Positions 1 to 64,000 of a stretch of DNA of 64,000 nt are shown here, piece by piece (positions within the stretch are counted from its first letter, which is position 1; every line of letters starts with the position of its first letter). The DNA is from Amphiscolops sp. MND2022. Its lineage: Eukaryota. The stretch spans positions 45,572,001-45,636,000 of the forward strand of contig OZ076409.1 of assembly GCA_964187785.1 (NCBI GenBank), written 5' to 3'. A program made the position numbers and the translations under genes. Below the pieces are notes generated by a model. It was not told where the DNA came from. It saw nothing but the letters and a program-made list of their open reading frames with translations, and ran no database searches.

Positions 1-16
1 ACATTGTCGTTAGTTT

Positions 17-1060
17 TTGGACCAATTGATTACAATTGTGCTAAACAGTCCTAGTGTGTCTTCGAAGATTACGAAAGGGCTCTGTAGTTCCAGTCCTGAG
101 ATTTTGTTGGAAGGTGACGAGCATGCCGTTTTTTCATTCTTTGCTGATCTGGCGAAAGTGCTGGTTACATGTGGGGTGTTATCTTCTGACGAGTCGAATG
201 CTGCTGTTACTCAGTTCAGTAGTTATGTTGTGAAGAAGTGGAGATTGCACGATAGATCAGATATCAATGCTAGTGAGATTCCAGATATTGTTCAGTACTT
301 GCGATTTTAGTTTTACTGGTCGTCCAGAAGTTTGTCGCGTATTGAAATTGTGTTGCCTAGTCGTTGGTTTGCCTCGCGTTACCTACCCTCCAGTGTCTTT
401 TGATTTGAGTGGTAGTTCGTTAAGTGAAGCTGCTTCCCAGTGTTGTCTACGATTAGTACAGTCCTACGTGATGAATGCGGGATTTGAACACCAGCAGTTC
501 TTTACTGATTTGATTCTGGATGCCGTCCGTGATGCTATTGCAGATGCTGGTTTGTTTTATGTTACTCCTGGGTTCGACGTCTGAACTATTGTGATCCTGT
601 TGTTGAGTCCTTTATTTCCGACTACCAGAAGTTATACAGTTCGTTTTTACAGGAGCAACGTAGTTCTTCCGAAGCTTATTATGTGGGATGTAACAAAGCT
701 AAGAGACTTGCTCGTTCCAATATTGGGGCTTCCGGATCGGAAACAGGTAGTACCATTAGTGCTACTTCCAAAAAGATGAAGGATGGAGCCTCATCGTCTC
801 GCGGTGTTGCATCTACATCAAAACCCGTAAGCAAGAGCGAGGGGCAGTCTGGTACGCTGAAGAAACCGGAGGGTAGTAAGAAGCAAATTAAGGGTTCCAG
901 TGAAGAAAGAGACCCTGATGTCCATCATCGTGTCAAGTGGCATAAAAACTGTTACAGGCTTTGTTGTTTCGTTTTTATGTGCTTCTTTGATAATCTTGAG
1001 TTATTTTATTGTATACTTTGTCTGTTGAGGCACATTTGTTTTCCGTCGGATTTACTTTAG
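17..1060 (+). pseudogene. 3' part of the antisense accessory gene of element A (frameshifted)
   Basis: ORFs 17-310, 267-584 and 683-1060 lie antisense and convergent to pol. Motifs SSKITKGLCSSSPEILLEG, VLKLCCL..YP and VQSY align with the antisense ORFs of B, D and E. Ser/Lys-rich tail. Confidence 0.8.
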
Positions 1061-1205
1061 ATTAGACAGTTCGAAAAAATTTAACGTGGTCACTCCGGTT
1101 CGGTTTAGTGTGCTGGTTTTTTTCAGTTAGTTCTGAGTTTGACGTGAGTCTTCCGTAGTACCTCAGTCGAGCATTCTGAAGACAGGATTCACCTTAGGTT
1201 TTGGG

Positions 1206-4200
1206 TTAGGTCTCAAGTTGTATCTCCCACGTTTCTAGGATTGTATCCAACAACTGTAGGAGGTAGTTCGGGAGTTTTGGGAGAGTTTGTATAAGCGGTG
1301 GAGTCAAATTGTAGGGATTGTCACTGACATCCAGATTGAATGACGTAACCTTATCGGGGGACGTTTTATCACCATCAGAATTTTCAACTGTGGTTGTTTT
1401 GACCACTTCATTTCCTGTTGTAGTTGCGTTATCTTCTGTCTTGTCTGTGGTTTCTGTAATTGTAGCTTCTTCCGACGACTTTTTCGTAGGTGTTCCGATT
1501 AGAACTTCTCCGAATTCGATTTCCCAAGCTTGCGCGTCCCAATCACTGTGGATTGTTTTAACCTCTGGATCTGGAAGGTAATCTTCCCCTGTGACTGTTA
1601 CGTCAGGTATTCGCTGATTGGATGCGTATAGCCTTAGGCGAATTCTATGGAGGGTTTGTGTGTATCTTGTACCCGTTCTGCGTACGACGTAGTTGTTATT
1701 TGAGAAAACTTTGACTACTATGTAAAGTCTAGTCTAAGTGCAATCTTTGAATGCAAATTTCATTGACTGGTTGTCAGCTTTCGGATTAAGGACGTAGCAG
1801 CAGTCGTTGATTTTGAGTCGCGTAGCAGTCGCTTTCTTATCGTAATACTGTTTGTATTTGAGATATGACCGCATTAGATTGTCTTTGGCGGCTTGGTGTA
1901 TTTTGCGAATTGTTTCTGCAGTTCATCCGTTAGGTCTTCGTTGTTGTCTTTTTCCATTCAGGCTTTAATCCGAGTTTGATGTCCAGAATATTGTACGGGA
2001 TACGTCTGGAACACTGTTGTAGGTTCATAGCCTAAGCTTTCATGGTAGCTTGTATTGTAATTCATTACTGCTATTTGGACGTATTTATGCCACATTGAAC
2101 GTTTCTCTCCCGTTGATATTTTTACGAAGTCTTCAGAGAGGCGTGAGTTCTTTCTAGTATGCCAATTGTTTGAGCATGTTTTGTTGACGCGTGGCTAATC
2201 CGTATGTCTAGTGTTTGGGCAATCTGGTTGACTACCTCTGATCTGAACTGTGATCTTTATCAGTTAATACGACGGTTGGTAAATAACAATGTCTTGTCGC
2301 TACGTCGATAGTACAACGTGCTACTGTTTTTGCAGTCATGTCTTGGGTTGGATAGGCGAAAAGATAGCGTGAAAAGACGTCCATCATTGTGATGATGTGT
2401 TGATATCCGATTGAGGAAGGTAGATTCGGTAGTATGTCTACTTCCAGACAGTCTTCCGGTCCCATTGTAAATTCAGTACTGCTCAGCATTTTGGGACGTA
2501 TTTGTCTCCTGTCGATCCTCTTGTTGGCGATGCAGTCAGGGCATTTCGTTACCCAAGCTCTGATTTTTCGTGATAGGCCCGGGAAATAATATTTTGCTCT
2601 GCATTCTTGTATCATTGTCGTTGTTCCCGGGTGTTTATTCGTTTTTCCGTGTAATGTAGACCGAAGTTCAGGGACTAGGTGTTTGGTTGTGGGTGACTGA
2701 TTCATTTTCTCCGTAATATTTTCGCATAGTACTCCATCTTTCATATTATTCTTTCCTCATGGCGGAGTAGATTTCTCCCGCGTGGCTCAAATTTGAGGAG
2801 ATGTTTGTCATTTTCTTCGTGGAGTATTCATATTTTTAGGGCTTTGAGTATTGGGTCCGCATCTTGTTCGGTTCTCATGCGTGCGTTCGCTCTGATTGCT
2901 CCAAACGCGTAGAATGCGGAGTTGAGTGGTATCTTGATTACTTCAGTTACTTTTGTAGATAGTTTTTTGTTGTTATCGTCGATGGCACATTGTTTGCTTT
3001 GCGCTTTCTTGCCAAAAATTTCTTGTTCTGATTCGTCTTCTTCGTCTGGAGAAAGAAAAGTTGTTCTTCGTCAGTTACGTCCGACGATTGTAGGTTGACT
3101 TCGATGGGTGACGCTAAGATGTCGTCTCGCAGTTTCAATTGTACTTTTTTTTGCGCGTTAGTTCGAGTCTTGAAAGGAAATCTGCTGCTGTATTCTGGGA
3201 GCCTGCTACGTGCATGATGCGGAATTTAAATTGGAGGGTTTAGTCGCAGGCATTCCACAGTGCAGGTGGCGTAGATTTTGTCTGGGAAAAACTTGTCACT
3301 GATCGATTGTCTGTCAGGACCAGTGTTGGTATCGTTGCTTCCCATAAGATATGACTATATTCAAGAAAGGCGTGGTAGATGGCCAAAAATTCCTTGCAGT
3401 ATATTGGCATCTTTAGCTGGGCTGGCGAGAAAACGCGTAATCCGAACGCTACTGGTGCGAAAGTTTTCCTTTTAGAAAGTAGTTTCCGTTCGTCGTTTTC
3501 TTCTATCATGAGAGCGTAGTCTGATGCGCGGAAGCTAGCATCCGTCATGAGGACGTATTGTTTTCCTGCTACAAGTTGTCTGAGCGCAAGTCCGCAGGCT
3601 TCCGCTAGGCTAGCGTTGATCTCTTTGAAATTGTCGACGAGTTCTTCTGAGAGTCTGATTTTAGAGTCGGCTTTTAGGAGTTCACACATACCAATGAGTT
3701 TTCCTGACAGGCGTGGTATGTAGTTTCGGTAGTAATTTACAAGGCCAATATTTTTTGGACTTGCTTTTTTGATTTCGGGAAACGGACTTTGGGGAATTTT
3801 TTTAACTTTTTGTCTTGCGGGCTTACTCCGTCTGGCGTGATGGTTCTTCCGAGGAACTCGACCTGTGTTACTCCAAAGTGACATTTTTTGATTGTCAGTT
3901 TTAGTCCTGCTTGTCTTGACTGAGTCAAAGTACTCTCGCATGAAGCACGAGAAGGCTGACAGGGCTCTGCTTAGTCCTTGGTCTAGGCGACGGTAGGCAA
4001 ACGTCCTTCCGGCAGAATTAAAAGCAAGTAATTCTACTGACATTTGATCTGACATTTGGAGACATGATACACCTGGGAGCAGTCAAGCTTGCAGAACAGT
4101 TTTTTCCATGATAGGTGCTGCGCCGCATCGGAGAGGGTGCTGACGGGGTGGATGTTGTTGATGAAGTCATCTGCGATGAGTGCGTTGATCTTGCGCAAAT

Positions 4201-6110
4201 CCACCAGTAGTCGCAGTTTGCCGTTGGGTTTCCGTTGGGCGAATATGGGGCTTGCGTATTTGGAGAATGGTAGTGTTGTGATTATTCCGAATCGGTGCAT
4301 GAGGGCTAGTTCCACCGTTAGGTCTTCTTTGAGATTGATCGGGACTGGTAGACTCTGCATGTACACCAGTTTGTCATCTTTTGGGGTTAAGCTAACTTTG
4401 AATTCCGTGTTCATCCCGATGAAGTCCGTGTCGTGCGAAGATGTGGTTGAATTCTACTATTGTGTCTTCTAGGTTTTCGCGGTCTTTGCCTGTGATGAGT
4501 TAGTCTGTCCAACTGAACATTGTGAGAAATTTGATTTGGGATTCTTCGCTTGCGGTTGGATCGAGTTTTTCAAGCTCAGCTAGTTCTCGTAGTTCTTTCA
4601 AGATTCGTTTCTGTATGGGAGAGTTTTCTTGTTCATTTCCAGGGTTTTCTGGAGTTGGGAACCGAAATTTTTCTTCGTTATCTTCATGGCGTTCCACTTG
4701 CATTAAGGCGTTGATGTACGTTACAACGTCGTCGTGTTCTGTTAGAAGGTTGAGTGCAGCTATTTCAACTGGGCGGATTATCTTCGTTTCTTTCGGTTTT
4801 AAAATCTACAGTTCGGCCACTTTGGTGTCTGCGGTTATTGTGTAGGGAAAATCCGTGGTATTGGCGATCTTTATTGCTGCTCTTTGGTCCCTAGCTGTTG
4901 TTATTGCTGGGGATACAATCAATTTCGCGCATTCATCGAAATGTGGTGGGGGCTGAATGGTCCCAGTTTTTGGGTGTTCATTACTTACAGGGATCGATGC
5001 GTATATGATACGAGTAGAATGTGCGGGTATCGTTTGTTTTGCGTCTGTTTTGATTGTGATGGGCTGGGGGTTGCATTTCTGCAATTCGTCGGTAAGCGCC
5101 ATCGTGATTTGAATTTTAGGAAAGTCGATTATTCCCTGGGCTGTGTCGAGGATTGCGGCATGTTTTCGCAGGAACGCCAATCCTGTTATGGGAAATGACG
5201 TCTGGTTCATGATGATGAACGTTTCCTCAAACGTGTAGTCCCCACTTTGAAATCGAAGGGTGTACGTAGCAAGTAACTGTTCTAACTCGGTGTTACCGTA
5301 TTGTACTTTGAAAGGGGGTAAAGGTGCCTCATTGATGATGCATTGGCTTGCATTTTGTCTTATTTCTTCCAGCGTCCCTTTCACTAATAGCAATAATGTA
5401 CGCACCTGAATCTACTAGCGCATCGATTTTGACGGTGTTGAATTCAACTGGTAGAAAGAGCATTCTCTTTCTCTTCTTGAGTGTTTTGCAGACATTAACG
5501 GCATGTAATCGTCATCCTTGTGGTGTCGGATGAATTCTCTGATGACATCTAGATCTTCGGGTAGTGATGGTGGGCATTCCGTTTGTTCTTCGTTATTGTC
5601 TGTTGCTGCACTGGCAGGTGCGGTTTGTGGTGGTGGAGGCGAGGATGAGTCAATTGTTTGTTCTCTCGGTTTCCGTGACCACAACGAGTTCTCTTCTATG
5701 CAGAATATATCATCAGCGTTTATCGGCGTAGACGGTGACGGGAACTGTTGGAGACAGTTCTGATTCTTACAAGATTGGCGACAAATGTGGTGGAATTTTT
5801 GGTACCTCTTCAGACTGCTTTTGTGGGTTTGGGACCTGGATCTTGAGGGCGAGTTTGTTAGTGTCGTAGATGGTTGGTTCATCCAAAGGATCGCGACTGT
5901 AATCCGTATCGTATACGTATATTCTGTCAGTTTTTGATTCTGGTAGTGGTCGTCTGAGTGTAGAGTAATTGTCAAGGGATTCCGTTATCTATAGGGGGAG
6001 TGGTGTTGGGTCGTCCGGGTGTCTGGCATTGTGTCTGAGGATCATGGGGGGGGTCTTGGATCGTGTATGCCCTCGTGTGTACCAATTCACCAAAGCGGAG
6101 GCGCGGCGAT
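1206..6110 (-). pseudogene. pol: pol pseudogene (PR-RT-RH-IN) of element A
   Basis: Fragments 4806-5405 (PR region), 4034-4414 and 3737-3928 (RT), 3240-4055 (RT/RH), 2232-2744 (IN). All are collinear with the intact pol at 57002-62110. Confidence 0.92.
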
Positions 6111-7469
6111 TATAATTTTTTTGGCTGAGAGGACGTAGTGGGTACGGACTGTTTGCTGATTTTATTGGTAGGAATGGCGAATTCTCGTTTTTCTTTCTGG
6201 CATCGTTTGCCGCGTTGGCTCCGTCCCAACAATTTTAGTTTTGTGCATTTTCCCGCACGTGTTGCACTTGGGTTTTGATGCTTCGGATTGGTTTGAGTTG
6301 CGTAGTAGCGTTTTTTTCGTAGTCTGCGGCATTCTGCATTGTAGTGGCCATATTTACCACAGTGGGAACAACAACCTTCTTGTCCTCCGTCACAACTGCG
6401 TCTACTGTGCTGAGAGGGACTAGGGTCGTTTCATCAGGCGATCCTAGGCCGTTTAATCGCATCTCTCGTTCAAGGTGTAGAACGACATCGTTGTAGGGCT
6501 TGTCTTTTAGGTATGCCCTGTTGAATAGTTCTGTGACCTGGTCCGGCATTTTTGCCAATATGGCATTGTCAATGAACGTTTGCGCTTCAGAGCCGAACGC
6601 TTCCTTAGCAGTTTTCTGCAGAATGTCTAAGATTTCATGTAGTTTTTGTTTTGTGGGATCAAAGTGCAGCGCATCCCATTCGCATCTTGCTTTTGCTGAG
6701 GATTGGAAATCTCCAAAACAACTTTTGAATGTCGTTATGACTTCTTCTAGATTGTCTTTTTTGGCATCCTGAAGGTTGCAGTACGCTTGAAGTGCAATTC
6801 CGCGGAGTAGTGAATGAAAGTAAGTGATTTTTTGTATCTCAGTTAGGCGTGGATACATTTCGGAATAGGTCCTCAAAAAGTTCAAATTTTTTGGAATTAC
6901 CATCGAAAACTGATAGCGAAGCTGTAAGAGCTTTCGGCATTGGAAACAAGTTGGTGGATTGGAAAGTTTGTGGTTGGGGTGCGAACAGAATTTTAGATGT
7001 TGAGGGACGATCTCCGTCTTGTTCGCTGGAGACAAGTTGTTGTTTCGGTATCTTTGTGGGTTGGTTTGTAGAGTCATTGAGGACTTCTGTCACCATGTTA
7101 CGACTATTTGCCGGTGTAGTTTTGGAGTTAGTCGCATTTGTTTTAACAGGTGTTTACGTTAGGGCTACTGAGGTGTTCTCAGGCTCAGAATCAGAATCCT
7201 GACTGTTCAGATGGATCTGTTGTTTTTTATTCAATCGTGCTATGGGTTTCAGCATTTCCTTTTGGTTCTCTGCTAATATCTTTGCTAAATCAGACATGAT
7301 CTCTTTTCTCACAGACGTTTTTATCTCATTTAAGATCTCAGTATGTATCCTAGGAGACTTGCTCGAACTTGCTAAGAGTTTCAGTACGACTACTCTCAGT
7401 TACAGAGGCCTCGAAATCCCCAGAAACTAGCTCAGCTCCGGCTTCTCTCTTCTGCCTTCTAGTTCTCAT
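6110..7469 (-). pseudogene. gag: gag pseudogene of element A
   Basis: ATG at 7469 (MRTRRQKRE...). The segments FDGNSKKFELFEDLF, YFHSLLRG and HLEREMRLNG match gag of B and E. Frameshifted. Confidence 0.85.
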
Positions 7470-8553
7470 TTTTCAGTTGAAAAATAGAGTCCTCGGAAAG
7501 AGGTGAAATATTCGAAGAAAGTTTTGATTTTTTACGTTGAAGCAACGGAACAATTAAGTACAGAACAATGATACACTAACTAACTTCACATGTGAGTTTT
7601 CCATATTTTTACCTTTGCAGCATCATTTGTTCCTCACCTAAAATTTCCTAGGTATCACAAAATGTGGATTTGTTGATCAAAATGCGCTTATGATTCAAAT
7701 TATTTCAGCTCTGCGTCACAAAGTCAGGTTTTGAAATTCTTAGTTACGTCGCCATTCCGTAAAGTTTTGTTGAACTTATTTTTATTTAGGTAATTCCATT
7801 TCCTGTTTGAATTTCAAAATTGCGGTTAAATTAAAGTCTAGTTGACATTTTCTTCGGCGTAGGCACGCCTGCGTGATCAATTAGTCAACTCCCAACTTAG
7901 GAAATTGAAATTCGAAGCAAAAATATGACACTCAAAAAATGATGACGAAGTTAGAACGGAGTTACAAATTCCGAAATGAAAATAATTGAACACTAAGAGA
8001 GGAACAAACGATGCTGAAATAACACATTCCAATTAGCACAAAACGTCATCATACGGGACAATATATAGATTATGAAATGGTAGCAAATTACTCTAAATAA
8101 CTAACTTAACGTGAAAAAAAACTCATTATTAACGGAAAGTATCCGTCATAACACAATTTCAAATAAATACAGCGTTAATTGTTTGCATGATTAGAGTTGA
8201 CCGTATAGAGTATTAGAGTTGGTCCTATGTTGGAAAATGTTTTTGTTTTAATATTTAGATTGGTATAATAATTTCAGAAGATGAAACCGGAAGCAGAAAA
8301 TACGGTTACAAATGAAAACATTCGAACAGAAATTTTAGCTTTCCTAGAATTGTTTCTGAAAATATTCCGTAATGGTTACGTTAGATTTCGTGTTTTAAAT
8401 ATTATCTACAAGTAATTTGACTGTACCGTAAGTAGAATTAAATTAAATAATGTTAAGTTTAACAGTACTTGTAGTAGCGTCTTCCATGTCCTCTCCCGAC
8501 GCCTGGTATTCCAGAGCAGCATAAGAAACTGCGACCGGGAGCGGGTCGCGACA
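7096..8553 (-). repeat. 5' LTR of element A (~1.46 kb)
   Basis: Starts TGTCGC like the LTRs of B and E and ends in CA immediately before the PBS. The partner LTR is outside the window, so the boundary is inferred by analogy. Confidence 0.7.
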
Positions 8554-10173
8554 GATACAACTAAAATTATTCCTAATTATGTTATCCCTAGGTTACAAGA
8601 ATCATAAATCCTGCAAAATTCTTCCGAAAAGTTTTGCAAAAAATGTGATGTGTTATTTCGACCAAAATTTCAAAAATCATCAAATTACCAGCATTTACAT
8701 TTCAAGGGCTTTCTAACAGTTTTACCCCAAACCTGATGTCAGCTGCTGTGATGGAGAAAATCAGTAAAAACACTACAAAACCACCTGTGGAATGTCATTT
8801 CGAAAACTATAAAAACCCTGAAAAATCTAGCAAGATTCAACCATCGGTTTCATTTCCTCGGCAGCTCATTTCAACTAGTCAAGAGACTCCCGAATTTGGA
8901 GGATATTGCTCTATTAGAAGCAATGACACCACGCAAAGCTGTAATATTGTAAGCGAAAGCTTTACAACAATAAAATCAAACAATGCTCAGTATGCGAATA
9001 AGGCATTCCGATAATTTAAGATCTAGATGGGCAATTGTATCATTTTTTGCGTACAGATCGTTTTTTTCTTTGCATCTGTTCAATTTTTTTGAGGCATGAA
9101 ATGCAAAAAAATTGTCAGATTATTGCATTTTTTTGTAACATTCTGAGCAGAAAAATGCGGATCTTACTAGAATTTTGCAAGAGTTGTGATTGTTGTAACT
9201 TAAGGATTGAACTATAATTTGCATCGAATAGAAAGTTAAATGCTCATGTTCAACACGTTAACTATTTTTCATTAAGGATACAAACGATTCTGAATCAAGA
9301 TTAGTTTCGTTTACTGATTTTTTTGAAAGCCTAATTTCATTCTTTGCAAGATTCAAACTCCATTGCAGGGCTAATTCCGCTGCTCTGGAATAATTAGTTG
9401 GTCAATTGCAAATTCGGTCGACAGCTGCGTCGGCCAATTGACCTAGCATCGACGATTTGATAACAAACGGTTGATGTTTGAAGAGAAAGCACCGATTTGT
9501 GAGCTATCTAGATAACTTGTCTCTCATCTTTCAGAGAAACAAACCCCAAACTTGACAATCCATGTTAACATTGAAACAGTAAATTATTCCAAGATTGAAA
9601 ACCTTGCATAACGTTCAATATTTGGCAATTAAATATTGAGCAACATACCGAAGAAGCTTTAGAAATAGTTGAGAATGGCATCTGATTCTAGCTAGGTAGT
9701 CACTTCCTCGCGCTGGTTGAAATTTACACTAGATCCTAAAGTTTCAACCGACTACTTCCTAAGCGAAGTTGGCTAACGAACTTTATTAGCTGACTTGACC
9801 CTTAAATTCTTTTCGAATCGACCGTTCGAACTCTAAGTAAAAATAGCATCCCGTAGGGTTACATCACTCACCCTGAAGTCAGTACATCAAAGAGGGGGGC
9901 TTGACAGTTAGGCCGACAAGGAAGGAAAGTGGTTACAACGATTTATATGTACAACCAGCACTAATCTTCAACACTACATGCGCACTAAAAATAAAATTTT
10001 ATGGTAGCACAAAAATTTACCGTAGCGGGCGTTAAGTCCGTGAAGCTACACTCAATTATAGTACCGGCAGCAGCCGCGTACTATTTCCACGTGGCAGACA
10101 TTCCGTCCACGGAGCTACATAAATATACTACGCTTTGATTGGTCAAAAATGTTAGGACAGCGAGTACAATTAG

Positions 10174-13100
10174 CTAGAAGAAGCGTTCATTTGAAGCTAT
10201 CATTAAGGCAACGTTTCCAGTTGGAGAAAGGATTTTGAGAATAGCTGCAATTTTTGAGTGAATTGGTTTGATTGTATTGTAAACGATTTCATGTCCGAGG
10301 AATTTAACCTTAAAAAGCATGAAAAACGATTTTTCAGGAGCTAATTTGGTATTGTTTTTTGTACTAATAATATGTAGTTGTTCAATAAGTTGAAACATAT
10401 GATCTTTGGAGTTTGATAAAAGTAAAATATCATAAATGTAAACAAGAGCAAAACCTTGTTCTACAAGAGTTGGAAAGAAGTTTGACATTTGTTTTGTTAA
10501 AAAAATTTGGAAGTCCTTTAGGACCGTAAAAGCCTCTGATAAAAACGAAAAGCTTATCGACTGATGAGAGACTTGCGAGTTTGATTGTGTGTTCATCAAG
10601 AGGTGTTTGTGCATATGCATACATGAGGTCTCTTGCACATTTGTTTTTCGTTTGCGCGTGCTATTGTGGAGCAAGAGGTTCAATGGGCCAAGATTCGTCA
10701 GAGTGTTCTGTATTGAGGTTAAAGTGTCGAGCATCTAACACACATTTTATATAGTCACCTTTAGGTATTATAATAAAAGAATATAAATAATTGTGCCATA
10801 AACTGATTTGCTTTGTGGAGAAGAACAGATTTACTTTATTATGCTATGTTTTTCTAGTTCTTTAAGTAGTAATGAGTTTATCACGATAATATTTTGGTAC
10901 TTTAGAGAGACGTTGAGTAATAAGTTGAGCGTTGGGCTTGAGTCTATTACGAAATGGAGTTGCAATTTTGCCAACATCATTTTATGTTTTGCATAGCAAG
11001 CTTTGTACTTCAGTAACAAGTTACAAAGTGTAATATCTTCAGTGTAGTGTCAAAGAGAAGTTTTCTGTAGTGTAAGGTGGTGAAGGAAAATTTCGAGGTT
11101 TTAAAGTGTGAGAGGTGGGTTGTACATTGCAAAGTTGTGATTTTATAGGTAATGTATCAGAATTTGTCAAATAAACTTGATTAAATTAAAAGTGGTGACA
11201 CGAAATTAGTTCTGTGTTGTCTTTTAAATTGTAATTTGTTTGTGGAATACGTTCTGTAATAATAGCTTGATATGTATGTGCAACATTGTGTATAAGAGTG
11301 GTAATATCATTTTCTTGGTAGTATTTAGGTTTTTCATTTGTAATTGGAACTTCTAGATAGCCAATGTCTCCTGTAGGTAATGTTGCAATTTGGTTTGTAG
11401 AATTTTGTATAATAGTAGCACAAGTGTCTGGGTTGTCAATTGCGAAAATTTTTGAAAAAATAAAAGTTGTACAAAAATTGGTAGAGTAATAAGTATGTGG
11501 AATCGTAGGAAGAAATTGATTTTGCGGTATAATCGTAAAATGGAGAATTTGGTAGTTTTTTATTGGGAAATATGTAATCATGGAAAAAGTTGGCTTCAGA
11601 CCGGTTTGTGTTTTAGAATTGATTCTGTGAATAAATGAGAAATATGGGTAGTCTTTGAATTATAGTGATGTGAATTTTGTATAGTTTGCGTATATTTTGG
11701 ATTGATGATAAAATAGTAATGTAAAGTCTAGTATGTTTATGTTTTATATGTTTTCTTCAAAGAAGGGTGTACCAAGGATACTGTACTTTATATCTGCTAC
11801 TGCAAAACGTATTGTAAACTGACCAGAGTCGTCTTCTTTTGCTGTATTTAAAGTTATGGTAACATAGTGTATAAGAGGAACTTCTGTTTGATTTTCAAGA
11901 GCTGAGTGTAATATTTTGTTTGATATTTAGGAGTTTTGTAATGGTAACATAGCTAGGATAATTTAATACTGGGATGGAAGCACCGCTATTCAAAAGGAAT
12001 GAGATTTCTAATTCTGATGGATAGTGACGTTGAGTTTGGTTCTATGGAGTAGGTATGTATAAAGAGTAGAACCAACTTGTAGTGTTACAACGTTTGCCAT
12101 TTCGGTTTGGTGATACATATGTACTTGAAGTTTATTTGGATCGTTTTGAGTTTGTGGTTGTAATCTCTTGAGTTTAATTCTTGTATTCGAATGTGAGCGA
12201 GATCTAGAAAATTTAGAATCTCTAGGTCTTGAAGATGGTCTAAAGGAAGATGTGTACCTCGTAAATTTATGGTTGTCTCTTGAGTATGATTGTGATCTTT
12301 ATCTGTGACGAGAATCACGTCTATTAGCTGGTTTGTTGGAGGATCATTAAGGATTAAGGCGAACGATAAGATCGCGAGTCTCGTTTATAATTGTCAAATC
12401 TTGATCGAGTGTATTGTGGAGAAGTAGTATTTTTGTCATAACTAAATCGATCTCTAAATGTAGAGCGACATCTAGTTTGTGAATTGTTGTTTTTGGTATA
12501 GTAGTTATTTCGCGATGTACTTCTATTTCAATATCGTGTATCATATCGTTTTGTTCCGTCGTTTGAGGAAAAACGAAAGTATGGTACAAATGATTTCTGA
12601 GGAGATTCTGATCTTGCATAAGCATCTCTTTTGTCTTCATCATCGCGTTGTTTTTTGAAACAAACTGAGATGGAATGACTTGTTCTATGACAATAAGAGC
12701 GATATTTTTTGTGAGCAGGCTTAATTTTGTTATTTGGATCACGTGGTTGTGTAAACATGAGTTGTTCTTGTTGTGATGAATCAAGAGTTTGTGTTTGGAG
12801 TTGTTTTGTAATTTTATTTACTTCAAGAATAAGACCATGAGGTGTGTTTTACTTGTCGTTTGTTAGCAAAACTCTTGTGTTACATTTTAAGTTTATAGTA
12901 GATGCATTTTCACTACACCAGCCACTAGTAGTTGCACTTTAAGTGCAATGTGACGAACTGTTTCGTTGTCTTTTTTGACTAAATTTAGGGCTTCTACTTG
13001 AGCATAATGAGTGTTTTTCTGTGATGAAAACTGTTTTTTCAAATGCTTGTACAAAAGCGTGCCAATCTTTTTGGTAAGTGTCATTTAAACAAATGTACCA

Positions 13101-16100
13101 ACTGAGGACTGTACCAGTTAGTGAGCATTGTAAACAAGCCATCCTTCGAGCGAGCAAAAACTTATATTCTTGGTCAGATGTAGGTTGTAAACCTAGTGAC
13201 AATGTAACAGGTGCCTCATTATGTTGTAAATTTTCGTTTGGTGTGTGTAATTGTGATCTAAACCATCGAAAGGTTTTATTGGTTCAGAAATTGATGTTGA
13301 AGGATTTATATATGTTGGGTTTGAAATGTAGAATTAGGTAGTGTGGGTGGAGGAACTGTATTATAGGTAGGTGTGTTCGAAGGGTTTGGAGGTATATTTT
13401 GCAAGTTTGTAAAAGGTTGAGTGTATGTAGTATTATTATAAGGGTTAGTTCCAATCGTTGTAGAGAAAAAAAATTGATGTTTGAAAATGTGTGTTTTGTA
13501 ATATATTTCTTGACATATTTGATGATTGAAGTGTTGTAGAGGGATTTAGAGTGTTTAATTGATTATCACTTGTTGTAGAGTGTTGTCAACTATTGTGGTT
13601 AGTACTTGTAAGACTATATGACAATGGGTCAATTGGAATGGTATGTAATGGAGGCCTAGAAAGATTTCGAGAGGTAGTGTGATTAGATAGTGTATTGGAG
13701 TGAAGAGTGTTGATGGTTAAACCAGGTTGTATTTTTTGTGTTTGTGTATTTTGAGCTGGAGTGTACGTTAGAGTTTGTACACTTGGTTGTCTTGTTAGGG
13801 TGGTTTTTTGAAATTGTACTGCAGGTTGAAGTTATGTATCAGGGCCATTTTTATTAGAAGAATTTTGTGGTGGGGTTTTATGTAAAGTATTATAAGTAGC
13901 AAATTGTGGCGGAAGAGGAGGTGGATCATAATTTCGAGGTGACGGTGGTTGTGTTTGAGATGGTTGAGTTATATTACGGTTCGCAGTGGATATTGAGGAG
14001 GGAATTTCCTGATTTGAATTGGTATTTGTATCATTTTGGTTGAGATCGAGATTGACATTTTGAGTTATGTTATGTATAGTAATTTGTAAAACATTGGAAT
14101 CAGTAGGCATTGTAAAACTTTGTGTAGTATTGATGATGACATCAAAGAGTTCTGAAATCTCCTGTACTGTAGTAGTATCAGAGAGATCTGGTAAGTTTTG
14201 TAGTGTGGCTATATTTTGTTGTTGATCAGGTATTGTATTCAATTGTTGAGGTTCTGAATCGTGAAATTTTTCTGTTTTGTCATCTTGATTGGATTGTAAA
14301 AAACTTTGATCATATTCTTCAAAGGTAGGGTCAGAAACGACGTTTGATGTAGTATACGGTCTAATATCAGATGTCTCAGAATGTTCTACTATAAAATTTT
14401 TATCATATGTAAAGATTTCAAATTAGTTTGTATTGAGTGAAGTGAGATCTCTCTAATGGAACTGTTTATTTCTATTATTATTAATACATAGTAGGAGTTC
14501 AATTTCTGTCAATACTTGGGGGAAATTAATATACGCTTTTTGATCTTGTTGTTCCCATAATAAATGTTAACTAAATTGAAGAAATTTTAATGAAAAATGG
14601 GAAAAGGTATCCATTTCAAATGGTTGTGGTATTGTATCTTAATTGAGTATGATGTTCTTCAAAAATCTGTAGTGAAATTGTTTGATTTGTAATATATATT
14701 TAACAATAGTGAGGATTGTCATGTCGTTGTATCTTTGTTTCGAGGTCTGTACTTCAAAGTAGTCATATTTTTGATTGAGATTTTCTAATTGAGAAGGAAG
14801 ATATAGTGGTGGATCTAGATGTTCGTTGTTTTCAAAAAGATTGTTCATATAAGTAACAAAAACATCTTGAACAGATAATGTTATATTTTTTGGATGAATT
14901 GTTCTCTAGTATCTTCCTGTATTTACACCATGGACTGGGTTAAAGATAATTTGAAAAGGAGTTCGTGATTGGGTTATTTCTAATGTTTTGTATCGGAAGT
15001 AATATAGATAAGGATCACAGTGTTCTCTAATTATGGGAATAGTATGTATCGTATGGGCTTCTGTTTCGAATGAAAGTGGATTGGTGTACTGAAAGATTAT
15101 GTTCTTTAGAAATGGTATTACATCTTGGGCAAGAGAACTTACTTGACGTTTTTCAGATGATAAAAAAAATGTGGTAGGAAGCAATGTTCTATTTTATATT
15201 AGTTTGTTGTATGAGTTTAACTTTGAATCAGAGTAACAGGTTTGCCATAGAGGATATATGTACTGTAAAATAGGTTATTTTGTGTTAAATTTGGAGTTAT
15301 ATGGAAGTATTTGATGGTAATTTGAAGTTATAAACGTAACTTGGAGAAGTATTATAAATATTGTACAAATGATTTGTAAGAATTTGTTAGATATAAGATT
15401 AGGAAGTGTACAAAAGGTATGGTAGATACTAAGTAGTTCAAAAAGAAGCAGTGTTATACTTGTAGGAGGAAGCAGTTGTATATTAGAATTTAGGTATAAA
15501 AGGTACTAGAAATCTGTCAAAGAAAAGAGCAAGACCAGCAGGAAGTCCAAAGGAGAACCAAAGGCATATAATGAATTTTACTTTATCATCAGCATTTATG
15601 TAATAGGTTGAAAAATTTATGTTTACAGAAGTTGTAATGAAAGATATGTTAGAATCAGAGTTGTTTTGTATACATTTTGAAATTTTGAAATCATATGTTT
15701 TGTATGATGTTTAAAATAAATAATTTTGTACTACAATGAAATTTTTGTAATATGTTACTATGTGAAAATTGAAATTTTGTACAATATTTGGATATCCGTT
15801 TGACTGTGAAAAGGACTGAAATTTGGAAAAGTTAAAGAGTGTAAAATAGGAAGTGTATATCAAAATTTTGTCAATGTAGAAAAGTGTAGTTCTGTATTAT
15901 AGGTGTGCCAACTTTAAGTTGATCCAAGCGGCTAGAACCAAAGTGTTTTTACTAGCAAGAATCGCTGGATAGCACTGTAGAAGGAAAGCCAACACGTATC
16001 GCACGTCCGCGGTTGGAACGGAAAAGAATATCAAAACGAATCACTGTTGAAGTCGTTAGAACGGAGAAAAAATTACCAACACGAAACACGTTTATGTGGT

Positions 16101-16440
16101 TGGAATAGAGAACTTTTATTACCAACACGAATCACACGGTGGTGGTTGGAACTGAGAAATTTAACTGACAGGAATTACGTTTATTGACGCAGTCAGAATC
16201 AAACACCAACACGAATCAATTTTGAAGAAAATTGGTTGGAACGTTAAGTTAGGAGCGGTAGATGATTAAAAGAGGACGAGAAACGTTGTGTCGAACAAAG
16301 AGATAGCGGATGAGAAAATTGAAGAAGGATGTACATTAAGAGTAAAGTTTTGGTACGGGAGGGAGAGAAAAAGAATATTCGTGATTGCACCAATTGATCT
16401 GTTTAGGATTTGGGTGGTGTTAGATTTTAGTTCTTTTAAT
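10174..16440 (-). mobile_element. Element C: truncated, decayed AT-rich Gypsy-like retrotransposon of a different lineage; interrupted by element B
   Basis: RT remnants (RGFYGPKGLPNFF, LVYIYDILL, FLGHEI) at 10174-10734. Protease-like FLLNSGAS at ~11967-11999. Degenerate knuckle YCHRTSHSISVC and capsid-like LTGTVLSWY..W..F..F at 12528-13202. RH and IN not seen. Confidence 0.8.
15988..16243. repeat. Array of 4-5 CCAACACG...GGTTGGAA stem-loop units in the leader of element C
   Basis: Copies begin near 15989, 16076, 16122 and 16206, with one degenerate copy near 16031. CCAAC and GTTGG are reverse complements. Confidence 0.75.
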
Positions 16441-18688
16441 TGTCGCAGCCCCAGCAGTGCTGCGAGAATCTAAATACAAGAGGAACGCCAAAAAGAGGAA
16501 GTGAAGAAATTGACAAAGAAGAGAAAGAAACATCATCATGAACCTAAAATAAAACAAGCTTCAAAATTAAGAGATAACTATGTAAACAAACAACTGTCAA
16601 TAATACCATTGTGCAGTACCTAAAATACATAAATATGTAAATACTTAAATATTAGTAAGTGCTACGAGAGCTGCGATTTGTTTACAGCAAAACAGCTAGC
16701 GCGTTGACTGAATTCAATTCAGCTAACGCGTCGACTAGGACACCGTCCCAGCAACTGCAGTGAATTTTATTATTTGCCGAGCAACAGCCAATCAGCGTCG
16801 AGCTCAAACAGCACTAACTGAGTAATCATCTTGGTCAACCGTTCAGTCGACCGAAAGCTGGGACGACCGCCCAGTCGCTCAACCGAACAGCTAATAAAAT
16901 AGTGTGAAGTAAATAAAACCCTGTGCTGTTTTCAACACTATGCTGACTTAAAAGAAGTTGTATTATGACTAGAGATACATGTAAAAGGCGAAGCAACTAT
17001 TTGATAATTTGAAATTGGTGCTAGCAAACAGAATTTATAGTGATGAACTGAGTCAACCTCCCAGGCGGAAGACTGAAATATTTTCATTTGAGTCAAACAC
17101 CAGGGCACAGAATTTAGTGTATCCAAACGGGATAAAAGGCGCTGTGAATTTACAAAACATTGGCCCGTTCTTTTATACCAACCAAAAGTAGTACGGTGAA
17201 AATCAACCCAATTGTGCTATTAACCCCCCCCCAAACATTATTTTCAACTCCGCACGCCCAGTCGTTGACCGGGGCAATCAGTAAGGAATTTTAAAAATAT
17301 CTCGGGCAACCAGGAGGAGCGTTTAATTTGTAATCAGCATTTATCCACCAGTTGCAGTCGGAATTTATTTACATTATTTAGTATTAATTGCAATGTAATT
17401 TGTGATACTGTTTGAGTCAACTTCCCGGACAATTGTTTATGCCTCCTCACTTGAGCGAACACTCCGGAAGAACAACCAGTAATTCCCCTTTTGGTGCGAA
17501 ATCATTGACCATCCCAATTGATACTGTTCGTTTCTAGGAAGTATTAATTGTAATCCTATGCAGTACTTATCCAATCCATAGTAATACCCCCCATGCATTC
17601 GTTTTCGTTTGACAAATTGAGTCAACCACCTAGTCTTACGACCAGGCGACCCGAAGTCAAGTTGTTTACCTGGCGTGCGACGAGACTTCTATTGTTTGAT
17701 GTGTTCAAGAAACATTGGTTAGCTACGTGAATTGTCTGATTTAGTGATAATCAGAGCTGCCAATTTATATTTTAGTACACTTTTGTTAATTCGTTGTTAG
17801 AATTTCATTTACTCTTCGATGTAAAATCAGTTCCTTTTCCCGCTTCAGTAGCTAGGTTCATGAATTTTCAGTGCCAACTTTGACTCGGCGTCTTGAAAAG
17901 GCGGGAGATGAAGAAGAAAGGGACGCGGAATTGGGAAGCGGCAGGAAGTGATTCTCGCTTTCACTTGAAAGTGGGATGAAGCCGAATGCCGAATCCCGAG
18001 GAAGCCTACCTTATTTGGATTTTCTCGTCTTGGAAAACACGCCGAGTTGAACGAGGTGTGAATTCACGCGCGGGGTTTTCCCCGCGTGTCTAGCGTAAAG
18101 TATATATACCTGAAGTGGGATTAGGAACGGACAGATTTTATTTTTCCCAATCTTAATAACGTTTGTTATTCACTCTTTGAAATTGTGTCCAACTTTAATC
18201 TTGGATTTTCATTTTTGAACTTTTCACGAATTTGATATTAACCGTATTTGATTTACTAATGAATCAATCAGTTGACTAACTGACCTTACCTAATATTATT
18301 TTCACCCGACTCAATTAAATCTTGTTAACCAGTATTTTCCACATCATGCCGGAAAGGTCTCAGAAACGGAAACTCAGGAGTGACCAGTCGATTAGTCAGA
18401 TAGATGAAGAGATAGCGAGTTCGACTAATGATGAAAACACGCTCCTGTCAGATAGGGACTTTGAAGACATTTCCAATAAAATCGAAAATAAAATTTCCAA
18501 ACGCCTTAGAGACACTGAGTTGAACCAGCTTGAGATTCTAAAGCTGATTGAGAGCTTATCATCCAAAGTGGACAATTTGTCTAATGTGAGTTCAGAACGA
18601 GGTTGCTTGACCGATAGAGTGGAAAACAGCGGAAACTCCGCTGACGAAGTAGAAGAAGTTGATCTCGGTAGAGGTGAATGTTCTAACA
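16441..18688 (+). repeat. 5' LTR of element B (2248 bp)
   Basis: Direct repeat of 32188-34437; TGTCGCAGCC...TTCTAACA; TATATATA at 18101-18108. Confidence 0.97.
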
Positions 18689-19764
18689 TGGTGACAGGAG
18701 TCATTAAGGAACCAATGACCAGCAACAACGCCCATCCCCGATCTTCGAGCCTGCCACCTCCAAACCAGAGGCACTCTGACGAGATTATTGACAAATAACT
18801 GGAATTTCTCTACGCAACGCACAAACAAGCACCAAATCTCCCTCGCTTACCAAAAGCCCTGGCAACAACGATGCCAACGTTCGACGGTAAGACAGAAAAA
18901 TTCGAGCTATTCGAAGACCTGTTCCAAACTAGCTTGAAGGTCCACCCACAAATAACAGAGCAAGAGAAAATACATTATTTTAACTCACTACTGAGAGGAG
19001 ACGCCTGGCAAACTTTTCGGAATATGACCGAAACAACCAAAACCAACATAAACGACATCATAGCCGGTTTCAGAAGAAGATACGTCAAAACACAATCAGT
19101 AACCACAGCCAGGTGCAAATGGGAGAACCTCACATTCGACCCGGCAAACCAAACTTTTCAAGTTTTCTTGGAAACCTACTAGAAACTGGCGCAAGAAGCA
19201 TACGCGGAAGACGCACCTAGATTTATAGAGACCTCGTTCTACGCAGAAATGCCCGCCCACCTCAAAAGAGTATTGAACCATGCTCGCCTTGAAACAGCAA
19301 CATATGAGACAATGGTGCAACACCTGGAGCGAGAGATGAAGCTCAACGGATTGGCAAACCCAGAATCCGCGACATCCACAGGCATACACAACGGAAAACC
19401 AACTAACATCCCCAACCGGGAAAGACCGCCAAAAACCGCGAGTACATGTTTCGGTTGCGGACATCAGGGCCACCTCCTCCGCAACTGTAGGAAGACGAAC
19501 AGAGATAAACGAAGATAAAAAACCCACAACACAAACAACACCAACCCCTGCGAAACTTGTGGTAAACTAAGCCACGAAACCAAGGACTGCTACTCAGGTG
19601 CGAACTGGGCAAACCGCCCAACATGGTGGAAGACACCTAAACCAACAGGCTCGAACAGCATACCTCTACCACAATCAACCACACCCGAAGTTCTGCAACA
19701 ACCCCAAGTAAAACAACAACCACCAGCCGCGATACAACAACCTACCCAGCCAAAAAACTATTAA
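18346..19764 (+). pseudogene. gag: gag of element B (three in-frame stops), starting inside the LTR
   Basis: Single frame from ATG 18346 to TAA 19762-64, interrupted by stops at 18796, 19180 and 19516. Two CCHC knuckles (CFGCGHQGHLLRNC, CETCGKLSHETKDC). Confidence 0.9.
18689..18701 (+). promoter_or_regulatory. Primer-binding site TGGTGACAGGAGT (possibly tRNA-Leu)
   Basis: Immediately follows the terminal CA of the LTR. TGG pairs with the tRNA CCA end. A similar motif occurs in A, D and E. The tRNA identity is inferred. Confidence 0.85.
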
Positions 19765-22700
19765 AGCCACGTCTTCGCTCCGGGGACTACACCGATTTCA
19801 GATATTACACCATCTCTGAACCCCCGAAGGACTTTGATAAAGAATTGTTTATGGAATTCTCTGGAGAACCATCGATCGACTGGCAGCGACGATGGCTCAT
19901 CCGACGTCTCATTAAATTTAACAAGAACACCCTTGACAATATCCCCTACCCCGACTGGTACACCCAAAACCTTACCCACTACAACTCCACCCTTAGACCA
20001 CTACTCCCCAGCGCCACACCCGAAACTTACATTTATGACCCAGACATTGAATGCGACCCGTACTACAACGAAACTCTATACGACACCGAAAACCTCGTCT
20101 TCAGACAATCCATCAATGTACCGTTTCATGAATTCATAGCTAGAATCAACATGGACATCTCAACAACTCCAAAAAGGAAAGACGACACAAGTCATACTCC
20201 CGACCACAGGCTGAAGAAGAACACGACACAGAAATCACAGTGATCGTAACGCCACCAACGACTTCCCTTAAGTCGATACTCAAACATAATAACCAACCAC
20301 CACCGGTTGACTATGAGTCACCCAGGAAACTCCCAGCCACCTCCAACAAAATACGGGCAGCTATGACGTCGTCCCCTCTAGTCCACAGAGTCCTGAACAC
20401 AAATATTCCACCCACGAATCCCTAGCCAACAACAAAGAAGCCGGGGACCCCACAGAGGCAGCCATGCCAACAACAAAACCCCGAACCCGCCGTGTCAAAC
20501 GAACACTCACCTGCAAATTCAACCAAAAGGCAAAAACTAAATCAGCGATAGACAGCTCACCTACCGGCACTCAAACCCCAACCAAAGAGCTATACAACCC
20601 AGAACAAGACGAAGATTGCTTCCACACCAACAAACAACTGAACGAAATCGTTATCACAGATCCAGATACGAGCGAGAAATGCATACCAATTTTCTCAGCC
20701 ATCAACCTAAAAAACAAGTGGAAGATGCTTTTCGCCCCAATGGATTTTAACAATCTATCAGTAGACGCACTAGTTGATTCGGGAGCACTCGTCAACTGCC
20801 TACCAGAAAGTGAATACCAGAAGATCAAATCAGTCAGCCCAGACAACATACTCAAAGAAATGGACCCACCCGCCTTCAAGCTGCAGGTCGCAAACGGCGA
20901 CATAGAAACACCAACGAAAACCGTCCAACTCCAATTCGAATTAGGAGATTGGACGTTTAAAGAGACGTTTTTTGTAGCTACAAAGATGACAGGTCCTATC
21001 CTTGGGCAAACATTCCTGAAAAACAACAGCGCCATCCTAGACGTAAGCCAGGCCCTGCTGCATTACCCACACCTGGCCTACGCAATCGCTGCAGATGACA
21101 ACGAAACAGTTTCAAGACATCACAAGGTAACCATCAAAAACCAACTTACCATCATGCCCGACCAATGCATAACAATTGAAGCTGGCATTAACCTGCGTAC
21201 CATAACAAACACCACAGGAATAATCCATCCCACCGAACAATACTCAGGAGAACACCAAATAGTAGTGGCCAGCTCTCTATCTACGATCTCAAACTCAAAA
21301 ATTGAAATACGGGTCACCAACACATCACCGAATCCTTTCACCCTCAAAAAGAATGCAAACGTCGCGGAATTCACTATACTGTCACCCCAGGAAGCTAAAC
21401 AACTCCATCCATTCAATTCGGCAGCCCTCAAGGTCTTAGCAGAAGACAATACAGAACAGGCTCTCGAATACGTCAATGCACTTCTGAAATCGTCTGAAAA
21501 ACCCCAAACAACTCAAAACTTCTGGTTCCCCACGCCAGATAATCCAGGAGACCCATCGACACACACTCCTATCCAAAGCAGAATCCTCAGAGAGATAGAA
21601 GAACTGGAAAACATCCAGAAACTCAACCCACACAACAGCCCCGAAGATAGAGCAGCCTTCTTAGCCAACTTCAAGTGGACTGATTCTCAACTCAGCGACG
21701 AAGATAAGAAAGACATAGAAGAGACCCTCGTCGAATACAACGACATGTTTGCACCGCCTCGATATTGGAATCAACAATGAATTCAAAACAAAACTCACCC
21801 CCAAATCAGAACAACCCGCGTACACACAAAGTTTAACATGCCCAGTCAATCTGAAGGAGGATTTGATAGTTGAGCTAGCACTGATGCACTATTACGGCAT
21901 CATTACAACTCTCCCCTTCAGCAAGTACGCAAGCCCAATTTTTGCGCAAAGAAAACCTAACGGACGTCTTCGCCTCCTCGTTGACCTGAGAAATGTCAAC
22001 AACCTCATCTCCGACGACTATATAAACAACAACCATCCAGTAAGCACCCTCTCCGACGCTGCGCAGCACTTTGCCGGAAAGAAACTGTTCTGCAAGCTTG
22101 ACTGCTCTCAAGCCTACAATGTCCTGCAAATGGAGGACCAGAAATCCGTGGAACTCCTGGCCTTCAACTTTGCCAGTCGGTCATTCGCCTACCTGCGACT
22201 CGCACAAGGGCTCAGCAGATTCCTCTCCTTCTTCTCGAGCTTTATGCGGGAATACCTCGATCGAGTCATAAAAGCTGAGTGCCCAGTACGTTGACGACAT
22301 CGGGATAGCTACCCATACTGCCGAGGAGCTGAAGAACAACCTGCGTGAGGTCTTTCAGTGCATTAGGGAAGCAGGTCTGCGTCTGACAATGGCTAATTGC
22401 CAGTTCGGTGCCAAGGAAGTCGAATTCCTTGGACGAACAGTCTCACCCGAATGCATTGCCCCACAGCCTCACAAGATCAAACACTACCTGCAAAAACTGT
22501 CGTTCCCGAAAACCAAAAAGGGCCTACAAAGGTACATCGGTTTCGTTAACTATTATCGGAACTACATACCTCGCCTTTCCGAAAAAATCGCACCATTCCA
22601 CGAGTTAGTCAAGGCAGATAAGCCAATCAAGATCACAAACGAGATCATGCAGGCATTCGAAAACATCAACAAGGCCCTGGACAATGCTTGCGGACTATGG

Positions 22701-25700
22701 CTGAAACAACCCTTGCCCAACAAACAATATGTCCTCATGACCGACGCGAACTTCAAGAATGCCGGCTACGCCCTCATGATCGAAGAAAACGCTGACGAAA
22801 AACTGACCTCGGACAAAAAGACATATGACCCAGTCGCGTTTGGATCCAAAACATTCTCGCCGTCAGAAATCAAAATGTCGATATATGCCAAAGAATTCCT
22901 GGCTATATGTTTTGCTTTAATTAAATACAGCCACAACTTGTGGGGATCGACCAAACAAGTCATTGTCCTAACAGACAACAAATCTGTTACACGTTTTTTC
23001 CAAACCAAAATAATACCGCCAGCTTTGTGGAACGCTTGCGATTTTGTCCTACAGTTTAATTTTACAATCGCCCATGTTCCAGGAAGGATGAACACTGCCG
23101 CAGACTTCCTCTCAAGACTTGACCTGGATCCAAAAGAGAAAGTCCAACTACTAATAAGAGACGACATTCAAACTACCCCAATAGAAGTGCACATTCATTC
23201 TTCCAACGTAGCCGAAGAAGAACAATTCTACTTCCTCCCCGAAGACGACATCGAAACAGAGGAGCAAATTTGGGAGAGGAAACAAAGAGCCCGCAAAAAG
23301 ATACAGGAGAACGACACCCCACAAACGCCAGGAGAAGAAATAAACAACAACACAACCCACCATGAAGAAACCACTGTCGTATTTCAAACGGAAATAACCA
23401 GACGTACACAAAACACCGAAGAGAACGAAAGAACCCTCCCCCGTGACATGAGACATCAACAGGACCGAGACAACGTCCTCCGACATTATAAACTACGCCT
23501 ACTCAAAGAACCATATGACGAACACCTCATGGCTACAAACCACAGGGCACTCCAATACACCGCCCAAGAATCCCGGATCATACTCAAAGACTGACTGCTA
23601 TACCGGCAGTATTTCGGACAGACCGGGGCAGTCAAATACCTGCAGGTCTTACTACCAGAACAGTTAGTCGACCCATTTATAGAAGCCCACCACGGATCGC
23701 ACGACAAACATCCTGGGATAACCAAAGTGATACAGCAGTGCAGAGAAAAATACTACTACCCACGCCTTGCAGCAAAAAAAGCCAAACACATCAACCAATG
23801 CGTGAAATGCATGCAAACGAAGCGAACGGATAACCGCCTCCTCACCGCACCGATGATCGACACCTCTAAACTGGCAATGGGACCAGAAGACGCCTTACAA
23901 ATGGATATCGTCCCGTTCGACGAACCTTCCAACGGATTCACAGCAATAGTCACAGCCATGGAAATGTTTTCACGTTACCTATTCACATACTGTGTCACCA
24001 AAATAGACGCAAAGTCAATCGCAAGAGTACTGATAGACATTATGACACGACACGCCTACCTACCTACAACAATAATAACCGACAAAGGAACCCAATTCAT
24101 GTCAGAAGTAGTAGCAGACACCACACGTGTACTGGGAATCCAACTACGTCACGCTACAACAAAGCACGCACAAACGATTCGCATCATGGAATGTTGCCAC
24201 GCATCCCTTAAAGAAGCTCTGAAAATCTCAACGGGAGAAAGACGAACAATGTGGCACCAGTTCGTACCAACAGCCACACTTAACTATAACACAACGTATC
24301 ATTCGGCAATTGGATGTGAACCCAGTCGGGTGTTTCATTGTAGAATACCATACAACGTTCTCGACCTCCAATTTGGCCTTAAACAAAACCAGAAAACAAA
24401 TCCAACAACAGACATAGGCGAAGAAGTTGTCCAAAAGACACGAATGATACATGAATCAGTGAGCAAACACCTCCTCCACTCATACATACGGTACAAAGAG
24501 TACTATGACAAGAAAGCAGCAGCTCACCCATTAACAGCAAACGATTACTGCTATGCCCTACACCCCCAGGCAAACAACCAGGGATCGAAATTACCATTTC
24601 GCGAGTTTTTATGGACAGGACCATTCGTAAAAGTCAAAACTCTCCCCAACAATAACTACCTAATCCGTAAATTCAAACAAACAAAACACAAATCCTACAA
24701 AGGATACGTTTGAAACCATGCCCTACCAAAGACCGTCTGCCAGACATTCAGGTTCAAACAAAGGATTTTCAACAAAACAATGAAGTCGAAATCCTACACG
24801 ATGATTTATACGCACTAGCATGGCAGTCTGGTTTCGAACACTTCGTGATGACACCCGAACGCAACGCGAATAACGAACCTACTATCATATCGACAGACAG
24901 CGAAGACAATCTACAAAATGTTGCCCAGGATGCTGACCCAGACGCCTTTCCAGAAAACCAACCCGATCAACAGGGAACCCAACCCGAACCCGACCCTAAT
25001 CCAGAACCTAGTTCCCCCGGAAAGGAAAAAACAACCTTCGTAGCAACCCCCCTTCAAATTGGAAAAGCGATTATGCTTACTACGACTCTGTGGTAGACGT
25101 AGCCTTCTTCCAACGTAGCCGAAGAAGAACAATTCTACTTCCTCCCCGAAGACGACATCGAAACAGAGGAGCAAATTTGGGAGAGGAAACAAAGAGCCCG
25201 CAAAAAGATACAGGAGAACGACACCCCACAAACGCCAGGAGAAGAAATAAACAACAACACAACCCACCATGAAGAAACCACTGTCGTATTTCAAACGGAA
25301 ATAACCAGACGTACACAAAACACCGAAGAGAACGAAAGACCCCTCCCCCGTGACATGAGACATCAACAGGACCGAGACAACGTCCTCCGACATTATAAAC
25401 TACGCCTACTCAAAGAACCATATGACGAACACCTCATGGCTACAAACCACAGGGCACCGCCCAAGAATCCCGGATCATACTCAAAGACTGACTGCTATAC
25501 CGGCAGTATTTCGGACAGACCGGGGCAGTCAAATACCTGCAGGTCTTACTACCAGAACAGTTAGTCGACCCATTTATAGAAGCCCACCACGGATCGCACG
25601 ACAAACATCCTGGGATAACCAAAGTGATACAGCAGTGCAGAGAAAAATACTACTACCCACGCCTTGCAGCAAAAAAAGCCAAACACATCAACCAATGCGT

Positions 25701-27011
25701 GAAATGCATGCAAACGAAGCGAACGGATAACCGCCTCCTCACCGCACCGATGATCGACACCTCTAAACTGGCAATGGGACCAGAAGACGCCCTACAAATG
25801 GATATCGTCCCGTTCGACGAACCTTCCAACGGATTCACAGCAATAGTCACAGCCATGGAAATGTTTTCACGTTACCTATTCACATACTGTGTCACCAAAA
25901 TAGACGCAAAGTCAATCGAAAGAGTACTGATAGACATTATGACACGAAACGCCTACCTACCTACAACAATAATAACCGACAAAGGAACCCAATTTATGTC
26001 AGAAGTAGTAGCAGACACCACACGTGTACTGGGAATCCAACTACGTCACGCTACAACAAAGCACGCACAAACGATTCGCATCATGGAATGTTGCCACGCA
26101 TCCCTTAAAGAAGCTCTGAAAATCTCAACGGGAGAAAGACGAACAATGTGGCACCAGTTCGTACCAACAGCCACACTTAACTATAACACAACGTATCATT
26201 CGGCAATTGGATGTGAACCCAGTCGGGTGTTTCATTGTAGAATACCATACAACGTTCTCGACCTCCAATTTGGCCTTAAACAAAACCAGAAAACAAATCC
26301 AACAACAGACATAGGCGAAGAAGTTGTCCAAAAGACACGAATGATACATGAATCAGTGAGCAAACACCTCCTCCACTCATACATACGGTACAAAGAGTAC
26401 TATGACAAGAAAGCAGCAGCTCACCCATTAACAGCAAACGATTACTGCTATGCCCTACACCCCCAGGCAAACAACCAGGGATCGAAATTACCATTTCGCG
26501 AGTTTTTATGGACAGGACCATTCGTAAAAGTCAAAACTCTCCCCAACAATAACTACCTAATCCGTAAATTCAAACAAACAAAACACAAATCCTACACAGG
26601 ATACGTTTGAAACCATGCCCTACCAAAGACCGTCTGCCAGACATTCAGGTTCAAACAAAGGATTTTCAACAAGACAATGAAGTCGAAATCCTACACGATG
26701 ATTTATACGCACTAGCATGGCAGTCTGGTTTCGAACACTTCGTGATGACACCCGAACGCAACGCGAATAACGAACCTACTATCATATCGACAGACAGCGA
26801 AGACAATCTACAAAATGTTGCCCAGGATGCTGACCCAGACGCCTTTCCAGAAAACCAACCCGATCAACAGGGAACCCAACCCGAACCCGACCCTAATCCA
26901 GAACCTAGTTCCCCCCGGAAAGGAAAAAACAACCTTCGTAGCAACCCCCCTTCAAATTGGAAAAGCGATTATGCTTACTACGACTCTGTGGTCGTAGACA
27001 CAAGCGGATAA
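19758..27011 (+). pseudogene. pol: pol pseudogene of element B, with the integrase region duplicated
   Basis: PR LVDSGA, RT (21749-22294, frameshifted before YVDD), RH (MTDAN, LTDN) and IN (23727-24713 and 25624-26610). Stops and frameshifts present. Confidence 0.95.
23198..26992 (+). repeat. ~1.9-kb tandem duplication covering the RH-IN linker and integrase
   Basis: Copy 1 spans 23198-25094 and copy 2 spans 25105-26992. The two 328-aa ORFs differ by a few residues. Copy 2 has a 10-bp deletion near 25458. Confidence 0.97.
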
Positions 27012-27458
27012 ACTTTTGACACGAAATCGTGAAATGAAACACCTACTACTTACTTGATGAACTGCCTAAGACTAACTTTCCTACTAACTCAACTACGAAC
27101 TCAAAAGGAAAACGATACAAAGGAGCAAAGAGTATATTGAGGACGCCCCAGTTGTTTTTTCTCGTTTTTTTAATACACAGAACTGCCAACACCCCCAGAG
27201 GAGCTGCTACCTTTTTTTTTCGGGAATTCAACTGCATTTTTACCCTGCTGAAGTTTACCATTAATATCAACAAACCCAGTGGGATCAAGAATACAAATCA
27301 CAATACATCAAGTTGTATAATAAAAACTACAGCAAATGAAGTTCATCATCAGACACTGGACCATTACTCACGGGACACGCCTTTGCCCGACCTTCCAGAA
27401 TTCCCCTTGCTTTAACTACGCGAACGAGATGCACCTTGCTGTTTTCCTTTCTTCTCCT

Positions 27459-29950
27459 TCAACCTTTGAGCCACATCACTAGACCCGCTAACAGACGCAA
27501 CAGTCTCCGCAGGTTGACCGGCACCACTCGAAGCTGGGCAGAAGCAGAAGCCCCCAGGTGGACAGAAGACACAGCACCAGACCCAGATTCGACGTCTATG
27601 GCAGAAGGCAATTTACTAGTAGGAGAAGTGACAGAGAAAACACATAGTCCGGCAACTTGCCCCATGTAGTAATCATTGAAACTGTCACGAAGGTCGCGAT
27701 ACATATCCTGCCGAGCAAGCACATACAGAGAACGCCAGGGAGCAAAGGTAACATCAGACATGAAAACATGCCCGGATGGTAAATTAGCCTTCAATTCGTC
27801 AAGGCAGTCTTTGTCAGCAGTTATCCAGAGACGAAACCACTGTCAGAAATATACGATTGTACTGCCCGGATCGAAGACAACAGGACCTTCTCAGGAATCG
27901 CAGCCCCACTGAGCGAAATCTTCACCTCCGGATACTGAATTACCCGTGGCACGACTCCAACTGACACTATGCCGACCACCTTTGACAAATGCAGACGACA
28001 CCCCAACAATCCACTCTGCCACAGAAAACGAAAATTGTCCTTGATGGTCGAGATCACTTACCGGTTGCGTTGTCGCAAATCAACCAACAACGATTTGAAC
28101 TCGTTAGCAGAACCCTCGGCCTCCACAGAAGACAACCGCCCACAAGTCTGCAGACAAGATATCAGGTCACGAAACAGCGAAACGGTAGACGCCTCTTCCC
28201 CCATAAGAAGCATGTCCAGGGAAAAACAACTGAGGCTGGAAGACAATCGAGAAATTGCGTAAGCAGACGTATTCAGAACTTTCAAAAATTCCATCAAAAA
28301 TCCATGGCATTCCCGCAGGAAACCCCGCTTGACGGCATCACTGCAACCATCCAATGCCTTGATGACGATAGGCTCACTTCGCAAACAATCGTTGTAGGAC
28401 ACATTAGCCCATGTTGACAATGGTCGCCCAACATACTCACTCCACTCTTCAATAGCAGGCAACTCAGACAACTTCTTCACCTTCCCCAGAAGGCTCCAGT
28501 AGAAGAAACAGAACTCGGCATAATTCCGGCAACTATAATCGGTGACCGATTTGTCAGACTGTGTCTCAAAGTTCGACTGGAAACATGACACCAACACATG
28601 CAACAGGCTCAGACGGGGCAAAATGTAGGTATCTGACACAATCACTTGACGCAAGTCGACAGGAGTCCTTCCACGGGGAGTAGGTGTACTACCACTTTCT
28701 TTGAAGAAGAGTTCAACGTCCTCCCAATGATCTACAATCTCTTCCAGTACGGCACTCAAAGAAGCAAAAGGAATATCCCGGCGTTGAACACACTGGCGAA
28801 ACTCTACAAGCCCTAATAACCAGGGCTGATGAACAGCTTTATCCAAGCGTAATAGCAAGAACTCCAGAACCGCAAAAGGCTCCAAACAATGTGCACCGAC
28901 CATACCTGCTTCCCGAACATGATCCTTGAAGACTGACGACGAATACTCCAGCAAAGAGAGAGGCGATGACCGACCATGTGACCGACACCACTCACTGAAC
29001 ACGTTGAACAAAGTTGAAGAGCAGCCGAACAAAGCAACAAGAGACTGTCCCTCAGCCAAGATAGGTGAAACCCGCGACAAGCAACGGATTTCCGCATCAC
29101 AAATGCTAGTACCGTAAGGCTCCCAAAAGAGGCACACCTCTCGAACACGCCCATCAACTTGACACCGAACAATACAATTGACTCCATTGCCCTCCTCGCG
29201 AAATGACACACTGAATACAGAATCCTTACACCAAGACTGCACTCGACGAAGAACACGAGGATATAACGTCTGACTGAGAATGACAAGGAACTCAGTTTTA
29301 CTCCACGTAGCCTGCGCATAGGTCGACTCGACTGGGATGGTAGCACGGAACTGGTTCCAAAGACGTCGCAGGAAACTATGGGAGCCACCACTACGGAGAA
29401 GCTCAAATAGCCCCCCCACCAATGTTGCAGACGGCACATTCAACACAACACCGACCAGAGCACCCACTTCGTCTTCCCTGAAAATATTCTTCTTCCCCAA
29501 ATTGACAGGAGGAGTTTCTTCAATCTCGGCACGCAATTCCGCCGAAATGGTAGCCACTTCCACAGCATCAAACTGAGGGATGTAGAACACATCCTCATGA
29601 TCTAGTCGATACCGACGATCTTTCAAGTAATGGCTCTTACGGCTGAAATGACGCCAGATCTCAGGAGCACCACGACTCAGGAAACTGATGTCCTTTTGAC
29701 AAATGGCACAATTGAAGCCATTCGGGCTCTTATCCGACATCTGACTCACGAATAATTGAGGAATTGCATGCACGGCGACTTCCTCGCGCAACACGTGCCG
29801 CTCCGTCTGCCTCATCTTCCTGCGTTCATATTTGGCAAACAGTTTATGTTTTGTCTTTTCTTCCTCGTCCAGCTGACTTCCTCGTCCGGGTAGCGGAATG
29901 CCCTTCGACTTCAACAGCCGCACAACCTCGTCCATACCTAAACCACTCAA
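27459..29950 (-). pseudogene. Antisense accessory gene of element B, main exon (~830 codons; C2H2 zinc finger, hAT-transposase-like)
   Basis: 630-aa ORF 28058-29950 continues in frame past a stop into 27821-28057 and, after a second stop and a 1-bp frameshift, into 27459-27794. Motif CAICQKDISFLSRGAPEIWRHFSRKSH. Homologous to the antisense ORFs of A, D and E. Confidence 0.85.
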
Positions 29951-30082
29951 ACGAATGACAACTCAAGTCTTACTCAGGTGATTGACGACACCAAACAAAA
30001 CACACGACCGCCCGCCAAAAATCACCAGACAAATCCAAACTACACATAATTCAACCGACCACAAAAGAAGAGAAAACTTCAC

Positions 30083-31382
30083 TTACGACGTGACAGAGAT
30101 TTTTCTTCCACCCGTGACTGAGATCGTTCCAGACACACAGCCGCTTGACCATAAGTCAGAATCTGACTTGATGACAGACACACTGCCCCGGTAGGCACCT
30201 CCTTCAGGCCAGCTAAACAACATGGAACAGTGAAAATAACTAGCCGCGGAAAACCCTACTGTACATGAAGCTCCTGGACAAACGACGACAACAATGCAAT
30301 CCAAAAAGGCACAACTTTACTTTTTCGCCCATTCATTATGAAGAACAGACTTCTCCAATCTTCAGCAGGACGACCATGTTGCGTGCGCTCATGCCGCGAC
30401 TGTGAACCACTGGGAGCCATACCAGCCAGTTGAAACGGGGAAACATCAGACGACCCGCCGGGCAAATTACCCATATCAGTGAACACGTCTCCCTCCTGAG
30501 GTGAAGGAGTCTGCGCTGAAAACAACACGCAGTAATTACCAAGTTCTGGACCACAACAATGAAACCAAGATACGAACTACCTACCTTCATCGTCTCCACA
30601 AAGGACGCCAGAGAAACCAAGTCCAGGACTGTCATCGGAGCACAACACATCAGTGCGCACCCGCTTTGTTGAGCCACTCGGAATAGCTGAGAGCAGACGT
30701 TTACTGCGACGTGAACCGACATCGCCAGCAGAAGAAGAAGGGGTGAAATCCTCATCACTCGGGTCATCTGAGAGACCTACGGAAACAGAGGTAGATGAAA
30801 TGACGCGTCTGCATACTAGCATCAAAACTGTTAACTGGCCATTAACAAATAGCTAAGCAACCCACCTGATTGTTCCATTAGATAATCCAGTTCATGGCGA
30901 GCATTACTGCCAGAAGAATGGACAGACCCATCATCGTCGTCAGCACGAGCAGAACTGTCTTCAGGAGGAGCATCACCGGAATTCCGATCACTCTCGTCAC
31001 CAGAACTGTCGTCTGTATCAACCTCGCCGAAACCGGCAACTCTACGGGACACATGAACCTCAGCCTCTGACGTGACATTTGAACCAACAGGGACCACATC
31101 GCACAAGTCACCCTCCAACTGAACTTCTCTTCCCTCTTCCACAACGACCAACCGATCGTCAGGAGGCGACTCCACAACAGCACATATCTCATCGACTGCT
31201 CTACTAACAGCACTCTGTTCTGTTGCCCCAGGGACATCAACAATTTGACACGCCTCAGTTTCCACACTCGCATCTCCTGTATCGACTCGTTTCCCTCCCA
31301 AAGACTCACCTTCACTCTCCAAAATTCCAATCTGCTGCGACTTAGCAAAACAGACAGCATCCTCAACAGTAGAATCTGCTAT
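30083..31382 (-). pseudogene. Upstream acidic/Ser-rich exons of the antisense transcription unit of element B
   Basis: ORFs 30831-31322, 30577-30825 and 30256-30528 join in frame if introns 30777-30865 (GTGGGT...TTTCCGTAG) and 30516-30584 (GTAGGT...GTTTTCAG) are removed. A further GTAAGT donor lies at 30086. Confidence 0.65.
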
Positions 31383-31655
31383 TTTATCTGTTCAAAGCAA
31401 TCTAAAAAATAAAAACACCAAGATAAACCAACAGAAGACGTGGCATAAAACCAACGAAAATATTAATATGAAGTATTACTATTATGACGTAATGAAAGTC
31501 AGTAAGTCTGCCAGTTGAACACTTTCCCAATCACGCAAGCGGCCTGAACAAGATTAAACGATTAGCAATCCTCACTTCAACGCTTAGCTACTCCTCAAGC
31601 AGTCGCTTAATTACACGCAATCGTTTACATCCCTTATTTCATTGAGATTAAAAGA

Positions 31656-32288
31656 ATGCCGTCAACACAGCTTGACTTATCTCAAGAATGCTTTATAACC
31701 GATCGCGACCAGGACAACTACCTACAAATGCCCCAAGCGCAATCAACGCCAAGAAGCAATGTTGCAGAACAATCTTTCCAAGTAGAAAACCTATATGAAA
31801 TTATCAAGACGGAAGATGGACACATAGTATTACATCATGATACTGCAAACGCCTCATTGTTACATACCGCGCAAGAAGACAATCCGACTATTCGCCGTTT
31901 CACCCTACACAACCCGGTCATACCGGATGACATATTCATGAGCCCACCCAGGGAGTATGAAGAGATGGTGAACTGGCTCTACAGCCCCAACGATGGAACA
32001 ATTAGCCCAGTATCCAGCGACCACAGCTCGATAGGTTATTTCTCGGGCAGCGACTGGTCAACAGATTCATCGTGAATGTCGTACATTTCAATAGTACAAT
32101 CTGTTTTTAACCCACCAATCTCATCTCCCTTCCGGCCAATTTACCCACTTCCTCCTATCGTGGACATTCCTCAAGAAAACCGGGGACTGTCGCAGCCCCA
32201 GCAGTGCTGCGAGAATCTAGATACAAGAGGAACGCCAAAAGGAGGAAAAAAAGAAATCGACAAAGAAGAGAAAGAAACATCATCATGA
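31656..32288 (+). CDS. Putative sense-strand extra ORF (139 aa + in-frame 70 aa) running across the PPT into the 3' LTR
   Basis: ATG-initiated 31656-32075 is followed directly in the same frame by 32076-32288. Pro/Ser/acidic; no recognisable domain. Confidence 0.4.
32173..32187 (+). promoter_or_regulatory. Polypurine tract of element B
   Basis: AAGAAAACCGGGGAC immediately precedes the TGT start of the 3' LTR. Confidence 0.7.
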
Positions 32289-34437
32289 ACCTAAAATAAA
32301 ACAACCTTTAATATTAAGAGATAACTATGTAAACATACAACTGTCAATAATACCATTGTGCAGTACCTAAAATTCATAAATATGTATATACTTAAATATT
32401 AGTAAGTGCTACGAGAGCAGCGATTTGTTTACAGCAAAACAGCCAGCGCGTTGACTGAATTCAATTCAGCTAACGCGTCGACTAGGACACCGTCCCAGCA
32501 ACTGCAGTGAGTTTTATTATTTGCCGAGCAACAGCCAATCAGCGTCGAGCTCAAACAGCACTAATTGAGTAATCATCTTGGTCAATCGTTCAGTCGACCG
32601 AGAGCTGGGACGACCGCCCAGTCGCTCAACCGAACAGCTAATAAAATAGTGTGAAGTAAATAATACCTTGTGCTATTTTCAACACTATCCTGACTTGAAA
32701 GAAGTTGAATTATGACTAGAGATACATGTAAAAGGCGAAGCAACTATTGGATAATTTGAAAATGACGCTAGCAAACAGAATTTATAGTGATGAACTGAGT
32801 CAACCTCCCAGGCGGAAGACTGAAATATTTTCATTTGAGTCAAACGCCAGGGCACAGAATCTAGTGTATCCAAACGGGATAAAAGGCGCTGTGAATTTAC
32901 AAAACATTGGCCCGTTCTTTTATACCAACCAAAAGTAGTACGATGAAAATCAACCCAATTGTGCTATTAAAACCCCCCCGAACATTATTTTCAACTCCGC
33001 ACGCCCAGTCGTTGACCGGGGCGATCAGTAAGGAAATTTAAAATTATCTCGGGCAACCAGGAGGAGCGTTTAATTTGTAATCAGCATTTATCCACCAGTT
33101 GCAGTCGGAATTTATTTACATTATTTAGTATTAATTGCAATGTAATTTGTGATACTGTTTGAGTTAACTTCCCGGACAGTTGTTTATGCCTCCTCACTGG
33201 AGCGAACAGTCCGGAAGAACAACCAGTAATTCCCCAATTGGTGCGAAATCTTTGACCTTCCCAATTGATACTGTTCGTTTCTAGGAAGTATTAATTTGTA
33301 ATCCTATGCAGTACTTGTCCAATCCATAGTAATACCCACCCATGCATTCGTTTTCGTTCGACAAGTTGAGTCAACCACCTAGTCTTACGACCAGGCGACC
33401 CGAAGTCAAGTTGTTTACCTGGCGTGCGACCAGGCTTTCATTGTTTGATGTGTACAAGAAACATTGGTTAGCTACGTGAATTGTCTGATTTAGTGATAAT
33501 CAGAGCTGCCAATTTATATTTTAGTACATTTTTGTTAATTCGTTGTTGGAATTTCATTTATTCTTCGGTGTAAAATCAGTTCCTTTTCCCGCTTCAGTAG
33601 CTAGGTTCATGAATTTTCAGTGCCAACTTTGACTCGGCGTCTTGAAAAGGCGGGAGATGAAGAAGAAAGGGACGCGGAATTGGGAAACGGCAGGAAGTGA
33701 TTCCCGCTTTCACTTGAAAGTGGGATGAAGCCGAATGCCGAATCCCGAGGAAGCCTACCTTATTTGGATTTTCTCGTCTTGGAAAACACGCCGAGTTGAA
33801 CGAGGTGTGAATTCACGCGCGGGGTTTTCCCCGCGTGTCTTGCGAAAAGTATATATACCTGAAGTGGGATTAGGAACGGACAGATTTTGTTTTTCCTAAT
33901 CTTGAAAACGTTTGTTATTCACTCTTTGAAATTGTGTCCAACTTTAATCATGGATTTTCATTTTTGAACTTTTCACGAATTTGATATTAACCGTATTTGA
34001 TTTACTAATGAATCAATCAGTTGACTAACTGACCTTACCTAATATTATTTTCACCCGACTCAATTAAATCTTGTTAATCAGTATTTTCCACATCATGCCG
34101 GAAAGGTCTCAGAAACGGAAACTCAGGAGTGACCAGTCGATTAGTCAGATAGATGAAGAGATAGCGAGTTCGACTAATGATGAAAACACGCTCCTGTCAG
34201 ATAGGGACTTTGAAGACATTTCCAATAAAATCGAAAATAAAATTTCCAAACGCCTTAGAGACACTGAGTTGAACCAGCTTGAGATTCTAAAGCTGATTGA
34301 GAGCTTATCATCCAAAGTGGACAATTTGTCTAATGTGAGTTCAGAACGAGGTTGCTTGACCGATAGAGTGGAAAACAGCGGAAACTCCGCTGACGAAGTA
34401 GAAGAAGTTGATCTCGGTAGAGGTGAAAGTTCTAACA
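32188..34437 (+). repeat. 3' LTR of element B (2250 bp)
   Basis: Direct repeat of 16441-18688 with scattered substitutions and small indels. Confidence 0.97.
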
Positions 34438-34937
34438 TTGATAAACACATAAGAAGTCTTATCTTAACAGCAAATAGTCTTAGTCTGATAGCTATCTTCA
34501 TTTCAAGTTCTCTTTGAGATCTCAGTTGGGTCCTTCTTCTAATGGAAGATAATTTCGTAGATCAGATTCTAATTTCTCTGAGTATATATCATCTACAATT
34601 TCATCATTGATTATATAGATTAAATGTAATGCTTATAATGCTAAAGTGGCAGTGTTAAAATTAGATATAAATGAAGTTATCACCAAATGTTAAACAGATA
34701 CTAATGATGTTATCAGCAGATGTCAGCAATCTAATTATCTTTGAGATGAAGTGACATCGGTCTTTTTAGAAAAGAAGTATTTGAGGTCATGTATCATGGC
34801 ATCACATTTGAAATATCTGATCCAAAAAACTGGGATTATAGATGAATCAAAAAATGTCAATGCTTCCATTTTTTGGCTACTCCTGAAACTCAAAATTGTC
34901 GTTGCTAGAACAGGTTGGAGCGGAAAATTTCCCGCTG

Positions 34938-35809
34938 CCCGGGTTTCCCTCCCATACAAAAACAGGTCAATCATACACTGCCATCATACTCACAGTATGA
35001 TTCCAGGCTGATCATACTCTGGACCATAATGGTTTATGGTTCCAGGCTGACCATACTCTGGACATATATGGTCCAGTCTATGATCAGCCTGGAACCATAA
35101 AAAAGCAAAGTTTATGGTTCCAGCCTGACCATATTCTGGGCCATATATGGTTCAGTCTATGATCAGCCTGGAACCATAAACCTTTATGGCCCAGAGTATG
35201 GTCAGCCTGGAGCCATAAAAAGAAATTTAGGATAATGTAGTCAATTAACACGTACACTGATGAAATTACAAGATATTCCTCAACCAAAGGTCCAATACAA
35301 TCACCAAATTGAAAACAAGGTAGCAATCATCAATTTTGGGCATCTTTTGCTGAATTATTGGTAATTTTTCTCGAAATAATCAAAAATCATACTGCAAAGT
35401 GGGTACTGCTATAACAAAAGAGTTAGTTATTAACTAATGAGTGGCTGAGAACAAATTGAGTTACTATAGTTTGTCTTTAACTCCGCTTAGAGCTTAACGG
35501 AGTTCTGACATGCAATGTATCGTTCGCAGATACAAAAGGTCGAATGTGGCTCCATTGCCCTCAGCCTACAAAGCTGGCTGTTCTCAATATTTGAAAATTT
35601 TTGTTTGAAAATTAAAAAAATATATATTAAAAAAATTTATGATTCCAGGCTGACCATACTCTGAACCATATATGATTCCAGGCCGATCATACTCTGGACC
35701 ATATATGATCCCAGGCCGATCATAGCAAGATCATAGTAAGGAAATTTGTATGATTTCTATGGTGCCATAATATGGTCAGATTATGATCGGCCTGGTCGGG
35801 AAACCCGGG
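34938..35809. mobile_element. Non-autonomous TIR element (CMC/EnSpm-like MITE) with subterminal ~32-nt repeats
   Basis: 12-bp TIR CCCGGGTTTCCC / GGGAAACCCGGG, flanked on both sides by TG (2-bp TSD). Multiple direct and inverted copies of CCAGGCTGACCATACTCTGGACCATATATG. Confidence 0.7.
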
Positions 35810-36150
35810 TGGTCAACGTTGTTTAAGGACCTGCTTTGACATTTAATTTGTTTAAGCCAACGAAGCCAGTTGACTTTTCAATTTCTTGTCACTAGACGTT
35901 AATTGGTTTGCCCCTAATTTGTCAAAAAGTAGGAACTCGAATTCTTTCTTTGATGAAATATGTCAATTCGACGTCTTCGCGCTCTAATTTCAAGTTTTCC
36001 ATAATTGCAGCTTCAACAACTACTAACGTATAGCGTCCCAAATTTTCTCCGTCGTCTCCAACTTCCTTTGCTATCAGAACACTCGACAGCTATTCAAGAA
36101 AAAATTAGAATAACAGAGTGATAAGGAAGACTAGACCCAGAACAGACTCG

Positions 36151-36806
36151 CAAAATACACGGTGCACTTTTTCAACCATACTGGGACCTTTTAGTGGATA
36201 AGGGTAACGTAATGCTCATCTCGAACACAGCGAAGAAAGTTGCTTGCTTTGCATTCCCCCAGGTCTGCTCCAGCTCTTTCGACCTACAACTACTCAGAGA
36301 TGGACAAGAGTTGCCAGTTCAATGCCGATGCTGCAGAGCTGGCCAGCCTTGATGAGTTTGACCTCACTCCAATAACTTATTATCGCTTATTTTCCGTAAT
36401 TATCGCTTATTTGGAGTTACTGTTCCTAAGTTATAATTATTGTGGGTATGTGTGCTCGTTTCTTTCGAAGACTTATAGTTCGTTTCTGAGATGTAACATA
36501 CCCAGGAATCTGCCACAAAGACTTCTTCTACTGCCGGGACACCTATTCGTCATGATCCCACTCGCGCAAAGTGCGTTAGAAATTTCACTCGTCGTTTTGG
36601 AAGTATACCATTTGTAACTAAAGTGAAACAAAAGTGAACTTCAAGTGAAACAAATAGGAAACTCAAGTGAAACAGTGCATAAACGGAAATTCAAATGAAA
36701 CACTAGACATTCAAGTGAAACAAAAGGGAAATTCAAGTGAAACATAAATAGAAATTTTATTTTACACGGTAAACTTTAGTATCGTAAAAGTCCACCGTGT
36801 ATTTTG
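36151..36806. mobile_element. Putative MITE bounded by a 20-bp inverted repeat
   Basis: CAAAATACACGGTGCACTTT at 36151 and AAAGTCCACCGTGTATTTTG ending at 36806 (1 mismatch). TA|CACGG termini are possible. Confidence 0.5.
36620..36744 (+). repeat. Degenerate minisatellite, 6 x (TC)AAGTGAAACA with short variable spacers
   Basis: Visible directly; period 20-28 nt. Confidence 0.8.
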
Positions 36807-38853
36807 TTCAAGGCACGTGACAACATATTTCACCCAGGACTGTACCTCGGAAGGCGCTTCAAGTTGATCAGTTAAACGTCAATATTTTAAGTTTTTCGGT
36901 GTGAGCGGGCATTGTCAAGATAAGATAACCGAATGCGTTGTCAGCATTAACACCAATAAGATTCCCGCTGAAAATTTCAATAAAACTGATTAAAAAAATT
37001 TTCCATATTCAGTCCTCCACGGTAAATTTTGTAAGAAACCAGCCCATTTACAGATGAAACAGCAAGGCATGCTGTTACATTATGGTCTTTCTGCCCCATG
37101 ACACCGTTCGATAAGTTCTGGTCCCTCTTAAGCTCCTTCCCTGGTTCCGTCTGGTATGGATCTTGACGCCGAACTCATTTACGTAAATCTTGTGAGAGTT
37201 CAATACTTGTAAACTGGTGAGCCACTCAGCGTAGATGTAACGATCGTCTTTCAACTCGGTCGTATTCCGCTCGACAGGAACATCTCATTTTCTGTGTATT
37301 TTCAATGTATACGCGATGCCTTCCAATGTGTTGGCTAACGTTTTCAAAGGTTGCACAGGATTGGCTGGCATTCTAGTATGAATAGCTAAATTAATAATAA
37401 TAGCCGAAGATGAGACCGCACATTTCAGTATCATGGTTGATCGCGTGTTCGACTGCCATTACACCGGTGTTGGTAAGCCGATAATAACCAGGTTTGGTTG
37501 AAATTGAAAAATGAGGTAAAACTCTCTACCAGAACCGAAGAAAAATCAACGCAAACTTAGTCATCGCGGAGTCACCGGTCCGAAAATCTGAAATACTACT
37601 AGTCGTGGGCGAAAAAAGAAAAACTACCTCCGCTAAGCAGCGGGACATTCTAGCTGCGATATATTCTTAGGTCTCAAGTGTAGGCAATATGCGGTTTTGC
37701 GGAAAGAATTCAAAAGCATTCAAAACTTGTTTTTTTTTCAAAAAATTTTATCAATGCAAGAGGAAAAAACTACCGAAGTAAAGTTATTTGTTCGTGAAAA
37801 CTTCAAAAACTCATACTCACAAAACCATGCAAAAATGACAAAATATATAGCGAATGGTAAAACAATTAAAAATTTAACAATTTGATTGATTTTTAGGGAA
37901 TTAATTCGAATACCTATGGTACGTTTTTGTAAAAGGTATTTGTTGACCAGTATCGTCAGAAATTGTAAAATTTTCATCAGCGGGTCCCCTTTTAGAAGCG
38001 CAGTGGACGGCAGCACGTTGCTACTGATGTTTAACATGTTGTTCTATCTGTTTTCAGTGTTTGCGCTTTTGTACGAGAGGTGAAATTGATGGATGCGTTT
38101 TATTCCATCCAACCAAATGATGAGCTGAAACGAGTGTTCCCGACTCGCCAAGTTACAAACTCACAAAAGTTATAGAAAGATGTGCGAAAAGTTAAAGCAA
38201 GCACTGATGTTGCCTACTAAACTGTTTGTCTCTGGCTGGTTTGGATGTTGAGAAAAAAGACGGTGAATGTACCAACCCTCGTGTCAGAAGTATGGACTTT
38301 TTGGAGTATGGTTTTGCAGCTCTTTGCAGTGAAAAAAGTCTGAATTTCATTGCAAACGTAGCAAACGGCTTTAGTGTATTTTCTTGGTACGAGCACAAGT
38401 GCTGTAGATCTTAGCCAAAGCAGTTGCAAAACTAAATGGAAAGCGGTTTAAAACCTCTAGATTTCTGTTATGTAACAAAACGTCGACCATAAAAGCAGTT
38501 GGGATACGTTTTTCGACGCAATTTGTATGAAAAAAAACAACATTTTTTGGCAAAAGTGGCAAAGAACTACCATGAAACGCACATGAGAGAGTGCTGGATT
38601 GTGATGTAATTGTATCTTCCGTGCTGCTATCAGTTTGGGGCACATTCCAAGTACCAAAATATGATGTAATAGGATATAAGAAAATTTTAAACCTCATCCT
38701 AGTGATGAAAGGTCAAAAGACCTTATTTTTTGGCTGGTTACAGGAATGCCTGAGAACACCATCAACCCCTTTAGGGCAACCAGTGTTTTCGCGATCTGGA
38801 AATTGTACGGTTTTCTCTTATTGTACTTGTTGTGAAAATAACGTTTAGGAGAG

Positions 38854-39866
38854 TGTTGCGACTGGCGTTCGGGTCATTTTTTGTGGGTCATTCATAATAA
38901 CGGATCTTGTTGGGGTATAAAAACCTGTAGGTTCGTTTTTTCACTTGAACCGTTTTCCTCGTTCCTTTTTTTCTAGTTTCAGGTTCTAGCAACCTCAAAA
39001 ACTCCTTGCTGCTTTTTTTATCCCCGAACTTGTTTCTTCTTTTCAAGATGTCCTGAGGTTCTCTGAAACGATGTTTTCAATTCTTGGCGACTTGGCTTTG
39101 GATCGAACCGCTACCATGACGTGATATTCATCTAGTTCAACGCTTTCTACCAAAACGGGGAAAATATATTCTCACTTACGTTCTCGGTGCTCTCCTGATG
39201 AATGTTTTACCTCTTTTGACTACTTGTAGACTTTTTGAAGAAAGAATTTTGTTTCGATATATTTTTTAAGTAAGTTTATTTTGACGAAATCAATGTTGGC
39301 AGTTCAAGAGATAGCAAAATGGTTAAAGCTATTTTACGAAGTTTGAGTATATACTCTCCAAGCATCATCTGATCATACTTGCGTGCCATGAGTCTCTTCG
39401 AACAATTAGTTTGTTCCAGTTTTTCATTGCAAAATTCTTCTTCAGGTAATCGACAAACGTCGACGTTTCGTCAACTTTCCTAATCCCTTTGTTGTGAACC
39501 CGATATTAATCATCATCCGTGCTCTTATCATGTCATTTCAGCGTCGGCACTTTTCCTCAGATTGTAGAAGTAAGTTTTACTTCGTCTTAGCGATTCGGAA
39601 GTACTTCCCCACTTTAAATCGGGTTTCTTTGAGCTTTGCTTGAAATAGTGGGGAAAGTGTGAAGCGGAGCTAACGCTGACGTGAACAACTAATACCTGAT
39701 TTTGACTTTCAACTGATGCAATTATGACTATTTTCCAAAAATGTACAGTTTTTCTATGCTAGGAGAGCAAGAATCGATCTTGACATACAAGCATTTCAAA
39801 TACTTGATCCGATTAGAAACTATCCAACAAATCAGGCAAGACATATGCCAAGGGGGCAAAAACGTT
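38854..39866 (-). repeat. Partial 3' LTR of element D
   Basis: Aligns with 46583-47860 (e.g. TGTTGCGACTGGCGT vs TGTTACGACTGGCGT; ATGTACAGTT..GCTAGGAGAGCAA). Confidence 0.85.
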
Positions 39867-40249
39867 GCGGCCAGGGGAACTGGCTGGCTGCTGATTTCAG
39901 AGGGAATGAACCACTTGCGACGCGGTCTTTTGATGCAAATTTTTAAGCTCCGTAAGTTTTTAGCGTTGATTCGACGCATGTTTAGTCCGGGTTCTTCTGT
40001 TGCTTAGGTTGCTTCGGGTGGGGGATTGGGGGATCAGCAATATACTTTAGATTATGAACGTTTTCTGTGGTTTAGATCATTGTGGAAAACATGGATTCCT
40101 CAAAACTGACTGCTATTGGCAAATTGGATACTGCTGCTTTTCATTCCAAACTTGCAATTACGACGATCTAACTCCAATGAAGTGCGCAGTTTCCGCAACC
40201 GGTGTCAAGAGTTCATTGATCGTTTGCTTGACATCATTCTGTCTTGGTA

Positions 40250-41150
40250 ACACATGGTAACTTCAGACTTCTCCCAGGGGGTTTACCAGGGTGTTTATGC
40301 TCTTTGGCTCGAGGTACCGTTGGGGGGGGGGGGAACGATCACCACGTCTTCGAGCTATTTAAAACGCTGTTGGGGGTGCTGGCGAAAGGTGGTCGAATCA
40401 GCCGAGACGAGTCGGAAGCCAATCTTGAGGAATTTACCTTTTGATTTGATTGAAGTTCGTGTGCACCACCAAGAGTCTGATCGAAGTACCGAGGTGATTG
40501 CTAAAATTCTGTTTTTTCTTCTGGCAGCTAACAACTTTCTCTCCCTGCGTCATTTGAGTCGTAACTTTAAATTGTGTGGTTGGATTGTTCTCAACTTCGT
40601 CTGACAGTCGCCGAGGTTGACGCTAGTAGTTGTGCATTGCCTAATGTGTTCGTGCGGTCTGCTATCAAATGTGTGCAGGGTTACGTCATTTCTCCGAATT
40701 ATAAGCAGGGGGCCTTTTTCACTGTGCAAACGATAGATGTTGTGCGCAAAGCCATCACTGAATTCTGAAAATGTGTGTCGTCAGCTGTCTTGGACTTGTG
40801 GTGCAGAACTTTGTGTTTCTGATTGTGCTGGATTCGTTGTCTTCTATACTGATCGGTTTGAAGCTCATTTGTTTAGGAAGAATCAAATTTCGGGTCCGCG
40901 TTTGTTTGACGCGAATCGTCCTGCTCGGTACGTTCAGCTTCCTGATGCAAGTGGAACGAGTACTACTAGTTCAGTTGTGTCCTGCTCCGAGGATGTTCCA
41001 ATGCTTGCTGGTGCTGCTGGGAGTTCTTTTGCAGTCGCTTCGTCTTCGACTGGTGGCGTCTCCATTGAGGAAAGTGCCTCTGGTTCAGCGCGTCGTTGTA
41101 ATAAGAGGGTTAATACCAGCTAAGTTTCTTTGCTTGGGCGAAAGAAGGAA
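40250..41150 (+). pseudogene. 3' remnant of the antisense accessory gene of element D
   Basis: TSDFSQG, NDHHVFELFKTLLGVLAKGGRISRDESEANLEEF, FKLCG and CVQGYV match the motifs of the A, B and E antisense proteins. Frameshifted. Confidence 0.75.
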
Positions 41151-41339
41151 GGAAAATATAGCAGTGGACAGTCTATTTAGAAGAATAAAAAGACTATTCT
41201 GTCTTCGGGCAGTCTGTTATAGTTTTAATCGCACAAATCAGACTCCGTAGTAAAAGTGGTGAAATTAGTCCAGTCATTAAAAAACAAATTGGAGCGAAAG
41301 GGACTGTAGTATGTCTTTAATCGGAGAATTGGTTCAGTC

Positions 41340-44300
41340 TGGACTCCTGATCATGGTTTTTCTCTTTGAGTCGTAGTCATGGCGTCAAGTCACCGGAAGT
41401 TGACCGACGTTTGTAGACGATGATTTTGAGTGTAAAGGAGGGCTATTATTGGTCGGGGCGCGTCGTATGTATGGATTATTCACCACCTTAGTAGTAAGAT
41501 TCGAAAAGTCCGGTGACGGCGTTTCAACAACGTTTGTATTTTCGGTTTGTTCTGCGGTGATTTCTTGTACTTCTGTCTGTGTAGTTGTAAAGAGTGTCGT
41601 CGTTGTATTTTTGTCAATCTGGTTACCAAAATTCGTTTCCCAGGCTGTAGCGTACTATTCGTTGTGCAAAATTTTGAGATCTGGAACCTTTTGATTTTAC
41701 TTCTGTTCAACTGTGAAGACAGGCACGCGTTGTTTTAGCATATAAGGCTGGAAATCTATTCGATGTAGTGTTTGCCTATATCGTGTTTCAGTCCTTCTCA
41801 TAGTGTAAGTGCTTATTTGATAGGTCTTTTATCACTATGCACTGACCTGTCCGAATACAGTCTTTGAATGCAAATTTCGTTGATTTGTTATCAGCTTCCG
41901 ATAATTCAAACCTGCAATTTGAACATTTTGTGCCTAATTGAACGTCGTTGCCACGTCGAAACTTTACGTGAAGTTTTGAAGGGGCATGAGTTTTTTCCAG
42001 TACTTCGATCGTTTGCGCTTTTTTTGTTGACACATGGCTCAATTGAATGTCTATGATTTCTGCGATTTTTGCGACGACCTCCGATTGAAATTGTGAGCCT
42101 TTATCTGACAAGATGAGTGTCGGTAAATAGACTTGTCTTGTCTTGTCATGGCATCAATGATCATCCTCCGATGGCGTTTGATCTCAAATTTTGTGTCGGG
42201 TGTGCAAATAAAAATCGCAAGACGTCTTTTATTGTGACGATGTTTGGATATTCCGCAGAATTTGCCAAAGTGGTATGTTTGGTAATATGTCGACTCCTAG
42301 GATGTCCTTATGTCCCGGCGCATGTTCGATGTTGCTGATCATTTATGGTCGGATTCGTTTGTTGTCAATTCTTTTGTATTTGAATCATTAATTTCATTTC
42401 ACGACCCACTGTTTCATTCGTTTTGCTAATCCTGGATAGTAGTATTTTGAGCGGAAATCTTGGATCCCCTTCGTGATTCCTGGAGGTTTTCCATTAGTCG
42501 GTGATTTGTCCGTAATAATTCTGCGATTAGTTGTTCATGTATTAAAACTTGGTGGTAAGTCCTTTGTCAATACTCTCAGTAATACTTGCTTATTAGTATG
42601 CCGTCTATTACTACCAGCAAGTCTTCGTACACTAGCAATCGCTTGGCGTTAGGGTCGGTTTTTAGGCGGTGTTTGTCACAGTCTTCGCATATTAGTTCTC
42701 GTTTGCTTGATTGGAATACAGAATCAGTGTCCTGTTGGTCTCTAATGTGGGCATTATGTTTTTTGCTCCATGAGTGTAAGTGGCTTTGTTAATTGGTGTG
42801 GGCACTACCGCTTTTATTGTAATTTCGATTTTCGTCGTTCTGTATTGCTCGTTCTTACTGTATAAGTATTTCTTCTTCAGTTTCCATTGTCTCTTCTGGA
42901 AGAAAGAATAGCTATTCTTCGTCTGCTACATCAGTATACTGTAAACTGACTTGTATTGGTTGAATAGCTACGTCCTCCCCTAACTTGAATTCGACTCTTT
43001 CTTTGGAATTGTGTTCAATCCTTGATAAGAAATCTGCTGCTGTGTTTTGCGCACCAGCTACGTGCATTATGTGGCAATTGAACTGCAATACGTAGTCGCA
43101 CGCGTTCCATAGTGTACGTGGTATCGCTTTTGTTTGGAAGAAGCGCGCCAACGACCTATTATTGGTCATAACGAGAATTGGTAGTATTTTTTTCCAAAAT
43201 ATGTGGCTGTACTGTAAAAAAGCGTGATTAATTACGTGGATTTTTTGCAGTGTATTGACAATTTTAATAGGTCTGGGGAAAACATGTTAGCTCCAAAAGC
43301 TATCGGTGCAAATGTTTCCGTCTTTGAACTCAGCTTTTTGTCGTCATTATGTTCGATCAATATCGCAAATCTCGAGGCGCGAAAGCTGCCGTCCGTCATT
43401 AGGACGTATTGCTGTCCTGTGATTAGCTGCTTGAATACTAATCCGCCTATTTCCGTTAGCGCTGCGTTGATCGCTCTGTAGTTGTCTAGCGGCTCTTTTT
43501 TACTTTGCTTTTTATCTGCTTTTAAGAGCTCGCAGATTTCAAGCACTTTTTCTGATAGGCGCGGGATGTAGCTGTGGCAAAAGTTGACAAATCCAATGTA
43601 TCTAAAAACTTGCTTTTTTTGATTTAGGAAATCTCACGTTTGCTAAGAGTTTTCGAATTTTGTAGTCTTGGGGGACTACTCCTTGTTCCTTGTTGTGTGA
43701 TGGTTCTGTCAAGGAATTCTACCTCAGTAACTCCAGAGTGGCTTTTTGATGGTCAATTTCAGGCCTGCTCTCCTTATGCACTCGAACACGGCAGGAATGT
43801 TACGTATCAATAGCATCGCTGTGCCGGCGGTTATACCGACATCGTCAACAAACTGTGCACATTGACCTGGTTTAATCACCCGATCTGGGTACTCGCTCAT
43901 AAAACTGGAGAATGCAGATAAGGATCTGTTCACGACTTAAGCTAGTTTTTTGTATGCAAAGGTTCGGCTTGCAAAATTGAAGGCTGACAATTTATTTGAC
44001 TTTTGATCAGCCAGTTGTAGACAGTGGTAGACTTGTGAACAACCAAATTTGCAAAATAGCTTTTTGACAGCTAGCTGCTGTGCCGCGTCTGATAGGGTGC
44101 AGGCTTGAATACTGTTGTTCAAGTAATCGCCTGAGAATATTCCGTTGATTTTTCGCACTTCGACAAGTAGACACAATTTTCCAATTGCTTTCCGTTATGC
44201 AAAAATCGGGCTGGCGTACTTAGAGAAGGGTAAGTTTGTCATTGTGCTATACGGGTGTAATAGTGCTAATTCAACTGTTAGGTGTTCTTTCAAGTTGACT

Positions 44301-46891
44301 GGTACAGGCAAGTTTTGCGTGTAGACCGGAATTTCATCTTTTGGTGTTAATTTTACTTCGAAATTGTAATTGATGCCTATGTCTAGTCTGTGTCGGGCGA
44401 ATATGTTGTTGTTCTTTGCCCTCATCTGATATTAGGGTTTCTTCCCATTTGAACATATCCGGAAATTTTCGGCGTCTTTTTTGGGATCAATTTTTTTTCT
44501 GATGCGTTCCCTTAACTCTTTGAATATGCGTCAATGTATAGGCGTGAGTTATTCTTCGTTTCTTGGGTTTTCTTGTGTATGGAACCAGAAATGTTAGTCC
44601 CATCGGTCGCTTTCTCCAGCTTTCATGAGGTCTTTCACATACTTGTGTGTCATCCGGAGCTGCAAATACTTTGAAAGTTTTTCTTTCCGTCTGTCATCAT
44701 CAGGATTATCTCGACGTGTGGGAACATGTTTGTTTCGTTGGCTGTATGCGAGACAACTTGGTGATTCTGCACGAAGTTTAGGCCAATCATGGGGAAAAAA
44801 GTTTTTGAGAGTATCACAAACGTATCCGTGAATGTATATTATCCATTTTTGCATAAGAAATCGGCAGTGGCGATGGGCTAATCTAATTGTGCGTTGGCGC
44901 ACTCGGTTTTGAATGGTGATTATGACTATTCTTTGATAACGCTTCCTGGCATTTACTTTTTTCATTGGTATATTCAGACCGTGATAAACCGTTGGTGAAT
45001 TCTCCCAAGTCTACTAACCAGTCAATCGTGATTTCTCCAAATTGTAGCCGTAGATATAGCATTCTCCTTCGCTGTTTAAAGGATATCGTGGACTGCAGAT
45101 GTATGTAGGTGTCCCCGTTGTTTGTAGTTATATATTCGTTGATGGAGTTGAGTGACATCAGAAAATCGTCTGGGAAGAGTGGTTTTGTTTTTCCTTTGAT
45201 GCCGGATTTATCTTCCCATGACGTTCGTTCTGAGGTGTGTTCTTGAAGAGCATCTTCACTTTGTGGTTTTGGGAAAAATCTGGGTGGACTTTGAAGGTGA
45301 GCGATGATTGGTCGTAGCTGTCGTGGTTTTCCCAAGGATCACATCTGTAATCTTTAAATCATATGTATATTTGGTCTTTCGTGGAATCTTGTAATGGTCT
45401 TTTGGTAGGCATGTAGTGTTCATCAGTTTCTGCGATCCAGTTTTGATATTCTTTTTGTTGTTTACTTATGACATTGTGTTTTTGTTTGTCGGTTGTCGAT
45501 GTTGCCAATCCTCTGTTGCAGTCCCGTTCAATGATTTTGTAGAGAATCCGATCATCTGTTGTGGGATCTTCCATTATAAATGCCCTCGCGTGCTCTGATT
45601 CACCAAAACCCAGGCTCGACGTATCTAGGTTTTTCATTTTTCTGCGTTAGTTGTTTAGACGGGGTAGTTTCCATCTTGCGCTCTGAGTTGAATGGATGCT
45701 TCGGTCGTGGATCGTTGGCAGCTTTAACTCCGTTTCAACAAACCTTTGACTTGAAGAGTTCGCCGCATGTATCGCGTTTTGGCTTAATGACTGTGCTTTC
45801 GCTGTTCGGGCTGTTATTTTTTCGGGTTTGTTGACATCTGTCGTGTTTCATGTTTCGGCATTTTGCCTTGAAATGGCCAAAGTGTTGCAGTAGAAACAGT
45901 ATTTTTTGGTTGGTTTGTTTGTATCTCTCTCTAGGTGGAGGATAATGTCATTATAGGGTTCGTTTTTTAAATACGCTCTGTTTAGTATCTATTTGACGAA
46001 GCCCGGCTTTTTTGCGTATATGGCCTTATCGATAAAGTGTTGGGCTTCGGCGCCAAAAGATTCTTTGGCCATTTTTTGCAGTATATCCAGGAAGTTGTGA
46101 AAGTTTTGTGGTATGGGATTGATTTTAGGCGCATTTTACTCGCAACGTGCTCTCGCGATGGACAGATCATATGATACACAGATGACAGATGGACAGATGA
46201 CATGATAGACAGGTCATTTGACGTCATTATTTCCTTGATGGAAAATTTTTCGAGTCATCCAAGTATCGGAACGCATTTAGAGCGTCGCCGCGTAGTAAGG
46301 AGTTGAAATAATTAATTTTTTGTACTTCCGTTGTTTGCGGATGCTTTCGAATCTGCTACGGAAACGGTATTCGAACAATTCAATTGTTTTCTGATTTCAC
46401 GTCAAATGTTCGCAAGGATGCCGTGAGGGCTTCTGTCATTGGAAATTTAGTATTGTCACTCTTATCGAGGGCAAAGAGTGTCCTAGCTGCTGGTCGACGT
46501 TCGTTCGACGCAGGTTGACTATGCAACCTCACTTTTGTCTTTTTGACTTAGTTTGTGGAGTTGTTCAAAACACCTCTCACCATGTTACGACTGGCGTGTG
46601 AAACGTCTTCTTGTGGGTCATTCATTCTAACGGATGTTGTTGAGGTAAACAAATTTGTATGTTCATTTTCTTGACCTGAACAGATTTCCTCATTCCCATT
46701 TTCTTTTGTTTCAGGTTTGAGCAACCTCAAGAAACTTTTTTGAGAATCTAAGTGTCGCCCTTTCATGACCGAACTTGTTTCTTTCTTCCAAGATGTCCTG
46801 AGACTCTGTAAAACGGTGTTTCCGATTCTTGGCGACTAGGCTTTGGATGGAGGACTAGGCTTTGGATGGACTAGGCTTTGGATGGAGACCA
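41340..46891 (-). pseudogene. pol: gag-pol pseudogene of element D
   Basis: Fragments 44195-44425, 43937-44176 and 43724-43933 (RT), 43232-43546 and 42912-43169 (RH), 41788-42111 (IN). gag remnants at 45630-46891. Confidence 0.88.
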
Positions 46892-48473
46892 TGACGTCTT
46901 ATTCACCTAGTGCAACGCTTTCTAACAAAACGGTGAAAATATATGCTCTCTCACGTTCTCTGTGCTCTCCTGACGAATGTTCTACCGCTTTTGACTTCTT
47001 GTAGACAATTTGAAGAAAAAATTTGGTTTTGAATTATTTTAATCAAGTAAGTTTGTTTTGACGAAATCAATGTTTGACGACGACGCTGTTTTTGATTCTT
47101 GGTGACTCCGCTCCGGCTGGACCCCCTTGATGACCTTTTCACATAGTTGAACGCTTTCTAACAAAACAATGCAAATTATTTTCTCACTTACGTTCTCTGT
47201 CTCTCATGATGATTATTTACCTTTTTTGACGTCTAGTAAACATTTTGAAGAGATACTATGGTTTTGAATTGTTTTATTTAAGTAAGTTTGTTCCGACGAT
47301 GTCAATGTTGGCGAGTCAAGAGACAGCAAATTGAGTAGGGTTACTTTACAAAGTCTGAGTATAAAAACACTCCTAGCAGCATCTGTTCATACTTGCGTGC
47401 TCAATTTTTCTTCCAACAATTAGTCATTTCCTGTTTTTCATAGCAAAATTCTTTTCCATGATATCGGCATACGTTGACGTTTTGTCGAAATTTTTAGTAC
47501 CCTATTGTTCACGCGAAATTACTCATCGTCCGTCCTCATACCATTTCATTCCGCGTCGGTACATTTCCCTGATTAGAGAGTTGATTTCACTTCGTCTTAG
47601 CAAACAGGAAGTAACTTCCTGATTTTTCATCGAGTTTCTTTGAGCTTCGCTTGCATTAGCGGGGAACATGCTGACGTGAACCACTAAGGACTGCTTTTGA
47701 CTTTCAACTTGAGAAAATTATGACTAATTCCAAAAGATGTACAGTTGTTTGATGCTAGGAGAGCAAAAATCCATCTTGAATGACAAGGATTTTCATTATG
47801 TGATCCTGATAAATCTATCCGAAAAAATTATGCAAAACATACGCCAACGGGGCAATAACGTTATCTTCTATTATGACCCTTCATCAAACCCCATCTTAGC
47901 ATTCAACAATAACTATTATACACTGATTTACACCAAGTCAAGTGATCATGTATGTCCTGCAACGAACCGCGCACAAACAATTATCAACCACCAACATTAT
48001 AAAACATTCGAGCAAATAATTTGAAAGTGCAAATTAGTCAACTGTTATAAATTGTCGATATAGCTCTGACGCACAATGTACAAATTTTTTCCAATGACAT
48101 TAGCTTTAAACCATTCTTCCGAACGGTTTTACATTTCCACAGTGACTGATTCATTACCTGACGTAGTCGTGACGTAGATCCAAAACGTTTTAACTGATAA
48201 CCTCCTCTGAAATACCATTATTTTTGAATTCAGTATTGAATAATTCACGTAACTTCATAGATTTGCGACGTAGTGTGGACGTAAATTTGATGACCGGCCT
48301 AACTAGACGTAGAGGTCGACGTAGAGGGGACGTAAATTTGAACGAGACCTAGCTAGCTGCTATAGCTGTGATGTAGGTGTGACGTAAATTTGAAATGATT
48401 GTCCTAGCTATGTTTTGACTGGATTGGGACGTCACAATCTCTGAATCTGTCTGTGCCGTCGTGACGTCACACA
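46583..48473 (-). repeat. 5' LTR of element D, containing internal duplications and a GACGTA-rich array
   Basis: Ends ...CGTAACA before the PBS. 3x GACTAGGCTTTGGATG at ~46834-46884. Duplicated block at ~46907 and ~47144. Outer boundary tentative. Confidence 0.65.
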
Positions 48474-50439
48474 TAGAGTAGTATCAGCCAGCGTTGCTAT
48501 GTTTGTTTGTTCAACGACGTATTGATGTCCTAAATCACACTAATTGCTTTCAATGCCATAATTAGGCTGCTTTTATGAGAAGAACGTAATGTTTTCTTGT
48601 ACCTCTCTAGAAATTTCTATTAGAGATTTGTGTTTATGTCTATCTTAATTGAAACATAATTTCGGAATTAGTTTTTAGGTGGAGAGGTTTGATATTTCCA
48701 CCGTAGCTCAAACGTCCTAGCGGAAACGAGTGAAATCCTTTTATATTGTTCATTCGGTAGTCTTTTTCATTTTGGATCTTTAAATGATTGTTGGTCAGTC
48801 ACAGTTTACTTTTTTGATGAGAATTTGTTTTTAAAATACCATTTTGGAAGTTTTGTCGTGCAACCATAGCCTCAATCTTAGTTTCTGTCTCATTCTAAGA
48901 CTGTCTCATTCTAACAATTGGCAACCACCGTCAAAGAAACGTGAGTTCCGTTGCTTTGGTTGGCTTATCGTTTACCAAATTTGGAAAAAGCTGTCTGACG
49001 TTTCGACACCAAAACGCGAGAAAAGAACCAAAAAAAATCAAAACTGCAGGAATGACAGTGCCCCATTCATAACGGACACCGCTAACTGTTGGCTAATTTC
49101 AGTGCTACAGCAAAGTCAAACGCGTTGGCACTAATTTGCTTTGTCGGAAAGTTCCTTGGAGTAACCCTCATAGCCAATTTTTTCAAAAAGTGATTGGAAA
49201 ACACCGTTCTCTCGTGAGTAGTATCTGTAAATGGTCAGAATTCAAGTAAAGCTTCGAGTTTCCATGGGACCCTTGCAACAGCCTTGTGGCAGTGACTACC
49301 AAGTTTGATATTGATTGGTACGGTACTCATTGAGAAAATGAGGAAAACAGGCCGCTCAAAAAACTGCGCAGAACGGCAATTTTTCGGACGTTTTTTGGGA
49401 TAGCTGTAACACTTTAAATAAAGGTTGGTGCAAACTTGCTACCGAATTCTGTAACGACTGCTGAATGCAGTATCGTTGCCAAACAAACCAATCGAAGGGA
49501 TCGGGTAGGCCTTCCTGGGTGCAAACGAGGCAAATCCCACAGCTCAAAACAATTGCCTGCAGGGATCATAACGTTTTGTCTTTACTGGTATTTTCAGCAT
49601 GGACCGTGCTGAAGCTCAAAGCAGAAGTTTTAAGAGCATGCGACGCACTTCATACTGAGTGTTTCACAACGAACACCGCTAGGCGTTTTGCCCGGAGCCT
49701 GAAAACCTAACAAGGGCCCTTAGTAGTCAGACTTTCCAAAAATCCAAGGTTTTTTGGGTTGAGACCAACATCCTTGCAACAAAAATGTGGACGGATACCA
49801 AGTTTTAGGTCGTTTTGACACTTCTGGTGCCCAATTTCGTTTATTCTGCTGTGTCAAGTAGCATAAGCACAGGGGTATTGCGTCAATTGTGTAAAGACCG
49901 TTTTTGGGGGATTACAGCACACCCAAATTCACTGAGGTTGAGAAGTAAATAGGCGGATCAGCTCGACTGTTTGTTAGATGCGCTTTATCCAACACTACCC
50001 GCAGCATTTTGCTCGAGGGCAATATATTCCAGCCTAACGAGCAGCTTGAAAAGTGTGGAGCGATTTTCAGCAAGCTGTGACCGCTAGAAATCATTTTCTT
50101 ACAATCTGAGACTAATTTTGGGTAGAAAAAGAGTTCTAGTGAAGCACTTTGAATCTATCTAACGCTGACATGAAACGTTGGAATGTCGATGACAGCCTGC
50201 GCTCCATTTTCAACAAGGAGAGAGAGGGTGCCAGTGTAACACAACCAATGGTACAGCGCAAGGATGAGATATCCGTCTTGAAGCACGAAGCTGGCTACAC
50301 AAGTGGAGACTGCTAACACAATTGTGATCGATAATAGCAGCTGTGCGAGGACCAGTACACCTCAAAAGTGCCACTGTCATCATTTCAAACGACACCGACG
50401 TAGAACCAAGGACACCGCCTAAAATGACAAACATGGGTA

Positions 50440-50481
50440 GACAGTATCTTTGGACAGTATCTTTGGACAGTATCTTTGGAC
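50440..50481 (+). repeat. 13-bp tandem repeat (GACAGTATCTTTG)x3
   Basis: Seen directly. Confidence 0.85.
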
Positions 50482-53400
50482 ACTACAACTGTGGGCATTG
50501 CAAGTATTTCGCCTGTTTATCACGCTACGCTGGTGACAATGGACTGCTCGAGATCAACCTTGCTCGGGTGACACGAAGGACGAATTGAGATCACCCTCAT
50601 ACTCCGCTTTCTTAAGAAACAGCATCAACACCAAACCTCCTTTGAAGACCAAATATAGACAATTCTAATGAATTCGGTTGCAACCCTCACTTCCTTTGAG
50701 TAAAGTCCCTAATATCAATCTCTCGAATGCCGCCCACAATAATGAAAGAATCTTTTGAGCCACCCTCTGTTGAACGTGGTCTACAGGAATTCATTCGGAG
50801 TGAACCGCCAATCATTACCAGACGGTTGCCTGGTGGTCAGCCAAAATTTGGCCAGCTGGACATCTACGTGGTTGACCACCGCGCACTTCCTGTGAGCATT
50901 CATGGCAAAAAGTGCTGCTTTCTTTTTATGATGGACGTCGTCGTGGTCATCCACTACGCTCAGCCGTGCAAATCATTCTACCACCATGGTCACACCGACC
51001 GAAGGGACATAGGTGTGGACGCCTCCGAAAAACTATCCCAGCCTTGAGACTGACCCATTCTACATAGTCTTATCTATTGAACTTCATGATACTTCATGCT
51101 TGATATACGTCCTTCTGGTAGCTGTCAGATAATGACGCATATCCATTCCAAACCCTACGCCACTACTTTTGGAAGGGGAGGGGATGTCGTTAACGCCCAA
51201 TGTATTCACCTCCATTTCTTTTTGTTGGGCATTCAATTATTGGGCTTGCTATACTCATTTCAAGGAGGGTACACAATGACTAAGGCCCGGGGAGTCGACT
51301 AAACCTGGGAAGCCCCAGTTGAGGATGATAACACCTCCGTCAAACAAAATTTAATTGGACAAGTCACTACATTTTTGTTTCTATACCCCGTTGACAAGTT
51401 TGAATTAGAACTTTTCTGTGAATGAAAAAAGTAACCTGAAAACACTACATGTATCGCTTCGACAATAGGTGATATTTTGCATAAATTTTCAAAAGTTGCC
51501 AGTGGTCTCCTCCGGGATTCAACGTGACAATCAACAATTTCGCAGCTGGCGTGCTCCAGACATCTGAATTGCAGATATACCGTTAACTTTTGGTTTCTAA
51601 TCACCAGTAGTAATACAAGAGCAGTTCGTGGGTCGATTTTGATGAGCTCCTTAACAGATGCTACTGAACTTCATACTGGTAAGGAGCTGCACATCAGTGT
51701 GTCGCCTAGACCAAGCCGAACTTAGAACAAAAGAATCAACGAACAACTTCTTTTTACAGGTTTCGCCGCAGACAAGGAATTTTTACGAACACAGCTAATA
51801 ACTTTGCTGCAGACTGAACTTTTGCAGCCGTGTACAATTTTTTTTGATGAGAACCGCTTGCACCCCAGAGCTCACGGGTTCCGTAGATATATTTCTAACG
51901 TCCAATAACACAATTCTAGCAAATTCAGATTCAAATTTAGTGCAGAAAACTCGTGATAACAAATTGGTGCCCTCAGATTGATTGATGGAAGTTTGGATTC
52001 GATCAATTTCAAGGTGAATTTTTAGTACTTGTTTTCTAGGTAGAGCTGGCTCAGTTTCAACAATTTGTGGGCGTTGCAGGCTCTGTGGATGGCAAGAAGC
52101 AAAGCCTCAATGTTGACCAATCAGCGAAAGATGACAGTGCCACTGTATTCTTGCAAATCACCTGTTTGAACTCCCAGTGGATTGCAACGATGATGTGGAG
52201 ATATATTTCATGCCAGCATCTCCGCATGACAAGGACGTCATGACTTAGACCCGGGGAGTTATGTAACGGCACCGCCTCTTATTGCAAAACCAGTGCATTT
52301 TGGAATTGTGACATGTCCAGAAATTTTCGGAATATTTCTAATTCGATATGTGACGATGCACTGAGCATGTGATTGCGCTTTTCGCTGTTTCCGCCATTTT
52401 CAATGCAAAGCCAGGACGGGAGAAGATCAAGCGGGAACGCGGAGAACGAGATTGTTTGAAAGCTCAGAGAGACTGTAGTTACTCCTAGAAAGACTCTTTT
52501 TAGTTGCTAACATCGGTTTCTAATGATTTTCAGCATGATGCTACCTTAAGTAGCGAGAACCGATTATATGGGTCCTTTTGCTTAAAGATCCTTGTTTGGT
52601 ACTTGGAGCCCCTGCGCCCCAGCTTGTAGCCAAGTAGACAGCCAGTTTGATGTGTTATTTGATGTATTTGATGTACGGGTTCAGCCGTTTTCACCATCCC
52701 GAGAGCTTGTTTGCTGCTCTTTTAGATAATATTTCCATATCACACTGAAGGTGGAAAATTACTCTATTCTTGTCAATGGTTTTAGAGGCTGTCTAAACGG
52801 TGATCACAGGCGAAGGTCCGATATGGATGCCCGTTATTCTTAGCCGTTACAGACTGGACTCAGGCCAGAGATCATCCCTTTAGACGGTGCCCCCTCCTCG
52901 GAACCGGCTTCCCAACGGAATGATGATGAGCTAGTATGTGAAACAGTCAGTATGTATACGCTTGCATGCTGGTTTCTCTACCTAGCGTAGCTACTAAGCT
53001 ATTTTTCTATGTCGTTAAATTTGCTTCGGGAAATTGACTGATTTTTAAGGGATTCGATGAAAGTACCGTGCATGCATTTTTGCAGCATGCATGTAAAAAC
53101 TGCCAGCAGTCCCGACAATTTTCACAATAGATAAAAAAGTTTTTAAAAAAGTTTTTAAGAAATTGTGTAGCTCATTTGAGGACGAAATCATAGTCCAGAT
53201 TGATCAAACCTAAACTAAATTCATTTTCCATTCTATATCTAAATTTTTCAGCCTGGGAATTTTGCTTTTGTGCAGTGAGTTTGTGTTCGTTTGAAACGCA
53301 CGATTGAGTAGTTTGATTGAATAACTTCTTGTTCCAATGTTTGTTCTGTTTTTGAACATTACAGAAAAACCACAGTGCCGCTATGCTTCATATAAACGTT

Positions 53401-53654
53401 GCAGGAACTAAACGGCTCATTTGCGGAAACTAAAAAAGAAACGAAGCAAAACAATGAACATTGAGTGAAGATTTTAGCTGATGAAAACTCATTCAGCCTT
53501 GCAGTGCTAAAAAAGTTGAAGATTTTTTAACTTTTCGAACACTTTTTCTCGGTATCCAGAAGAAATTTAATCTTTCGACATGAGACATTAACGTGTCTAA
53601 TCAGAATTTCCTATGAAGCTCAAATACTATGACCGACAGAACTGGGTCTAGAAA

Positions 53655-54021
53655 CAAGACGAGAACGTCTAAAGTCGGCGCTATATCTAAGGCTCAAAAA
53701 GGGCAAAACATTCTTTTGGAAAAAAACTTGAAATTTTTGAATTCTTTTCCTTCGAAAAATGTCGCATAGTGCCGGAGTGCAAATGTAAAAGGGGACCCTT
53801 TTGGATTTATTAACATACATTCTGTTACAAAATATCAAAAAACTTGAAGGGGGACCCTTTGGGGACATTAAAAATTTTCGCAAAAAGTCGCACAGTGCCA
53901 AAAAAATTGAACGGGGGGCCTTTTAGTCTCGTCCAGTTTTGTAGGTTACGCTAAAAAAGTGAAAAATGAAAAGGGGACCCTTTGCACTAAGTTTGCCTTG
54001 ACCGGACTTGGCCATAGGTGG
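53655..54021. repeat. Non-coding repeat with recurring GGGGACCCTTT and GTCGCA(T/C)AGTGCC motifs; abuts and is probably interrupted by element E
   Basis: GGGGACCCTTT-like motif occurs four times (53790, 53849, 53914, 53973); GTCGCA.AGTGCC occurs twice. Class unknown. Confidence 0.45.
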
Positions 54022-55779
54022 TGTCGCAGGCTGCCGCCTGTGACGGCACATTGATAACGACGTCAGCGCCAAACCAGGAAACCGTCCCAGGTACCCTACC
54101 TACATTTTAAACTTCCATTTGCTGAAACTTGAATTTATGTGTTAACTATGTTCGTTTTGTTTGATCAAGTACATTTATAGTTGTTTGTAGTATTAGTCTG
54201 TTAAAATTACGATTTGGAAATATCCAAATCAGGATGTGTTTTGAAGTTTAGCAGGAAGCTTATTGTAATACAAAATGTAAAATCAATTTGAGGCAATAAC
54301 ACACTGTAAGTAAGTTAATCGCGAGAAGGAAACGTGTTCAAGTGAGAAAACGTCCCTTCTCGGCAACGTAACTTTCAGTACAGCTATTAGCCAATCAGAG
54401 TGCTTCTTTTGTTAATAATGAATGCTTCATTCATGATGGCCGAATAAGGCCTATTGACTGAGCGGTGCTATTTTATGCCAGTCCTTTAGTCAAACAGCCA
54501 ATTCAGGCTAATTCAAGCATATTAATACCTTTGCTGTCTAATTGATTCCATACTTACTCGGAGCTACTAGAATAGTGATTTTAATTTAGACAAATAAATT
54601 GGTGATGCTTTGATGCTTATACATTTTCAACTTGAATAAAAGGACAATTCAGGCCCTTTTACCATGTCCTTTAAGTGTGCAGTGCATGATATGGATTTAA
54701 GACTGTTCCGGCCCTGACATGTGAGTATTTCCTGATATCGGTGCGATATTAAAATTCCATTACATATAGCAGTACATTCCATTCTCAACTTAATCCGCAG
54801 TAAACTTGTGTCGGCACGTGCCTGCACTACCCGCTACAAGAAAATATGTAGGCTAAGGTATTTGTTTGCATCACGGTTGAAGTAAATATTCCCAATGAAT
54901 TGTTTGATGTTGCCGCTTAATATGATGACTTTGAATGCCATTCTGTAAATATTCCCCGGAAATATGTAACCGAAGGGGAATTCCTTTGTGAAATTTGAAG
55001 ATCATATGATCTACTTTCCCTCGCAGGTCATGTAAAGAATGTGATTGTCATTCCCCGAGCAGTATAAATACCACTACCCTGTTGGGGAATTCATTAATCT
55101 GTTCTGATCTATGCGAGTAAAGTTGTACAAAAGCAGTTAACCTGTTAGTTTTCCGGTTCTGATAATTCAAATATTCAACCCGGTTCAGTCTCAATGCCTA
55201 CTACCAGAAAACAAAAGAAAGCAAGGAAATCTAGAGGACTTGAAATTCTCTCAGATATAGAAAACTTGAACGTAATGTTAGGTGAAAATCATTTTAATGA
55301 GACAGAAAGGGACGATAGCTTCGATGGTACTTCCATCAGAAGACAGGAAAGTGTCATCAGTAATAACTTGGAAAATGAAGGAATGAATCCTTACTCTAAT
55401 CATAGAAATTTGGGAGTTGGGACTAGTGCCGATTACGGCCAAAATTCAGCAAGCGCAGATTCCCAAGTTGAGATCAATAGATTGTCGAGTGAATTGAACT
55501 CTAGGATATCAAGGGAAATGGATGAGATGATGAATAATGTTAGTTCCCAGATCCAGAGGGCCATAAACGATGCCATCAATAACCAAGTTTTGCCTCAAAT
55601 TCAAAACGTTATTATGGCCGGCCCGGGACAGGGGACTAGAAGGGGATGGGAGAGGTCCGTAGAGAGACCGGAAGTTTATCCCGAAGTTCCACACAGCTCA
55701 AAAGCCAGAATTAATTCAAACAATGAACAAAGTGAAATCCATCATAGAGGTGAGAAATCACATCATAATGTTCATGACA
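54022..55779 (+). repeat. 5' LTR of element E (1758 bp)
   Basis: Starts TGTCGCAG as in B and ends TGACA before PBS TGGTGACAGGAG (55780-55791). TATAAATA at 55063-55070. Partner LTR not in window. Confidence 0.8.
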
Positions 55780-56906
55780 TGGTGACAGGAGACAACGAAT
55801 CTCCAAATCCAGTTCCTGAGTTTCTCACGGGACGAACCTCATCCAGAGACCATCTCGACGGGTCCTTTGAGGACATCAACCTCGACACGACGATCCCAGC
55901 ACAAGAGAGAATCGCTACGGCTGCTGACTCCGACCCCATCACTCGACTGGCAGACGTCTTGACTACAATGCAGAATAGACCGACAGCACAACAACTCACC
56001 ATACGCCCAGTCAACTCAAATACCATGACATTCGATGGCAAAAGTGAGAAATTCGAGCTGTTCGAAGATCTATTTCACACTATGATCAAGATGCAACCAG
56101 AAATGACTGAGCAAATGAAGATCAATCACTTCCACTCCTTATTGAGGAAGAATGCTCTTCAGACGTTCAGAAACATCAGCTCCAGCAACAGACAAACACT
56201 AGAAGACGTATTAATCATCTTTAGACGAAAATACGTCAAGCCCGAGTCACAGGCAACTGCCAAACACAAATGGCACCGTCTGGTCTTTGATCCCAACACG
56301 ATGAAACTGCCTGATTTCCTTGAAGAATTAAATCAAGGGGCAGAAAAGGCGTTTGGAGACCATGCGCAGAAAATGATTGACAGCTTGCTTTACGCAAAAT
56401 TGCCACCGAAACTGAAACGGTCTGTAAATATGGCCAGACTAGAAAATGGCTCATATGACGAGATAGTTGCTCATTTGGAGAGAGAATTAGAGCTTAACGC
56501 CCTCGAGGAGTCAGACGATTTACCAATAGCAACAATGACTTCCTCATCAACTAAGCCCAAAACCCCTCTGTCCACTGGGCAAATGTCCGATATCACTTGC
56601 AATTACTGTAAGGAAAAGGGCCATATAGTCAAAGAATGTGAAAAATTGAAGAAGAAAAAGGAAAAAGATGCCCAACAAGGCAAACAGACTCAGAAAAAGA
56701 CGTATCCGGAGTGTGGCACATGTGGTAAAAAGAACCACCCAGAGGAAAGATGTTGGCAAGGTGCTGGTGCGCATCTTAAACCCAAACGCACCAGACCAGA
56801 TGACGCCAATGACGGTAAACCCAATCCAAAGGCGCAGAAACCACAAAACAAATCAACATCGTCCAACTCACAAACCTCATCTTCCAATGATGAGTCAAAA
56901 AACTAA
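55194..56906 (+). CDS. gag: Gag, 570 aa, two CCHC zinc knuckles
   Basis: CNYCKEKGHIVKEC and CGTCGKKNHPEERC; capsid-like FDGKSEKFELFEDLF...HFHSLLR. Confidence 0.95.
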   Translation: MPTTRKQKKARKSRGLEILSDIENLNVMLGENHFNETERDDSFDGTSIRRQESVISNNLENEGMNPYSNHRNLGVGTSADYGQNSASADSQVEINRLSSELNSRISREMDEMMNNVSSQIQRAINDAINNQVLPQIQNVIMAGPGQGTRRGWERSVERPEVYPEVPHSSKARINSNNEQSEIHHRGEKSHHNVHDMVTGDNESPNPVPEFLTGRTSSRDHLDGSFEDINLDTTIPAQERIATAADSDPITRLADVLTTMQNRPTAQQLTIRPVNSNTMTFDGKSEKFELFEDLFHTMIKMQPEMTEQMKINHFHSLLRKNALQTFRNISSSNRQTLEDVLIIFRRKYVKPESQATAKHKWHRLVFDPNTMKLPDFLEELNQGAEKAFGDHAQKMIDSLLYAKLPPKLKRSVNMARLENGSYDEIVAHLERELELNALEESDDLPIATMTSSSTKPKTPLSTGQMSDITCNYCKEKGHIVKECEKLKKKKEKDAQQGKQTQKKTYPECGTCGKKNHPEERCWQGAGAHLKPKRTRPDDANDGKPNPKAQKPQNKSTSSNSQTSSSNDESKN

Positions 56907-59900
56907 CTTCGCCACGACTCCAATACAACCAACTAATATCTGTCCGACAATTTATCAGATCGGACCCTCCAACGCAAACTTTCCACCAATACAATCAACA
57001 ATTGATGGGCTATCCCTCTGTTGTCTGGCAGCAACAGATGGAAAAAGCTACCATAATCACCTACAACAATACACATTTGTTCCAAAAACCAATTCCTGTT
57101 TGGGATCCTGATTATACCACAACCTTCACTACCCGTTTCAGGCCCATTCCCCTGATTGACGACTACAACCCAACGTACATCGACCAAGACTATGGCAGAG
57201 ATCCCTATTGGGACACCGAGATCTATAACCAAGATTTGCTGCAATTTCAATACGTCCTGGACGATATTGAACACTACAATCGAACAGTCCACGAAAACCC
57301 TCCGATTACTCACAACAAAAAGACACGAGCACTAATCGAAAACTGGCAAATGAATGATGGCACAAACCATCCAGTGTTCCCAAACCCATTGGGGACCGAG
57401 ACCCATGAGGACGTTGCTCAACCCATACCACAATCACTATTGGACGAGAAACAATTCCAGAATGTCTTAATCACCAGAGACGGTGAACCAGACTGTATAC
57501 CATTGTCGACCAACATCAACCTCAAATGCAAGAAACGCATGTTGTACTTCCCCATGGACTTTGGGGAGCTGACCATAGATGGACTCATTGACACTGGAGC
57601 ATTGTCCAGTGCAATTCCAGAAATGGACCTCCGGAAAATTCGACTCTTATCTCCACAATCTGTTATCCGGGAAGGTCCGCCTCCGAATTTCCAAATTATG
57701 GTCGCTAATGGGCAACTGGAAACGCCCAAAAGCACAATAGAACTTAAATTTGAAGTTGGCGACATTGAGTTTCATGAGATTTTCATAGTCATGGAACACC
57801 TGACAGGTCCGATTATCGGCCTAATGTTCCTTCAACGAAACCACACAGTTCTGGACATGAGACAAGGAATACTGAATTTCCCGTTCTTCTCAATGCAGCT
57901 CAAAACAGCTGACCATAAATACTCAAACGTACTTGAACCAATCCTCAACCCTGCTGAAATAACCGTTCGGCCAAATGACAGAGTCCTAATCCGGACTAAT
58001 TCCCTACTCTACCCTGAGAATGCTGTCACTGGAATTTTGCAACCGAGCGACCTTCTTCACGAAGAAGGCGACATCACCTTTTGCCCAGCTTTGGTCACAT
58101 TGAATGATGGCAATATCTTGATACCAGTGAATAATTTCACAGACCACCCTTACAAACTGAAGAAGGGACTCCATATTGCCAATTTCTCAGTCATGACGCC
58201 AGAACAAATGAAATATGTTAAACCGGTAGACCCGGCATCAACCTGGCATCTCTTGCAAAATGACCAAGAGCAAGCGGCCCATTACGTCAGCAGCCTCATC
58301 AAGACCAACAAAAATCTGCAAAATCCTGAAAACTATTGGTTCCCGACTCCAGAAAATCCTGGAAACCCCGAGGAACACACACCCATACAAAAACGGATCC
58401 TACGTGAGTTACAGGCCTTACAGGACCTGGAGACTCTCGACCCCACCAAAGATGAAGAATCACGTGCAAAATTCTTAGAAAACTTCGATTGGAAAGATTC
58501 CACCCTTACTCCTGAAGAGAAGGAGAAAATAGAGGAATTGTTAGTGGAATTCCACGATATCTTTGCACGACACCGATTTGATATAGGCATGAATGAGGAC
58601 CTCAAGGTAAAACTGACACCTAAAGACGATTCCCCAGCCTATAGCCAAAGTCTTCCGGCTCCTATCAACTTGAAGGACGACATCTTAGTCGAATTAGCCA
58701 TGTTGCACAGATATGGCATCATTACCACACTACCGTTCTCAAAGTATGCAAGCCCAATATTTGCCCAAAAGAAACCAAATGGCAAGCTACGACTTTTGGT
58801 TGATTTGAGAAAAATCAACAACCTTATCTCGGATGATTATATAAACAATAATCACCCTGTTAGCACCCTGGTTGATGCTGCCCAACACTTGGCAGGCAAA
58901 AAACTGTTCTGTAAATTAGACTGTTCACAGGCATACCACTGCCTACCAATGGCCGACCAACGCTCAATAGAAATGTTGGCTTTTAATTTTGCCAGTCGTA
59001 CATTCGCGTACAGACGTTTGGCACAAGGCCTTAGTCGGTCACTATCCGCATTCTCGAGTTTCATGAGGGAATACCTCGACAAAGTCATTAAAGCGGATCA
59101 ATGTGCCCAGTATGTGGACGATATCGGCATCGCAGCCAATGATGTCGACCACCTCATGACGAACCTGAGAGCAACATTCAAATGCATTCAGGAAGCAGGC
59201 CTTAAGTTGACAATGCACAAATGTCACTTCGGTGCAAAAGAAATCGATTTTCTCGGACGGACTATTACCCCGCAAGGCGTCAAACCCCAGAAACAGAACG
59301 TGCAAAACTTTCTGGAAAAGACCAAATTCCCAAAGTCGAAAAGGGCTTTGCAGCGCTACTTGGGATTCTTGAATTACTACAGAAATTATGTCCCAAGACT
59401 TTCAGAACGCCTTGCCCCATTCTACAAGATGCTAAAGAATGACGAAAAGGTCCTGGTATCGAAAGAATTGGTCCAACAATTCGAGGAAATCAACAAAGCA
59501 CTTGACAAATGTTGCGACTTGGCATTACAACAACCCATTCCGAACAAACAAATAGCACTAATGACTGACGCAAGTTTTGGTGCAGCCGGATACGCGGTCT
59601 TAATCGAAGATGACCCCAACCAGAAATTCACGTCACTCAGAAAATCGTATGCACCAGTCGCATACGGATCAAAAACTTTCACCCCAGCCCAGATAAAGAT
59701 GTCAATTTATGCAAAAGAATTCCTTGCAATTTACTTTGCATTCAAAGAATTCGGACATATATTCTGGGGTGCGCCGAACCCGGTCATCATCCTTACGGAC
59801 AACAAAGCCGTCACGAGATTTTTCCAAACGAAAATAATACCCCCAGCCCTGTGGAATGCATGTGATTATGTGATTCAGTTCAATTTTGTCATAGCACACA

Positions 59901-62110
59901 TCCCGGGGGCACAGAACACAGCAGCTGACTATTTGTCCCGATTGGAGGCAGATCCGAAGGATAAATTAGTCATGAAAATCCGTGAGGATGTACAAACTTT
60001 ACCAATTGAAATCAATGTCCAATCCGCAGGGGTGTCGCAAGAAGAACAAATCTTCTACACCAATGACGACGATGAGACAGAGGAACAGGCTTGGGCAAGG
60101 AAAGAAGCAATCAGGAAAAACCCAGCAATTGATGAGCCCACTGTCACTATACAAACTTTGTCAACAAATCTGGTCAAGCAACACCCCGATGTACAAGTCC
60201 GATTGAGGAAAATGAACCAGATCATCATTGAGCAATCCAAAGATACAGTATTACAACAATTGAAGGCGAAACTCCTTCATGAAGACTATCCAGAAAACAT
60301 ACTGCAACAAGATGCTCGATATAGACACTATGCAAATAATCTGGAGCGAATCGTACTCAAGGACGAAATCCTGACAAGGCAATATTTTGATGAAACAGGG
60401 AATGTTAAATACCATCAAATTTTGCTCCCGCAACACCTACTTCGGGAAGTGCTCCACTCCCTTCATGGGACAGCGCATAAACATCCCGGGATTTCAAAAA
60501 TGTTGCAGGAAATCAGACAAAAGTATTATTACCCTAACATGGCAAAACATGTCAAAAAGTGGGTAGAAGGGTGTGAACAATGTGCAAAGGACAAACGAGT
60601 CCCAAACGCAACAATCACGCCTGAACTACTTAACTTGCCGGAATGGGACCTTGGACCCGAAGACGCCATGCAAATCGACTTACTGCCGAACCTTCCCCCA
60701 AGTGGAGGATACGAAAATGTTTTAACTGCAATTGATGTCTTCTCTCGATACTTGTTTGCTTATCCTCTTACGGATGCATCAGCCATCAATGTAGCTAAAG
60801 CAATCATTGATATTATGACCAAACATTCTTACCTACCGACGACGCTCATTACGGACAAAGGAACTGCCTTTACCTCCACGGTCATTGCGGAAATTACACA
60901 GATTTTAGGCCTTACCCTAAAATGTGCAACGACGAAACACCCGCAAACTATCGGGAAATTAGAGCGAACGCACGCCTCATTGAAAACGAACCTGAAAATG
61001 GCATGCGGGGAATATCGCCGACAATGGCATAAATATTTACCTTTAGCAGTTCTCAATCATAACACTAGTTATCATGCCAGTATCGGATGCGAACCCACAA
61101 GAGTGTTCCATGGGAGAATCCCATACAACATATTGGATCACAAACTTGGAATGAATCCAAATGAGCCAATCCATCCGACTACTGAATTTGCCGAAGAAAT
61201 CCAGAACCGGACCAAACTCCTTATTGACAAAACAAAGCAGAACATCATGCAGTCATATATCAAATATAAGGAGTATTACGACCGAAAAGCAAAAGCCGCC
61301 CCACTTAAAGAGGGCGATTACTGTTTTGTATTACAGCCGAAAGCGGATCATCAAGGATCAAAAATTCCATTCAGGGATTATCGTTGGGTTGGACCGTTTA
61401 TAGTCCAGAACACCTTACCTAATGAGAATTACATTGTCCGCAGGCTTAATACAAATAAAACGCAGATATTGCATCGAATTCGTCTCAAAAAGTTTGTTCC
61501 AAATCAGCCACTTGAGGACAATTTCCAAGAACAGCGTCTACAGCCGGATGACGAAATAATCATTCCGCAAGACGACTTGTATGTAATAACGTGGGAAACA
61601 AACTTTGGTGAACAGCTAGATACACGAGGCAGCGAGCCTATTCCGGCCAGCTTGACGAATGACGGACAGCCGAGTACGGCAGAAACGAATGCGAGTGACG
61701 CAAGCGAGAATGAAGTTGATTATGTAATCACGAGTGACGAATCAAATCTCACTGACCGCGCGTCGCATAGACGGAATGAACGACTAATTGAGGACGTCAC
61801 TAAAAGAAATGAAGCTACTGAAGCTATTAGAAATGAAGTATTTGATTGGCCGAATCCGGCCGCCTCCCCAAAAACCCAAGAAAAATATTCGCCGGATATG
61901 GCAAATGGACCAAATGACGATGAAAATTTTCCAGAAAGAAATTCAACGAATGAAAGCGATGCACAAAATTCTCCAAATAGGGGGGATGATATTATCGTGC
62001 CCGAAATACCTGAAAACGATGCTAGAAATGAAAGTCTGAGCCCTAGAGGAGGGAAATATAATCTCAGGCCTAACCCTAATCCAAACTACTCAGAAGATTT
62101 CAGATACTAG
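56903..62110 (+). CDS. pol: Pol polyprotein (PR, RT, RNase H, integrase), in the -1 frame relative to gag
   Basis: Frame is open from 56903. LIDTGA (PR), YVDD (RT), TDAS/KEFLA/TDN (RH), H..H..CEQC, IDL/TDKG/LER (IN DDE), GPF. Domain order is that of Ty3/Gypsy. Confidence 0.98.
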   Translation, partial: LTSPRLQYNQLISVRQFIRSDPPTQTFHQYNQQLMGYPSVVWQQQMEKATIITYNNTHLFQKPIPVWDPDYTTTFTTRFRPIPLIDDYNPTYIDQDYGRDPYWDTEIYNQDLLQFQYVLDDIEHYNRTVHENPPITHNKKTRALIENWQMNDGTNHPVFPNPLGTETHEDVAQPIPQSLLDEKQFQNVLITRDGEPDCIPLSTNINLKCKKRMLYFPMDFGELTIDGLIDTGALSSAIPEMDLRKIRLLSPQSVIREGPPPNFQIMVANGQLETPKSTIELKFEVGDIEFHEIFIVMEHLTGPIIGLMFLQRNHTVLDMRQGILNFPFFSMQLKTADHKYSNVLEPILNPAEITVRPNDRVLIRTNSLLYPENAVTGILQPSDLLHEEGDITFCPALVTLNDGNILIPVNNFTDHPYKLKKGLHIANFSVMTPEQMKYVKPVDPASTWHLLQNDQEQAAHYVSSLIKTNKNLQNPENYWFPTPENPGNPEEHTPIQKRILRELQALQDLETLDPTKDEESRAKFLENFDWKDSTLTPEEKEKIEELLVEFHDIFARHRFDIGMNEDLKVKLTPKDDSPAYSQSLPAPINLKDDILVELAMLHRYGIITTLPFSKYASPIFAQKKPNGKLRLLVDLRKINNLISDDYINNNHPVSTLVDAAQHLAGKKLFCKLDCSQAYHCLPMADQRSIEMLAFNFASRTFAYRRLAQGLSRSLSAFSSFMREYLDKVIKADQCAQYVDDIGIAANDVDHLMTNLRATFKCIQEAGLKLTMHKCHFGAKEIDFLGRTITPQGVKPQKQNVQNFLEKTKFPKSKRALQRYLGFLNYYRNYVPRLSERLAPFYKMLKNDEKVLVSKELVQQFEEINKALDKCCDLALQQPIPNKQIALMTDASFGAAGYAVLIEDDPNQKFTSLRKSYAPVAYGSKTFTPAQIKMSIYAKEFLAIYFAFKEFGHIFWGAPNPVIILTDNKAVTRFFQTKIIPPALWNACDYVIQFNFVIAHIPGAQNTAADYLSRLEADPKDKLVMKIREDVQTLPIEINVQSAGVSQEEQIFYTNDDDETEEQAWARKEAIRKNPAIDEPTVTIQTLSTNLVKQHPDVQVRLRKMNQIIIEQSKDTVLQQLKAKLLHEDYPENILQQDARYRHYANNLERIVLKDEILTRQYFDETGNVKYHQILLPQHLLREVLHSLHGTAHKHPGISKMLQEIRQKYYYPNMAKHVKKWVEGCEQCAKDKRVPNATITPELLNLPEWDLGPEDAMQIDLLPNLPPSGGYENVLTAIDVFSRYLFAYPLTDASAINVAKAIIDIMTKHSYLPTTLITDKGTAFTSTVIAEITQILGLTLKCATTKHPQTIGKLERTHASLKTNLKMACGEYRRQWHKYLPLAVLNHNTSYHASIGCEPTRVFHGRIPYNILDHKLGMNPNEPIHPTTEFAEEIQNRTKLLIDKTKQNIMQSYIKYKEYYDRKAKAAPLKEGDYCFVLQPKADHQGSKIPFRDYRWVGPFIVQNTLPNENYIVRRLNTNKTQILHRIRLKKFVPNQPLEDNFQEQRLQPDDEIIIPQDDLYVITWETNFGEQLDTRGSEPIPASLTNDGQPSTAETNASDASENEVDYVITSDESNLTDRASHRRNERLIEDVTKRNEATEAIRNEVFDWPNPAASPKTQEKYSPDMANGPNDDENFPERNSTNESDAQNSPNRGDDIIVPEIPENDARNESLSPRGGKYNLRPNPNPNYSEDFRY

Positions 62111-62338
62111 AAAAGACTGAATTCAATTCAGGAACCGAGCCCTGAATCGTGCTTTCTTTTCCTTTTATCGTTTTTTTTCTTTCCAGTCCCATGAAGAAAG
62201 TATTTTGAATAAATAATGGGACGTACAGAGATCCCTTACAAAGCAGATAAATAACGGGACCAAAAAACCAAGAATAGTGAAATGAAAATGCAAAACAACA
62301 AAGTTTACAGTCCAAAAAGAACACATATATATGTACAG

Positions 62339-64000
62339 TTAGTCTTTAGATCCACCAGGAGTAGATTCCACCACTACAGAAGAAGATCTGGATCGGGACC
62401 GACTCCTTTCCATGCGTCTGCGCTTGGTATCACTCGGTAGGCGAACAGCAGGAGCATCTCTCACAGAAGGAACGTCAGATGAAGCAACGGTCTGAGCAGC
62501 CCCTCCCTCACCGGAGAGAACGGAACGGTGGGACGACATGAGGGACTTATATATAGATGAGCGACCAAAGGTATCTACATAAGCCCAGGGGTCGTAATCA
62601 GAGCAGAGTCCAGATTGCCCGAACGAAGCAGATAAAAGAGAGAATTTATCAAGGTTGATGTCAGAACAACAAAGGGCCAGAAGGTCTGGGACCTCAGTTA
62701 GATAGCTTTGACAGGGCAAAACCACGTCGGACATTCGGGACTGGAGACCCTTAGTGTCTATCTTCCCCATGACCACTGCGGGGTACTGAGGACTGACAGT
62801 GGTCAAACACAGGCAACTCAGTTTAAAAAGGTAGCAAATCTGGCTGTGGGCATGAAAGAAATCGAGCCCCATGAGGAACTCTATAAGGTCTGCAGATTCA
62901 TTAACGAGGCTAGGGTCTGAAGAATGGTTGACTCGAAGATAATCCAACAGTGCCACGTATTCGTCCCTGCATGAAGCCTCATTTGGACCAGTTACCCAAG
63001 ACCGCAACTGGAAGGTCGAATACAGGATACTGAAGTGTCGGAGGGCTACCTCAGTGGGACGCTTCAGCATGATGTACGGGTCAAATGCGGCCAGTCCTTT
63101 GATAATGTCAGAGCTGAGCCCAGTATGTCGGAGGACTGCTCCCAATAAGTACTCTATGTACTTCTTGGCACTTGCTACGAAGTCAGACTGCGCTGAGTCG
63201 GCAGTCTTGTCGATGTCTGCTTTATTGGACTTCTTGTTGAAGTGTAACCCAGCGGCCTTCAGGGTACTTGCTGCAGCAACCTTAGTAGTCATTTTGAGCC
63301 TGACTAGGAATTCGTCATCCTTCAGGAATTTCCCGTCCCGAGTTGTGAAATTGAGCAGTAGTAACCAAGCATTCTCAAGAGGAATGGTATCGGGCTCGTA
63401 AACGCGGGAGCAGAGCCGACTGATGTACCTACAAACGTCCCCACACAGGTAAAAGGTGGCGTCTCGTCTTTGTAAGAGATTGACGGTGAAGCTTGAGACA
63501 TCTAAAACGCAAAATAAGAAAGGTCCACTTGGGAACTTCGGACTGAGGTGTGTCTAAGCGTAGTCAACTTACAATCACTGACGAGACGTTGGAAGAATTC
63601 CAGTCGGACGGCAAAAAACTCGTCGGATATCAGGGACCACTCGAAGCTTTGAACCTTGTTATGCACCCCTTGGTTCTCTTGCAATCTGGAATGCATGGTC
63701 AAGAAGCGGAGAACTGACTTCCACCGCCTAACCAGGTCGCGGCACAAATCAGGGAGTTTGTTGACTTCCAGTCTGCATGTGGTAATAGCCTAAACATAAC
63801 ATTGCCTCGGAACTAGTAACACAAGCACAACACGTTCCACAGCTCACTCTCCCAGGATCAAAACGGAAATACTAACGCGAGTGAGTTCAGGTGACTCTTG
63901 GACCCAGTCCTCAGTGGTAAATCCGCCCAGAGAGACAAGCAGACACTGGAGAACGGAGAACATGTCTATCCGGCCGAAAACACTGTAGGTATGTTTATGC
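62339..64000 (-). CDS. Spliced antisense accessory gene of element E (exons >64000-63877, 63789-63573, 63501-62339; 5' part outside window)
   Basis: Introns 63790-63876 (GTTAGT...TTTAG, phase 0) and 63502-63572 (GTAAGT...TTTTAG, phase 1). The spliced frame has no stops and is collinear with the 630-aa ORF of B. Confidence 0.85.

What the first reader, a model, noticed from the sequence alone, without database searches (positions are those of the whole stretch)
17..64000. Four divergent Gypsy elements all carry a homologous antisense gene downstream of pol
Seen: A (17-1060, +), B (27459-29950, -), D (40250-41150, +) and E (62339-64000, -) each have coding sequence on the strand opposite to gag-pol and convergent with it. 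The proteins share collinear blocks although the DNA shows no obvious similarity. Block 1: SSKITKGLCSSSPEILLEG / ISRLSSSLSCFSLDMLLMG / SSDIIKGLAAFDPYIMLKR. Block 2: LKLCCL..YP / FKLSCL..YP / FKLCG. Block 3: VQSY / VQSY / VQGY / CQSY. Each ends in a Ser/basic low-complexity tail. Known: antisense extra ORFs are described mainly in plant Tat/Retand-type elements, and env sits on the sense strand. Inference: an ancient, selected accessory gene defining a clade of animal Gypsy elements, possibly acting in anti-silencing, transcription control or targeting.
Basis: partly seen in the sequence, partly recalled or inferred. Interest (0 to 1): 0.88.

Follow-up and report, generated by a model that had tools for sequence, protein, structure and literature searches.

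The report
Retrotransposon carrying a tamed transposase gene
A large family of copy-and-paste jumping genes in this animal carries, on its opposite strand, an intron-containing gene that descends from the enzyme of a cut-and-paste jumping gene, seems to have lost its cutting site, is kept by strong selection and is swapped between family members like a cassette.

Summary
Confirmed and extended. All four window elements carry pieces of one antisense (AS) gene convergent with pol; A, B and D are broken copies, E has open frames. It lay beside pol in 34 of 34 AS-chosen loci and 20 of 20 pol-chosen loci, and in 0 of 10 loci of other integrase-bearing lineages. dN/dS is 0.03-0.22. New here: the protein is homologous to transposases of a hAT5/hAT6-like DNA transposon (profile match over about 500 collinear columns, E 2e-9, controls at background). 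The first two catalytic aspartates are not conserved. Deep AS and integrase trees agree, but within lineages the AS coding cassette is swapped between elements that are otherwise 97-99% identical. Best reading: a Gypsy ancestor absorbed a nested hAT insertion and kept a non-cutting transposase as a nuclear regulator, protecting or driving its own expression. Origin is well supported; function is inferred. No structure prediction or RNA data could be obtained. I found no description in ten literature searches; Repbase and Dfam were not available.

The parts
2..1060 (+). Element A: 3' part of the AS gene, broken by stops and frame changes; finger exon and middle exon lie up to 2 kb left of the window
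1206..7089 (-). Element A: decayed pol and gag
16441..18689 (+). Element B: 5' LTR (96.9% to the 3' LTR), starts TG, followed by TGG
18319..26992 (+). Element B: gag-pol with frame changes and a 1.9-kb tandem duplication (23198-25094 / 25105-26992)
27391..29962 (-). Element B: intron-free core of the AS gene (finger, hAT-like body, Ser/basic tail); 634-codon open frame, then stops and frame changes
30831..31391 (-). Element B: acidic low-complexity ORF, probable 5' exon of the AS gene (short exons between it and the core inferred from a related copy)
31611..32075 (+). Element B: small sense ORF just before the 3' LTR, back to back with the AS gene
32188..34438 (+). Element B: 3' LTR
40110..41156 (+). 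Element D: decayed 3' remnant of the AS gene
41550..46409 (-). Element D: decayed pol and gag; flanked by 74%-identical repeats at 38854-39866 and 46583-47862 (probable old LTRs)
54022..55779 (+). Element E: 5' LTR, 99.7% to the 3' LTR about 4-6 kb right of the window; 5-bp target-site duplication
55149..62110 (+). Element E: gag (585 codons stop to stop) and pol (1,738 codons; protease, RT, RNase H, integrase in Gypsy order)
62339..63501 (-). Element E: AS exon 4 (helical region that carries the strongest hAT match, then Ser/Arg tail)
63502..63572 (-). Element E: predicted AS intron 3, 71 nt, GT-AG
63573..63789 (-). Element E: AS exon 3
63790..63876 (-). Element E: predicted AS intron 2, 87 nt, GT-AG
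63877..64000 (-). Element E: 3' end of AS exon 2; the rest of exon 2, intron 1 (140 nt) and exon 1 (about 670 codons, with the finger) lie right of the window in L031

Best explanation
A hAT5/hAT6-like DNA transposon once inserted, in reverse orientation, between pol and the 3' LTR of an ancestor of this Gypsy clade. The retrotransposon kept the transposase gene, lost the hAT ends, and the protein lost the catalytic aspartates but kept the finger and the helical scaffold and gained a long acidic tail. Because the gene lies antisense, its introns are not spliced out of the genomic RNA and so survive reverse transcription; it must be transcribed from its own promoter near the 3' LTR of the integrated copy. 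The protein most likely works in the nucleus as a non-cutting DNA- or chromatin-binding factor that keeps the element transcribed (transactivator or anti-silencing factor). Its faster divergence and cassette swapping fit conflict with host silencing. Shown: presence, linkage, selection, sequence homology, conserved splice signals, swapping. Inferred: capture by nested insertion (about 0.8), loss of cutting (about 0.8), expression and splicing (about 0.9), regulatory role (about 0.45).
For: Homology: the AS profile scores 34 bits on a host DNA-transposon ORF, 300 shuffles at most 4.1 bits. That transposon has 12-bp inverted ends starting CAG and 5- or 6-bp target duplications in 9 of 10 copies, the mark of hAT5/hAT6 (PMC12730594, passage). 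Fifteen public relatives show finger, FDE, MDG, CxxH, RW and HG..V+xG motifs. Profile-profile AS vs this family: probability 94.7, E 6e-8, 490 columns; with the deeper AS profile 96.3, E 1.8e-9, 504 columns, reversed control 0.07, five column shuffles 0.015-0.63; this family vs Pfam-labelled hAT proteins 96.8, E 2.8e-10. Reciprocal HMM: 137 domains at E<1e-3 among 450 AS pieces, 0 in reversed pieces. ESM Atlas named look-alikes were all hAT families, scores 0.83-0.88, a lead only. Finger kept: C62 67 of 72, H88 72 of 76. Catalytic columns: first-D column R27/Q26/E17 of 82 with D not among the eight commonest; second-D columns G56/N13/D7 of 85 and C63 of 83; neither is among the columns with 70% or more D/E. 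Selection: between subfamilies pN 0.08-0.23 against pS 0.68-0.88; dN/dS 0.03-0.22 where measurable. Introns: 46 of 48 junction pairs in 16 E-type loci are GT..AG at the predicted codon while lengths vary; the first intron sits at the same codon and phase in E and in 13 of 15 A/D-type loci examined, and is absent in the 3 B-type loci examined. N-terminal 460 residues of E: 14-16% D/E, 27-34% S/T/P. Precedents: Grande gene23 is nuclear and has its own promoter (PMC7264820); VANC anti-silencing factors are captured proteins (PMC13547354, passage).
Against: No functional, expression or structural data. The hAT signal is uneven: helical region E 3e-11, finger 1.5e-4, RNase H-like part 0.035, region 345-520 0.13, C-terminal region 0.32, so the catalytic columns rest on a weakly supported alignment. 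AS vs the canonical ZMYM1-type hAT profile directly gave only E 0.23; Pfam and PDB sequence searches found nothing. A second Atlas search with the C-terminal part returned unrelated helical proteins. Other acidic residues are well conserved (E268, D338, E598), and the column that may match the third catalytic residue is D45/E30 of 109. AS alleles are exchanged while the LTR stays the same, which argues against allele-specific binding to the element's own LTR. No shared repeated motif was found in the LTRs. Strong selection on a protein acting in trans needs the benefit to return to the coding copy, which is unexplained.
Confidence: 0.45

Rival explanations
1. Same hAT origin, but the protein steers integration: it binds chromatin or DNA through the finger and tethers the integrase complex or escorts it into the nucleus.
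For: Present in every sampled clade member; finger and basic tail kept; target capture is a native transposase function (established knowledge); a step in the replication cycle would explain selection as strong as on pol.
Against: Near-identical integrases (98%) pair with AS alleles only 63-75% alike, and one AS allele (98%) pairs with integrases 91-92% alike, which is awkward for a tight AS-integrase interface. Insertion-site bias was not examined.
Confidence: 0.2
2. Same origin, but it antagonises host silencing proteins by protein-protein contact (decoy or dominant-negative partner of a host hAT-derived or small-RNA pathway factor), with no DNA target in the element.
For: AS diverges much faster than integrase (15-28% vs 50-54% identity between lineages; 54% vs 92% within the A/D lineage) and is swapped independently of the LTR, as in arms races. 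The host has many hAT genes (150 scored matches).
Against: The finger cysteines and histidines are among the best-kept residues. No test for positive selection was run; no host partner is known.
Confidence: 0.17
3. The AS gene and the small sense ORF that lies back to back with it before the 3' LTR form a two-gene module (for example regulator plus effector, or toxin-antidote-like maintenance).
For: A sense ORF sits at that place in E (286 codons, 52-73% kept in 8 of 8 extended loci) and in B types.
Against: E- and B-type sense ORFs show no similarity to each other and no Pfam match. In B types the AS cassette is swapped while the sense ORF stays 94-99% identical.
Confidence: 0.08
4. The protein still acts on DNA chemically through a rearranged active site (for example cutting or recombining element DNA).
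For: Conserved acidic residues E268, D338, E598; W358 matches the hAT RW tryptophan in 79 of 82; the alignment of the catalytic region is weak.
Against: No conserved D at either expected site, CxxH motif not kept; no hAT-like ends bracket the gene; sampled elements have ordinary LTR ends and target duplications.
Confidence: 0.06
5. The hAT likeness is confined to one helical segment and a generic finger; the gene came from a host gene or virus.
For: Only two of five sub-regions reach significance alone; direct comparison with canonical hAT proteins failed.
Against: The matches are collinear over about 500 columns in the right order and spacing; reciprocal and shuffled controls are clean; a host hAT-derived gene would still be a transposase descendant.
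Confidence: 0.08

Closest known systems
Plant Retand/Tat elements (Grande, RIRE2, Retand) with antisense ORFs; also fungal Boty (PMC7264820, parts 1-2 of 3 read; PMC11963269, passages)
   Same: [quoted passage not shown]
   Different: Animal host; no TRP28/PF04195 or SMC match; protein is 850-1,300 aa with a finger; conserved introns (the word intron does not occur in PMC11963269's main text); origin traceable. PMC7264820 states that lack of similarity to other TEs does not support a nested-TE origin for the plant genes; here that origin is supported.
hAT5/hAT6-type hAT transposases (5-6-bp target duplications; PMC12730594, passage)
   Same: Collinear homology from finger to helical domain; a family of this type is present in the host.
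   Different: No inverted ends or own target duplication, first two catalytic D not kept, extra acidic N-terminus and Ser/basic tail, mobilised as part of an LTR element.
Transposase-derived host regulators (ZBED proteins, DAYSLEEPER, FHY3/FAR1; recalled, FHY3/FAR1 seen only as a reference title)
   Same: Transposase scaffold with DNA-binding finger reused as a regulator.
   Different: Those are single-copy host genes; this one was domesticated by another transposon and exists in at least hundreds of copies.
VANC anti-silencing proteins of VANDAL/MuDR transposons (PMC13547354, passages)
   Same: Captured gene, fast-evolving accessory factor of a transposon; the model for the proposed function.
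   Different: Plant DNA transposons; derived from MAIN-like proteins; sequence-specific function shown, whereas nothing is shown here.
env-like third ORFs of animal Gypsy elements
   Same: Occupies the same slot between pol and 3' LTR; another Gypsy clade in this genome has such a sense ORF there.
   Different: Opposite strand, no fusion-protein match, finger and hAT homology instead.

Membership tests
Ty3/Gypsy LTR retrotransposon | pol order protease-RT-RNase H-integrase | tested here: met
   Pfam on element E pol
Ty3/Gypsy LTR retrotransposon | Two LTRs with TG..CA ends, primer-binding site, short target duplication | tested here: met
   E: 99.7% LTRs, TGG after the 5' LTR, 5-bp duplication; B: 96.9% LTRs
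Ty3/Gypsy LTR retrotransposon | Placement in a named metazoan Gypsy clade | not testable with these tools
   No reference RT set (GyDB, Repbase) was available; the tree holds host sequences only
Retand/Tat lineage | Antisense ORF between pol and 3' LTR | tested here: met
Retand/Tat lineage | TRP28 (PF04195) domain in the antisense ORF | tested here: not met
   No Pfam match
Retand/Tat lineage | Flowering-plant host | tested here: not met
   A haem-NO-binding (soluble guanylate cyclase-type) exon flanks element E, which points to an animal (established knowledge)
hAT transposase (descent) | Collinear homology to hAT transposases | tested here: met
   via the hAT5/6-like family, not directly to canonical hAT
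hAT transposase (descent) | N-terminal BED-type C2H2 finger | tested here: inconclusive
   C-x2-C..H-x5-H kept and aligned to the family's finger (E 1.5e-4), but no Pfam zf-BED match; one family member matches zf-BED just under cut-off
hAT transposase (active) | Conserved D-D-E triad and CxxH motif | tested here: not met
   rests on a weakly supported part of the alignment
hAT transposase (active) | Gene flanked by terminal inverted repeats and own target duplication | tested here: not met
   No bracketing inverted repeats above 10 bp in one E and one B element
hAT transposase (descent) | RNase H-like fold with helical insertion (Hermes-like) | not testable with these tools
hAT5/hAT6 (the host donor-type family L115-L126) | Short inverted ends and 5- or 6-bp target duplications | tested here: met
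   9 of 10 copies: five of 5 bp, four of 6 bp
hAT5/hAT6 (the host donor-type family L115-L126) | Phylogenetic placement with Repbase hAT5/hAT6 | not testable with these tools
   Reference sequences not held
env-bearing Gypsy (errantivirus-like) | Sense-strand third ORF with fusion-protein features | tested here: not met
   AS gene is antisense in 54 of 54 loci; no fusion match
VANC-like anti-silencing factor | Sequence-specific binding to the own element and loss of repressive marks | not testable with these tools
   Needs ChIP and chromatin assays

The most novel reading that the evidence does not exclude
A retrotransposon clade domesticated a DNA-transposon transposase as its own counter-silencing factor, preserves it as a spliced gene by keeping it antisense, and reshuffles alleles of it among replication backbones: a class I/class II composite with an exchangeable anti-host cassette, the first animal counterpart of VANC-type systems.
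Probability: 0.3. Interest if true: 0.92.

Novelty: new variant of a known kind. Interest (0 to 1): 0.8.

Why it matters
The origin and role of antisense genes in LTR retrotransposons are open questions; a 2020 review says their origin is mostly unknown and that a nested-transposon origin lacks support (PMC7264820). Here such a gene can be traced to a DNA-transposon transposase, in an animal, in a clade with many recent copies. It shows domestication of one transposon by another, shows that antisense orientation lets a retroelement carry an intron-containing gene, and supplies natural allele swaps on near-identical backbones, which make the function testable by comparison alone.

Tried and rejected
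Pfam on window proteins, on 23 full-length relatives and on 41 distant pieces: no informative match. PDB sequence search with the AS profile and with the hAT5/6-like profile: nothing significant. AS profile vs ZMYM1-type hAT profile: E 0.23; vs the six other host hAT ORFs tested: no hit. Atlas search with the C-terminal part: unrelated helical proteins. DUF4371 search of the host genome: nothing rang, controls included. RNA runs: no RNA holder listed, which is no evidence either way; no reads could be laid. Metagenome contigs: 387 pattern matches, none confirmed. Relic hAT ends and repeated LTR motifs: none above chance except one known tandem repeat in a B-type LTR. A bacterial promoter scan of 100 bases was irrelevant. 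Earlier scan findings: none. Rejected: shadow ORF of pol (no overlap, own selection); chance passenger (20 of 20 pol-chosen loci, dN/dS far below 1); env (wrong strand); stand-alone host gene or active hAT (0 of 34 AS-chosen loci lacked pol, though these were top-scoring hits). Literature: ten searches listed no paper describing such an element; subscription journals, Repbase and Dfam were not covered, and no supplements were read.

Full report
Observation. The window is C1:45,572,001-45,636,000 of a 1.07-Gb genome; a haem-NO-binding exon beside element E indicates an animal. The pol genes match each other at 65-70% DNA identity, the AS regions not at all. A profile made only of database proteins hits pieces of all four (A 1e-26, B, D 1e-11, E 4e-19 among 1,232 window ORFs). 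A, B and D carry stops and frame changes; D shows only the 3' part. E is a 16-kb element with 99.7% identical LTRs, a 5-bp target duplication and open gag and pol frames.

Anatomy of the gene. In E it continues to about window position 66,500 in four predicted exons of roughly 670, 162, 72 and 387 codons with introns of 140, 87 and 71 nt. In 16 E-type loci, including E itself, all 48 donors are GT and 46 of 48 pairs end in AG at the predicted codon, while intron lengths vary and synonymous sites are saturated; six loci have a further insertion of about 105 nt in exon 3 with intron-like ends. The first intron follows the same seven-residue motif in phase 0 in E and in 13 of 15 A/D-type loci examined (two gave no motif match), and is missing in the three B-type loci examined. 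With the integrase tree grouping B with A/D (97/91), precise loss in B is the simplest reading, and would be indirect evidence for a spliced antisense RNA (inference). B types have an intron-free core of about 850 codons (58 database clusters) preceded by probable short acidic exons. The protein reads: acidic, Ser/Thr/Pro-rich N-terminus, C2H2 finger, conserved body of about 650 residues, Ser/basic tail.

Distribution and linkage. Genome searches returned 103, 53 and 97 scored matches for three lineages, lower bounds from 7,400-10,900 candidates each. All 34 loci fetched by their AS gene had a convergent pol (16 E-type; 7 B-type; 11 A/D-type). All 20 loci picked by pol from a list of 150 A-type integrase hits had AS on the opposite strand; 0 of 10 loci picked from the Pfam integrase list had it within 4 kb (one stretch was only 716 bases). 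The 16 AS-bearing integrases form one side of a 100/99 branch against 24 others (rows too short or without a hit were left out). A full-length relative, P0015, has no match above 53% in this genome, so the gene probably occurs in another organism too. A profile search found 824 proteins at E<=0.001 among 1.84 billion, of which only the best 150 were shown, all unnamed.

Selection and swapping. Between subfamilies pN is 0.08-0.23 against pS 0.68-0.88; dN/dS is 0.04-0.06 where dS is measurable and 0.03-0.22 within subfamilies, against 0.03-0.08 and 0.12-0.22 for pol, with one near-identical pol pair at 1.0. Trees of 26 loci share the deep splits, but three supported AS splits among B types conflict with integrase. 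Two elements are 97-99% identical to a reference over gag-pol and above 90% over the aligned parts of the LTR, yet 60-77% over the AS coding region. Integrases 98% alike carry AS alleles 63-75% alike, and AS alleles 98% alike ride on integrases 91-92% alike; one E-type locus (L044) shows the same pattern. The AS coding region therefore moves as a cassette.

Origin. Pfam and PDB gave nothing. The ESM Atlas pointed to hAT families at lead level, but a ZMYM1-type hAT profile did not match (E 0.23). A recalled hAT motif used as a DNA pattern found 13 sites; ten belong to an internally deleted transposon family with 12-bp inverted ends and, in 9 of 10 copies, 5- or 6-bp target duplications, which define hAT5 and hAT6 (PMC12730594, passage). 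Its ORF scores 34 bits on the AS profile against at most 4.1 for 300 shuffles. Fifteen public full-length relatives carry finger, FDE, MDG, CxxH, RW and a C-terminal E motif. AS against this family gives probability 94.7-96.3, E 6e-8 to 1.8e-9 over 490-504 collinear columns, with reversed and shuffled controls at 0.015-0.63; the family in turn matches Pfam-labelled hAT proteins at E 2.8e-10. The reciprocal HMM finds 137 domains in 450 AS pieces and none in reversed pieces. Caveat: the signal is concentrated in the helical region (3e-11) and the finger (1.5e-4); the other three sub-regions give 0.035, 0.13 and 0.32. At the columns aligned to the first two catalytic aspartates there is no conserved D; the third site is uncertain (D45/E30 of 109), and E268, D338 and E598 are conserved elsewhere. 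No hAT-like ends bracket the gene. No structure could be predicted.

Mechanism. Shown: a universal, selected, intron-bearing, hAT-related antisense gene that is exchanged between backbones. Inferred: capture by a reverse-oriented nested insertion; survival of introns because they lie on the strand opposite to the packaged RNA; expression from a promoter near the 3' LTR; loss of cutting. I put 0.45 on a nuclear DNA- or chromatin-binding factor that keeps the element expressed, 0.2 on integration tethering, 0.17 on protein-level antagonism of host silencing, and less on a two-gene module with the neighbouring sense ORF, on residual chemistry, or on a non-hAT origin. Swapping without LTR change speaks against strict allele-to-LTR recognition and against a tight integrase interface, and fits a host-facing role best.

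Comparison and novelty. The arrangement works like that of plant Retand/Grande elements (PMC7264820, parts 1-2 of 3 read; PMC11963269, passages) but fails membership: no TRP28 domain, animal host. The protein descends from hAT transposases but is not an active one. VANC is the functional model (PMC13547354, passages). Another Gypsy clade here holds a sense ORF with a weak fusion-glycoprotein match in the same slot (E 0.001, below cut-off). Ten literature searches listed no report of such an element (listings only, apart from the papers named, plus passages of PMC12477816, PMC3942097 and a blank look-up in PMC6004678); Repbase, Dfam and subscription journals were not covered. Verdict: real, a new variant of a known kind, interest 0.8.

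Noticed in passing
window 31611-32075 (+); L031 4543-5403 (+); L071 1158-1952 (+): A second accessory ORF on the sense strand just before and running into the 3' LTR, back to back with the AS gene; conserved within E types and within B types, no similarity between them, no Pfam match.
   Followed up: partly
window 55149-55779: The gag frame of element E begins about 630 bases inside the 5' LTR and reads through the primer-binding site; B and a related copy look similar.
   Followed up: no
window 23198-25094 and 25105-26992: 1.9-kb tandem duplication (99%) of the integrase region in element B; real or an assembly artefact.
   Followed up: no
L115-L126: A recently spread hAT5/hAT6-like family, 0.76-1.9 kb, with different internal deletions in each copy and mixed 5- and 6-bp target duplications.
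   Followed up: yes
L129, L188, L189, L192, L195: A second Gypsy clade with a sense ORF after pol that weakly matches a viral fusion glycoprotein family.
   Followed up: partly
window 10174-14422 (-): A fifth, AT-rich decayed retroelement with RT-like frames and no AS hit.
   Followed up: no
window 34996-35724: Short nested inverted and direct repeats, MITE-like.
   Followed up: no
L032 1-5283 and 9312-9511: A 5-kb tandem repeat array and a 200-base N gap just left of the window; the gap falls inside element A's AS gene.
   Followed up: no
L031 8652-9104 (+): Host exon with a haem-NO-binding domain 1.6 kb beyond element E's 3' LTR.
   Followed up: partly
L036, L037, L038, L043, L046, L048: An extra intron-like insertion of about 105 nt at one codon of AS exon 3 in one branch of E types: intron gain or loss inside a retrotransposon.
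   Followed up: partly

Follow-up and report, generated by a model that had tools for sequence, protein, structure and literature searches.

Antisense Genes and Introns in Reverse-Transcribing Elements

LTR retrotransposons are assumed to have next to no introns, since these would be stripped from the genomic RNA by splicing. Accessory genes facing the other way have been described in several systems. In plant Ty3/Gypsy elements of the Tat/Retand, Grande and RIRE2 groups, antisense ORFs lie between pol and the 3′ LTR, some of them with a TRP28 or plant mobile domain; their origin and function are called unknown, DNA binding is considered possible, and the Grande ORF is credited with a promoter of its own (PMC7264820, PMC11963269, PMC4408406). 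HTLV-1 HBZ and the APH genes of HTLV-2/3/4 are expressed from spliced antisense mRNAs and encode nuclear regulators (PMC3185765). As regards introns, PMC12786077 states that his3AI-type reporters lose only introns placed in the sense of the genomic RNA, and that functional spliceosomal sense introns, such as those of Ogre and EVADE, are exceptions among LTR elements. Group I introns, in turn, can carry antisense homing-endonuclease genes with spliceosomal introns (PMC9548176).

The 64,000-nt window considered here, that is, the whole stretch of DNA analysed, comes from contig C1 of the 1.07-Gb genome of Amphiscolops sp. MND2022 and holds a 16-kb Ty3/Gypsy LTR retrotransposon, element C, with an intron-bearing gene, facing antisense, between pol and its 3′ LTR. 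This element's family represents a way round the loss of introns, and does so at scale. A search of the literature proper, with thin coverage of subscription journals, turned up no LTR element whose antisense gene has several introns or whose cargo is of hAT origin. The word "intron" is absent from the main text of PMC7264820 and PMC11963269; supplements, Repbase or Dfam may list intron-bearing antisense ORFs of plants. The accessible text on the extra ORFs of bdelloid LTR elements (PMC5408684) mentions neither introns nor a transposase, and that of PMC5131818 and PMC13547354 holds nothing on a spliced antisense cargo.

Element C and Its Copies

The features of element C outside the antisense gene are the following; here and below, positions above 64,000 lie past the window, with its numbering continued.

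54022..55779 (+): 5′ LTR, TG...CA, 1,758 nt, with the target duplication GGTGG before it
55194..56906 (+): gag ORF, with its ATG and about 195 codons within the LTR
55780..55791 (+): PBS-like stretch of 12 nt starting TGG, directly 3′ of the LTR and within the gag frame
56894..62110 (+): pol, intact, 1,738 aa, with the order PR-RT-RNaseH-IN of Ty3/Gypsy
67543-68403 (L031:4543-5403) (+): sense ORF, 286 codons, containing a C-x2-C motif and extending into the 3′ LTR
68315-70071: 3′ LTR, 1,757 nt, with GGTGG after it

Both LTRs have TG..CA ends and are identical at 1754 of 1757 aligned bases. The PBS-like stretch recurs, unchanged over its 12 nt, 3′ of the 5′ LTR of another element in the window, element B. 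The gag ORF gave weak matches to DUF1759 and zf-CCHC, both below cut-off, and a shortened copy of gag is present in the 3′ LTR (69440-70071). A polypurine tract before the 3′ LTR is absent from family C and its sister family. Positions 68270-68314 of family C, as well as the corresponding region of the sister family (L036-L038), form a pyrimidine-rich stretch ending in CAG that resembles a splice acceptor on the sense strand, and element B has a purine-rich tract before its 3′ LTR. Such a tract is usual in Ty3/Gypsy elements, but the assignment stands without it, on the strength of the remaining features and of insertions that are still fresh. In the sister-family copy (L036-L038; C9 near 39.75 Mb) the LTRs differ by an internal deletion and the right end lacks CA.

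The sense ORF at 67543-68403 has no Pfam match. Its best Atlas value is 0.87 and the clusters are in part DDE_Tnp_1_7, which serves as a lead only; if real, this ORF would be a second cargo of DNA-transposon origin.

A preliminary description of this DNA had placed the gene antisense inside an LTR retrotransposon and had proposed that it multiplies together with genuine GT-AG introns. All of this has held up. The 17 close copies are without exception unbroken from the gene through the 3′ LTR, with matches of 7,057-7,074 nt to a query of 7,070 nt, and therefore the 298 nt of introns have been lost in none of them. Target duplications of 5 bp in differing flanks accompany 10 of the 12 copies checked, so that the introns have passed through independent retrotransposition events. 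The idea that the antisense orientation shelters the introns proved sound as well: on the strand of the genomic RNA they read CT..AC and are therefore unspliceable there, by the strand logic of intron reporters given in PMC12786077.

The two copies without a target duplication of their own are both on C8, near 12.5 Mb (+) and 24.8 Mb (−). The same five bases stand in the 5′ flank of one copy and in the 3′ flank of its partner, the other pair being unmatched, a pattern that possibly goes back to copies recombining, to an inversion or to a join made in the assembly.

Homologous last-exon matches, at least 107 and at least 97 of them, are scattered over the genome. When window positions 60900-62900 were compared with it, 23 of the best 40 matches shared the end of pol at 90-95% and stopped 150-360 nt past it. 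Near-identical pol genes therefore carry different 3′ cassettes, and these are likely, judging from such alignments, to be exchanged as modules.

Splice Model and Selection

The antisense gene has the following structure, given in its own direction of reading.

66541: conserved palindromic motif and candidate promoter, 29 nt before the ATG, kept also in the sister family
66512-64503 (−): first coding exon, encoding an S/T/P/acidic N-terminus and then a BED-like finger; past the window
64502-64363 (−): intron, phase 0, 140 nt, at an identical position in clades A and D; just past the window
64362-63877 (−): exon, 486 nt, RNase H-like region (part inside the window, 63877..64000)
63790..63876 (−): intron, phase 0, 87 nt, GTTAGT...ATGTTTAG, with in-frame stops; seen in no clade but C
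63573..63789 (−): exon, 217 nt; interrupted 82 nt before its end, in related families and in clades A and D, by an extra intron that family C lacks to the base
63502..63572 (−): intron, phase 1, 71 nt, GTAAGT...TTTTAG, at an identical position in the distant clades A and D
62339..63501 (−): last exon, encoding the C-terminal part of the hAT-fold core and a basic tail

The two introns lying within the window had been described before, and their coordinates, lengths and phases, the in-frame stops in the first and the quoted junction peptides were all found to be correct. A stop-free frame results from one of the eight keep-or-remove combinations of the three introns, namely the removal of all three. 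Counted from its first ATG (66512), the spliced product has 1,291 aa. Compared with a profile built from 22 B-type proteins without introns, with which it is colinear, the spliced frame reaches 126.5 bits and the unspliced sequence 37.5 bits; the match of the C protein to this profile (123 bits) extends over about 700 positions. The alignment has no gaps at the junctions of the 63876-63790 and 63572-63502 introns.

The comparison was extended to 38 other loci: 16 near-identical copies of family C, 13 members of the sister family, at about 74% DNA identity to family C, and nine loci of further families chosen from the last-exon matches numbering at least 107. GT..AG ends are present at all three introns in 37 of these 38 loci, which are related and non-independent and equal perhaps six or seven independent lineages. 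The exception is L041, where the acceptor of the 63876-63790 intron is deleted; the 63572-63502 intron has GT..AG ends in every locus. Over the 38 loci these two introns measure 87-105 and 70-80 nt, respectively, and outside family C the lengths of the three introns (64502, 63876 and 63572) are 97-155, 93-105 and 71-80 nt. Outside family C, intron interiors show 41-66% identity (leaving aside the deleted intron of L041) and exons 67-76%, with changes mostly silent.

By the measure of codon substitution, the protein is under strong purifying selection. In the 22 loci outside family C, pN is about 0.09-0.19 versus a pS of 0.73-0.85, and some loci with intact splice ends are saturated at silent sites. 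Among the family-C copies, 15 of 16 have a dN/dS of 0.09-0.23, the sixteenth differing by 0.4% only.

From the DNA we strongly infer that the gene is transcribed in antisense and spliced, and the splicing is almost certainly real. A weak search for already-spliced proteins, made with the last exon among longer proteins, gave none; the 72-aa exon had three matches among longer proteins, all continuing into intron sequence and resembling genomic gene calls.

Origin of the Antisense Protein

The protein very probably derives from a hAT transposase, as suggested by a structural model of its B-type, intron-free paralogue P0005, to which the protein of element C is tied by the profile match. The AlphaFold model of P0005 has a pLDDT of 72.6. 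Foldseek puts Hermes transposase in each of the ten top rows (best E 4.4e-5, probability 1.0), and in VIA Hermes is retrieved with Z 11.8 over 400 residues at an rmsd of 5.3, a Z below the caution level of about 13 set for largely helical proteins; the next row has Z 6.5, and Hermes is the only chain above Z 8 among 48,161. The neighbours in Atlas, a language-model comparison, are hAT families at 0.91-0.94, including the domesticated ZBED5, FAM200 and GTF2IRD2. One C exon folded alone from a single sequence reached a pLDDT of 33 and was discarded.

Sequence methods gave no such match. Pfam found no hAT family (Dimer_Tnp_hAT), BED, TRP28 or plant mobile domain in the antisense exons; profile-profile alignment with hhalign to six hAT transposases of this genome gave probabilities of 0.2% or less, and a PDB search by sequence yielded no meaningful match. 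DUF4371 had 0 matches across the genome, where the control was silent too.

Comparison by eye with the genomic hAT transposases adds some detail, at positions that we take to be the hAT-like catalytic ones. A BED-like C-x2-C...H...H pattern is recognizable in clades A, B and C, and the RW-x-S motif is present in C. The first catalytic Asp is replaced by Glu in clades A, C and D, no clade has an acid at the second catalytic position, and the CxxH histidine is absent; near the third catalytic site, B-type proteins keep an invariant acid. The protein, which also has a long low-complexity N-terminus, is thus most likely a catalytically dead derivative, the catalytic loss being judged by eye, and the gene is classed as hAT-derived rather than as a hAT transposase. 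The preliminary description had spoken of a host-like multi-exon gene spread through RNA. Its spread with introns stands; "host-like" is not supported, since the protein family has a hAT transposase fold, which makes the gene a cargo taken from another transposon.

Paralogues and Intron History

Homologues of the antisense gene are carried by all four LTR elements in the window. Besides that of element C, these are:

1..581 (+): 3′ end of the antisense paralogue in degenerate element A
28058..29962 (−): antisense paralogue of element B, with a core lacking introns and three to four GT-AG introns upstream, at about 29940-30870
40232..40765 (+): remnant of the antisense paralogue in degenerate element E

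The convergent layout beside pol is found in elements A, B and E and in the distant clade D (L081, L082), and clade A proteins are only about 22-24% identical to those of C. Element B had been taken to be intronless, a view that is rejected here, as only its core is free of introns. The GT of its upstream introns is retained in four to six of the six aligned copies. One candidate 5′ intron of this gene, at about 30780-30865 (−), is nearly unchanged in relatives at 68% identity, unlike its neighbours, and may hold a regulatory element.

Some repeats were also observed. Element B has a 1.9-kb tandem duplication of the integrase region (window 23198-26992) at 99% identity, which either arose very recently or is an artefact of assembly. 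Direct and inverted repeats, short and with a 42-68 nt unit, occupy window positions 34996-35677, and a long tandem array lies upstream of element A (L039:1-5283). Searches of IMG/VR with the integrase and of JGI metagenomes with the cargo profile gave no confirmed relatives. Database homologues of the cargo say nothing on other species, the one checked being a 100% match to this genome.

The positions of the introns are informative about their history. Clades A and D have introns at the codon and phase of the 64502 and 63572 introns of C. A further intron is common to clades A and D and six loci of the C clade (L042-L047), where it measures 101-113 nt; it bounds an exon of exactly 82 nt in the four cases measured, the intron of A being read in part. 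The same intron is absent, to the base, from family C, the sister family, L040, L041 and L048. Recombination with the cDNA of a spliced mRNA removes introns exactly. Intron loss is the simplest reading because the position is shared across clades, and the exact absence therefore counts as indirect evidence of splicing. In the tree of the C clade the root is placed among intron-lacking families with a support of 32-50, and so a single loss is not confirmed by the tree.

Element B has none of the four core introns. It is nested among intron-bearing clades in a midpoint-rooted cargo tree with long branches (5.2 and 2.8), and the integrases of C, B and A/D are about equidistant in a comparison that holds no outgroup integrase; the core introns were either lost in B or gained in the other clades. 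Since the intact genomic hAT transposases compared here are single long ORFs, introns may have been gained inside the retrotransposon.

Proposed Mechanism and Alternatives

Taken as a whole, the evidence is probably best explained by a hAT-derived, spliced antisense accessory factor. An ancestor of this Ty3/Gypsy group would have taken up a hAT transposase gene in reverse between pol and the 3′ LTR, a place where the gene is found today, the hAT origin being suggested by the fold. Its transcription would use the opposite strand and probably start at an internal promoter some 1.8 kb away from the 3′ LTR, and the transcript would, on strong grounds, be spliced like that of a normal gene. The genomic RNA, in which the introns read CT..AC, would hand them through reverse transcription to every new copy, as is seen at the DNA level. 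The protein would retain its BED-like finger and the scaffold of a transposase; the catalytic residues would be gone (as judged by eye), and the protein would have gained its long low-complexity N-terminus. Its most likely role would be that of a nuclear DNA-binding factor acting on the element's own DNA, either aiding expression or shielding it from silencing, and we put this function forward with some reservation. Occasionally, the reverse transcriptase of the element would copy the spliced antisense mRNA, and recombination with the cDNA would remove an intron exactly; such loss is suggested because family C misses an intron to the base and the core of B is intron-free. More tentative is the proposal in its full form, in which a Ty3/Gypsy lineage domesticated a hAT transposase as a spliced, separately promoted regulator, the antisense orientation keeps the introns, the copies record intron gain and exact loss driven by reverse transcriptase, and the protein is a sequence-specific anti-silencing factor.

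Other readings share the spliced gene and differ in what it would be for. The introns themselves might be selected, with splicing allowing the accessory mRNA to escape the HUSH-type silencing of long intronless transcripts, an escape through splicing of the sort that the preliminary description had suggested; a study of HUSH is said to describe the silencing of intronless elements. In agreement with this, every clade that was examined in full has three or more introns, at differing places (in the core in C, in the 5′ part only in B). A DUF3715 (TASOR-like) gene, scoring over the Pfam cut-off, is present at G000:C2:66668205-66668627 in a 1,194-codon frame, which permits the idea and does not support it. 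This gene is also of interest for the distribution of HUSH components. However, antisense introns persist by default and selection is unnecessary, a successful young family misses one intron, and the first coding exon of family C runs for about 2 kb without any; the escape from HUSH is therefore rather doubtful, and the introns may persist simply because nothing removes them. It is unlikely, too, that the same hAT-derived protein serves integration targeting or nuclear import, binding cDNA ends or the integrase and tethering them to chosen chromatin. Transposase scaffolds bind transposon ends and target DNA, and the long low-complexity N-terminus could bind partners. Similar roles have been suggested for plant antisense ORFs (PMC7264820). 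Against this, the ten target duplications have no obvious motif, and near-identical integrases accompany different 3′ cassettes, contrary to a tight pairing of integrase and cargo.

The remaining alternatives concern the nature of the gene itself. A host gene would account for the multi-exon structure, and the Atlas neighbours ZBED5, FAM200 and GTF2IRD2 make capture via a domesticated gene possible; yet the gene lies within the LTRs in all 17 close copies, which rules out a neighbouring host gene, the last-exon homologues are dispersed in the genome (at least 107 and at least 97), and the best candidates scored include no single-copy host version, so that a host origin, captured or neighbouring, is quite improbable. 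There is similarly little to recommend a hybrid element able to cut DNA with a still-active, highly diverged transposase or nuclease. The entire hAT fold is retained, and C has the RW-x-S motif and an acid at the first catalytic position, but the second catalytic Asp is missing in all clades, CxxH is not seen by eye, and the target duplications are 5 bp at the LTR ends, as for an integrase, and not 8 bp; we regard this reading as very improbable. Finally, if the introns were GT..AG stretches arisen by chance in an ORF that has decayed or shifted its frame, one would expect neither a single frame-restoring solution, nor ends that are conserved while the interiors drift, nor positions common to clades whose proteins have diverged so far, and such an origin is extremely improbable. 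The preferred reading, a hAT-derived spliced accessory gene, is compared with known systems below.

Implications and Comparison with Known Systems

The element C family makes plain that copying through RNA need not deprive an element of a gene with introns, even over very long times, provided that the gene is turned the other way: an intron-rich gene has been carried until its proteins diverged to about 23% identity, with the intron positions unchanged. The many copies offer a natural setting in which to test both the cDNA model of intron loss and the notion that mobile genes are protected from silencing by their introns. If the proposed scenario is true, a class II hAT transposase in an animal Ty3/Gypsy lineage would be a transposon domesticated by a transposon, and hundreds of copies would record intron gain and loss beside the very enzyme that causes the loss. 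A DNA transposase is thereby offered as the origin of one class of antisense accessory gene, an origin called unknown for plants in PMC7264820. On the practical side, ORF-based annotation of transposons would fragment and overlook intron-bearing genes of this kind.

Like the plant aORF-3R, the gene of element C is antisense, lies between pol and the 3′ LTR, is kept across families and possibly binds DNA. Unlike the plant ORFs, it resides in an animal-sized genome, combines a hAT fold with three or four spliceosomal introns in each gene, and has no TRP28 or plant mobile domain match. With HBZ and APH it shares, in all likelihood, the condition of a spliced antisense gene in a reverse-transcribing element. 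While HBZ, a bZIP protein of 206 aa, has its start in the 3′ LTR, element C encodes a 1,291-aa transposase derivative with short introns, in a dedicated region without a long sense gene, and with presence and absence of introns between families. Element C can be regarded as a natural mirror of the his3AI reporters, as its introns are in the sense of the cargo gene and therefore kept. The introns of Ogre and EVADE, on the other hand, stand in gag-pol in sense orientation and depend on alternative splicing, whereas the antisense introns of element C can be constitutive. The group I intron case is likewise one of a mobile element with a spliced antisense gene, but it involves homing at the DNA level, no reverse transcription and an active enzyme. 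As in Hermes, ZBED5, FAM200, GTF2IRD2 and DAYSLEEPER, the cargo of element C has the fold, an RW motif and, as judged by eye, a BED-like finger; in contrast to hAT transposases and their domesticated forms, the catalytic set is apparently lost, Pfam recognizes no hAT family, and the owner is a retrotransposon, not a host. Antisense accessory genes of LTR elements are thus already known, and what is new in element C is a cargo that is multi-intron and, in all likelihood, hAT-derived.
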